From positions 544,732,001 to 544,796,000 of the forward strand of contig JBNRSN020000001.1 in assembly GCA_051313645.2 (NCBI GenBank): a stretch of 64,000 bases of DNA. The letters run 5' to 3'. The notes beneath the pieces are model-generated. The model was not told the origin of the DNA and searched no databases. It saw nothing but the letters and a program-made list of their open reading frames with translations. How positions within the stretch are numbered: position 1 is the first letter of the stretch; every line of letters starts with the position of its first letter. Source of the DNA: Centroscyllium fabricii. Lineage: Eukaryota. This document shows, in pieces, positions 1 to 64,000 of the stretch. The translations under genes and the position numbers were made by a program.

Positions 1-8
1 CTTGGACA

Positions 9-3000
9 ATGCCGGCGCAACGACCGTCAGAAGAATTAATTGCAGCTGCCCACGCGAAGACGGCAGCCAAATGTTACTTTTGTGGGCAGTCTCAGCACCC
101 GAGACGTAACTGCCCTGCTAGAGAAGCGGCCTGTTCGAAATGTGGGAAGAAAGGACACTATGCAAAGGTCTGTAAAGCAACCACAAAATCGAAACCGGGC
201 AGCGCCGCGTGTGGAACATGGGAGCAGCCATATTGGGCTCACCCATCCCCCACTCAGCACCCCTCGTGGCAGCAGTCGCCATATTGGACTCAGCCTCCCC
301 CTCCACAATACACCGCATGGCGGCAGCCATCTTGGGGACCGGCCCCGGAGGACTACTCTTCGGATCAAGACGAATCGGCTGACCCAGTATTGGCATCGGT
401 GACCATCGACCAGGACAAGACTCAGTCACTGGAAAAATCTTCGGATCAAGACGAATCGGCTGATCCAGTATTGGCATCGGTGACCCTCGATCAAGACAAG
501 ACTCAGCCACTGGAAAAATCTATGATGCCGGTGGAAGTTAATGGTCAAGAGGTGGTGTGCCTGTTCGACAGTGGGAGCACAGTAAGTTTTATTAATCCTA
601 ATACTGTAAAGCATCTCTCCCTTAAAGTAATACCTGCGCGCCAGAGAATATCCATGGCTTCCAAGTCAGAATCTGCAGACGTCTCCGGGCGCTGCGCAGT
701 AGCACTCAATGTCCAGGGCGCGCTGTTTAATAATTTTAGCTTTTACGTGCTGCCACAGCTCTGCGCCCCCTTACTCCTGGGACTGGATTTCCAGTGCCAT
801 CTCCAGAGCGTTACTATGGTGTTCGGTGGGCCCCTTCCCTCGCTCACCGTTAGAAACTGCAGCCCAGCGCAGCACCCCCAACGCACTACCTGTGGCCTCT
901 CGACCCTTAAGGTCGCCCCTCCATCCCTCTTTGCCAACCTCACCCCAGACTGCAAGCCCGTCGCCACCAAGAGTAGGCGCTACAGTGCTGGGGACATGGA
1001 TTTTATAAAGTCCGAGGTGCAGCGCCTCCTAAAGGAAGGGGTCATCGAGGCCAGTAATAGCCCCTGGAGTGCGCAGGTAGTAGTAGTCAAAACCGGAGAG
1101 AAGAACCGGATGGTTGTGGACTACAGCCAGACTATAAACCGGTTCACCCAACTAGATGTCTACCCCCTCCCCCGGATAGCGGACATGGTGAACCAGATTG
1201 CGCAGTTTAAAGTGTTTTCCACCATAGACCTTAAATCTGCCTATCACCAGCTTCCCATCCGCTCAGAGGACCGTCTCTATACTGCCTTCGAGGCTGACGG
1301 TCGCCTCTACCAATTTCTTAGGGTCCCGTTTGGCGTCACGAATGGGGTCTCGGTCTTCCAAAGGGAGATGGACCGAATGGTCGATCGGCACGGGCTGCGA
1401 GCCACTTTCCCGTACCTCGATAATGTGACCATCTGCGGCCATGATCAGCAGGACCATGACGCCAACGTCCAGAAATTTCTCCACACCGCCAAAACGCTGA
1501 ACTTAACCTATAACACAGAAAAATGTGTGTTTAGCACCACCCGCCTGGCCATCCTTGGCAGCGTTGTGGAGAATGGGGTCATCGGTCCCGACCCGGACCG
1601 CATGCGCCCCCTCATGGAGCTCCCCCTCCCCCAATCCCACAAGGCCCTTAAACGGTGCTTGGGATTTTTTGCTTACTATGCCCAGTGGGTCCCCAACTAC
1701 GCGGACAAAGCTCGCCCACTACTCAAATCAACCTCTTTTCCCCTGTCTGCAGAAGCCAACTCGGCGTTCTGTGGAATTAAAAACGATATTGCTAAAGCCA
1801 CGATGCATGCTGTGGATGAGTCCGTCCCGTTCCAAGTGGAGAGCGATGCATCGGACTTTGCCCTGGCCGCCACCCTTAACCAGGCGGGCAGACCCGTGGC
1901 CGCCTTCTCGCGTACCCTCCAGGGCCCCGAGACCCGTCACTCCTCAGTCGAGAAGGAGACCCAGGCCATCGTTGAAGCAGTGCGGCACTGGAAGCACTAC
2001 CTGGCCGGCAAGCGTTTTACCCTGTTGACTGACCAACGATCAGTCGCGTTCATGTTCAACAACAAGGAACGGGGTAAAATCAAGAACGACAAGATATTAA
2101 GGTGGAGAATTGAACTCTCTGCGTTCAATTATGATATCTTGTACCGGCCCGGGAAATTTAACGAACCCCCAGACGCCCTATCCCGCGGTACCTGTGCCAG
2201 CGCACAGGCTGACCGTCTCCAAACCCTTCACAATGACCTCTGCCACCCGGGGGTCACCAGGTTGGTTCACTTCGTGAAGTCCCGCAACCTCCCCTACTCT
2301 ATCGAAGAGGTCAAGACCCTGACCAGCAATTGCCAGGTCTGCGCGGAGTGCAAGCCGCACTTCTACCGGCCAGACCGGGCGCACTTGATCAAGGCCACTC
2401 GCCCTTTGAACGACTCAGCGTCGATTTCAAAGGACCCCTTCCCTCCTCCAACAGGAATGTGTACTTCCTCAACATAATTGATGAGTACTCCCGCTTCCCC
2501 TTCGCCATTCCTTGCCCGGACATGACCTCCGCCACCGTTATCAAAGCCCCCAATAGTATCTTCTCCCTGTTCGGCTATCCCAACTATATCCATAGTGACC
2601 GGGGGGCCTCTTTTATGAGTGACGAGCTGCGTCAGTTTCTGCTAGCGAAAGGCATCGCGACTAGCAGGACTACCAGCTACAACCCCCGGGGGAACGGACA
2701 GGTCGAGAGGGAGAACGCCACTGTCTGGAAGGCCATCCAGTTAGCCCTACGGTCTAAAGGCCTCCCAGTCACCCGCTGACAGGACGTCCTCCCTGAAGCG
2801 CTCCACTCTATCCGGTCCCTCCTGTGTACTGCCAATAATGCCACCCCTCACGAACGACTTTTTGCCTTCCCCAGGAAATCAGCTTCCGGGACCTCGCTAC
2901 CATCGTGGCTACTATCCCCGAGACCGGTCCTGCTACGGAAGCACGTGAGGGGACACAAGGCAGATCCCCTGGTCGAACGGGTCCACCTCCTGCACGCCAA

Positions 3001-3385
3001 TCCCCAGTATGCCTACGTGGCGTACCCCGACGGGAGGGAGGACACTGTGTCCATAAAGGACCTGGCACCAGCGGGAGTCCCCAAACCCAGCCCCGCTCAG
3101 CAGCCCAAGCACCCAAGAAGCCCCGCTCAGCAGCCCAAGCACCCAAGAAGCCCCGCTCAGCAGCCCGCGCCCCCAAAACGTCCTGTTACGCTCCCCCAGC
3201 CACCGACGCCAAGGTACGCTCCCCGGCACGTGGACCCAGTACCCCAGTACGCCCGCACGGTACCTGCGAGCAGCACGGCGTGGCCTCCAGCTTGGATCCA
3301 CAGCGCGCGCCCCCTAGAGTCAGAGGACGAAGGAGAGAGCGCGCCCCCTGGGGACAGTCGACTAGCTGGTGCATGTTCCAGTTAG
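9..3385 (+). pseudogene. gag-pol of element A, disrupted
   Basis: ORF 9-2477 shifts frame near 2400 into integrase ORF 2330-2779. A TGA at 2777-2779 replaces a Trp that sister copies retain. Integrase C-terminus continues in 2945-3385. Confidence 0.88.
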
Positions 3386-3453
3386 TAGTCAATAAAAGCC
3401 TAATTGTTTCTTCATCTAACTACTCGCCTTCGAGGTCGTTATTTCAGGTCACA
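3346..3453 (+). repeat. Truncated 3' LTR (R/U5 portion) of element A
   Basis: Similar to the reverse complement of solo LTR 31519-31620 (gggacagtcg..ctggtgcatgttcca..aataaaagcct..gtcaca). No PPT or U3 in front of it. Confidence 0.75.
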
Positions 3454-3536
3454 GGTGCGGGCTCTTTCTTTTTATCCTGAAGAAAGAGTGTCCATTGACT
3501 CTGAAAGCTGTCGTACTTGCATCTATTGAAGTGATC

Positions 3537-4168
3537 GGAGTCAATTTTCCTGGAGCCGACAGGCGGCTTTTTCAGCGGCCAGGGAGGGAAAATCGCAAAA
3601 ACAGGGGGTCGCAACCCCTCCCACCGGTTTCCCGCCAGCTTGTCAGTTTCAGGCCGGCGGGTCCAATCGGCCCACTTCAGTCCCACCCGGCATCAGCGGA
3701 GATGGTCATCGGCACTAACTGTTTCCCTCGGGTGCAAAAGATCAGTGGGAGAAAAGCTGTCACAAACTCACCTTGTGGTTGTTTTGACAGAAAGCATGTA
3801 AGTTCTCAATGAAATGGCTCTGCAGAATCAGGCAGCCAGTGAAACAGACAGCAGCTGTCACTCATTCTCTGTGGTTTAGAGTAGCCATTGTGATGTCATA
3901 GACCTCTTTGACAATCCATTGAAACAGACTGCAGCTGTCACTCAATCTCTGCGGTTTAGTAAGCTAACGGCTCTGCTGCTGAAACAGCCGAAACCCGCCG
4001 GCTTCCTGTCTGCAAACAGTCCTGAGGCAAGGGCTTCCCACACGCGAGGATTTAATTGGCCAATTGAGCCAAAATTGCGTGGGGCTCCCACACCCTTCAG
4101 AAAGCGGGAAGAAAAAGTAATCAGCGGGGAACCCACCAATTCCCCATACCCTGAGGAAAATTGACCCC
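3537..4168. mobile_element. Non-autonomous DNA transposon (PIF/Harbinger-like MITE)
   Basis: TIRs ggagtcaattttcc / ggaaaattgacccc; 3-bp TSD ATC. Related to 39380-40597. Confidence 0.7.
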
Positions 4169-4762
4169 ATCCAGTCTGATAAAAGATGTCGGATGTACTT
4201 GGAGACAGGATCCTATTAGCAACTGGTCTGGTGGAATTACAGTTTGCTGAGCAGCTGTTCTGAGGTTAGTGCTTGAATTGTCACATGCCGTAGACCTTCT
4301 CAGCTGTTCTTGACAGCCAGTTTCGACTTGAGGCCTCACTGACCTACCTCCTTCCACAACTCGGCAATTCTTCAAGCATCACCAGTTGCAGTGACCTCTG
4401 TTTTATGCTTAAATTGAATTCTGAAGAAAATCAAAGGTCCCTCTGACTTTAAAACATATCATGCGATTACTGAGCGAAATCTTTATCTTTCATGAATTGA
4501 ATAATGTTTAATTCTGAACATTATATATAGAAAAGAAGGGTGAATTACAAAGCTGCCATCTGATATGGGGTTTTTGATGACTGTCATGCACTACTCACAC
4601 TTCTCTTTCATAGTTTACAAGACCAGCTGAATCCATTATTAGCCTGTTGTAACCTTGTACTTTACTCTTCGCTCTCTGTTTTTTATGCTTCATACTGTAT
4701 ACAAGACTTTTTTAAAAGAAATCAGGTGCAATTTTGCAAGTGTCACTGTGCTCTAATAGTTA

Positions 4763-5772
4763 GGGGTGATTTTGCCAATAGGGAACTTTTGGAGGCGGGA
4801 CTCCCACTTGTCGGGTTTTAGCCCCGTCTCCAACAACTTCTGGCCAACCCACGCTATTTTCCCTTGATTGACCTTGTTTAGCCCGCCCAGTTAAGAGAAA
4901 GCCAGTTGCAGAGAATGTTTGACAGATGAATTGTCATCATTTGACAGCTCTGTGAAGCTGTCAAACACTGACATAAGAACATAAGAAATAGGAGCAGGAG
5001 TAGGCCAATCGGCCCCTCGAGCCTGCTCCGCCATGCAACAAGATCATGGCTGATCTGATCCTAACCTCAATTTTATTTTAACTCTCCACCCCACCCAAAC
5101 CCATGTGATCACCTGGGAGAGGCGAAAAACCAGATAAAAATCCCAGTAGCCAATTTGGGAGAAAAAATCTGGGAAATTCCTCTCCAACCCATCCAGGCGA
5201 TCGAAAACTGGTCCAGGAGATCACATGACAATCTCTGTAGTTTGATGAGGCCTTTAATTCAAGACCTCGTCAAACCTCTTTCTTTTGCAGAAATGAGATG
5301 GTTGTTGCATCTGAGAATGCAACGGCCATCTGTCATCTCTACCGCGGAGGTGCGGGACTCTCTGCATGCTCACCGACTGAAGCCTGCAGGAAGAAACAAA
5401 GGTAAGTACACTTTTACGAACACTTTGCAATTACCTCAGATACTCACCTCTCCACACTTGCACCCATCACTTACCTTCACGGCGCACTTTTGCACCCTGC
5501 AGACCCCTTTCTCACCTCGCTGAGCTGGCGGGTTTCGGAGCCTTCGGGAAGCCCGCACTTGTGTGGACAAAATGGGGCTAATCTTATTTTCTGCCTGTTA
5601 ATAGGCTTTAATTCCTTGCCACCTCTAAGGAGACGGGACCCGGCGCGGGATGGCTACCTGTCTCCTGGGATGTTGGCATGGAGGCAGGTTGGGTACCTGC
5701 CCCCAAATGCTGCCATTTTCCCGGCAGTTCTGCCTCCATACCCATCTCCCCAGGGCGGGCAAGATCGCGCCC
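4763..5772. mobile_element. Harbinger-like MITE interrupted by a CR1 3' end
   Basis: Imperfect TIRs ggggtgattttgcc / ggcaagatcgcgccc; TSD TTA. Confidence 0.6.
4971..5227 (-). mobile_element. CR1/HER1-type LINE 3' end
   Basis: Reverse complement of the 3' UTR and (tatgttct)n tail seen at 18800-19086 and 38010-38288. Confidence 0.85.
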
Positions 5773-6140
5773 TTAGTTCCAGGAATTGTGAGGTGAACAA
5801 ATAGCTGAGTTAATGCACAGAAGTGTTCACAAACAGCTACGCAACTTGGGATCTCACTGTTACTGTTGTGGCGGTGTGGAGAGGAAGGGAAGGGTTGAGG
5901 CCCCAAAACATACTGTTGGACCTTCTTTGGGTCCTGCAGGAATGAACGTCTTGGGCCACTGCACTCTCACCCCCGGCACGTAAATGGGCAGGGTTTGCCA
6001 CAGCACCACATTTCCCTCACTTCCCACCCTGTAGCCGCAGGTGGTACAGAATGCTTTAGGGGAAGAAACATTGAGGCAGACCAGAGGCGCTCCATACCCA
6101 AAGGCCATGGGGACCAGATAAGAACGTTCTTTTGTTAGTA

Positions 6141-6632
6141 CAGGTCCGGCACCGTTAATCCGGACACCGTTAATCGTCCCGAACAAATCCAGCTGACAGG
6201 TCTGCGCATGCGCAAAATGGCCGCTGCGCTTGGCTGCGCATGCCCGGGCCTCTCCCCAACTGCCCGACTGGTCTGCGCATGTGCAAAATGGCCGCCACGC
6301 TTCACTGCACATGCCCGAGCCTCTCCCCGACTGGTCTGTGCATGCGCAAAATGGCCACCGCACTTGGCTGCGCATGTGCAAAATGGCCACTGCGCTTGGC
6401 TGCGTACGCGCAAAATGGCCACCGCGCTTGGCTGCACATGCCCGGGCCTCTCCCCGAATGATTGCTGCTTCGGCGAGCGCATGCGCAGACCATTCAAAAT
6501 GGCCACCGGCGTGCGCGGTGGCCATTTTGAATGGTCTGCGCATGCGCTCGCCGAAGCTTCAATCGTTCAGATTTTTCAGTAGTCCGGCACCGGCCTGGTC
6601 GTGCCGGTGCCGGATTAACGGTGTCGGACCTG
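6141..6632. mobile_element. Tc1/mariner (Tigger/pogo-like) MITE with internal TGCGCATGCGCA-AAATGGCC repeats
   Basis: TIRs CAGGTCCGGCACCGTTAATCCGG / CCGGATTAACGGTGTCGGACCTG; TA on both flanks. Confidence 0.85.
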
Positions 6633-6944
6633 TAGATGGTTTAAATATTTTGTAAAATTTTTGAAGTTTCAGTAAGATTTTTTTTAAACCTTTCTTTAAG
6701 TTTCTTAAGGTATCTAAGGCTTTCTAAATTATTTTAAAGTCTTTTAAATGTTTTTTTACCATATTTCTAAGACTTGTGGTTGTGGACTTGGCCTCAGCAA
6801 GCAATGGGGTTTCCTCAGGGCCTCCCCTGCTTTGAGGAGGAAAAGAAGGTTCCGGAAGCCCACTGCGGGGTTATCAAGTTGGACAGGCACCATTAGCAAT
6901 CTCTAGCCTCTACCCACTGGTACCCATGCCTCCCCATATCTAAT

Positions 6945-7452
6945 ACAATAGCAAAATACTGTGGATGCTGGAAACCTGAATAACAACAGAAAATGCCGGA
7001 AACACTCAGCAGGTCAGGCAGCATCAGTGGAGAGAGAAACAGAGTTAACGTTTCAGGTCTGGGACCCTTCATCAGAACTGGAAAAGGCTAGAGATGTAAC
7101 AGATTTTAAGCAGGCGCAGAGGCAGGGAAAGGAGGAGAGGAAGAAGGAATCGACTGAACATTCTGTGCTAGAGTAGGAGGCAGGCGAGATTAACTGTTGC
7201 AAATGGGTATGGCAGAATCATCAACAGCCTGAAAAATGCGGGCAGGGGTTATGGTCTGAAATTGTTGAACTCATTGTTGAATCCAAAAGGCTGTAAAGTG
7301 CCTAATCGAAAGATGAGGTGCTGTTCCTCGAGCTTACGTGGAGTTTCATTGGAACTGTGTAAGAGGCCGAGGACAGAGAGATCAGAGTGGGAGTGGAGCA
7401 GAGAATTAAAGCGACAGGCGACCAGAAGCTCGGGGTCATCCTTTCGGACTGA
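6945..7452 (-). mobile_element. Penelope-like element 3' end (GIY-YIG C-terminus plus pseudo-LTR)
   Basis: Minus strand reads ..VACRFNS..HSHSDLSVLGLLH..RKLEEQHLIFRLGTLQPFGFNNEF, typical of the end of the Penelope endonuclease. A hammerhead-containing repeat follows. Confidence 0.8.
7043..7079 (-). ncRNA. Minimal hammerhead ribozyme core (Penelope type)
   Basis: Minus strand AGTT-CTGATGA-AGGGTCCCAGACCT-GAAAC-GTT-AACT: CUGANGA and GAAA boxes, stem II hairpin, palindromic AACGTT stem III, closing AGTT/AACT stem I. Confidence 0.72.
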
Positions 7453-9522
7453 TATCTAGATGGACTACTTCAACAAGACCTTGGCAACGCCTCGAAAGGC
7501 TGTGCCTCCCTCATGAAGCAATAGTTGAATTACAACAGCTCCAGGTACAGGTCATAAGGGCATCCTTCAGATGACTAAGATGCAAAGCCACTGCCAAATA
7601 AGCCCTGCCATCATGGTCTCTTTTTGGCAACATTGGCAACTCAGTCACTGGCTGACATACACCTCTCCTCTACAACCTCTTCCAAGGCTCTCATATTGAG
7701 ATCATTCTGCTGCTCCTTTGCAGAGGCCCACCTTCGCCTAAATCATTCTGCACATATCCCATCAGTGACAAAAAACATCTCGCTGACAAAAAATCTGAGA
7801 ACCTTCCTGCTTTTTAAGGCCTGCATGACTCCCCTTGGTGTGTCCTTCCAATTGTAGACTTATTTCTTTCAGTTCTGAAGCGGTTGGTAATTTGTAGCAG
7901 GAGACTTTGTGCTTGAGGTGGCACTTCCTTGTCTTTGGCTGCGGGATGGTTTGCTTCTAAGAAAAAAGTAGAATGTGAAGGCATTCTTCATGCCATCATA
8001 TGTATGGAATGCCATCCAATCTTCAGAGAGTAATCCTTAATGAGAGTGAGGTGGCACACACTGTCAAGGCCACCATCTCAACAGGCCTGGCTCATATACT
8101 TCACAGGCTCCTTCCCAAAGGACCTGCAAGCTAGATCTTCCTTAGCCGGACTTCACCTCAACTGAAGAGTCATAAAACTTGTGGGCTTGGTGCCCTGAAG
8201 AAGCACCTGCCCCAGACATTACATTGAGCTACATGATTACAGACACAAAATGGCTGCCTTGACTCTTTCAGCTTCTGCAACAGCCCTGGAATATCCTGCT
8301 TTCCACAGGCAAGATGTCAATAGAGGGTGTTAATAATGCCTGGAGCCCACCTTGAATATATGATGATGGTGCACTGAGGAAAGTTGGGTGGGTTCATCTC
8401 AATATTACACAGGTGATTCAAGAACAATTCTGGCAGACGTCTGATTGTAAATTCATTACTGAGAAAAAATATGGAGCTTGAACCTGTGATTGTAGATGAT
8501 GTAGATGTAAGCAGACTATTTGTCTTGGACGGTGAGCACAGAGTTAGAGGCCGTATGTCAAAATTACAAATCTCTATTCAGACCAAAATATATTTTTTTC
8601 ATCATGGCGGGTTATGTGTCCTAGCAAAAGACGTTGATGCTGTCTTGATTTCTTCTTTGAAAAGGAAGCGGGATGGTCTCTGGTTGAAGGTTACAGGGAT
8701 AATAATAGTCCAAGGTGATCAGACATTCAGCTGGACACGGTGGGCAGTGTATTGCTGGGCTATGAGCCGAATTTGTGGATGGTCACAGCTTTGTTCGAAC
8801 AGTGGGGATATGGGGATGAGTGGATGAATATTCTTGAGCTTTGCATGAGTACCTTTGGTGATCAGAGATTATTTTGCAGAACGTCTCCTTAGGAGATTAA
8901 ATAGTTTTGGTAGATTCCTTGATAGGACAGTGCATTGGAAGGAGCTGCTTTAATAGGCAGAATAGACTCTGATACCTTATCAATAACCTCGGAGACGAGA
9001 AGTTATGTGGTGAATAAAAGGCTTTTAATCGCTAAGACATGGGCATGCCCCAGCTAGTCGACTGCTCCCGGAATGATCGGGGGGAGGGAGACAGTCACCT
9101 TTATACCTGGTCCAGGGGGGGAGGAGCCACAGGCGGAGTCAGCACAGGCATGCCCAGATAAGCTATACAGGGAGAACTAAAAACATACAGAAAGGGTCAT
9201 AGAAGGTTATAGATATGGTACAGATATATAACACTGTAGCGCCAGCAAGGCCTAGGAACCACACGTGAGCCAGAGCTAGAGAAAACACAACTTTAATACA
9301 CTAGAGCTAAACAAGAAAGAGAGTGAACCACTCGCAACAAGCATATTTAAACAGTCCCGCGGTTGGTGACGTCATCGCGTCGGCAGACGTGGTGACGTCG
9401 TCGCGTCACCCGGATGAGCGGGGCTCTGCTCCGCGGAGTTCCCGTGGCGGATTCGGTGTCCCAGTGGGCGTGCCGCCACACAGCTCCCCCCAGAATCCGT
9501 CCGGGAGGAATAGTAAAAGAGT

Positions 9523-12500
9523 CTATGTGGGCCGTTGTGGTGGCCGGATAATGCGGCCGGACCGTGTTGCATGTTGCTTCTGGTTCTGCGGTGGAGTGTG
9601 GGCGGGTTTTGTTGTGGGAGGGCGACCGCGTTGTGGTGGTTGTGCGGGGACAGTCGTTTCGCCCGCTATAACGTGTGCCGGCTTGAGCCGGTCTATTGTC
9701 ACCGTTTCGGTCCTGTTGCCCATTTGCAGTTCGAAAGCTTTAGCTCCCGCCCGAAGCACTCTGTAGGGGCCATCGTATGGTGGCTGTAGTGGAGATCGGT
9801 GTCCGTCGCGCCGGACGAACATGAATTTTGCGTTTTTGATGCCGTCCGGCACCCGAGCTGCCGGCTCTCCGTGCCGGGCCACTGGTAGTGGCTGGAAAGC
9901 TCGTGCCGGGTTGGCGAAGTCTTTTAAATACTGGTCAGCTGACATGGGAGCGTTGGGCTCGGCTAGGAACTCGCCCGGCACTGTTAAGGCTTGGCCGTAG
10001 ACGAGTTCTGCTGCCGAGGCATTTAGGTCTTCCTTGACTGCCGAGCGCAGCCCGAGGAGAACCCATGGGAGGTGGTCGGTCCACGATGCGTCCTTGACGG
10101 TGGCTCGTAGTGATGCCTTCATTGAGCGGTGGAACCGTTCGCATAGCCCGTTCGCTTGTGGGTGGTATGCGGTGGTTCGATGTAGTGTTACCCCGAGGTC
10201 GCGGGCGATGGCCGCCCATAATGCCGACGTAAACTGGGGTCCTCCGTCGGAGGTGATGTCGGTGGGCACGCCGAAACGGACGACCCAGGTGGCGATGAAC
10301 GCCCTGGCCAAGTCCGTGGTGCCGGTGGCAGTGAGGGGGACTGCTTCTGGCCAGCGAGTGTTGCGGTTGACCATGGTCATAACGTGCGTGTGGCCCCGGG
10401 ATGGCGGTAGTGGCCCGACGAGATCAATGTGGACGTGGTCAAAGCGTCTGGCCGGTACTTTAAAGGTTTCCAGCGGTGCCGTGATGTGCTTGTGCTCTTT
10501 GGAGCGCTGGCAGGCAATGCAGGAGCTGGCCCAGGTGCGAACGTCCTTGCGCAGGCCGCGCCATACGAACCGGGCCGAGATTAATTTAATAGATGCGCGG
10601 GTGCCGGGGTGGGACAGGTCATGGAGGGTCCTGAATATGTGTCGCCTCCAAGCGTGGGGGACAACGGGCCTGGGCTGCGGCAGGGATACATCACAGCAGA
10701 TGACGGTGGCAGCGGGGCCGTGCACGATATTGGCCAAGTGGAGGCCCGGGAGATTTGCTGCTGCGTTGAGCAGGTCTGGGTCGGCCAGCTGGTCTGCGGC
10801 CAGCTGGGTGTAATCGACCGCCATTTGGGCAGCGTTAATGGTGGGGCGTGAGAGGCAGTCAGCAACCACGTTGTCGCGGCCGGAGATATGTTGGATGTCA
10901 GTCGTAAATTCCGACACGGCCGCGAGTTGGCGCTGCTGCCTGGCCGACCAGGGTTCGGCGACCTTAGCCATCGCAAACGTGAGTGGCTTATGGTCGACGA
11001 AGGCTGTGAAGTGGCGGCCCTCCAGGAGGAAACGAAAATGTCGCACTGCCAGATGGAGAGCGAGGAGCTCCCTATCGAAGGCGCTGTACTTAACCTCTGG
11101 GGGCCGGAGTTGCCGGCTGAAAAAGGCCAGGGGCTGCCACGAGTTGCCGGTCCACTGCTCAAATACGGCCCCGACCGCGTGGTCGGAGGCGTCGGTGGTG
11201 AGGGCTACTCTGGCGTTGGGCCTAGGGTGGGCTAGGAGGGTGGCGTTTGCCAGGGCTGTTTTAGTTGCGGTGAAGGCGGTGGCGGCGTCGGCCGTCCACT
11301 CGACCGCAGCCTTGTTAGACTGCCCACGGGTGGCCTGGTATAAGGGGGCCATGAGAGCGGCTGCTCCCGGGATGAAGCGGTTATAAAAATTGACCATCCC
11401 CAGAAATTCCTGCAGCCCTTTAAAGGAGGGCGGGCGGGGGAATTCCTGTACCGCCTGCACCTTTGAGGGCAGGGGTATGGCCCCTGTTTGGGAGATACGG
11501 TGGCCGAGGAAGTCAATGGTATCGAGGCCGAATTTGCACTTGGTAGGGCTTAATATGAGGCCGTGTTCGGCCAGGCGCTGGAACAGGGTCCTGAGGTGCA
11601 GGAGGTGTTCCTGGGGGGAGGTGCTGGCCACGAGGATGTCGTCTAAATAGACGAAAATGAACTTCAAGTCCCGCAGGACCGAGTCCATGAGGCGCTGGAA
11701 GGCCTGGGTCGCGTTTTTAAGGCCGAAGGGCATCCTGAGGAACTCGAAGAGCCCGAAGGGGGTGATGACGGCCGTTTTAGGAATGTCCGCCGGGTGCACC
11801 GGAACCTGGTGGTAGCCACGCACCAGGTCGATCTTAGAGAAGATCGTGCAGCCCGCTAATCTGGTGGAAAAATCTTGGATGTGGGGTACGGGGTACCTAT
11901 CCGGGGTAGTGGCGTTGTTTAGGCGGCGGTAGTCACCGCAGGTGCGCCAACCCCCGTCTGGCTTGGGGGCTATGTGGAGAGGAGAGGCCCAGGGGCTGTT
12001 GGAGCGGCGGATAATGCCGAGTTGCTCCATGGTGCGGAACTCGGTGCGCGCGATCTCCTGTTTGGCCGGGTCGAGCCTACGGGCGTGGGCATGGACGGGC
12101 GGGCCTGTGGTCGTAATAAAGTGTTCCACCCCGTGTTTGGCCTGGCGGGCGGTGAACGTGGGGTTGGTTAGGGCGGGGAACTCTGCAAGGAGTGCGCCGT
12201 AGGCGTCCGAGTTCCGAGAGCGGCATTGGGCTGCCGCGTGGGCCAGGAGTGCGGGCCCTGTGGAGCATGGGATGGTCGTCATGTTATTCATGTTGACCAA
12301 GCGGCGCCGGGTCACCTCGACCAGTAGGCCGTAGGCGCAGTGGAAATCTGCCCCGAGGAGGGGTGAAGTGACCTGGGCTGTGACGAAATCCCAGGTGTAC
12401 GTGTGGCTTGCAAGTGTAATAGTGAGCTTGCGGGTGCCGTACGTTTTAATACTGGAGCCGTTGGCCGCTGCGAGTGGCGAGCCCCGGGTGCCTTGTTCGG

Positions 12501-13350
12501 TTTCTGCAGGGGAGGCTGGCACGATGCTTTGCTGCGCGCCTGTGTCGCAGAGGAACCTAAGGCCTGTGCCTCTGTCTGTAACAAAGAGCAGTGCTCCTGT
12601 GTGGCCTACAGACATAGTGGGGGCTGAGTTGGGCCGTGGCTTGAATGCGCATGGCTGGACGCAGCGGTGCGCTTTGTTATCGAACCGCGTGTGGTAGTAG
12701 CACCAGCCGGTGCTAGAGGGACGCGGTTGCCTAGGTGGGCGCGGGGCCCTAGGTTCAGGCGTAAAGTTGGGCCTGGGAGGTGATTGGTTGCGCTCTACCG
12801 ATGCGGAGTTAGGGTCGCACGTGGTTGAGCGGGTGCGCTGCGCCTCCATGAGCCTGTCGGCTTCCTCAGCGAGCTCGTCGTCGCTCCGTTGGCCAAGGGC
12901 CGCCAAGGCCGGTCTGATGGAGCGGGGCAGTTTAAGGAGGAAGACGGTGCGGAACAGGGAGGCCAGATTGGGTGTAAGCGCTTGCATCTGACCTAAGAGG
13001 TCCGATGGGTCTGCGTCCCCGAGTTCGGGGAGGTCAAGGAGCTGGCAGTCGCGCTCAAATTGAGAGGGGGTAAAAAAAATTATAAGCGCGGCCTTAAGGG
13101 ATTCGTACCTGCCTGTAGTGGGCACACGCTGTATTTTTGACCACATCCGATCGATCGTCGATTGCGGTAGGGCTGAGAACACCAGGTCGTAGCGGTCGTC
13201 CCCCTGGATGCCATGTGTGCGGCAGCTGGTCTCGATGCACATAAACCAGGCCGCTGGCCGTTGCTCCCAGAACTCCGGTAGAGTTAGTCCGCGTCCGAAG
13301 TTCTGGCCAAGTCCCTGTGTTCGTGGGGCTTGGTTCCTTGCTCTTGCCAT
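9523..13350 (-). CDS. Intact 1275-aa Gag-Pol polyprotein
   Basis: Gag LPEFW..PAAWF and CHCC motif [18 protein letters not shown] (CsRn1 signature); protease LCDTGA; RT YLDD; RNase H TTDASD; integrase HHCC, HIDLV/TSDGG/CERFH, GPY. Confidence 0.95.
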
Positions 13351-13428
13351 GTTTTCCGTTTTAAAATGTTCTTTGGCTGGTGGTCCCTGATCCTGCGGCA
13401 GCTTTTCTTCTTTGGATGTCGTTCCAAA

Positions 13429-13440
13429 TCGGGGTCACCA
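13429..13440 (-). promoter_or_regulatory. tRNA-Trp primer-binding site
   Basis: TGGTGACCCCGA 1 nt after the 5' LTR. Confidence 0.85.
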
Positions 13441-13864
13441 CTGTAGCGCCAGCAAGGCCTAGGAACCACACGTGAGCCAGAGCTAGAGAAATCACAACTT
13501 TAATACACTAGAGCTAAACAAGAAAGAGAGTGAACCACTCGCAACAAGCATATTTAAACAGTCCCGCGGTTGGTGACGTCATCGCGTCGGCAGACGTGGT
13601 GACGTCGTCGCATCACCCGGATGAGCGGGGCTCTGCTCCGCGGAGTTCCCGTGGCGGATTCGGTGTCCCAGTGGGCGTGCCGCCACAACACAGTGGTTTA
13701 CCACAGACTCTTTCTTCTTTTTGTATATATTTACCCCAATGTACATTTGAAAAGCCAGTGTTCTTTGACCACCAGCAAGTTCCTCATCTGCACCTTACTT
13801 TTCACACTGCGTATAATGTATTATTGTGTTGCCATAACGAAACCATGTGCAACTTAGTCTGTCC

Positions 13865-15881
13865 TGTGGCGACACGCCCACCTGCAGCATCGAATCCGCC
13901 TCAGGAACGCTGCAAGACGGCCCCGCCCGCCGGGCGGCGCGCTGACATCGCCGGCATCCCCGACGTGATGACGTCACCAGGTGGTCAACCGGCAGTGACG
14001 TCATCACGTCCGGGGTGGTGGCGTTGTTGAGGCGGCGGTAGTCTCCGCAGGGGCGCCAGCCGGCGTCGGGTTTGGGGGCGATGTGGAGGGGGGAGGCCCA
14101 GGGGCTGCTGGAGCGGCGGATTATGCCGAGCTGTTCCATGATGTGGAACTTGGCGCGCGCGATCTCCAGCTTGGCTGGGTCCAGCCTGCGTGCGTGGGCA
14201 TGGACTGGGGGGCCTGTGGTGGTGATGTGGTGCTCAACGCCGTGCTTGGCGGAGCGGGCTGTGAAGGTGGGATTGGTGAGGGCCGGGAACTCGGCGAGCA
14301 GCGTGGCGTACGTGTCGGAGTTCCGGGCTCGGCAGTGGGCTGCTGCGTGGGTCTGGTGTGCTGGGCCTGTGGAGCAAGGGATGGTCGACATGAGGTGGAT
14401 GTCGACCAGACGGCGCCGGGTAACGTCGACTAGGAGCCCGTGGGCGCACAGAAAGTCGGCCCCAAGTAGGGGTATTTTAACCTGCGCGGTGATGAAGTCC
14501 CACATGTACCTGTGGCCTGCTAGCTTAATGGTAAGCTGGCGGGTGCCGAACGTGAGTATCTCGGAGCCGTTTGTGGCTTCGAGTGGTGGGCCTTGGGTGC
14601 CTTGCTTGGATTCTGTGGGATAGGCTGGCACAATGCTGTGCTGCGCGCCTGTGTCGCAGAGGAAGCGGAGGCCTGAGACACTGTCTGTTACGAAGAGCAG
14701 TGCTCCGGAGCGGCCGACGCACATGGTGGGGCCTGGGCTGGTTTGGGGTTTGAAGGTGCAGGGCTGGACGCAGCGCTGCGCTTTGGCCTCAAACCTGGTG
14801 TGGTAGTAGCACCAGCCGGGGCCCGTGGCGCGCGGTTTTTTGTGTGTCCGCGCAGCTCTGAGTTGGGGCCGGGGTTGCGTGTAGTGCTGCTCTTGTTGGG
14901 CGGCAGCGTTACGGTGCATGGTGGCGCGGGTGCGCTCGGCCTTAATGAGCTTGTCTGCCTCCTGAGCTAGCTGCCTGTTTGAGAGGTGCTCCAAGACCGT
15001 CAGTGTCGGTTTGATGGCGGGGGGCAGCTTAAGGAGGAACAGGGCGCGCTTAAGGGTGGCCGGGTCGCGATTGAGCGCCTCGAACTGGGCCCACAAGTCG
15101 GTGGGGTCTGCGTCTCCCAGGTCGGGGAGGTTAATGACCTGGCAATCGCGCTCGAAAATGGTTGGGGTAAATTTTTCAAGCAGCGCGGCCTTTAGCGATT
15201 CGTACCTGCCAGCAGTAGTATCTTGCTCGATGGTGTCCCACATTCTGTCGATGGTGGACTGTGCAAGGGCTGCGAAGAGCAGGCTGTAGCGGTCGTCTCC
15301 CTGCACGCCATAGATGCGGAAGGTGTTCTCCGTGTTGAGGAACCAAGCCACTGGACGGAGCTCCCAGAACTGCGGTAGGGCTGGGATCTGGTGGTAGGGT
15401 TGGCCCCGTCTGCTTTGGCGTGCTGGGTCGTTCCCTGCTGGCATGGTGATTGCGATTCCATTGAGGCAGCTTGGCCCTCAGTCCTGCAGCGACTGCTTCA
15501 TTGTTCCCTTGAGAATCGTCCCAAGTATCGAGGTCACCACTGTAGAGGCATGCAGGGCCGAAGGACCACACTGGACACAGAGGATTCGGAAGATTAACGT
15601 TTAATGTAGTTACAGCTAGGGCCAGGTGGGAAAGAGAGTGAACCACCTGGCGCTCAGGTATTTAAAGGTCCCGCGGTAGGTGACGTCACTGCCGGTTGAC
15701 CACCTGGTGACGTCATCACGTCGGGGATGCCGGCGACGTCAGCGCGCCGCCCGGCGGGCGGGGCCGTCTTGCAGCATTCCTGAGGCGGATTCGATGCTGC
15801 AGGTGGGCGTGTCGCCACAAAACGTTAATCTTCCGAATCCTCTGTGTCCAGTGTGGTCCTTCGGCCCTGCATGCCTCTACA
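13865..15881. mobile_element. Rearranged CsRn1-like locus: + strand LTR halves enclosing an inverted LTR-gag-PR-partial RT segment
   Basis: 13865-14003 and 15820-15881 are inverted copies of the two ends of LTR 15541-15819. Outer TSD GTCC. PBS TGGTGACCTCGA at 15528-15539 (-). Confidence 0.88.
14008..15444 (-). pseudogene. CsRn1-like gag-protease-partial RT, truncated at NNATTPD
   Basis: ORF 13795-15444 has CYYHTRF..CVQPC and LCDTGA, then runs into LTR sequence before the YxDD motif. Confidence 0.88.
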
Positions 15882-15885
15882 GTCC

Positions 15886-16497
15886 CACATAAATACTGTG
15901 GCAACAAGAGCAGGTCAGGGGTTAGGTACTCTGCGGCGAGTGTCTCGCCTCCTGACTCCCCAAAGCCTTTCCACCATCTGCAAGGCACAAGGCAGGAGTG
16001 TGATGGAATACTCTCCACTTGCCTGGACGAGTGCAGCTCCAACACCACTCAAGAAGCTCGACGCCATCCAGGACAAAGCAGCCTGCTTGATTGGCACCCC
16101 ATCCACCACCTTAAACATTCACTCGCTCCGCCACCGGCGTACCGTGGCTGCAGTGTGTACCGTCTACAAGATGCACTGCAGCAACTCGCCAAGGCTTCTT
16201 CGACAGCACCTCCCAAACCCGCAACCTCTTCCACCTAGAAGGACAAGGGCAGCAGGCGCATGGGAACGCCACCACCTCCAAGTTCCCCTCCAAGTCACAC
16301 ACCATCCTGACTTAGAACTATATCGCCGATCCTTCATCGTCGCTGGGACAAAGTCCTGGAACTCCCTCCCTAACAGCACTGCAGCGGTTCAAGAAGATGG
16401 CTCACCTCCACCTTTTCAAGGGCAACTGGGGATGGGTAATAAATGTTGGCCTTGCCAGCGACACCCACATCCCATAAAAGCGAATGTAAAAAATTAA
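15886..16497 (+). mobile_element. Non-LTR retrotransposon 3' end (CR1/L2-group LINE family distinct from HER1)
   Basis: Post-RT ORF2 tail (HINTVATRAGQ..RSVMEYSPLAW..LDAIQDKAA), 3' UTR and A-rich end. Same family as 17170-20318 and 44236-45130. Confidence 0.8.
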
Positions 16498-16745
16498 AAA
16501 AAGCCAAAGTGTAATTTTAAACAGACACATCCTTGGATCAATTACAGGTTAATTGTTGTTGGTGAGGGAACTTCTCAGACTTGTAAATTTCTGCCTCCAG
16601 GTCAGAAGAAACCAGCATGTAATGACTGTTTGATCTTTTATAAAAAAAAATACCTTTGACACATTGAAATATGGCATCTTAAATAGTACTTCTAAAATAT
16701 GATAGGCAACTACTAGGCATGAGACTTATTTATATAATATTGGTA

Positions 16746-17040
16746 CAGGTTGGGCACCATTAATCCGGCACCCGAAAAACCGGCAGCTTCAGACGTCCGG
16801 CACAGATTTCCTCCAGTGGTCGGCGCATGCACAAAATGGCCGCCATGCTTGGCTGCGCATGCCCGGGGCTTCCCGAACGATGAGTGCATGCGCAGACCAT
16901 AGAAAATGGCCACCGGCCTTTCGCGGTGGACATTTTGAATGGTCTGCGCATGCGCTCGCCGAAGCTTCAATCGTTTGGAGTTTTCACAAATTTGGCATAG
17001 TCCTGGTCCCGACCGTGCCGGATTAACGGTGCTCAACCTG
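16746..17040. mobile_element. Tigger/pogo-like MITE (family of 6141-6632)
   Basis: TIRs caggttgggcaccattaatccggca / tgccggattaacggtgctcaacctg; TA TSD. Confidence 0.85.
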
Positions 17041-18298
17041 TATTGCACAAATTTAATGATATATAATTGAATAGTGACTTGGACCACAGGGTGCAATGCG
17101 CCAGTAACCCTGTGGCTTTGGTCATACAGTCTGACTGACAGTCCTTGAGGTAAATGAACATGTTGCATCCCTTTTTTATTCGTTCATGGAATGTGGGCAT
17201 CGCTGGCAAGGCCGGCATTTATTGCCCATCTCTGGTTACCCTTGAGAAGGTGGTTGTGAGCCTCCTTCTTGAACCGCTGGAGTCCGTGTGGTGAACGCAC
17301 TCCCACAGGGCTGTTAAGGAGGGAGTTCCAGTATCTTGACCCAGCGACGATGAAGGATCGGCGATATACTTCCAAGCCAGGATAGTGTGTGACTCGGAGA
17401 GGAACTTGGAGGTGGTGGTGTTCCCAGGCACCTGCTGCCCTTGTCCTTCCAGGTGGTAGAGGTCGTGGGTTTGTGTGGTGCTGCTGAAGAAGCCTTGGCG
17501 AGTTGCTGCAGTGCATCTTGTAGATGGTACACACTGCAGCCACAGTGCACCGGTGGTGAAGGGAGTGAATGTTTAAGGTGGTGGATGGGGTGCCAATCAA
17601 GCGGGCTGCTTTGTCTTGGATGGTGTCGAGCTTCTTGAGTATTGTTGGATCTGCATTCATCCAGGCATGTGGAGAGTCTTCTATCACACTCCTTACCTGT
17701 GCCTTGTCGATGGTGGAAAGGCTTTGGGGAGTCAGGAGGTGAGATACATGCCACAGAATAACCAGCCTCTGACCTGCTCTTGTTGCTATAGTATTTATGT
17801 GGCTGGTCCAGTTAAGTTCTGGTCAATGGTGACCCCCAGGATATTGATGGTGGGAAATTCGGTGATGGTAATGCCGTTGAATGTCAAAAGGTGGTGGTTA
17901 GTTCTCGCTTGTTAGTGATAGTCATTGCCTGCCACTTGTGTGGTGCGAATGTTACCTGCCACTTATCAGCCCAAGCCTGAATGATGTCCAGGTCTTGCCG
18001 CATGCGGGCATGGACTGCTTCATTATCTGTGGAGTTGTGAATGGCACTGAACACACTGCAGTCATCAGCGAACATCCCCATTTCTGACCTTATATTGGAG
18101 GGAAGGTCATTGATGAAGCAGCTGAAGATGGTTGGGCCTGGGACACTGCCCTGAGGAACTCCTGCAGTGATGTCCTGAGGCTGTGATGATTGACTTCCAA
18201 ACACCACAAAAATCTTCCTCTGTGCTAGGTATGACTCCACCCAGTGGAGAGTTTTCCCCCCCGTTTCCCATTGACTTCAGTTTTACTAGGGCTCCTTG

Positions 18299-19086
18299 AT
18301 GCAGTTGTACAGGGTATTGGTGAGACCACACCTGGAATACTGCGTGCAGTTCTGGTGTCCCTATTTAAGAAAGGACATACTTGCTCTCGAGGCAGTGCAG
18401 AGAAGGTTCACTAGGTTAATTCCGGGGATGAGGGGGCTAACATATGACGAGAGGCTGAGTGGATTGGGCCTCTACTCATTGGAGTTCAGAAGAATGAGAG
18501 GCGATCCTATTGAAATATATAAGATTGTGAGAGGGCTTGATCGGGTGGATGCGGTGAGGATGTTCCCAATGGTGGGTGAGACTAGGACTAGGGGGCATAA
18601 TCTTAAAATAAGGGGCTCCCATTTCAAAACTGAGATGAGGGGGAACTTCTTTACTCAGAGGGTGGAGGGGCTGTGGATATTGCTGCCCCAGAGAGCTGTA
18701 GAAGCTACTACGTTGAATAAATTTAAAACTGAGATAGACAGTTTCCTGGAATTAAAGGGAATTAGGGGTTATGGTGAACGGGCTGGTAAGTGGATGTGAG
18801 GCTAGGTTCAGATCGGCCATGTGATCTCCTGGACCAGTTTTCGATCGCCTAGATGGGTCGGAGAGGAATTTTCCTGATTTTTTTTTCTCCCAAATTGGCT
18901 ACTGGTTTTTTAAAATCTGGTTTTTCACCTCTCCCAGGTGATCACATTGGTCTGGGTGGGGTGGAGAGTAAAAATAAAATTGAGGTTAGGATCAGATCAG
19001 CCATGATCTTGTTGAATGGCGGAGCAGGCTCGAGGGGCCGATTGGCCTACTCCTGCTCCTATTTCTTATGTTCTTATGTTCTTATG
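18299..19086 (+). mobile_element. 5'-truncated CR1/HER1 LINE
   Basis: LYRVLVRPHLEYCVQFW..LEFRRMRGD; (tatgttct)n tail. The host LINE resumes at 19087. Confidence 0.9.
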
Positions 19087-19929
19087 CCACACCTGGTCAA
19101 ATGCTGCCTTGATGTCAAGGGCATTTGCTTTCACCTCACCTCTGGAATTAAGCTCCTTTGTCCATGTTTGGACCAAGGCTGTAATGAGGTCGGAAACCAA
19201 GTAGTCTTGGCGGAACCCAAACTGGGCATCAGTGAGTAAGTGCCACTTGATAGTACCATCGATGACACCTTCCATCACTTTGCTGATGATTGAGAGTAGA
19301 CTGATGGAGCGGTAATTGGCTGGATTGGATTTGTCCTGGTTTTTGAGGACAGGACATACCTGGGCAACTTTCCACATTGTTGGATAGATGCCAGTGTTTT
19401 AGCTGTACTGGAATAGCTTGGCAAGAGGCGCAACTAGTTCTGGAGCACAAGTCTTCAGCACAACAGCCGAGATGTTGTCCGGGCCCATGGCCTTTGCTGT
19501 ATCCAGTGCACTCAGCCATTTCTTGATATCATGTGGACTGAATCCAATTGGCTGAAGACTGGCTTCTGTGGTGGTGGGGACCTTAGGAGCAGGCCGATAT
19601 GAATCATCTACTCGGCACTTCTGGCTGAAGATGGTTGCAAACGCTTCATCCTTGTCTTTTGCACTCATGTGCTGGGCTCCACCATCATTGAGGATGGGGA
19701 TATTCATGGAGTCTCCCCCTCCCGTTAGTTGTTTAATGGTCCACCACCATTCACGACTGGATGTACAGTACTACAGAGCTTTGAACTGATCCATTGATTG
19801 TGGGATCGCTTAGCTCTGTCTATAGCATGCTGCTTCCACTTTTTAGCATGCATGTAGTCCTGTGTTGCAGCTTCCCCAGGTTTGCACCTCATTTTTAGGT
19901 GTGCCTGACGCTGCTCCTGGCATGCTCTT

Positions 19930-20201
19930 TGATGCACAATCAATTACTCCAGTCGATGGTGAGATGTAATCGAGGCTTTTATTCACATAGAAGAGGATAC
20001 AGGTCCAACGATCTTCCAAGCCAAAGTGAGAGCACTCAGGTGTGCTCTCACTTTTATACCCAGTGGGCGGAGCCTGGGGAGGAAGCCGAGGAGCGGAGTC
20101 CTCCCAGGTGGGTCCTCCCTGGCAAGGAGTCGTTACGTACAGTTACAGGGAGGGGACACAAGGGGGAGACATCTATATACAATATACAGTGGTTTACCAC
20201 A
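19930..20201 (-). mobile_element. Solo LTR (Mag-like)
   Basis: TG...CA; TSD CTCTT; minus-strand TATA and AATAAA. Confidence 0.88.
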
Positions 20202-20387
20202 CTCTTCTACACTCCTTATTGAACCAGGGTTGGTCTTCTGGCTTGATGGTATCGGTAGAGTGAGGGATATACTGGGCCATGAGGTTACAGATTGTGGTGG
20301 AATATAGTTCTGCTGCCCGTGTCACTGTGTATCAGAAACTGAAGGGAATTGAAGTCTGGGAGGGAGCAATTTACTCTGCATTGGTAG

Positions 20388-20680
20388 ATATAGAAACATA
20401 GAAGATAGGAGCAGGAGTAGGCCATTTGACCCCTCGAGCCTGTTCTGCCATTTAATGAGATCATGGCTGATCATCCAAATTCAGTACCCTGTCCCTGCTC
20501 TCTCCCCATATCCCTTGATCCCTTTAGCCTTAAGAAATATATCTAACTCCTTCTTGAATATATTGAATAAGTTGGCCTCAATGACATTCTGTGGTAGAGA
20601 ATTCCACAGGTTCACCACTCTCTGGGTGAAGAAATTCCTCCTCATCTCTGTCCTAAATGGCTTACCCCTTATCCTTAGAT
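20388..20680 (-). mobile_element. CR1/HER1 3' end
   Basis: Reverse complement of 63625-63920. Confidence 0.85.
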
Positions 20681-20939
20681 AGCAAAATTGTAGATGTATT
20701 TATCAAAAATTAGCATATAATTTTCTAACATCTAGCCATAGAAGAAAAAATCCCTTATTTATATCAACAAAGGTCGAATTGCAGAACAAAGCATATATAG
20801 GTGGCAGCTTTACTTTTTCTGGCCTTGGTTGAGGTAGAAGTAGCACCTTAAAATTATTGTAATGTGGGTTTGGGATGGGATGCTTTATCCTGCTTCTTAT
20901 ATTTACAAAGAATGCTTGCTTGCTCTTCACCTTTTTAAG

Positions 20940-21059
20940 GGCTGCATCAACTTCTTCAGCCACGTCTCAGTCTGCATGCCTCTGTCCTTGTGCTAAGAGG
21001 GTCTGCCAACATACCGTAGATGAAGTTCCTGAATACACGATGCCTCCATTTAGGATCAG
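20940..21059 (+). CDS. myom2: Myomesin (MYOM2-like) exon, N-terminal head region
   Basis: Pyrimidine tract+AG acceptor, GTATGT donor, 120 nt, phase 2-2. AASTSSATSQSACLCPCAKRVCQHTVDEVPEYTMPPFRIR; the C..CAKRV motif resembles the MYOM2 head. Joins the next exon in frame. Confidence 0.75.
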
Positions 21060-21089
21060 GTATGTCAATACATTTTATTATCATGATGT

Positions 21090-21335
21090 TGATGTGACAA
21101 AAGAGACCTACACATCAATAACTCTAAGAAAAGCTTTAATCAACTATTTACAGAGTTAGAGTTTCACATGCTTACATGGGAAGCATCATCCCAGACTGGA
21201 TAGCAGCAGAACTTATACCACTAGACAGGAAGTGACGTATATACAGGAAGTGACATGTAAAAAGGAAATGATGTCACAGGAAATACATATGCAGAGTTCA
21301 TTAGACTTTCTGCCGGAAGTTTCAATATCACCACA
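21090..21335 (-). mobile_element. Solo LTR 30 bp downstream of an exon donor
   Basis: TG...CA; TSD GATGT; related to 63191-63408; several GGAAGT motifs. Confidence 0.85.
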
Positions 21336-22412
21336 GATGTTATTTGCACCATGCCGACATTGCTTTCACACGCCATGGCTGATTCCCATACGGCACCTGT
21401 CCCTCACCACAGAATGGCTTCGGTTGTGCAATTGCTGCACTCCCGACCCTCACTGAAAGGAAACGCAGATGGTTAAATTGTAGACTCTGAAAATTGGTAG
21501 CGCTGAGCTCTGTGCCTGATTCTCCCTTCGAGAGAGGCCCTGTTCCAGGCGCAGCGTCGCACAATTTCTGGGCTTTACTGTTCAGGCTTAAGTACGGTTG
21601 ATGGTTAGTTGGATCAGAGAGCGCATCGCTCTCCTGGGACTGCACCTCGGTACCTACAGAAGAGGGAGGGAAACGGGGGGCAGCATGCCCTCTGTAAAAG
21701 GATGATTTTGCTTATTTTGGTGGAAAATTATCTGTACCAACTTTAAACTTATTTAATGGTAAACAAGATTTAGCCTACTGGTTTGAAAATAAAATTCTAA
21801 TTCACCTTGATTTACTGAATTAGTTATTTACATGTTTAAAATTCCCTCAAAGGTGCAGAAACTCCCTTGTGTAGAAATTGAGAGAGAGGAGGAGAGGGCG
21901 TTCTAGTGGTATAGTAGCCACAAGCTCTGAAATGGTACATTTTAAGTGGCATAAGTTGGTTTCTCCATGATTTTCCAGTGCATTTTAGGCATGAGTGCCA
22001 GATGACCCCCCCCCCCCCCCCCATAGAGAGTCTTGCCCTACTTTGGCTTTATATTGACTGCATTTCAATTGTAATCAGCTCGAAGCGAACGATAAAAAGT
22101 TCCCAAGTGGCCATCTTGAGTTTGTTAGCAGAACCTGATGAGACAGTTGGGTGGGTGCCAATTGTAAAATGAATCAACGTTTGGATACCATTGGGAATAG
22201 GCATAGTTTATGTGGATGCTGGCAGTACAACTAGCGGTGGCAGCCTCTTGGCTGCCTCGGGCTGGAACCTGTGGCGTAACGACATGTATATGTTAACAGA
22301 ATAATGTCAGGTTGATGTTTTGCTTACAAACAAATGTAGTTTGTGAAAGGCTGTGTTCAAATTGAAACTCGGAAGCAATGATGAAAAGTCGTGTCCGTTT
22401 TGTGATTGACAG

Positions 22413-22551
22413 GAAGGGTGAAGAGCAACAACACAAGGCTAAAGCAAGAACATTTCTGTATGGCACCAAGCTATGGGCGATGGAGGAAGAGATTTCCAGG
22501 CTCAGACAAGCTACCCATGAGCAAGTGGAACTGATGGCTGTCAAGAGGATG
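22413..22551 (+). CDS. myom2: Myomesin (MYOM2-like) exon
   Basis: cag| ... |gtaagt, 139 nt, phase 2-0; KGEEQQHKAKARTFLYGTKLWAMEEEISRLRQATHEQVELMAVKRM. Confidence 0.82.
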
Positions 22552-22652
22552 GTAAGTAATCCGTTTAACCCCTCTGTTGGCAGCCTCGGTTCACAGATTG
22601 TCTGTCTGAGCTGTTTTAATTAATTGTTTTTAATGAAATCTGTTAAAAACAG

Positions 22653-22810
22653 GAAGAGGAAAGGGCAGCTGTGCAGAGACATGTCCGTGAGGATTCCATT
22701 TGCCGTGCTCCTGAATTTCTTGTCCGGTTAAGGTCCCACACAGTTTGGGAGAAGTCCTTTGTAAAATTGTTTTGCACCGTTCAAGGATTTCCAACCCCAT
22801 TAGTCAGATG
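22653..22810 (+). CDS. myom2: Myomesin (MYOM2-like) exon, start of first Ig domain
   Basis: cag| ... |gtaagt, 158 nt, phase 0-2. EEERAAVQRHVREDSICRAPEFLVRLRSHTVWEKSFVKLFCTVQGFPTPLVRW matches the myomesin RAPE.LVRLRSHTVWE...TVQGFPTP motif. Confidence 0.92.
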
Positions 22811-22835
22811 GTAAGTCATGTTGACATTGTGCATT

Positions 22836-23131
22836 GTGTGTGTGTGCGTACGCGAGTGTGTGTGCGCGTGCATACGTGTGTGTGTGCGCGTGCACGTATG
22901 CATGTGTGTGTGCGTGCGCGTGTGTGCGTACGCGAGTGTGTGTGCGCGTGTGTGCGTACGCGTGTGTGTGTGTGCGTGTGTGCGTACGCGAGTGTGTGTG
23001 CGTACGCGAATGTGTGTGCACGTGTGTGCGTACGCATGTGCGTACGCGTGTGTGCGCGTGTGTGTGTGTGCGTACGCGAGTGTGTGTGCGCGCATGTGTG
23101 TGCGTACGCGTGTGTGCGTGCGTGTGTGTGT
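22836..23131. repeat. Compound (TG)n/(CG)n microsatellite
   Basis: About 295 bp of alternating purine-pyrimidine with recurring cgtacgcg. Confidence 0.95.
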
Positions 23132-23534
23132 CATTTAAAAAAACACATCAGCTTACTTTGCTCATCATTTGAATTTGTAATTAAGGTTCAATTCTGCTCA
23201 TTGTTACAAGTGCTGAACTTGATGCACAACGACCATGCCAGAAGCAACTTTTAAAATGAAATTGCATATATACAGTACATGCACACTCTAACTGGCTGGC
23301 TAGGTCGTCATAAGCTGTATTAAAATCCAAAATGCAGACTATTTCAAGATGAAAAGTTGGCAAAATTTGTTTTCTTAAAGCAAATCAGCTCAGTAGGTAA
23401 TATATAAAATACACAAACACCAATAAAAACAGCTGAGCTCCTGCCCTCGGCCACTGCTGCTCTATATGTCTGTAACTCTGTTAGCCGCAGCTCCTGGCTT
23501 AGATTGGGTCCTTAGAAACAGATATTCCTGATGG

Positions 23535-23730
23535 GCCCCGAGTCCCCACAGCAGATACTCATCACGGTCTGAGTCCCCACAGCAGATACTCAACACAGGG
23601 TCCCGAGTCCCCACAGCAGATACTCAACACAGGGTCCCTTGTCCCCACAGCAAATACTCATCACAGGGTCCCGAGTCCCCACAGCAGATACTCATCACAG
23701 GGTCTGAGCCCCACACCAGATACTCAACAA
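23535..23730. repeat. ~34-bp minisatellite, about 6 copies
   Basis: Unit gagtccccacagcagatactca(a/t)cacagggtccc. Confidence 0.85.
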
Positions 23731-24195
23731 AATTCTGCTGCCTGTATCCTAACACACACCAAGTCCCATTCATCAATTATCCCTGCGCTCGCTGACCTAC
23801 ATTGGCCCCCGGTCTGGCAAAGCCTCGATTTTAAAATTCTCATCCTCGCGCTGAAATCTCTTCATGACTGCATTTCTCCCTATCTCTGTAACCTCTTCCA
23901 GCCCTACAACCCTCTGAGATCTCTGCGCTTCTCCGTATCTGCCCTCTTGCGCATCCCCCAGCTCCATCACCGCACTATTGGCGGCTGTGCCTTCAGCTGT
24001 CTAAGCCCCACGCTCTGGAATTCCCTCTCTAAACCTCTCCGCCTCCCTAGCTCTCTCTCTCCTTTAAGACGCTCCTTAAAACTTACCTCTTTGAAGAAGC
24101 GTTTAGCCACCCCTCCTTTGGTGTTCATTTTTGTCTGGTTATGCTCCCGGGACGTGTTACTACGTTAAAAGCGCTGTATGAATGCCAGTTGCTGC
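23731..24195 (+). mobile_element. L2-type LINE 3' end
   Basis: Decayed SAA.ILT.TKS..I.P.LADLHW.PV..I.FKIL and GGCAFS..PTLWNSL motifs. Confidence 0.75.
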
Positions 24196-24477
24196 TGTTA
24201 TGTGGTGCTTCAGATAAATTATTGACAGCCACTCATAAGTCCATGTAATTGCAGACTGTACTCTCCTTCCTGACACCAATAACATTAGTAAATTGAGGAA
24301 ATTGATTATAAAGTTAAAAAATATCATCCAATTCCTTCAGGTTTCTTGAATTGACTTATTCCAAAAAACAACCCATCTGCCATCTACATCTCCAACACAC
24401 AGCGGTCACACTGGTGCACACGGACTCTGCAATCTCCCTCACAGACAGTGTTAATAATAATGCTAATAAATAATATT

Positions 24478-25228
24478 GGCCCAGAAATTCCCATCATCGC
24501 ATATCGGGTTTAAGCTCTGGTGTGAGCGCACCAGAGCTTAAACCCGCAGGAAGCTTCAGGCTTTCCTGTGCCACCCAGCGGTGGGGGGGGGGGGGGGGTC
24601 AGTGCTTCCTGTGAGGTCCACCGCAGGAAGCTGCGAACTACAGGACCACCCAGACTTTCCACTGTTTTTTAAAACTTTTTCTACGGAGCAAGAGGAGAAA
24701 AATCAACGCTGGGAAAAAGCAGTCGTTAACACCCGTTTTTATCTGGTAAGTGTATATTTTATTAATTTTAATTGTTGTTTTTTCAGGTTTTTAATTGTTG
24801 ATAACTTTAAAGACAGGTAAGTATATTTTTAGACCTGTTGGAAGTGAAAAAAAAATTCTGCAAATTTTTATTTTTTCTTTAAAATAGGTTATTTGTGTTA
24901 GTTGGGGTAATGTTTAAAAAATGTGGTGTTTGTAAAATTTTATTTTTGTGTTAAGGTGTCTTTTGAGATTCTCCCTTTTCAAAACTCGCACAGATTTCTC
25001 TGTGGATGTTTTGAACGGAGAATTGCTTCCACTGATTGGCTCCCTGCCAATCAGCTGGTCTCAAAAGCCACTTCGCACTAATTACGGCATTCAGAACTCA
25101 CACGGAGCTTTGACAGGCAAGGCTAATGGGAATTTCTCAGTGCAAAAAAGCAAAACTGAATATGGGCAATTAAAGTGCGTTAAGCAACACTGCACCCGCA
25201 TGAAAGGCTCCACTGCAATTTCTGGGCC
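24478..25228. mobile_element. Harbinger-like MITE
   Basis: TIR GGCCCAGAAATT; flanks ATT/AAT; near-identical copy at 45739-46492. Confidence 0.85.
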
Positions 25229-25667
25229 AATGTTTAATAAAGCATTTAGCTAAGACATACAAGGCTACAAATTTCAATTGGCGAAGTTCATGTATGAATG
25301 CTTAATGTGCTCACGCTACATTCCTGCGCGTGCTATTTTTATGCAGGCATTAGGCATCATTTAAGATATTCAGGTTAACACCTGCTTAAAATAGCACAAA
25401 CAGGAATGGAGTATGAGGGCATTAAGCATTCATATGTGAACTTTACCAATCAGATTTTTGCTCCGACGATCTATTTATACAAAATAAAATACCGAGGAGG
25501 AAAGAGCAAGGTGATGGCTTCCTGACTCCTCCTCTGATTACTGGTAACCAGCAGTTTATCTTCATCCACAGGCTCTGCCTTGCGATTAATTTACACCATG
25601 CTTCAACCATTATGAGATGGCAATAGATTGTAGATGTCTTATTCATTTTAGTTTGTCAAGGAAAGTA

Positions 25668-26165
25668 CAGGTTGAACACCGTCAATCCGCTACCCGAAAA
25701 ACCGGCAGCTTCAGACGTCCGGCACAGATTTCCCTGAGTGGTCAGCGCCTGCGCAAAATGGCCACCGCGCTCTGCGCATGCGCAAAATGTCTGCCCGATT
25801 AAAAGAATAACAAGTAAAAATCAATGCATATCAAGTGGAAATGGAAGCTCCCTATCAGCAATTTCAATAAAGTAAATTCCAATGCAAAAATTAGCAAGTA
25901 ATAAATAACAAGGTGCAGAAGGGGAACCAATGAAATACTTACAAGTACTTTTGCGGTCCGAGTTACCCCGCTCCCTCCACAGGCTGTGAAGAGAACCTTG
26001 CTGAGAACATTCCCGAACAATGAGCACATGCGCAGACCATTCAAAATGGCCACCGGCCTTTCGCGGCGGCCATTTTGAATGGTCTGCGCATGCGCTCACC
26101 GAAGTTTCAATCGTTCGGAACTTTCACTTTTCCGGCACCATGCCAGATTAACGGTGCTCAACCTG
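25668..26165. mobile_element. Tigger/pogo-like MITE with an extra AT-rich internal segment
   Basis: caggttgaacaccgtcaatcc / gattaacggtgctcaacctg; TA TSD; ends shared with 16746-17040. Confidence 0.82.
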
Positions 26166-26495
26166 TATTACAGGGTACATAGACCCCTGATGCAATGTAT
26201 GGCTTGGATTTCCTAGTGAAGACATGAAATCCCCTGTTGATGGTTTGCAGTTGCACCCTTTACTGGAATTGCAGCCTTGAAACTGAAGTCACTAAAGTCC
26301 ATTTATTTATTTGCATGTCTGTTGGCTACATATAGTGTGTGATTTGCTTCACTGTACCAATCGTGACTAGTTTGCCATGATGAATTGCAATAAGGTTTGA
26401 GCAACCTCATGAACCAACACCTTGAAGTTAGCTGTGCACTTCAATCTAATTGTAATGTGAAGTACGACTGTTCCACATTGAGTCAGATTGACTCA

Positions 26496-27318
26496 GGGTG
26501 GGATTTTCCTCGGTCCGTGAGGGCGGCGATCCGGCGGGGCGGGGCCTAAAATCGTGGAACCGGGGGTCCCACCACCCGCCACCCCCCCCGCCGGATCGCC
26601 GCCGGCTTGTAAATTTTGGGTGGTGTGTCCCGCCGCCCCGAAACCTTCTCACCCGCTGCTGGTGGGGATGCTCGTTAAAGTAATTGAGGGCCCTTAATTG
26701 GTCTGCCTAATGCCATTTTAAGGGCCCTCACCTATTTTCCACCCCTTCCCACCCAAACCCCGCCATCCTAAAACCCCGCTGGTGAAACCCAGCGGGAGCA
26801 CAGTGGCCTTGGTCACTTTGTCCTTCAAGGTGTAGAAGGACCTACAGCAAAATGCTTTCCAGGCCTTCAACACCCTGGAGGTGTAAGTGACTCCCTTGGG
26901 TGAAGACCAGCTGTGGGAAAAACTTAAAAATCTTACCTGACAGCTCCATTGACCACTCCATTGACAGTTCCATTGACAGCCGGTCCCTAGCTGTCAAAGA
27001 TTTGCAGCCCGCCCGCCCACCTGTCACTCAGAGCACTTGGCCTTTCTCATTGGTTGCACTCCATTGTGATGTCACAGTGGAATGTTTCCATGGGAGCTGT
27101 AAACACACAGTCCCCGCAGCTGTCTGTCAAACTCCGAGAATCCCGGTGGAACTCCGTAATTGCCAACTCGACTGAGGCAATTACCAGGGGCTCCCAGGGA
27201 TTTAATCGAGCAATTAAAGGAAAATAGCGTCAGCTTTCCAGGCCCTTGGGCGGGCGGGACAGGGACCCGCCCTGACCAATCCCCACCAGGTTCCTGCACC
27301 TCCAGGAAAATCCCCCCC
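26496..27318. mobile_element. Harbinger-like MITE
   Basis: gggtgggattttcc / ggaaaatccccccc; TSD TCA; inverted relative at 59364-60142. Confidence 0.75.
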
Positions 27319-27324
27319 TCAGTT

Positions 27325-28290
27325 ACTAGGACTGCTGTATCACAGTTAGAAGGTTGTGAGTTCAAGCCCCACTCCAAGCCTTGAACATATAAGCCTGTAA
27401 ATTCCTGGTGCCCTGCTCTTCTGGCATAAGTGTGGCAGAACAGAACCCTTGCCTACTGCCAGAGACCCTGTCCCATATTCTGGACATGGGTCACTTGCCT
27501 AGCTGAGATGGAGCTGCTGGCCACTGCTAGGGTGCATCAGCGTTGTATCCCGGCCTAAGCCAATTGTCCCTTCCAAGACGGAGCAGAGTCCTCCAGAGGT
27601 CCAAATGGGCTGAAGAAAATTTAAAGAAATTCTTCAGCTCCCATTGGAACCATCCTGACTAAAGAAGGTAATCCCAGAGGGATTCATTACCTTACTCTAG
27701 TAAAGGTTTGGGTCCTTGTGAAGGTCCCATAGGGACTTAAGAGGGTCTCCACTGGCCTGAGGTATACAGAGGTCTAAAGTGTGAAGTGAGGAATTTCCCA
27801 GGGAATGCCGGGAACTCTCCAGATACGCCACCTTGACGTGGGAGGAGGGCTCAGATGGAAGATCCACCCATGGCTCCCCAACCGTAATTTCAAGGTCCGG
27901 GTCAAATGTGGTAGAATCCTAGCAGAGTCAAGATTGGTCCATTTTAATCCCGCTCCTACACCCCAAGCGTAACAGACCCTTATGCCTTCTCCAGCTCCAG
28001 GGATTTCGGGGCCACAATCTAGACTGATGCTTCAGTGCAGTACCAAGGCAGTGCTGCATTGTCAGAAGTATTTTGCAGATGAGACGTTAAACTGAGACTT
28101 CATTTCAAGTGGATGTAAAAGATGTCATGGCATTTTTTTTAAGAAGATCAGGGCATACTCCTGCTGTCCAAACTATCATTCCTCCCTCAACCAACAGCAC
28201 AGATGAATTCATTGCAGTTTGTTGCATCTTGCTGTGTTCAGATTGACTGCTGCATTCAAATTGGCTGCCGTGCTTACCTAACAACAGTGA
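27325..28290 (+). mobile_element. Decayed tRNA-derived Deu-domain SINE split by a MITE-like insert (~27394-28014)
   Basis: B-box-like gagttcaagcccc; body similar to the reverse complement of 48904-49210. Confidence 0.55.
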
Positions 28291-28824
28291 TGACACGAGC
28301 CCCAATTTTGGTCTTTGGTATGCATTGAGCGGCAAGTGGGCGGCGCAATTGCAAGACCCACCCGATTGAAATGGTGACTGGCAGCTTGCCTCATGTAACA
28401 AACATAGATTTTGTTTAGTTAAGTGGCAGTTAGAAGATTTCCAAGTATGGGGTACAAAAATGGGAATAATGATCCAAGGCAGCCCAACTTTTTCTTGTGG
28501 AGCCCCTGATCCTGCTGGCCCCACAAAATAATTTTTGACTTACCTTTTTGGGACATCTTCTAAGCTTCACTGAGTGGAGTGTCCTCTGTAGGCCCGAGTT
28601 CAAATGGTGGTGGAACAGGATTGTTGACCATCTTGATTTTAACTCCACTACCGCCCTGTTTCAGCTGGGCGGAAGGAGTTAAAATTGCCTCTAAAATATC
28701 TTCTTATGTCTTTTGGAAACATCCTAAAACACTTCACAGACAATGAATTATTTTGCAGCGCATTCACTGGAGGCAAACTAAACACATTAGAAGTTTTTAA
28801 AAATAGCTGTTCTCCTTGCAAGTA

Positions 28825-30090
28825 CAGGTACACAATCCCTTATCCGCAACTCCAAAAACCGAAAAGCTCCAAAAAACGAAGTTTTTCTTCAATTTATTTA
28901 AGAAAAAAATGATTTAAGCTGCAGCAGAAAAAACATGTTCCTACCCCGATCGTGTGCTGTTGATGCCGTGCTGAGGAAAAAAATGGCCGATCTCCTCCTG
29001 CAAACGGCCGGTCTCCCCTGAAAACGGCCGGTCTCCCCTGAAAACGGCCGGTCTCTCCTGCAAACGGCCGGTCTTCCCTGCAAACGGCCGGTCTTCCCTG
29101 CAAACGGCCGGTCTTCCCTGCAAACGGCCGGTCTCCCCTGAAAACGGCCGGTCTCCCCTGAAAACGGCCGGTCTCTCCTGCAAACGGCCGGTCTTCCCTG
29201 CAAACGGCCGGTCTTCCCTGCAAACGGCCGGTCTTCCCTGCAAACGGCCGGTCTTCCCTGCAAACGGCCGGTCTCCCCTGCAAACGGCCGGTCGCTCCTG
29301 CAAACGGCCGGTCGCTCCTGCAAACGGCCGGTCTCCCCTGCAAACGGCCGGTCGCTCCTGCAAACGGCCGGTCTCTCCTGCAAACGGCCGGTCTCTCCTG
29401 CAAACGGCCGGTCGCTCCTGCAAACGGCCGGTCGCTCCTGCAAACGGCCGGTCTCTCCTGCAAACGGCCGGTCGCTCCTGCAAACGGCCGGTCTCCCCTG
29501 CAAACGGCCGGTCGCTCCTGCAAACGGCCGGTCTCTCGTGCAAACGGCCGGTCTCTCGTGCAAATGGCCGGTCTCTCCTGCAAATGGCCGGTCTCTCCTG
29601 CAAACGGCCGGTCTCGCCTGCAAACGGCCGGTCTTCCCTGCAAACGGCCGGTCTCCCCTGAAAACGGCCGGTCTCTCCTGCAAACGGCCGGTCTTCCCTG
29701 CAAACGGCCGGTCTCCCCTGCAAACGGCCGGTCTCCCCTGCAAACGGCCGGTCTCCCCTGCAAACGGCCGGTCGCTCCTGCAAACTGCCGGTCGCTCCTG
29801 CAAACGGCCGGTCTCGCCTGCAAACGGCCGGTCTCTCCTGCAAACGGCCGGTCTCTCCTGCAAACGGCCGGTTTCTCCTGCAAACTGCCGATCTCTCCTT
29901 CAAATGGCCGATCTCCCACTCCAAACGGGCGATATGCCGTTCCCCGACCGCGAGCTGTGCCGCAAACACGGAAATGCGCATGCACAAGCGATCTGCGCAT
30001 GCGCACTGGGGCCAACTCTAAAAACCGTATTTATCTGAAATCCGAAACCCGCCTGGTCCCGAGGTTTTCGGAAAAAGGGTTGTGTACCTG
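28825..30090. mobile_element. Tigger/pogo-like MITE carrying a 20-bp tandem array
   Basis: TIRs caggtacacaatcccttatccg / cggaaaaagggttgtgtacctg; TA TSD. Confidence 0.88.
28981..29920. repeat. 20-bp minisatellite, about 47 units
   Basis: Unit caaacggccggtcNNcctg, no spacers. 29001-29120 is repeated at 29121-29240. Confidence 0.97.
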
Positions 30091-30598
30091 TAGAAGGCCT
30101 TCCTTTCATTTGCAGTCTACATAAATTAAACATTAGCAAGTCTACTGTATTAAAACACACATTTTATACCACATACAATGGCATAAGACTGGTGCGTAAT
30201 TCAGACTGAACTAATAGATATTTTAATCACCATGGATTCAGGAAATACAAAGAAAGGGTGATTAAGAATCTAAATAAATGTTTCTTTGAGGAGGATATTA
30301 ATCCGACCTCCATAAGATAATTAAGCCCGAGATAATTGGGTTGAGCTCTCGAGGTGGCGTGTCTTGCACACTGCCAGTTAAAACTAGTCATGATAAGCTT
30401 GAAGTGGAGTGTCACTGATACTAGCACATGTTTTTTCATGTGAGACCAAATATTATAAGAAGGGTATGTGAAGGTCATCTTGCTGGTAATATTTGTAAAC
30501 AATTAGTCTGACAGTATCTGCAGTATGTCAAACAGCAGCTAAAATGAAGATTTTACCTTTCCAATATCAGGCTGTGCAATAAAAATAATAAAAACACA

Positions 30599-31326
30599 GG
30601 GGGAAAAATTTGGTTGCTTGTGCCAGCCATTAGCGCCCTAAGAGGGCTGCTAATGGGGCGCAAGCCTGTCCTAGCGCCTCCCGCCATATTCAGTGGGGCG
30701 CTGGCATGTGCGGTAGCCGGTATTACCCCATGGCTCTACGCCGCCGGCAATGATGTCATCAGAGTGCGCAGCGCCCCGCTCGTGCCCAGGCCGCGAACTT
30801 CAGTCGCGCCCGCTGCCGTACCAGCTGACGCAGTCAGCGACAGCTTCATGCTGTCGTGCTTGCAGCAGGGGAGTGATAATTAAAGGGAAGGGTGCTGGGC
30901 GGCCATTTTTCTTGCAGGCCGACTGCCAGCACCTGCCCCCTTTGCTGTCCCCGGCCTTCCCCGATGCCCCCCCCCCCCTTCGCGGTGTGCTGGCTGCACT
31001 TCCCTCGAGTGCCGGGCTCCTTCAGCGGCATCGCGATCCCCGGCGGCCCAACAGGGCTCCAGCCGGAACTGCGCTGGGCCACTCTCCTTTAATCAGGGGA
31101 GGAAGGTCTGCAGTACCGCGGCACGGCACTCTGCATAGCGTGGCGCAGCAACCCACAGCGCCGGAAATTCAGTTGTTGCGCCTAAAGAACGAGGTCGGGC
31201 CCGACCTCCTACTTTGGGCGCTACAATGGAATTTCCCGAGGAACAGCGCGACCGTTAGCCGGGCGCTAAAAGTAGCGCACCGCCGAGTTTAGCGCCCCAA
31301 AATGGGCGCCACCGAATCTTTCCCCC
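30599..31326. mobile_element. GC-rich MITE-like element
   Basis: gggggaaaaatttgg / ccgaatctttccccc ends and subterminal agcgcc repeats; no clear TSD. Confidence 0.55.
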
Positions 31327-31518
31327 ATCGATGTGTTTCTTACTTATGCAATATCTTTTAACAGAGCTTTCAGCCGCCTCTGTACTTCCCTAATCCTCTC
31401 TGCTTTTCTATCTCCCTCTTCTCCTTTATGGCCCTCCTGAAAACCCATCTCTTTGACCAAGCTTTTGGTCATACCTCCCAATTTCTACCCTCCTGATTGT
31501 GGTAACCGTTATATGTCC

Positions 31519-31805
31519 TGTAACCTTCAATAACGTCCTCGGAGTCGAGTAGTAGGTTAGAACAATCAGGCTTTTATTCACTACATTTGGAACATGCACC
31601 AGCAAGCCGACTGTCCCCAGGAATGGCATGGGGGATGGGAGCAGTCACTTATATACCTCCTCCTGCGGGGGAGGAGTCGTGGGCGGAGCCAACCTGGGCA
31701 TGTCCCAGGTATCATCTCACAGTATAGTACAGTACAGGTATTTACAAGGTTACATCGTGATACATGGTAGTTAACTATATACAAGTGATATACACGTTTA
31801 TCACA
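31519..31805 (-). mobile_element. Solo LTR nested in the 5' LTR of element B
   Basis: TG...CA; TSD TGTCC/TGTAC; absent from the 3' LTR. Confidence 0.87.
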
Positions 31806-32115
31806 TGTACTCTTATTACCACCTTAATATTGTTACCAATATTACACTGCATGTATAGCGGCCGGGTGCATGATACAACTGTTCTGTATTGCGACACTGT
31901 CGCGGGGTCAGGTCAGCCACACCTCTAACTCCTCCCCTCAGGTGAGTGCCTTATAGGTGGGGTCTGATCTGCCCCCATTCATTCTGTACCTGATGTTCGA
32001 TCGGAGCATAGCTCCTTTGTAAGCTAATAAAAGCCTTTAGTTAAGGTAACTACGCGTCTTTAGTTTTATTAGACTATTGACGATACGTCAATCTTATTAG
32101 CTTAACATTTTTGAA

Positions 32116-35100
32116 ATGGAGAGCGGCGCTGTGAAACACGAAAAGCTGGACATTACTCCACAGGACCCAGCCGCCGCCAACACCTTCGAACACTGGTTCG
32201 GCCTCGTCGAGGCCTACATGGACGCCGCCAAGGCTACAACCGACGGGAACAAGCTACATGTTCTCAGATCCAGGATCTCCAGCCGGGTCTTCTCCTTCAT
32301 CCGTGACGCTAAGACGTACACTGAGGCCGTGGAGAAACTGAAGAAATGCTACGAGCGCCCGGTCCACTCTGTCTACGCCAGACATGTGCTCGCGACCAGA
32401 CCACAACTATCAAGTGAGTCTAATGAACAGTTCCTGTTGGCGCTCCAAGCCCTTGTCCGGGCCTGTGACTGCCAACCACGGACGGCACAAGAGGAGGCGA
32501 ACCTCCTCGTCCGGGACGCCTATGTAACAGGAATCAAGTCCGCAGAGGCCCGCCAGCGGCTGCTGGAAAAGGACACATTAACTCTAGACGAGGCGATCTC
32601 CGTCTCCAACGCCGTGGAGGGCGCACGCCGCAAGCTATAGGCGTACGGCGGCCCAAACCCACATGCTACCTTCGACTCCTGGGCAACTCCACAACGGGTC
32701 GAGACCCCCACAACGGCAGCGGCAGCTGCGAAGACGCCGGCGGGGAAGAGATGTTACTTCTGCGGCCAGGGACTACACCCACGGGCGAAATGCCCCGCGA
32801 GGACCGCGACCTGCGAGAGGTGCTTGAAAAAGGGACACTACGCCAAGGCCTGCAAATCGGCCCCGGCGTCCAGCTCCAGGTACAACAGCGCGGCCTGCGG
32901 AAGCTCGAACACCGGCCCTTGGCCTCAGGTAAGCTGCAGCTGCAGCGCGATACAGCAACGATCCAGGGGTAGAGTAAAAGCGCCCCCGTCCCCCACCCTG
33001 ATGCCCACGGCACGCCAAACTCAGCCACGACCGGCTATGTGCGACCCCCCAACGCCGGCATCCCGCCCAGCGCGGCCCGCTGCGTGCGAATCACGGGCAG
33101 TGCCAACCCAGCCACCACGGCTCGCTGCATGCGAACCACGGGCACTGCCACCGCGGCCACAGCGACCCGCCACGTGCGACCCCCCGGCACCGCCATCTTG
33201 TCTTCAGCGGCCAGCCATGTGCGACTCCCCGGCGCCGCCATCTTGTCTTCAGCGGCCAGCCATGTGCGACCCCCGGCGCCGCCATCTTGTCTCCAGTGGC
33301 CAGCCATGTGCGAACCATAGGCACCGCCATCTTGTGCACGGCCCCGGCCAATGGAGGGCTCCCACACAAACACACACACTTCGGCCTCAGCTACCCTGAA
33401 AGTCGACCAGGCTAGGCCGCACACACTATCAAATTCCATGATGGGGATTAAAGTCAACGGCCATGCCACTAACTGCCTGTTCGACACCGGAAGCACAGAG
33501 AGCTTCATCCACCCTGATACAGTGCAGCGCTACGGACTGCAGATCATGCCCACGCGCTACCAAGTCTCCCTTGCTTCACAGTCCCACACCGCGGACGTCA
33601 CCGGCTACTGCTCCGTCACGCTCACAAATAAGGGCTGCGTGTACCGTAATTTTAAATTGTACATACTGAAGCAGTTGTGCTGCCCAGTCTTACTGGGACT
33701 GGATTTCCAGTGCCACCTTAAGAGCGTGACAATGGAGTTCGGTGGGACCCTGCCCCACCTCACCGTCAGTAGCCGGGACAATCCCTTCCTAAAGCGGAGC
33801 CCGACTTGCGGCCTTTCCACCCTGAAAGTCGACGCCCCCTCACTGTTCGCCAACCTCAACCCCAACTGCAAGCCCATTGCTACCAAGAGTCGGCGTTACA
33901 GTGCAGGGGATCGGACATTTATCAGGTCGGAGGTCGGGCGTATGCTGATGGAGGGGATAATTGAAGCCAGCATCAGCCCCTGGCGGGCCCAGGTCGTAGT
34001 GGTTAAGACTGGCGAAAAACAGCGGATGGTGATCGACTACAGCCAGACCATTAACCGCTACACCGGGTTCGACGCCTACCCCCTCCCCCGCATCTCGGAA
34101 ATGGTTAACCAGATCGCCCAGTACAAGGTGTTCTCCACAATCGACCTTAAGTCGGCGTATCACCAACTCCCGATCCGGAAAGCCGACCGCCCGTACACCG
34201 CCTTCGAGGCGAACGGTCGGCTCTACCACTTCCTCCGGGTCCCCTTCGGCGTGACCAACGGAGTGTCGGTATTCCAGAGGGAGATGGACCGCATGGTTGA
34301 CCAGAACGGGTTGCAGGCCACCTTCCCCTACCTGGACAACTTGGCCATCTGCGGCCATGACCAGCAGGACCACGATGCCAACCTGGCCAAATTCCTCGAC
34401 ACGGCGAAACGGCTTGATCTCACATACAATAAAGATAAGTGCGTCTTTAGTACAGATCGGCTCGCCATCCTCGGATACGTGGTGGAAAAAGGGGTCCTCG
34501 GCCCCGACCCACAGCGTATGCGCCCCTTACAGAAACTGCCCCTTCCTCACAACCTCAAAGCCCTGAAGAGATGTCTGGGATTTTTCTCCTATTACGCGCA
34601 ATGGGTTCCCCAGTTCGCGGATAAGGCCAGACCGCTCCTTAAGGCTGCCGTCTTCCCCCTCTCAGTAGAACCCAAACGGCATTCGCCCGGATCAAGGAAG
34701 ATATCATCAAGGCGACCATGCATCCCGTTGATGAGTCCATCCCTTTCCAGGTGGAGAGTGACGCTTCGGACTTTGCCCTTGCCGCCACCCTGAATCAGGC
34801 AGGCAGGCCCGTAGTACATTTCTCGCGCACCCTACAGGGACCCGAACTTCGCCACTCCGCAGTGGAAAAGGAGGCCCAGGCCATCGTGGAGGCCGTGCGC
34901 TACTGGCGTCATTACCTGGCCGGTAAGCATTTTACCCTGCTCACCGACCAACGGTCGGTCGCGTTTATGTTTAACAATAAACAAAAGGGTAAAATCAAGA
35001 ATGCTAAGATCCTGCGGTGGCGGATCGAGCTCTCGACTTACGAGTACGACATTCTTTACCGACCAGGCAAACTCAATGAACCCCCGGACGCACTGCCCAG

Positions 35101-36202
35101 GGGAACGTGCGCCAGTGCCCAGCTAGACTGGCTGAAGGAACTCCACGATCGCCTCTGCCACCCGGGTGTCACCAGACTTGCCCACTTCGTTAAATCCCGT
35201 AGCCTCCCCTACTCCATCACAGAGATCAAGGCTATGACCCGAGAGTGCCCTGTTTGCGCCGAGTGCAAACCTCAATTTTTCAGGCCAGACACGGCGCGCC
35301 TCATTAAGGCCACCCGCCCCTTTGAACGTCTGAGCGTGGACTTCAAAGGCCCCCTCCCCTCCACCGACCGCAACTCGTACTTCCTCACGGTAGTAGACGA
35401 GTTCTCCCGCTTCCCCTTCGCCTTCCCCTGCCCAGATATGATGAGCGCAACGGTGATCAAACACTTCACCACGCTGTTCGCCATTTTCGGTCTCCCCAGC
35501 TACATTCATAGCGACCGGGGGTCGTCGTTCATGAGCGACGAACTGCGTCAGTTTCTGCTCCAGAAAAGGGTTGCCTCGAGCAGAACGACCAGTTACAACC
35601 CCCGGGGGAACGGCCAGGTAGAAAGGGAGAACGGGATTATCTGGAAGGCGGTCAGCCTGGCTCTGAAGTCCAGAGGCCTTCCAGTGTCCCGTTGGCAGGC
35701 AGTCCTCCCAGACGCGCTGCACTCGATCCGCTCTCTGTTGTGTACGGCCACTAACGCCACACCTCACGATTTACTCTCTTCCTTCCCCAGGAAGTCGACT
35801 TCGGGGACAGCCCTCCCACCATGGCTCATGATGCCGGGGCCGGTCTTGCTTAGGAAGCATGTCCGAGGCCATAAGACCGACCCCCTGTTGGACAAGGTGC
35901 AGCTGCTGCACGCCAACCCGCAGTACGCGTATGTGCAGTTCCCGGACGGGCGCGAGGACACCATCTCCATCAGGGACCTAGCGCCCGCCGGGAGCACCAC
36001 AGCAGAATCCTTGCTCGGGCCCCAGCACGTCCAGCCACTACATTTCGGCCACCTCCAGCCACTACATCTCGACCACTGGCCGGTACCTCGCCCTCAACCC
36101 ACTGGAGGCTGGCCGCTACTACCTTACGCACCACAGCCCTCGTCATTGACAGCTGAGGACCAGGAAGCAGACGACCAGCCGCAGGCACAGCAGCAACCGT
36201 AG
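32116..36202 (+). pseudogene. gag-pol of element B with a stop and frameshifts
   Basis: ORFs 32116-32640 (gag), 33351-34793 (PR LFDTGS, RT YLDN) and 34718-36202 (RNase H, integrase). Confidence 0.9.
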
Positions 36203-36859
36203 GGCTCGAACCCACCGCCACCACCAGCACCTACGGTACTGGCACCAGCGCCGCCGCCACCACCGACACCAGTGCCGAAACTGCAGGCACCAGAACCGCT
36301 GACAGAGACCCGGCGGTCCTCCAGACAGACGCGACCGGGATCCATTCACCCCGCCGGACTTAATTTTCAAAGAAGGGGTGAATGTGGTAACCGTTATATG
36401 TACTCTTATTACCACCTTACACTGCATGTATAGCGGCCGGGTGCATGATACAACTGTTCTGTATTGCGACACTGTCGCGGGGTCAGGTCAGCCACACCTC
36501 TAACTCCTCCCCTCAGGTGAGTGCCTTATAGGTGGGGTCTGACCTGCCCCCATTCATTCTGTACCTGATGTTCAATCGGAGCGTAGCTCCTTTGTAAGCT
36601 AATAAAAGCCTTTAGTTAAGGTAACTACGCGTCTTTAATTTTATTAGACTATTGACGATACGTCACTGATTCCGTGTCCATTTGCTATTTCCCTTATGCC
36701 TATTTGTGAAGTGCCATGGGCCATTTTTCATGTTCAATGTGGCCAGTAAATATAAGTTGTTGCCTTTGTATGTAATTCCTCTGTCATACTACTTAATAAA
36801 AGCAATGAACCACTTAAAATAGCAGGCAAAAGAATTTCACCCAGTCGGAAATCACACGG

Positions 36860-38288
36860 CACAAGTTCTTTGAGGACATAACATATAGGGTGGATAAAGG
36901 GGAACCAGTGGATGTGGTGTATTTGGACTTCCAAAAGGCATTTGACAAGGTGCCCCACAGAAGATTATTACTCAAGATAAAAAGTCACGGGGTTGGGGGT
37001 AATATTCTGGCATTGGCTTTCTAACAGAAAACAGAGAGTTGGGATAAATGGTTCGTTCTCAGACTGGCAGTCAGTCACTAGTGGTGTTCTGCAAGGGTCG
37101 GTGCTGGGACCCCAACTCTTTACAATCTATATTAACGATTTGGAAGAAGGAACCAAGTGCAACATATCAAAGTTTGCGGATGACACAAAATGGGAGGGAG
37201 GGTGATGAATGAGGAGGACATTAAAATCCTGCAAAAGGACATAGATAGGCTAAGTGAGTGGGCAGAGATTTGGCAGATGGAGTATAATACTGGAAAATGT
37301 GAAGTTATGCACTTTGGCAGGAAAAATAATAGAGCGAGTTATTATCTAAATGGAATGGAACTGGAAAGTACTTCAGTGCAAAGGGATCTGGGGGTCCTGG
37401 TGCAGGAAACACAAAAAGTTAATATGCAGCTGCAGCAGGTGGTCAGGAAGGCCAACGGAATGTTGGCTTTTATTGCTAAGGGGATTGAGTATAAAAGCAG
37501 GGAGGTCTTGCTGCAGTTGTACAGCGTATTGGTGAGACTACTCCTGGAATACTGCGTGCAGTTCTGGTATCCCTATTTAAGAAAGGACATACTTGCTCTT
37601 GAGGCAGTGCAGAGAAGGTTCACTAGGTTAATTCCGGGGATGAGGGGGCTAACATATGACGAGAGGCTGAGTAGATTGGGCCTCTACTCATTGGAGTTCA
37701 GAAGAATGAGAGGCGATCTTATTGAAACATATAAGATTGTGAGAGGGCTTGATCGGGTGGATGCGGTGAGGATGTTCCCAATGGTGGGTGAAACTAGGAC
37801 TAGGGGGCATGATCTTAAAATAAGGGGCTGCCATTTCAAAACTGAGATGAGGAGAAACTTCTTCACTCAGAGGGTGGTGGGGCTGTGGAATTTGCTGCCC
37901 CAGAGAGCTGTGGAAGCTACTACGTTGAATAAATTTAAAACAGAGATAGACAGTTTCCTGTAATTAAAGGGAATTAGGGGTTATGGTGAGCGGGCAGGTA
38001 AGTGGACGCGAGGCTAGGTTCAGATCGGCCATGTGATCTCCTGGACCAGTTTTCGATCGACTAGATGGGTCGGAGAGGAATTTCCCAGATTTTTTCTCCC
38101 AAATTGGCTATTGGGTTTTTTATCTGTTTTTTCGCCTCTCCCAGGTGATCACATGGGTTCGGGCAGGGTGGAGAGTAAAAATAAAATTGAGGTTAGGATC
38201 AGATCAGCCATGATCTTGTTGAATGTCGGAGCAGGCTCGAGGGGCCGATTGGCCTACTGCTGCTCCTATTTCTTATGTTCTTATGTTC
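36860..38288 (+). mobile_element. 5'-truncated CR1/HER1 LINE
   Basis: YLDFQKAFDKVPH, SGV.QGSVLGP, KFADD, LEYCVQFW; (tatgttct)n tail. Confidence 0.92.
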
Positions 38289-38676
38289 AACGCCTGTATG
38301 AAAGCCATAATCATTTACAACAAATCCTTGTGCAAATGGTTCTTTCAATTTACCGATAAGGAGTCTCAAAGTTAGTAACCTTAATTAAGTCTAAAAATAA
38401 AGACTTGCATTTATATAGCGCCTTTCGTGGTCTTAGGACGTTCCAATATGCTTTGCAGCCAGCAACGTACTTTTTGAAGTATAGTCACTATTGTAATATA
38501 GGAAATCTATAATCTCAGTCATTGATAAATAAATGTTTTGGGTGGGGTCAACAATCTCATTGGGGACATATATCTCCTTTGCTTATTCCTATTCTGTGAC
38601 CAAAACAAATGTACATCAGAGTTAATCCCCTCTCTTTGAAAACAGTCCATCTGACTTGTTTGTATTTTACTGGTAG

Positions 38677-38769
38677 GTATAAAGATGACGTCTACATTGA
38701 TCAAACAAGTGAACCAGGCAAATACAGGATGGAAAGCCGCTACGGAGTTTACTCTTTGGAGATTAACAG
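38677..38769 (+). CDS. myom2: Myomesin (MYOM2-like) exon, first Ig domain
   Basis: tag| ... |gtgagt, 93 nt, phase 2-2. Completes W then YKDDVYIDQTSEPGKYRMESRYGVYSLEINR (myomesin EPGKYR.ES.YGV..LEINR). Confidence 0.92.
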
Positions 38770-39379
38770 GTGAGTTTACACCGAAATATAAAGGAGGCTC
38801 AAGGGGGGTGGGTCATGGTAATCGTGATTGATTTTTCTTGTTAATGTTTGCATAGAATCATAGAATGATACAGCATAGAAGGAGGCCATTCGGCCCATTA
38901 AGCCTGTGCTGGCTCTATGGTAGAGCTTTGAAAGTTACTGTTGAATCTGTTTCCACTGTCCTTTCAGGCAGTGCATTCCAGATCACAACTCATGTAAAAG
39001 AAAACGTTTCCTCATGTTGCCTTGGGTTCTTTTGCCAATTACCTTTAAATCTGTGTCCCCTGGTTACCGACCCTTCTCCCACTGAAAACAGTTTCTCCTT
39101 ATTGACTCTATCAAAACTGTTCATGGTCTTGAACACCTCTATCAAATCTCCTCTTAACCTTTGCTGCTCTAAGGAGAACAGCCCCAGCTTCTCCAGTCTG
39201 TCCACATAACTGAAGTCCCTCATCCCTGGTACCATTCTAGTAAATCTCTTCTGCACCCTCTCCAAGGCCTTGATATCCTTCCTAAAGTGTGGTGCCCAGA
39301 ATTGAACACAATACTCCAGCTGCGGCTGAACCAGTGTTTTATAATGGCTTAGCATAACTTCCTTGCTTTAGTACTCTGT

Positions 39380-40597
39380 GGCGTCAATTTTCCCACAGGT
39401 GTGGGGAATTGGCGGGTTAGGTTTCTGACACAAATGTTAAAGGGCCTGGGAGCCCCACGCAATTTTGGCTCAATGGGCCAATTAATTCCCCGCGTGTGAG
39501 AACCCTTGCGAATTGACTCTTTCCTGTGTGAAAGTCGGCGGGGTGCCGGCTGCTTAAAGACCAGAGCCCCGTTACAATGGGAAGTGCCGCGCAACCCCTG
39601 AAATGACAAATGCTGGTCAGTTACAATGGGAAGTGCCACACAACCCTTTGACTGACAGCTGCTGGTCAGTTACAATGGGAAGTGCCGCACAACCATTTGA
39701 CTAACAGCTGCTGGTCAGTTACAATGAGAAGTGCCGCACAACCCTTTGACTGACAGCTGCTGGTCAGTTACAATGGGAAGTGCCACATGACCCTTTGACT
39801 GACAGCTGCTGGTCAGTTACAATGGGAAGTGCCACACAACCCTTTGACTGACAGCTGCTGGTCAGTTACAATGGGAAGTGCCACACGACCCTTTGACTGA
39901 CAGCTGCTGGTCAGTTACAATGAGAAGTGCCACACAACCCTTTGACTGACAGCTGCTGGTCAGTTACAATGAGAAGTGCCACACAACCCTTTGACTGACA
40001 GCTGCTGGTCAGTTACAATGGGAAGTGCCACACAACCCTTTGACTGACAGCTGCTGGTCAGTTACAATGGGAAGTGCCGCACAACCCTTTCATTGACAGC
40101 TGCTGTAGAGCTATCTGTCAAGCATGAGAATGAGCTACAAGGTGAGTTTATAAAAAGCTATAATCTCACTGATGTTGTACACCCTGGGTATACAGTTAGC
40201 CCTCCTGCAGGCTGCTACCCAGGAACAACTTCTGGTACAGCTGATTGCATGTCACCCTTTGACTTGCAGCTGATACTCAGCAAGCCGATTGTATCCCCGC
40301 CAGGTTTCACCGGCGGGGTTTCAAGCTGGTGGGTTATGGGTGGGGAATACCTGAAAATAGCAAGGGCCCCTTAAAATGGCATTATACATGACAATTAAGG
40401 GTGCTTAAGGAGCCTAATGACCATTCCCACCGGCCGCGGGCAGGAAAGATTCGGGGTGGGCAGACACAGTGGCGGGAAATCACAAAGCAGCAGGGATCCA
40501 GTGGGTGGGGGGGGGGGAGGTCGGGACCCCCGGTTTTGCTATTTCGCGCCCCACCCCACCGGAAAATCGGCCTCACGGCTCATTGAAAATTGACCTC
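39380..40597. mobile_element. Harbinger-like MITE with a 49-bp array
   Basis: ggcgtcaattttc / gaaaattgacctc; flanks TGT/TAT; the CR1 is continuous across it. Confidence 0.78.
39571..40105. repeat. 49-bp minisatellite, 11 units
   Basis: gttacaatgggaagtgccacacaaccctttgactgacagctgctggtca at an exact 49-bp period. Confidence 0.95.
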
Positions 40598-41547
40598 TAT
40601 GCCACTATTGATAAAGCTAAGGATGCTTTTTTAACAGCCTTCTCAACTTGTCCCGCCACCTTCAAAGATTCGTGTATATACACCCCCAGGTCTCTCTGTT
40701 CCTGCACACCCCTTTAAAATTGTACCATTTAGTTTATATTGCCTCTCGTCATCCTACCAAAATGTATCACTTCACATTTCTCTGCGTTAAATTTTATCTA
40801 CCATGATCCCATTTCACCAGTCTGCCTACGTCCTCCTGCAGTCTGTTACTATCCTCGTCATTGTTTACTACATTTGCAAGTTTTGTTTCATCTGCAAACT
40901 TTGAAATGATGACCGATATACCCAAGTCCATGTCATTATAATATATCAAAAAGAGCAGTGGTCCTACTACTGACCCCTGGGGTCTACTGTATATCGTCAT
41001 CCAGTCTGAAAAACAACCATTCAGCACTACGCTCTGCTTTCCGTCCCTTAGCTAATTTTGTATTCACACTGCCACTGCCCCTTTAAATCCCATGGGCTTT
41101 AATTTTGCTATCAAGCCTATTATGTAATATCTGTTACCTTCTTCCCCGTTTGAAGGCATTCATTTTTATTTGAAACAGCTTATTTACATGACTTCATGTT
41201 TGAGTCACTCATCATAGAAAACTTCTGTAATTCTTATTGGAAATCTATGATTCCAATGGGTTAGTGGGAATAGTCACCACATGAAGTGTTGCGGAGATAT
41301 CCAGATCAGGGAGGTCCTCTACTTGATCATTGCTTTTGTTGAGTTTGCAGGAGCATTGTGCAATTAGCCTCAGTACCCCTAGGCTAGGACGACATGGTGG
41401 CGCAGTGGTTAGCACTGCTGCCTCGCAATAAGGAGCTCCTGGGTTCGAATCCTGCTTGGCCCGGGACCTCTCTGCGTGGAGTTTGCATGTTCTCCCCGTG
41501 TTCGTGTGGGTTTCCTCCGGGTACTCCGGTTTCCTCCCACCACCTAA

Positions 41548-41946
41548 AGAAACATAGAAACATAGAAGATAGGAGCAGGAGTATGCCATTCGGCCCTTCG
41601 AGCCTGCGCCGCCATTCAATGAGATCATGGCTGATCATCCAAACCCAGTACCCTGTCCCTGCCTTCTCCCCATATCCCTCTCGAGCCTGCACTGACACAT
41701 ATCCCACCCCATCCCCGTAACCCCACATATTTAATCCCCCTAACACTAAGGGTCAATTTATCATGGCGAATCAACCTAACCCGCACATCTTTGGACTGTG
41801 GGAGGAAACCGGAGCACCCGGAGGAAACCCACGCAGACACGGGGAGAATGTGCAAACTCCACAGATAGTACCCGATGCTGGATTTGAACCCGGGTCTCTA
41901 GTGCTGTAAGGCAACAGTGCTAACCACTATGCCACCTTGCCGCCCC
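41548..41946 (-). mobile_element. Full-length HE1-type tRNA SINE
   Basis: A/B boxes, V-domain (gggtttcctccgggtgctccggtttcctcccac), HER1/CR1-derived tail. Confidence 0.88.
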
Positions 41947-42012
41947 CTGACATGCAGGTTAGTGTGAATTGGAGATACTAAAAATTGCCCATGAGTATGT
42001 GTGTGAGATAAT

Positions 42013-42831
42013 GGGCCAGAAATTCGGGTTTGCCGGCTGGTGGGCAACTAGGACCATGCGGAGCACTTAAGAAGCCCACCAACATCGGACTTTTTTTATG
42101 CTCTGAATTTCCGATTGGCTCCGCCCCCTTCGTTCGCAACACGGCAGTCCAGCCACGCTAGGTGCGCAGTGTATGCCCCGCCCACAGATCCCAAATTTAA
42201 ATTAAAAATGCCCCCAGATCCCTAATTTAAATAAAAAAATGCGCACAGATCCCGAGTTGGACCTTTGTGAGAGCAGGGACGTGCGGAGCTGCACTCACAG
42301 ACTCGGCGGGGAGCAGCGCGGGCACAGCAGCTTCTCAGAGGAAGAAACGCTAGGTAAGTCTGCCATTTTTTCTCTTAGATTTTTTATTATAGCTAGATAG
42401 TTAAAAATTTCAGAAATTTAACTTTAAAAATTAGCGATTTGAAACAGGTAAATTAACTTAAAATCAGATTCGCAATTAAAAAAAAAAAACTTTAACTTAA
42501 AAATTTAACGCTACCGATCTGGCCACATTACTCCCCTAAACTGTTAAAACTTAAAATTAAAGGTAAAAAAGTAACTTAGCTTGTTTAAGAACGTTTCTCT
42601 CTCCCTGACCCACGAGTTACTCCAGCTTTTTTCATGTGCATCTGAGGGCTCCGTTGCCCACAGAATCACAGAAAAAAAAGCACCCTTTTGGAGCCCAATT
42701 TCTGGGTGCAACTCACTCGTGCGTTTGATGCTGAGGGCCCTTCTCCCTCAGCATCGGAAATCTCGGATCCGTGGGCATTTTTCGTGGGCATCTCCGTGGG
42801 CATCTGCTTTAGGCATCGGAATTTCTGGCCC
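42013..42831. mobile_element. Harbinger-like MITE
   Basis: TIR GGGCCAGAAATTC / GAATTTCTGGCCC. Confidence 0.75.
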
Positions 42832-42953
42832 ATAGTTCTTAGAGTTGGGGGTGTTGGGCGATATGGGGAGAGGGTAGGAGGGGGGTGCTGGGTTTGGATG
42901 ATCAGCCATGATCTCATCGAATGGCGGAGCAGGCTTGAAGGGCCGAATGGCCT

Positions 42954-43578
42954 TGTAGAAGTGTAGTTTCATATAGAGTTTATATATATATATATATATC
43001 CTAACAGTAGTATTAAAATTATCACACATTTCATTAACTTAACTAAAATGGAGTCTGACATTTCAGCAGTTAAAATGACCTTGCTAAAAACTAGACAAAG
43101 AAAAACAGATAGGCCCATATTAGGGAATGGCAAGAGGAAGAAGATAACTCGATTGGCTTTTAGGCAAAACAGTACCCTCAAGAAGATTAGAGTAAGGAAT
43201 AATAATACTATAGAAATAACATATTTCAGTCTCTTGTTTTTGGTCATCTGTAGACCAAGGCTAGCTTAGAATAATAATGCCCTGCTGATTTTGTTTAGTC
43301 ATCATTGTATAACCTTAGAAAAAGAACATCCCTTACGCATCTCTGTCTTTTGTTTTATTTCGTTAATAGTTGTGTCTCAATACCGTGTCACATGGTAGAA
43401 AGTTTTTGATCTTTGTGTATAAAATACTGATTCTTGACCATGTAGTTGGAGCAGTGTAACGAAGCCTTTGACTTCGTAAGCTCCCGTTTGCTAGCAAACT
43501 AACAGTTAATAAAATTTTACCTTTGACGATAAGTTTGTTTCACAGAGTCTTACTTTTTGAATGGTCGAGACTTCGACA
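42954..43578 (+). mobile_element. Probable 625-bp solo LTR
   Basis: TGTAGAAG...CTTCGACA ends; splits the SINE tail aatggcct|actcctg; decayed TSD GCCT/GTTT; AATAAA about 70 bp from the 3' end. Confidence 0.68.
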
Positions 43579-44235
43579 GTTTACTCCTGCTCCTATCTTC
43601 TGTGTTTCTAGGAAGGGCAGATGTTAATCTGATCACCTCACTCCTGATTGCCAGTGACTGACTTCACATTGTTGAGGACAGGTTCGGGTTCAGTCTGGAT
43701 GCCCTCCCACACTCCCATGGTTAAATAGTCTGCTGACACTCGGGGCTGGACTTTCCTCCAGGAACCTGCCTGTTTTTGGGTGGCCTTGGAAGGTTGTTCA
43801 GAGGAAAGTGGGTGGGGAGTCCTCCTACCAAATCCTCACTCTTTAAAGTGGCCACCAACATTTTCATTTTCCTCTCCCTCCCCCCCACCCCATTGCCCAT
43901 CCTGCTGCATGCAAATGACAGTGAGTGAGTGGGCCTTGGGACTGTGGCTGATTTCTCCTTTATTCCTGCCTCTACACCGCCAATGGAGGAGAAGGCCAGA
44001 AGGAAGGAAGCGGTGGGGGAAATGTGTCAATGGGAGGCAGGAGGACTAGCTGCAAGATGGGAGATGGCAACTTCTTCCGCTTCCAACATAGCCAAATACT
44101 ATTTGTTGGCTCTGGGCTCATTCAACTCTATTTAAAATGTGCTGCTCTTTAAGGTTCTGAAGTGAGCGCTCTACTGCAGCACCATCACATGTCCATCCCT
44201 GACGGTGGTGGAGTCCCTCCTGAAGTGTTTTTAAA

Positions 44236-45130
44236 AATTCGTTCATGCGATGTGGGCGTCACTGACAAGGCCAGCATTTATTGCCCATCCCTAGTTGCCC
44301 TTGAAAAGGTGGTGGTTAGCCGCCTTCTTGAACCGCTGCAGTCCATGTGGTGAAGGTACTCCCACAGTGCTGTGAGGGAGGGAGTTCCAGGATTTTGATC
44401 CAGTGATGATGAAGGAATGGTGATATACTTCCAAGTCAGGATGCTGTATGACTTGGAGGGGAATTTGGAGGTGATGGTGTTCCCATGCGCCTGCTGCCCT
44501 TATCCATTTAGGTGGTAGAGGTCCCGGGTTTGGGAGGTGCTGCCGAAGAAGCCTTGGCGAGTTGCTGCAGTGCATCTTGTAGATGGTAAACACTGCAGCC
44601 ACAGTACGCTGGTGGTGGAGGGAGTGAATGTTTAAGGTGGTGGGTGGGGTGCCAATCAAGTGGTCTGCTTTGTCCTGGATGGTGTCGAGCTTCTTGAGTG
44701 TTGTTGGAGTTCCATTCAACCAAGTGGAGAGTATTCCATCACACTCCTGACTTGTGCCTTCTAGATGGTGGAAAGGCTTTGGGGAGTCAGGAGGTGAGAC
44801 ACTCGCCTTAGAATACCCAGCCTCTGACCTGCTCTTGTTGCCACAGTATTTATGTGGCTGGTCCAGTTAAGTTTCTGGTCAATGGTGACCCCCCAGGATG
44901 TTGATGGTGGGGAATTTGGCGATGGTAATGCCGTTGAATGTCACGGGGCGGTGGTTACACTCTCACTTGTTGGAGATAGTCATTGCCTGACATTTGTGTG
45001 GCGCGAATGTTACCTGCCACTTATCAGCCTAAGCCTGAATGTCATCCAGTTCTTGTTGCATGCGGGCATAGACTGAGGAGTTGCAAAGGGCACTGAACAC
45101 TGTACAGTCATCAGCGAACATCCCCCTTTT
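44236..45130 (-). mobile_element. LINE 3' portion (family of 17170-20318)
   Basis: Colinear similarity to 17175-18090. Confidence 0.87.
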
Positions 45131-45738
45131 CTGACCACTGGGAGCTTACCCTGCATACGCAATTAATCCCAACCCAGGAATGCGGGTTGAGGTTATAGCA
45201 GAGTTCGACCAGCGGGATGAAGTCTTGCCCTGTTGTGTTTCATGCTGCGATCCTACCTTTAAATAAGATGTGTCCCACCCTCGCTGCCAAGAGTCACACA
45301 GGATGAATGGCCGCTCGGAGGAGACGCTGGAGCTCAAAGAATTGTAACCCAGCATAACTCGTTCCCCTCAGAAGAGGGTGGGAGAAAAGCTGGCGTGGGG
45401 GTGTGAAATAGAATAACATAGAGAGTCTCTTGTAGTGATGTGTTTTGTATAGAGTCCTGATTAATCAATGCTTTGCACTTCAGCTGGAAACAATCTGCAG
45501 CTAAAATTGATGACAACACATGTTTTGCATGTGTGTGAATTACTGTTTAATTGGAGTATACTTTAGTGTTCATGTGTCCACCAGACACATGCTAATCTAC
45601 TTGATCTCATCTTGGATATATATATTAATTCTTTGTTGCTGCTGATTCAACTTTTCTTTTTCTTCCTGACTCTTTTTACTGGCTCTCTTTACTAACTGAA
45701 AAGAGGTTGTGCTCTTTTTTTGTACAATAAAAGTCATT

Positions 45739-46492
45739 GGCCCAGAAATTCTACGCATCGCATATCGGGTTTAAGCTCTGGTGCAAGCGCACCAGAGCTT
45801 AAACCCGCAGGAAGCTGCCGGTGCGCACGCTCCAGGCTTTCCTGTGCCGCCCAGCGGGGGGGTCAGTGCTTCCTGCGAGGTCCACTGCAGGAAGCTGCGA
45901 ACTACAGGACCGTCCAGACTTTCCACTGTTTTTTTAAACTTTTTCTACGGACCAAGAGAAGAAAAATCAACGCTGGGAAAAAGCAGTCGTTAACACCTGT
46001 TTTCATCTGGTAAGTGTATATTTTATTGATTTTATTTGTTGTTTTTTCAGGTTTTTAATTGTTGATAACTTTAAAGACAGGTAAGTATTTTTTTAGACCA
46101 GTTGGAAGTGAAAAAATCTTTCTGCAAATTTTTATTTTTTCTTTAAAATAGGTTATTTGTGTTAGTTGGGGTAATGTTTAAAAAATGTGGTGTTTGTAAA
46201 GTTTTATTTTTGTGTTCAGGTGTCTTTTGAGATTCTCCCTTTTCAAAACTCGCACAGATTTCTCTGTGGAAGTTTTGAACGGAAAATTGCTTCCACTGAT
46301 TGGCTCCCTGCCAATCAGCTGGTCTCAAAAGCCACTTCGCACTAATTACGCCCTATGAAACTCGCACGGAGCTCTGACAGGCTGGGCTAACGGGAATTTC
46401 TCAGTGCAAAAAAGCAAAACTGAATATGGGCAATTAAAGTGCGTTAAGCAGCACTGCACCCGCATGAAAGGCTCCACTGCAATTTCTGGGCC
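45739..46492. mobile_element. Harbinger-like MITE
   Basis: TIR GGCCCAGAAATT; TSD ATT. Confidence 0.87.
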
Positions 46493-47113
46493 ATTGTCCC
46501 TTCATATTCTAATAGTGTATCGATTTGATGTCTGCCTGATTTGTTATGACCTCTGGCTGTTAAATTCAATTATCCAGCCAGATAGGCAAAGAAAAGGAAC
46601 ACCGATAATGACCATCGGTGTGACTTGCTGAAGCTGTATTTCTATCAATTCAAAGACGCCAAAGGCTCGATCAGTTCAGGATGACGGGAGGAAAATTTCC
46701 GTCATTTTTTTTTTTAAGTGGTTTTTTTGATTGACAGCTGTGTTTTTGAGGTTTCGCCACACTGTTCCCCTCTGCCTGATATAGATGAATGATGTAATCT
46801 GCTTTCCTCGTTTGCACCACGGTCCTGGTCCATCACAGCTGCCCTCACCAGAATGCTGAGCTGTCTGCGATTGGATCCTCGCTCTCTTATAGCAGATTAG
46901 ATTCTCTTGGCTATCACCTTGTTCCTAAGGCCATGTTAAGTCAGTGATTTGAAACCTTTCTAATTCTGTTATATCTACGCCTGTTTTATTGCTTTCAAAA
47001 ATATTTGATCGTTAAGATCTCACACTTGCTTATGTAAAAATAAGTTTTGTGGTTCTCTGACCAGCCATATGCAGCATTTTAAAAAAATTAACATTTAATT
47101 TTTGCATTACTAA

Positions 47114-48421
47114 TGTAGCCCAGTCAATCCGTTCCGTGAGTTGAGGGGGCCCTGAGTTCTTTAACTCTATCTTTCGTTAGTGAATCTTGGATCCTTTATA
47201 ACTACAATTCCAGTAAATTTGAATACAATGAGCAAACACTCTTCAGTCTCATACTTTCAAGACTAAACATTAACCTTTACAACAATTAACACTCAGAAAC
47301 TATTTCAACAATTAAAACAGTAACTTGTAAATTTTATTGTAAGGTAAAATATTCAACAGTCAAAGTAAACCTTAGCACATTTCTAACTTTCTGTCTTTAA
47401 CCAAGAATTTAGAGTTACAGCATTCAGTTACCTTAATCTCTTTTCAGTCAACGAGTTAAAATAACTTAGACTTTATGTTACATCAATGAACTCACACACC
47501 TTGTGCCCATTAATATCAACTATACTCTAAGCCGGCAGATTGAATTTACAAAATGGAAAAGCGTAGCAGGCCTGTTAAGTTGCTTGCAGACTTTGTAACT
47601 CAAACGTAAAGGTTCTTCACTCTCATTAGAGCAATAAACAATCAATAGATCTTGGACCAGGAACAAACAATCAGCGGCTTGGCCTTTCACGAAGTGTTGA
47701 GTAAATCCAGCGTAGCCAGAGGAGTTTTTGAGCTGTCTCCAGGTCACTCAAAACGCTATCTGGTTATAATGGTTCATTCCTCTCAGGAATATTCTGAACC
47801 AAGCTACTGCCCCAAGCTCCACGAGTATTTTACAGCCTCAGTCAGCCCACATCACTGCTTAAACTCTGTTAACTAGTCGAACATCTTCTCACGAGTTATC
47901 GGTATTAAACTTTGGTTCAAAGCCCTCTATAATCTCGTTAAAGCATGTACCCAAGACCAGTTATGGCTCAAAGGAGTCCACTCTCTCTCAATGATATACT
48001 GCCTCTCCGGGCTTCTGCCGCTCTGGGGTTCGCTCTGTGCCACTCAGAGGTAGCCCAGTGGCTCCAGGAAGACTGCTGAGCATTACACAGCCCTCTATCC
48101 GATGACTGCTACTCACGGCTTAGGAAGACTGCTGAGCATTACACAGCCCTCTATCCGACGACTGCTACTCACAGCTTCCAGCTCTGCTCCCTTACCCAGA
48201 CTCCAACTCCTCCTTTCTTCAGCCCACGCTCCAAAAAGCTCCTTCTCCTCTCTCTCTCCAGCTTAAACTGCTAGTTTTAACTACTCTCCTGGGGTCATGT
48301 GACCCCACTTTGCAACTCCTGTTTTAACTATCGACAGCTGCTGGCTCTGGGCTGTTTGTGTCTGTGTCTCCCAGGTCCTAAAGTCCACCCCCTTAACAGC
48401 CCAATTATTCACAGGGCTACA
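47114..48421. mobile_element. 1.3-kb solo-LTR-like insertion
   Basis: TGTAGCCC...GGGCTACA; 4-bp TSD CTAA; internal ~56-bp duplication at 48067-48176; no ORF. Confidence 0.75.
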
Positions 48422-48651
48422 CTAATAATGGACCCGAATTTGCTGGGAAAATGTCACAGGCTAAAATCATACATACAGAAGATTGAGAATTCGGCAACAC
48501 TAAGCAAAAAGCAATATACAGCATAAAAAATTCACTTAACAAACTATTTGGTTCAGCTCCTATTAAAAGAAAAAAGAAAAGAATTGCCTTTCACGACCAC
48601 TGGACGTCCCAAAGCACTTTACAGCCAATTAAACAATTTTTGGAGTGTAGT

Positions 48652-48903
48652 TGACATATCGTCAATAATGCAAAAGACGAGTAGTTACCTTAACTACAGG
48701 CTTTTATTAACTTGAAGATGGAGCTAGTCTCCAGTTGAACACAAGGCAAAGAATGACTGGGGGCAGGGCAGACCTCACCTATAAGCTCCCACCTGAGGGG
48801 AGGAGTTAGAGGTGTGGCTGACCTAGCCTTGCATGCAGTATTCCATACACAATGCACTCGCAACTATACACAACTATATACAAGTGGTAATATGGTTCCC
48901 ACA
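48652..48903 (-). mobile_element. Solo LTR related to element B/C LTRs
   Basis: TG...CA; TSD GTAGT. Confidence 0.88.
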
Positions 48904-49242
48904 GTAGTCACTGTTGTAATGTAGGAAACGCGGCAGCCAATTTGCGCACATCAAGCTCCCACAAACAGCAATGTCATAATGACCAGATAATCTGTTTTTG
49001 GTGATGTTGATTGAGGGATAAATATTGGCCAGGACACCGGGGATAACTCCCCTGCTCTTCTTTGAAATAGTGCCATGGGATCTTTTACATCCACCTGCGA
49101 GAGCAGACGGACCCTCAGTTTAATGTCTCATCTGAAGGACGGCACCTCCGACAGTGCAGCACTCCCTCAGCACTGCACTGGAGTGTCTGTCTAGATTTTT
49201 GTGCTCAAGTGTGCATGTACATAGATCCCTGAAGGCAGCAAG

Positions 49243-52200
49243 TGATGCGCGATCAATTATATTCGAGCCGAGGTTGAGAATACAACTGAGGCTTTTATTC
49301 ACTAAGAACCCTGGAGCATCCTTAGACTGACTGGCAACTCCTTGTAGTGAGCCAGGCTCCCAGAGCATGGGCCTATATCAGGTAGGCTAGGGGCGGAGTC
49401 AGCTTCAGGCATGCCTGGGCATGTATACATACAGGCCAGAGGCAACTATATACAAACAGTGGTTTACCACATTCACCCCTTCTTTAAAAATGAGTCCAGC
49501 AGGGTGAAGTGAGACAAGGTCAAGTGTACATGAGTCTTTCAGGAGGTCTGGTACACCACTGTGATCGTCGTGGCTCCAGCTGCGGTGCTGGTTCCACGTC
49601 TTCGTCCGTACGGGGGCAGTCGGCGGTCAGCAGCTGGGCCCTTGGATCCGGCGTGCAGTGTACAGGGGCTAGGGGAGAAAGATCGGACACAGGCGCCTCT
49701 CGGGGGGTGGTGGGTTGCAAAAGGAGGGGGTGGTGGGGCTCGGCAGCATCGGGGGCACCCGAGGGGGCGAGGTCCCGAATAGAGATGGTGTCCTCCCACC
49801 CATCCGGATATGCAATGTAGGTGTATTGGGGGTTTGACGTATCGTCAATAATACAATAATACTAAAGACGAGTAGTTACCTTAACTATAGGCTTTTATTA
49901 GCTTTACAAAGGAGCTACGCTCCAGTCGAACATCAGGTACAGAATGAATGGGGGCAGGTCAGACCCCACCTATAAGGCACTCACCTGAGGGGAGGAGTTA
50001 GAGGTGTGGCTGACCTGACCCTGCGACAGTGTCGTAATACCAAAAACTATGTACAGTGTTGTGCTTCACTATTACAGTGGTAATAACAGTAATCACGGTT
50101 ACCACATTCACCCCTTCTTTGAAAATTAAGTCCGGCGGGGTGAATGGACAGAGCAGTTCATAATAAGTCTCTCCAGCGGTCGCGTCTGCCTTGAGGACTG
50201 CCGGGTCTCTGTTAGCGGCGCCGGTGCCTGCAGTGTCGGCGGCGCTGGTGCCGGTAGTGTCGGCGGCACTGGTGCCGGTAGTGTCGATGCTGGTGCCGGT
50301 AGTGGCGGTGGGGCCACGCCCTCTGGCTGCTGCTGTGCCTGCGGTGCGGCGTCCGGTTCTTGGTCCTCGACTGGTAGTGGCGGGGGCTCCGGTGTGTGTA
50401 TGTGCATAGGCCAAAATCCGGTGGGTTGTGGATGGTGTATAGGCCAGTGGTCAGTAGGTAGTGGCTGGTCGGGCTGAGGCTCGACCAGGGGCTCTGCTGT
50501 GGTGCTCCCGGCGGGCGCTAGGTCCCTGATGGAAAATGTGTCCTCGCGCCCGTCCGGGAACTGCACGTATGCGTACTGTGGGTTGGCGTGCAGCAGCTGC
50601 ACCTTCTCCACCAGGCGGTCGGTCTTATGGCCGCGGACATGCTTTCTAAGCAAGACCGGCCCCGGCATCGTGAGCCATGGTGGGAGTGCTGTCCCCGAAG
50701 TCGACTTCCTGGGGAAGGAAAAGAGCAATTCGTGAGGTGTGGCGTTGGTGGCCGTACACAGCAGAGAGCGGATCGAGTGCAGCGCGTCTGGGAGGACTGC
50801 CTGCCAACGGGACACTGGAAGGCCTCTGGACTTCAGGGCCAGGCTGACCGCCTTCCAGATGATCCCGTTCTCCCTTTCTACCTGGCCGTTCCCCCGGGGG
50901 TTGTAACTGGTCGTTCTGCTTGAGGCAACCCCTTTCTGAAGCAGAAACTGACGCAGTTCGTCGCTCATGAACGACGACCCCCGGTCGCTATGGCTGTAGC
51001 TGGGGAGACCGAAAATGACGAACAGCGTGGTGAAGTGTTTGATCACCGTTGTGCTCGTCATATCTGGGCAGGGGAAGGCGAAGGGGAAGCGGGAGAACTC
51101 GTCTATGACCGTGAGGAAGTACGAGTTGCGGTCGATGGAGGGGAGGGGGCCTTTGAAGTCCACACTTAGACGTTCAAAGGGGCGGGTGGCCTTAATGAGG
51201 TGTGCCGTGTCTGGCCTGTAAAATTGGGGCTTGCACTCGGCGCAAACAGAGCACTCTCGGGTCATAGCCTTGATCTCCGTGATGGAGTAGGGGAGGCTAC
51301 GGGATTTAACGAAGTGGGCAAGTCTGGTGATACCCGCGTGGCAGAGACGATCGTGGAGTTCCTTCAGCCGGCCCAGCTGGGCACTGGCGCACGTTCCCCT
51401 GGACAGTGCGTCCGGGGGTTCATTGAGTTTGCCTGGTCGGTAAAGAATGTCGTACTCGTAAGTCGAGAGCTCGATCTGCCACCGCAGGATCTTATCATTC
51501 TTGATTTTACCCTTTTGTTTATTGTTAAACATAAACGCGACCGACTGTTGGTCGGTGAGCAGGGTAAAACGCTTACCGGCCAGGTAATGACGCCAGTAGC
51601 GCACAGCCTCCACGATGGCAGGGCCTGCTTTTCTACTGCAGAGTGGCGAATTTCGGGTCCCTGTAGGGTGCGGGAGAACAACGCTACGGGCCTGCCTGCC
51701 TGATTCAGGGTGGCGGCAAGGGCAAAGTCCGAAGCGTCACTCTCCACCTGGAAAGGGATGGACTCATCAACGGCGTGCATGGTCGCCTTGATAATATCTT
51801 CCTTGATCCAGGCGAACGCCGTGTGGGCTTCTACCGAGAGGGGGAAGACGGCAGCCTTGAGGAGCGGTCTGGCCTTATCCGCGAACTGGGGAACCCATTG
51901 CGCGTAATAAGAGAACAATCCCAGACATCTCTTCAGGGCTTTGGGGTTGTGAGGTAGGGGCAGTTCCTGTAAGGGATGCATACGCTGTGGGTCGGGGCCG
52001 AGGACCCCGTTTTCCACCACGTATCCGAGGATGGTGAGCCGATCTGTACTAAAGACGCACTTATCTTTATTATACGTGAGATCGAGCCGTTTCGCCGTGT
52101 GGAGAAATTTGGCCAGATTGGCATCGTGGTCCTGCTGGTCATGGCCGCAGATGGTCACGTTGTCCAGGTAGGGGAAAGTGGCCTGCAACCCGTTCTGGTC

Positions 52201-55200
52201 AACCATGCGGTCCATCTCCCTCTGGAATACCGACACCCCATTGGTCACGCCGAAGGGGACCCGGAGGAAGTGGTAGAGCCGACTGTTCGCCTCGAAGGCG
52301 GTGTATGGGCGGTCGGCTTTCCGGATCGGGAGTTGGTGATACGCCGATTTAAGGTCGATTGTGGAGAACACCTTGTACTGGGTGATCTGGTTAACCATTT
52401 CCGAGATGCGGGGAAGGGGGTAGGCGTCGAGCCCGGTGTAGCGGTTAATGGTCTGGCTGTAGTCGATCACCATCCGCAGTTTCTCGCCAGTCTTAACCAC
52501 TACGACCTGGGCCCGCCAGGCGCTGGTGCTGGCTTCAATTATCCCCTCCTGCAGCATACGCCCGACCTCCGACCTGATAAATGTCCAATCCCCTGCACTG
52601 TAACGCCGACTCTTAGTAGCAATGGGTTTGCAGTTTGGGTCGAGGTTGGCGAACAGCGAGGGGTGGTCGACTTTCAGGGTGGAAAGGCTGCAAGTCGGGC
52701 TCCGCTTTAGGAAGGGATTGTCCCGGCTACTGACTGTGAGTGGGGCCAGGGTCCCGCCGAACTCCATTGTCACGCTCTTCAGGTGGCACTGGAAATCCAG
52801 TCCCAGTAAGACTGGGGCGCACAACTGCTGGAGTATGTACAATTTAAAATTACGGTACACGCAGTCCCTGACTGTGAGCGTGACGGAGCAGTAGCCGGTG
52901 ACGTCCGCAGTGTGGGACTGTGAAGCAAGGGAGATTTGGTAGCGCGTGGGCAGGGTCTACAGTCCGTAGCGCCGCACTGTGTCAGGGTGGATGAAGCTCT
53001 CTGTGCTTCCGGTGTCGAACAGGCAGTTAGTGGCATGGCCGTTGACTTTAATCCCCATCATGGAATTTGATAGGGTGTGCGGCCTAGCCTGGTCGACCGT
53101 GGCTGAGGCCGAAGTGCGTGTGCTTGTGTGGGAGCCCTCCGCTAGCCGGGGCCGTGCACAAGATGGCGGCGCGCGTGATTCGCACATGGTCGGCCGCTCT
53201 GGACAAGATGGCAGCGCCGGGGAGTCGCACATGGCTGGCCGCTGAAGACAAGATGGCGGCGCCGGGGGGCGCACATGGCTGGCCGCTGTGGACGCGGTGG
53301 CGGTGCCCGTGGTTCGCACGCAGCGGGCCGCGGTGGCTGGGTTGGCGGCGCCCATGATTCGCATGCAGCGGGCCGCGCTGGGCGAGATGCCGGCGTTGGG
53401 TGTTCGCACATGGCCGGCCGTGGCCGAGTTTGGCGTGCCGTGTGCGCGGCCGGCCTCTGCCGTATCAGGGTGGGAGATGGGGGCGCTTGTACCCTACCCC
53501 CGGACCGTCGCTGGGTCGCGCTGCAACTGCAGCTTACCTGAGGCCAAGGGCCGGCGTTGGAGCTCTCGCAGGCCGCGCTGTTGTGTCTGGAGCTGGGCGC
53601 CAGGGCCGATTTGCAGGCCCTGGCGTAGTGTCCCTTTTACTTACACTTCTCGCAGGACGCGGTCCTCGCGGGGCATTTCGCTCGCGGGTGTAGTCCCTGG
53701 CCGCAGAAATAACATCTCTTCTCCTCCGACGTCTTCGCCACTGCCGCTGCCGTTGTGGGGGTCTCGACCCGTCGTGGGGCTGCCCAGGAGTCGAAGGTGG
53801 CTGGTGTGCTTTGGCCGCTGTACGCCTCTAGTCTGCGGCGTGCGCCATCCACCGCGTTGGAGAGGGAGATCGCCTTTTCCAGCGTTAGTGTCTCTTTCTC
53901 CAGCAGCCGCTGGCGGGCCTGGGCGGACCTGATCCCTGTTACATAGGCATCCCGGACGAGGAGATTCGCCTCCACTTGTGCCGTCCGTGCCTTGCAGTCA
54001 CAGGCCCGGACAAGGGCTTGGAGCGCCAACAGGTACTGTTCGTTGGACTCACCAACTAGTTGTGGTCTGGTCGCCAGCACATGTCTGGCGTAGACCGAGT
54101 GGACCGGGCGCACGTAGCATGCCTTCAGTTTTTCCACGGCTTCTGTGTACTTCTTAGCGTCGCGGATGAAGGAGTATACCCGGCTGGAGATCCTCGATGT
54201 GAGAACGTGAAGCTTGTTCCTGTCGGTTGTCGCCTTGGCGGCCTCCATGTAGGCCTCGACGAGACTGAACCAGTGTTCAAATGTATTGGCGGCGGCTGGG
54301 TCTTGTGGACTAACGTCCAGCTTTTCGGGTTTCACAGCGCTGCTCTCCATTTAAAATTTTAAAGCTAATAAAATTGACGTATCGTCAGTAATACAATAAT
54401 ACTAAAGACGAGTAGTTACCTTAACTATCGGCTTTTATTAGCTTTACAAAGGAGCTACGCTCCGGTCGAACATCAGGTACAGAATGAATGGGGGCAGGTC
54501 AGACCCCACCTATAAGGCACTCACCTGACGGGAGGAGTTAGAGGTGTGGCTGACCTGACCCTGCGACAGTGTCATAATACCAAAAACTATGTACAGTGTT
54601 GTGCTTCACTATCACAGTGGTAATAACAGTAATAACGGTTACCACAGGGTTCGCGTGGAGGAGTTGGACTCTTTCGACGAGGGGGTCCATCTTATGGCTC
54701 CTGACGTGTTTCCGGAGCAAGCCGACCCCTGGGGACGCCAGCCAAGATGGGAGCGATATCGCCGATGTGGACTTCCTGGGGAAGACAAACATTTTTTCAT
54801 GAGGGGTGGCGTTTATGGCAGTGCAGAGAAGGGACCGGATAGCATGGAGGGCATCCGGGAGAACGTCTTGCCAGCGCGAAACTGGAAGGCCCCTGGACTT
54901 TAGGGCTAGCAGGGTGGCCTTCCAGACTGTAGCATTCTCCCTCTCCACCTGTCTGTTTTCCCGGGGGTTGTAGCTGGTAGTCCTGCTCGTGGCGACTCCT
55001 CTAGCGAGCAGGTACTGTCGCAGCTCATCGCTCATGAATGAGGAACCCCGGTCACTATGGATGTAGCTGTGGAACCCGAAGAGGGCGAGGAGATTCTGCA
55101 GGGCCTTGATGACCGTGGCCGAGGTCATGTCAGGGCAGGGGATGGCGAAGGGGGAACGTGAGTACTCGTCAATAATAGTGAGAAAGTACACGTTGCGGTC

Positions 55201-58200
55201 GGGGGAGGGGAGGGGAGGGATCCCTTGAAATCGATGCTGAGGCGCTTGAAGGGACGGGTGGCCTTGATCAGTTGTGCCCTGTCTGACCTGTAAAAATGTG
55301 GGTTGATCTCGGCGCAGACCTGGCAGTCCCTGGTCATGGTTCTGACCTCCTCAATGGAGTAGGGCAGGTTGTGGGCCTTGACAAAATGGAAGAACCGGGT
55401 GACGCCCGGGTGGCAGAGGTCGTTGTGGAGGGACTGCAGTCGATCCACCTGCGGGCTGGTGCATGTTCCCCGGGAGGTGGCGTCTGGGGGCTCGTTGTGC
55501 TTCCCGGGCCGGTACAAGATGTCGTAGTTGTAGGTGGAGAGTTCAATTCTCCACCTCAATATCTTGTCGTTTTTGATTTTACCCCGCTGCTTGTTGCTGA
55601 ACATAAAAGCAACTGAGCGCTGGTCAGTGAGCAGGGTAAACCGTTGACCGGCCAGGTAATGCCTCCAGTGGCGCACAGCTTCCACTATGGCCTGGGCCTC
55701 CTTCTCGACAGAGGAGTGTCTAGTCTTGGGGCCTTGGAGGGTTCGTGAGAAGAAGGCCACGGGTCTGCCCGCCTGGTTAAGGGTGGCGGCCAGGGCAAAA
55801 TCGGACGCATCGCTCTCCACCTGAAATGGGGCGGTTTTGTCCACCGCGTGCATGGTGGCCGTAGCGATGTCCCGTTTGATGCGGTCGAAGGCCATACGGG
55901 CCTCCGTCATTAGGGGAAAGGAGGTGGACTTAAGGAGCGGACGGGCCTTGTCCGCAAAGTTGGGGACCCACTGGGCGTAGTAGGAGAAGAAGCCCAGGCA
56001 TCTTCGCAGGGCCTTTTGGCAGTGGGGGAGGGGGAGTTCCATGCGGGGGCGCATGCGGTCTGGGTCGGGACCGATGACCCCGTTTTCCATGACACAACCA
56101 AGAATAGCAAGGCGTGTTGTGCGGAACATGCATTTCTCCTTGTTATAGGTGAGGTTAAGGAGTTGGGCCATGCGAAGGAATTTTTCCAGGTTGGCGTCAT
56201 GGTCCTGCAGGTCATGGCCGCAGATGGTAACGTTGTCTAGGTATGGGAACGTGGCCAGCAGCCTATGCTGGTCAACCATATGGTCCATCTCCCGTTGGAA
56301 AACCGAGACGCCATTGGTAACCCTGAAGGGGACACTGAGGAAGTGGTAGAGGCGGCCGTTAGCCTCGAAGGCAGTATAGCGGCGGTTCGCGTGGTGGATG
56401 GGGAGTTGGTGATAAGCTGACTTCAGGTCAATGGTGGAGAACACCTTGTACTGCGCAATCTGATTGACCATGTCAAATATGCGGGGGAGGGGGTACGCGG
56501 CCAACTGCGTAAAGCGGTTGATGGTCTGGCAGTAGTCGATAACTAATCGGTTCTTTTCACCTGTCTTAACAATGACTACTTGGGCCCTCCAGGGGCTGGT
56601 GCTAGCCTCAATCACCCCCTCCTTCAGGAGCCGCAGTACCTCGGCCTTGATGAAAGCCCTGTCCCCAGCACTGTATCTCCTGCTCTTAGTGGCTATGGGT
56701 TTATAGTCTGGGGTGAGGTTAGCAAAAAGTGGTGGAGGGGCGACCTTGAGGGTCGGGAGGCTGCAGACGGCGCGCGATGGGTGGTTTGAAGGCTTCTGGC
56801 TGCGGACAGTGAGGGGTGGGAGGGGCCCCCCGTACGCCATCGTAATGCTATTAAGGTGAGTTTGGAAGTCTAACCCCAGGAGGACGGCTGCGCAGAGGTT
56901 GGGTAGGACCAGGAGTTTGAAATCCTTGTACACTGCGCCGCTCACCGACAGGGTTACCACGCAGTTATCGCCGACGTCCGCGGTCTGGGATTTGGAACCG
57001 AGGGAGATGCGCTGGTGCATGGGCCGAGTGGAGACGAGAAGCGGTGCACCGTATCGTGGTGGACAAAGCTTGCCGTGCTCCCCGAGTCAAACAGGCAGTT
57101 CGTGGCGCAGCCGTTTACCTTAATGTCCATCATCGACTTCGTGAGGTGGTGGGGCCTGGACTGGTCCAAGGTAATGGAAGCCAGTACCGGGGCTGGTGGC
57201 TCATCGCAGTCAGTCGGGGAGCCGGGTTGGTCTGTGGCTGCAGGCATCCAAGATGGCTGCTCCCATGAGTCACACATAGTGGGGGTTGTCCAAGATGGCC
57301 GTGAGGTCGGTTCGCACGCGGCGCTGCTGAGCCTGGGGGACGGCTTGCAGATGCTCACGTAGTATCCATTCTTCTGGCAACACGTGCACGTAGCGTCCTT
57401 CGCCGGACAGCGCCATCTGGAGTGCTTCACCTGGCCACAGAAATAGCACTTCTGGCTCTGGGGCACCGTCGCGGTGGTTGGGCCATTGACAGGGTGAGGC
57501 GAAGGTGGCGCGGCGTAAGGCGTCGGGCCTGGCGTGTTTCACGCTGGCAGCTCCCGCGAGGTCCATGGGGCGGTCATGTGTGCGTACGACTCCATACTCT
57601 GATCAGCCCCTTCGAGTGCGAGTCCGAACTTCTGTGACCTTCTTCAGGGACAGTTTCCCCAGTTCCAGCAGTCTCTTCCGGGTGTAGTCCGATTGTACGC
57701 CTGTGACGATGGCGTCCGGACTAGCAGCTCCCTGTGCTCATCTGCCGAGGCCGTTTCGCAGTTGCAGGTTCTGCTGAGCTCTGTCAGAGCCCGCACAAAG
57801 CCAGCAAAACTCTCCCCGGGCCGTTGTTTGCGAGTCAGCAGGAGGTGCCTGGCATAAACCGTGTTAGTCAACCGCTCGTACTGCTCCTTGAGGAGGGCCA
57901 TCATGGATGTGTAGGAGGTCGTTCCCTTGATGAGTTGAAACACCCGGTGATGGAGCCGTGACTGCAGAAGCAAGGGTTTCTGTGCGTCCGTCTGGACAGT
58001 GCTGGCGGAGGTCGCCAGGAATCCCTCGAAGCAGGTTAGCCAGTGGGAGAAGCTGCTCGGCGCCTCTGGTGCGCTCGGGTCGAGTTTCAGGGTGGATAGC
58101 TTCAGGAGAGCGTCCATCTCAAAACCTCTTAGTGAATAAAATTGATGCGCGATCAATTATACTCGAGACGAGGTTGAGAATACAACTGAGGCTTTTATTC

Positions 58201-58371
58201 ACTAAGAACCCTGGAGCATCCTTAGACTGACTGGCGACTCCTTGTAGTGAGCCAGGCTCCCAGAGCTTGGGCCTATATCAGGTAGGCTAGGGGCGGAGTC
58301 AGCTTCAGGCATGCCCGGGCATGTATACATACAGGCAAGAGGCAACTATATACAAACAGTGGTTTACCACA
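49243..58371 (-). mobile_element. Mag-like Gypsy element ('element D') with element C inserted in its integrase
   Basis: 229-bp LTRs 49243-49471 and 58143-58371; TSD GCAAG; frameshifted gag-pol (57644-58156, 56954-57466, 55125-57020, 54652-55191). Confidence 0.94.
49835..54646 (-). mobile_element. Full-length Mag-like Gypsy element ('element C', same family as B)
   Basis: 272-bp LTRs 49835-50106 and 54375-54646; TSD GGGTT; ORFs 53637-54350, 52957-53409, 51364-52860, 50126-51613. Confidence 0.95.
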
Positions 58372-59363
58372 GCAAGACAGGTAGATAAGGTGGTTAAAAA
58401 GGCATATGGGATACTTGCCTTCATTAGCCGAGGCATAGAATATAAGAGCAGGGAGGTTATGATGGAGCCGTACAAAGTGCTAGTAAGGCCACAGCTGGAG
58501 TACTGTGTGCAGTTCTGGTCGCCAAACTATAGGAAGGATGTGATTGCTTTGGAGAGGGTGCAGAGGAGATTCACCAGGCTATTACCTGGGCTGGAGCGCT
58601 TCAGCTATGAAGAGAGACTAGACAGGCTGGGATTGTTTTCCTTGGAGCAGAGAAGGCTGAGGGGGGACCTGATTGAGGTGTACAAAATTATGAGGGGCAT
58701 AGATAGGGTAAATAGAAATGAACTTTTTCCCTTAGTAGAGGGGTCAATAACCAGGGGGCATAGTTTCAAGGTAAGGGGCAGGAGGTTTAGAGGGGATTTG
58801 AGGAGGAACCTTTTCACCCAGAGGGTGGTTGGAGTCTGGAACTCGCTGCCTGGAAGGGTGGTGGAGGCAGGAACCCTCACAACATTTAAGAGGCATTTAG
58901 ATGAGCACTTGAGATGCCATAACATACAAGGCTATGGACCAAGTGCTGGAAAATGGGATTAGAATAAACAGGGTTCGATGGCCGACATGGACACGATGGG
59001 CTGAAGGGCCTCTTTCTGTGCTGTATTACTCTATGACTCTAAGTCTGTGGAGTGGGACTTGAACCCACAACCTTCTTACTCCAAGGTGAGTGTGCTACCC
59101 ACTGAGCCACTAGCTGACACACAGTAGAAAGAGTCTTCCTTAGTTCATGATACAAACAATAAAACCCTCTTCTGTAGAAATATGTAGTGGTCCCTTGAGG
59201 TCTGCCCCTGATGGATAACTTAGCAAGGGTTTGTGGCTGCTGTGAAGCCTTGCTTGATGTGAGTGTGAATCAGAGATAGGTCGCTAACACTATAGGACTG
59301 ATTCTCTGAAAATCTCCCCTGTAATGCCAACTTTTGTTATGGAGCTTGCCCTGCTGACATACT

Positions 59364-60142
59364 GGGGGTGATTTTGCCGGAAGTGCGGGGATTGGTCGGG
59401 GCGGGTTCCTGTCCTGCCCGCCCAAAGACCTGGGAACCCCACGCAATTTTAATTTAATTGAGTAATTAAATCCCCGTGTGCGGCAACCGGTGGTAATTGA
59501 CGCAATCGAGTCGGAGCTGTAGCCGGCTGCAAGGAGCTTGATTGACAGTTCCAGCACTGGTTGTTGATAGTTCCCATGGAAATACTCCACTGTGACATCA
59601 CAGTCGAGTGGAACCAATGGGAAAGGTCAAGTGCTGGTGACTGACAGGTGGGCGGGCGGGCTCCAAATCCTTGACAGCTCAGCACCGGCTGTCAGGAAAT
59701 GTGCAAAGCTGAGATTTCTCAGTTTTTGCCCACAGCTGGTGTACCCACCACGGAGTGACTTACTCCTCTAAGGTGCTTAAGGCCTGTGAAGCATTTCGCA
59801 GCATGTCCTTCAACACCTTGAAGGAGAAAGTTATGAACAGGGATGTGCTCCCGCTGGGTTTCACCCAGCGGGGTTTTAGGCTGGTGGGGTTAGGGTAGGA
59901 ATGGCATGAAAATTCGGAAGGGCCCTTAAAATGGCATTACACATGCCAATTAAGGGGCCTTAATGAGGTGACAACACATCCCCGCCAGCCGCCGGCGGGA
60001 AGGTTTTGGGGCAGGGAGTCAGGGCGGGGGAAAATGTCGAAGCGGCGGGGATCCGGCGGGGGGGTCGCGACCCGCCGGTTCCGCGATTTTGACAGCCGAC
60101 CCGCCGAAAACCTCGCCTCACAGGGCAGGAAAATCCCCCCCC
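59364..60142. mobile_element. Harbinger-like MITE
   Basis: gggggtgattttgcc / ggaaaatcccccccc; TSD ACT. Confidence 0.75.
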
Positions 60143-60559
60143 ACTGAGACTGAGAAATGAATTGCACAGTCTTGCTTTAAGGCCACTTTCCCATTTTGAA
60201 GTTAGGATAATAACACAACTATTTTGGCACATGGCGGAAATGCAGCTTCTTTTAATGTTTCTTTACAGACAATCAACTGCTGTAGACAACTGAGGTGGAC
60301 TAGTTTAAAACTTTAGTGAAGCTAAAGAGCTGCCAGAGTAAAATGCAAGGCAGTAATCAATGTTCCTCTAAAGGTGGTAGGTAACATTCAGTACTTTATT
60401 AATCACTGGAAATATTGTTATCTTATCAACCTGTGCTCATATTTACCAGAAAACTATTGTTTATTCCTTAATATTATTACTGTCCAGAGCTAAAGAAGGG
60501 AGGGATTAGCCAGGGGTTCCTGCTTCTGATCTGCGATCCAGTAACTGGCTGGAAAGTTC

Positions 60560-61560
60560 TGAAATAAAAACAGAAAATGCTGGAGATACTCAGCAGGTCA
60601 GGCAATATCTGTGAAGAGAGAAACAGAGTTCATGGCCCAGTAATTAGCCTTGGAGCCTTTGTGCGAGTGCAGGGCTCCTAGTTACACTTACCCTGCACTT
60701 TTGCCGTTTTTGAGATTTTACGCTGTGAACTCCCGAGTTGTACAGCAGCTTCAGGCTCTAAGCGAACTGCTGGTGCAACTCAACGGCGCAATTAGTTCGA
60801 GATATCGCATGAGACCACGTGATCGGCAGGGAGCCAATCAATGGAAGCAATCCTCCATTCAAAACTTACACGGAGAAATCTGTGTAACTTTTGAAAAGGA
60901 AGAGCTTCAAAAAGACATCTAAACACAAAAATAAAATGTAAAAAACACCACATTGTTTTAACAATACTCTAACTAACATAAATTACCTATTTTAAAGAAA
61001 GAATAAAAATTTAGAAAAACAATTTAGAGTCTTTAACTGGCCTAAAAGAATACTTACCTGTTTTTAAAGTTTAAAAAAATTAAAAACCTGTAAAAACAAT
61101 ACTTAAAATCTATAAAATAAAGACTTACCTGCTAAAAACGGGTGCTTACGTCTGATATTTTTAAGTGTAAAATCTTCCATACTTACCCCGATAAAAAAAG
61201 TCGGAAAAAAACCCCGGAAGTCCTCTGCGCACCTCCTGGTGCGCAGGCAAATGCGATGCATCTCGCAGCAGCTCTCCCCCCCCCCTGCTGGACGCCTTCG
61301 GAATGGCAGGGAGCAGCTGGAAACAGCTCCCTGCGATTCGGAGCTCGGGTGCGCTAACACCCGGCTCCAAAACCTGCTGCGGAGATTGGAAGTATTGGCC
61401 CAATGTTTCAGGTTGATGACCTTTCGTCAGACGAAGGGTCATCGACCTGAAACGATAACTCTGTTTCTCTCTTCACAGATGCTGCCTGACCTGCTGAGTA
61501 TCGCCAGCATTTTCTGTTTTTATTTCAGATTTCCAGTATCTGCAGTATTTTCTTTTTTTG
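60560..61560. mobile_element. Palindromic Penelope pseudo-LTR pair interrupted by a MITE (60634-61401)
   Basis: 60560-60633 plus 61402-61430 is the inverse of 61431-61530, and both match 6945-7079. The MITE resembles the inverse of 24478-25228. Confidence 0.78.
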
Positions 61561-61744
61561 GTTTTGGAAAATTCTATTGATGTTGGGCGAGGTCAGAATC
61601 ATAATTGAACAGTTCAAAGACGCCCATTAAAAATGACCATTTGGGCTAGGCACCAGAAGGTGATTTGTGGCCCTAAACTGTAACCTATCATGTATCAGCA
61701 AGGGGAAGATCGAAGGGGGCAGGACGGGGTGATGCGGTGTACGG

Positions 61745-64000
61745 AGATGGGAGGGGTGTCGGGGCTTTGGAGGGGGTGTGGAGGGGATTTACTCGAATGG
61801 TGCCAGGGATGAGGGACATCAGTTATGTGGAGAGACTGGAGTTGTTCTCCTCGGAGCAGGGAAGGTTGGGAAGCGGTTTGGTGGAGGTGTTCGGGATCAT
61901 GATAGGTTTAGACAGAGTAAACAAAGAGAAACTGTTTCCAGTGGCAAAAGGAAGGACACAGATTTGAGGTGATTGGCAAAAGAGTCAGAGGTGACACGAG
62001 GAAACATTTTTTTACGCAGCGAGTTGTTGGCTCTGAAAGGCAGGAACTGATAGAAATCAGTATTTGTAGGGAACTGGTGTTAGAGAAATTGATGGGATTG
62101 AAGGCCGATAAATCCCCAGGGTCTGATAATCTACATCCTAGGGTACTTAAGGAAGTGGCCCTCGAAATAGTAGATGCATTGCTGATCATCTTCCAAAATT
62201 CGATAGACTCTGGAACAGTACCCATGGATTGGAGGATAGCTAATGTTACCCCACTATTCAAAAAAGCTGGTAGAGAGAAAACGGGTAATTACAGACCGGT
62301 AAGCCTGACATCGGTAGTGGGGAAAATGCGAGAGTCCATTATAAAAGATGTAACAGCAGAGTATTTGGAAAATAGTGACCGGATCGGACAAAGTCAACAT
62401 GGATTTACAAAAGGTAAATCGTGCTTGACTAATCTAGAATTTTTTGAGGATGGAACTGGTAAAATAGATAAGGGAGAACCAGTGGGTGTGGTGTACTAGG
62501 ACTTTCAAAAGGCTTTCGATAAGGTCCCGCATAAGAGATTAGCGTATAAAATTAAGGCTCATGGGATTGGGGGCAAGGTATTGACTTGGATAGAGAACTG
62601 GTTGGCAGACAGAAAGCAAAGAGTTGAAATAAACGGCTCTTTTTCCGAATGGCAGGCAGTGACTAGTGGGGTGCCGCAGGAATCGGTCCTTGGACCCCAA
62701 CTATTCACAATATATATTAATGATCTGGACAAGGGAACTAAATGTAATAGCTCCAAGTTTGCAGATGACACAAAGCTGGGTGGGCGTGTGTGCAGTGAGG
62801 AGGATGCCGAGAAACTCCAGTATGATTTGGACAGATTGGGTGATATGGCAGAAGCATGGCAGATGCAATATAACGTGGATAAATGTGAGGTTATCCACTT
62901 TGGTATCAAAAAGAAGAAGGCAGAGTATTATCTGAATGGCAATAAATTGGGAGAAGGGGAAGTGCAACGAGACCTGGGCGTCCTGTGCACCAGTCGCTGA
63001 AGGTAAACATGGAGGTGCAGCAGGCGGTTAAGAAGGAAAATGGTATGATGGCCTTCGTAGTGAGAGGGTTTGAGTACAGGAACAAGGATATCTTGCTGCA
63101 GTTGTACAGGACCTTGATGAGACCACATCTTGAGTATTGTGTGCAGCTTTGGTCGCCTTATCTAAGGAAGGATGTTCTTGCCATGGAGGGTGATGTAATA
63201 AATGAGTCTTATACATCAATAACTCTAAAGTAAAGTTTTAATCCACTATATTGTCACTATTTACAAAGGTGGGGTTTACCATGCTTCCAGATGAAGCATT
63301 CACCCCATACTGAGCAGCTCCAGTATTTATACTATCTGGGCACAGGAAGTGACATGTACAGAGTTCACCATTCAACCTTCTCCCGGAAGTTTGTTCAATA
63401 TCACCACAGAGGGGGTGCAGCAAAGATTCATCAGGCTGATACCCGGGATGGTAGAAATGACGTATGAGGAGAGATTGGGCCGATTGGGCTTGTACTCGCT
63501 GGAGTTTAGAAGAATGAGAGGGGATCTCATTGAAACTTATAAAATTCTAACAGGACTGGACAGACTAGATGCAGGAAGGATGTTTCCATTGGTAGGGTAG
63601 TCCAGAACCAGGGGTCACAGTCTAAGGATAAGGGGTAAGCCTTTTAGGACAGAGATGAGGAGGAATTTCTTCACCCAGAGAGTGGTGAACCTGTGGAATT
63701 CTCTACCACAGAAAGCAGTAGAGGCCAATTCATTAAATATATTCAAGAAAGAGTTGGATATATTTCTTAAGGCTAAAGGGATCAAGGGATATGGGGAGAA
63801 GGCAGGAACAGGGTACTGAAATTGAATAATCAGCCATGATTGCATTGAATGGCGGAGCAGGCTTGAGGGGCTGAATGGCCTACTCCTGCTCCTATCTTCT
63901 ATGTTTCTATGTTTCTATGAAATATACTGCCTGAAAGGGTGGTGGAAGCAGATTCAATAGTAACATTCAAAGAGCGTTGGATAAATACTTAAAGGGAAAA
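61745..64000 (+). mobile_element. CR1 fragment with a longer CR1/HER1 copy (~62030-63920) nested inside
   Basis: NYRPVSLTSVVGK, QHGF, GVPQESVLGP, KFADD. The outer CR1 resumes after the (tatgtttc)n tail. Confidence 0.88.
63191..63408 (-). mobile_element. Solo LTR inside CR1
   Basis: TG...CA; TSD GAGGG; related to 21090-21335. Confidence 0.87.

Follow-up and report, generated by a model that had tools for sequence, protein, structure and literature searches.

Ty3/Gypsy elements of Centroscyllium fabricii whose reverse transcriptase has asparagine at the final aspartate position of YxDD

Reverse transcriptases (RTs) are regarded as having an invariant YxDD motif, in which a change of aspartate to asparagine is read as inactivating; a passage of PMC2148107 states that "All RTs contain three" aspartates. 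The 64,000-nucleotide stretch of the Centroscyllium fabricii genome that we analysed (the window; contig JBNRSN020000001.1, positions 544,732,001 to 544,796,000) raises the question of how LTR retrotransposons that carry asparagine at the last of these positions have been copied. We consider it quite probable, mainly from sequence comparisons, that these are Ty3/Gypsy elements that copy themselves with that RT, that tolerance of asparagine is a property of their whole clade, and that their Tf1-like priming is not tied to the asparagine. Work on Ty1 and Ty3 left open the function of the third aspartate and the means by which an RT could transpose without it, and natural matched D and N enzymes, found even inside one genome, bear on its role.

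Asparagine at the reverse transcriptase active site

All four Mag-like copies in the window have YLDN at the RT active site. The motif lies at 1413-1424 (+) in element 1 (family A), at 34329-34340 (+) in element 2 (family B), at 52159-52170 (-) in element 3 (family B) and at 56232-56243 (-) in element 4 (family C). The initial annotation had described YLDN in four copies, three LTR families and different codons, and re-reading of all positions and codons bore this out; in positional order the motif is written TAC CTC GAT AAT, TAC CTG GAC AAC (twice) and TAC CTA GAC AAC, the asparagine codon being AAT in element 1 and AAC in the others. Its observation that a neighbouring CsRn1-like element has YLDD is also correct, with the motif at 11638-11649 (-). 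Each YLDN or YLDD motif of the window lies inside a Pfam RVT_1 frame. When element 1 is aligned to the YLDD of Ty3 the asparagine corresponds to Ty3 D214 and the remaining two aspartates to D151 and D213 (residue numbering as given in the text of PMC5371799); the window elements depart from the canonical three-aspartate D...YxDD site in having N at the third position.

Between the family B copies at 34.3 kb and 52.2 kb identity is 88.6% across 4.8 kb, and all other pairs of window copies are 72-77% identical. The four copies are each broken, with frames of 490-824 codons (1,017 codons when the frame of element 1 is taken whole), and their 5-bp target duplications match in every case. Element 1 has an open frame at 3-2477 (+) that encodes Gag zinc knuckles, protease, RT, RNase H and the start of integrase before a frameshift, followed by a 5'-truncated 3' LTR at 3347-3453 (+) with target duplication GGTGC; its 5' LTR and primer site are immediately left of the window, and the left end of the element was read in this adjoining DNA. 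Element 2 spans 31498-36665 (+; target duplication CTGAT) and its 5' LTR holds an inverted solo LTR at 31519-31805. Element 3 (49835-54646, -; LTRs 97.4% identical; target duplication AACCC) is nested in element 4 (49243-58371, -), whose target duplication is CTTGC and whose LTRs share about 97% identity. The element labelled CsRn1-like in the initial annotation serves as a comparison; it occupies 9235-13687 (-), is flanked by a 4-bp duplication, and has a tRNA-type TGG primer site without a self-complementary fold (z +0.4).

The Mag-like elements have the Ty3/Gypsy (Metaviridae) order of Gag, protease, RT, RNase H and integrase, together with TG...CA LTRs, a polypurine tract and a target duplication within the 4-6-bp range. 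Among solved structures the RT is nearest to Ty3-type enzymes (4OL8, E 9e-49 by sequence), and a fold search agrees; the AlphaFold model of the RT (pLDDT 91.8) has CaMV and Ty3 RT as its best structural matches.

Abundance in the genome and distribution across the clade

A single exact flanking pattern applied genome-wide recovers 209,678 copies with YLDN, 283 with YLDD and 438 with the control YLDS, so YLDD under this pattern is at the level of mutation noise. A second, wider pattern gives 211,330 N and 396 D. These at least 211,330 copies would amount to about 13% of the assembly if the mean copy is 4.5 kb. YLDN is therefore neither chance nor decay, and in this genome N characterises the family, as was proposed when the motif was first called a lineage trait. 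Recent transposition with N, which had also been proposed, is supported and has been massive. Open frames of 1,340-1,381 codons occur in 25 of the best 150 matches, and each of the nine long-ORF copies examined has YLDN, with LTR identities of 97.9-99.6% and flanking 5-bp duplications, of which one contains a mismatch. Additionally, the RT is under purifying selection between families (dN 0.10-0.14 versus dS from 1.2 to saturated; dN/dS at most 0.12).

Judged by its relatives in protein databases, the lineage extends far beyond this genome, and the elements form part of an ancient Ty3/Gypsy clade of animals, with members in a ctenophore, corals, insects and cartilaginous fishes. Of 339 clade proteins, 191 have N, 145 have D and 3 have another residue at the third position. 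These proportions depend on the seed, because this first search was seeded with an N sequence and a D-seeded search returned 82 D and 38 N among 120. In these 339 proteins the D and N groups alike conserve the remaining 11 catalytic or zinc-binding positions, and catalytic residues are otherwise kept in RT, RNase H and integrase. In a tree of 235 RTs with the D/N site masked, the clade has a support of 99 and its earliest branches are almost all D. Trees were quick or FastTree runs, and on this large tree, in which 94 of 232 forks are open, there are 25 D/N changes on the best topology with at least 8 forced by strong branches; IQ-TREE with 125 rows gave 8 changes on the best tree, 6 of them forced. 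More distant RTs have DD in 45 of 45 cases, with N seen only inside the clade. Alignments and trees thus place at this site almost exclusively D or N across an animal-wide clade, with repeated changes between them. Six D lineages nested among N ones are real multi-copy families, with D in all 34 listed members that cover the motif. None of 19 pattern matches in viral contigs is a relative, and the ESM Atlas, queried with homologue P0108, returned only generic RT/RNase H clusters.

We found no residue that switches together with D/N in Fisher tests on RT-RNase H columns of 59 D and 112 N rows. Raw residue associations were strong, yet none of the top 25 held in 7-8 independent pairs, and no compensating residue emerged from this test of low power.

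The self-complementary primer site

In element 2 a predicted self-primer site of 11 nt within the 5' LTR (32022-32032, +) is complementary, with 10 of 11 pairs, to a primer-binding position at 32092-32102 (+) that lacks the tRNA-type TGG. The corresponding predicted self-primer and complementary primer-binding position are at 54433-54443 and 54363-54373 in element 3 (together 54363-54443, -; fold z -3.3) and at 58193-58203 and 58131-58141 in element 4 (together 58131-58203, -; fold z -4.9). At least 10 of 11 pairs form in 26 of 35 non-redundant elements, as against 2 of 1,060 in the null, and covariation is present. The predicted primer start follows a T-rich run and is initiator-like; in these 26 elements position -11 is A in 20 and position -10 is G in 25. 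Family A has a TATA-like box about 70 nt upstream of the predicted primer, a position that is a misfit with transcription starting at the primer.

We predict that priming is Tf1-like, with the element's own RNA serving as an 11-nt primer. A duplex that only masks a poly(A) signal ranks lower; in the three window families the paired site does overlap AATAAA, but ATTAAA, GTTAAA or GATAAA takes its place in other members, some of which have a separate AATAAA outside the duplex. The predicted self-priming trait is shared by both D and N members, without a tie to N. The self-complementary site occurs in 20 of 25 N elements and in 6 of 10 D elements (Fisher p=0.39), the six D rows representing about 4 lineages, and it is also present in a small YLDD family of this genome.

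Competing explanations and known systems

The N-type RT could be crippled, with copies made in trans by a YxDD enzyme from another family. This genome does contain a true YLDD family from the same clade, for which one diagnostic 32-mer counts about 162 copies, and also a 1,303-codon frame in a CsRn1-like element. However, the YLDD family is more than 1,000-fold rarer than YLDN copies, its frames around the RT are 59-661 codons in all 10 copies read, and its LTRs are 89-98% identical in the 3 copies with a clear pair, while the N-type RT is itself under purifying selection between families and has every other catalytic residue intact. We regard copying in trans as very improbable. There is just as little reason to suppose that the working enzyme has D, derived from N through A-to-I editing of the codon or through deamidation. 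AAY edited to IAY would be read as Asp, and the site is almost only D or N. If genomic RNA were edited, new copies should inherit G, but A-to-G changes number fewer at the N-codon base (283) than one base further on (438), which speaks against editing. For deamidation, the residue that follows the motif N is V, I or L, which is a slow context.

An unlikely reading is that N is favoured in some lineages, not just tolerated, because it yields a slower or differently metal-tuned enzyme. The sub-branch holding shark and ray copies has N in 45 of 46 rows though one transition would restore D, and 9 of 9 named insect proteins have D as opposed to N in the named cnidarian, ctenophore and cartilaginous-fish proteins; yet shared ancestry explains both patterns, a marine acoel protein has D, and the nested D families are multi-copy. 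The initial annotation had instead suggested that N is co-adapted with the unusual priming, selected because it suits a tRNA-free primer. Consistent with this, N is found only in the clade with the self-complementary site, whose signature is strong against its null, and the distant RTs are all DD. Against it, the site accompanies D as well as N inside the clade, including the YLDD family of this genome, and is retained while D/N changes at least 8 times. Co-adaptation is thus unsupported and highly unlikely, and as a strict link it is already largely refuted; a lack of correlation between YLDN and the tRNA-less site, which the initial annotation had named as grounds for rejection, is what is observed inside the clade. 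The confinement of N to this clade leaves room for a weaker, permissive link with priming. A bolder version, in which the third aspartate is dispensable in a re-engineered self-primed animal clade, the Asn form built about 1/8 of the genome, D and N sisters differ in speed or metal use and N is adaptive, appears doubtful.

We favour a tolerated asparagine, in which an RT with two Asp and one Asn is likely functional within a tolerant clade background. The two essential aspartates, equivalent to Ty3 D151 and D213, would bind the metals, and at the third position an Asp- or Asn-shaped side chain with an oxygen would suffice. Enzyme features present clade-wide in D and N members would absorb the loss of speed and processivity that is lethal to Ty1 and Ty3 mutants, and an 11-nt piece of element RNA would pair with the site after the 5' LTR as in Tf1. 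Counting against this reading, the tolerance is not traced to any residue, while the same change abolishes Ty1 and Ty3 transposition. The clade would constitute a natural exception to YxDD on a very large scale, and annotation that scores YxDN copies as inactive would overlook an LTR clade that is young and very abundant in this genome. A literature search that had subscription journals and Repbase outside its coverage found no published report of YLDN or YxDN in retrotransposons and no description of this clade's primer, so earlier notice is possible.

The Mag lineage (Mag, SURL) has two CCHC knuckles in Gag. Two such knuckles are read in Gag here (the Pfam zf-CCHC match is weak, E 0.001), and the likeness, compared by features, includes TG...CA LTR ends and the 5-bp duplication. 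Mag-lineage primer sites match tRNA-Leu or tRNA-Ser (PMC3286476), unlike the self-complementary site without tRNA-type TGG, so the label "Mag-like" of the initial annotation fits the knuckles but not the primer site. The likeness to the Cigr-1 clade of Ciona intestinalis and molluscs, by description only, lies in a single ORF (about 1,200 aa) and in LTR length (about 250 bp). The supplement of a mollusc paper places Cigr-1 under "Mag" (PMC6238403), and the supplements searched contain no mention of YLDN. Unlike Tf1/sushi chromoviruses, the elements have a Gag with zinc knuckles and an RT that is D/N-variable, and the Pfam domains that are listed for 240 rows of proteins include no chromodomain at the integrase C-terminus. 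The Tf1 primer is 11 nt long. As PMC4600332 describes for Tf1, Tj1 and Tf1-sushi, a site in the 5' LTR of the element itself is complementary to the primer-binding position, here as a predicted 11-nt duplex.

Passages of PMC2148107 and PMC5371799 report that Ty1 D211N and Ty3 D214N keep polymerase activity in vitro and that the first two aspartates are essential, but that D-to-N at the third brings Ty1 kpol down 223-fold and leaves neither Ty1 nor Ty3 able to transpose in vivo. RNase H suppressors rescue transposition of the Ty1 mutant to 5-10% (same passages of PMC2148107), in keeping with the Ty1 background given in the initial annotation. The elements described here have the same substitution at the same position with the other two aspartates kept, and their alignment and fold fit Ty3 RT (PDB 4OL8). 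However, N is here the natural state of more than 200,000 copies, whereas the laboratory mutants polymerise without transposing. The polymerases of non-segmented negative-strand RNA viruses have GDN, in which Asn naturally occupies the second of the acidic positions in motif C. The RTs of this clade resemble these palm-domain polymerases in that respect, but the viral enzymes are RNA-dependent RNA polymerases with a fixed N, while in these RTs D and N alternate.

YLDN in the window elements and across the genome

The positions and codons that the initial annotation assigned to four YLDN motifs were confirmed in the sequence, as was its neighbouring CsRn1-like element with YLDD (9235..13687, minus strand), and all four motifs lie inside reverse transcriptase (RT) frames. 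Alignment to Ty3 RT places the Asn (N) of YLDN on D214, the last Asp (D) of YLDD, with both remaining aspartates intact (residue numbering from the accessible portion of PMC5371799). The elements carrying these motifs (elements 1 to 4) form three families, A (element 1), B (elements 2 and 3) and C (element 4), with identities of 72-77% between families and 88.6% within. Their LTRs are of the TG...CA type, polypurine tracts and matching 5-bp duplications are present, and every structural test run indicates a Ty3/Gypsy element. The closest named proteins are from catshark (86% over the RT) and rays, which makes a cartilaginous-fish host likely. Frameshifts or deletions disrupt all four elements.

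Nesting is common in the window. Inserted head-to-head within the 5' LTR of element 2 is a family A-related solo LTR (81%; 31519-31805, minus strand). Element 4 is interrupted in its integrase region by element 3, and the CsRn1-like element is nested in a YLDN-clade solo LTR (LTR parts at about 8965-9234 and 13688-13706, minus strand). The window also holds an additional family B-like LTR fragment (84% identical) at 48651-48832 and tandem arrays of 20-bp and 49-bp units at 28855-30100 and 39473-40207. FADD motifs at 18061-18072, 37173-37184, 40887-40898, 45107-45118 and 62758-62769 belong to RT fragments of decayed non-LTR elements, which we take to be CR1/L2-like.

An exact 32-base pattern spanning the motif, counted genome-wide in its N and D versions, matched 209,678 and 283 times, respectively. 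The same A-to-G change placed one base further on, which yields S, was matched 438 times, so D in this sequence context is rarer than noise; the 30 of the 283 D loci that were examined are spread across several subfamilies. A second pattern anchored on an upstream motif returned 211,330 N and 396 D matches. At an assumed 4.5 kb per copy, YLDN copies make up ~13% of the 7.2 Gb assembly. Open frames of 1,340-1,381 codons occur in 25 of the best 150 matches to the family A RT, a search that used an N seed, a bias from which the pattern counts are free. All nine long-frame copies examined carry YLDN, with LTR identities of 97.9-99.6%. For the RT, dN between families is 0.10-0.14 vs a dS of 1.2 to saturated, and dN/dS within family B is 0.31. 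Together, the pattern counts, long-frame copies and dN/dS uphold the earlier proposal that YLDN is a lineage trait, with N as the family state and no sign of YLDD master copies. The YLDN observation is real and larger in extent than initially seen.

Distribution of D and N within the clade

Among vertebrates, relatives are present in sharks and rays; the invertebrate hosts are corals, an anemone, a ctenophore, an acoel and several insects (a damselfly, butterflies and moths, an aphid and a psyllid). Of 339 proteins of at least 40% identity, 191 have N at the site, 145 have D and 3 have another residue, proportions that vary with the seed (106/125 N when N-seeded, 38/120 N when D-seeded). The two remaining aspartates of the RT are conserved in D and N groups alike, and so are four residues of RNase H and, in the integrase, two histidines and the DDE. 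In a representative search, all 45 matches below 42% identity have DD. Among named proteins, those of insects (9/9) and the acoel have D and those of cnidarians, ctenophore and cartilaginous fishes have N, a split among host groups that ancestry may explain.

A FastTree phylogeny was built from 235 RTs (347 before near-duplicate removal) with the D/N site masked, leaving out rows shorter than 150 residues or lacking motif coverage. The clade sits on a long branch with support of 99, its earliest branches are nearly all D, and the D/N label changes 25 times, 8 of these forced by strong branches; a quick IQ-TREE analysis of 125 rows counted 8 changes, of which 6 were forced. Among the motif-covering members listed (at most 15 per cluster), six D clusters nested among N are uniformly D (34/34) and four N clusters uniformly N (32/32), showing that the nested D lineages are families and not stray copies. 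Leaving aside the direction of single changes, N therefore likely arose from D within the clade, and reversion from N to D likely occurred more than once. Three copies of one clade family (metagenome loci L132, L133 and L139) have HVGN at the motif, with both aspartates absent; this appears to be a multi-copy family and is possibly non-autonomous.

A self-complementary putative priming site shared by D and N elements

In YLDN-clade elements one spacer base separates the 5' LTR from the primer-binding position, which has no TGG and whose sequence is complementary to an LTR site 31-77 nt upstream. From 80 metagenome loci, those with a locatable 5' end were combined with the four window elements into a set of 35 non-redundant sites, with at least 10 of 11 bases paired in 20/25 N and 6/10 D sites (Fisher p=0.39); some unpaired cases sit on short contigs. 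The identical search at internal positions produced 2 matches in 1,060. Base letters vary between families and pairing is maintained. Fold z is -3.3 to -4.9 for three sites from this genome and +0.4 for the CsRn1-like control. Of 26 sites, 20 have A at position -11 and 25 have G at position -10, preceded by a T-rich run; this arrangement looks like an initiator and would yield an 11-nt primer, the length reportedly used by Tf1. The mechanism of Tf1-type self-priming is described in the accessible part of PMC4600332. Counter to a transcript start at the predicted primer, family A has a TATA-like box ~70 nt upstream. Metagenome locus L103, a YLDD member in an N-rich branch, has CA-A-TTGG ahead of gag without a self-complementary match, and may be a truncated contig or use a different primer.

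The second, wider pattern uncovered a true YLDD family of the same clade in this genome (~162 copies). In ten copies no frame exceeds 661 codons, and the self-complementary site is present in the three with a clear LTR pair (LTR identity 89-98%). Its occurrence in D elements and in this family makes the site a clade trait common to D and N. The suggestion that YLDN is co-adapted with unusual priming is therefore unsupported, the two showing no correlation within the clade. A permissive link between the priming and N is possible, as N has been seen only inside this clade.

The N-type enzyme and known systems

The structure model has a normal RT-RNase H fold (pLDDT 91.8). A test of low power on 7-8 independent pairs detected no residue that switches with D/N, and ~30 positions conserved in the clade and different in the outgroup fall in the fingers, template grip and RNase H. 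Tolerance of N would then reside in this clade-shared background and not in one paired change. Rival accounts, in which a helper RT acting in trans makes the N-type copies, or editing or deamidation restores D, are each unlikely.

Searches of the open-access literature turned up no description of naturally occurring YLDN retrotransposons, and nothing on natural YxDN appears in the accessible portions of PMC3601003, PMC2774666, PMC12440569, PMC10415136 and PMC5210030. YLDN-clade elements show no chromodomain and differ from Mag in lacking the primer feature described in the accessible text of PMC3286476. Engineered mutants offer a close comparison. As far as the accessible text of PMC2148107 reports, Ty1 D211N retains polymerase activity with kpol reduced 223-fold and a preference for Mn, and its blocked transposition is rescued to 5-10% by RNase H suppressors. 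The equivalent Ty3 mutant, D214N, is active with low processivity and lethal in vivo, and D151N and D213N are dead (PMC5371799, accessible portion). These data identify the third aspartate as the least essential, so that, by analogy with Ty1 and Ty3, it is plausible that the natural N-type RT works as an enzyme.
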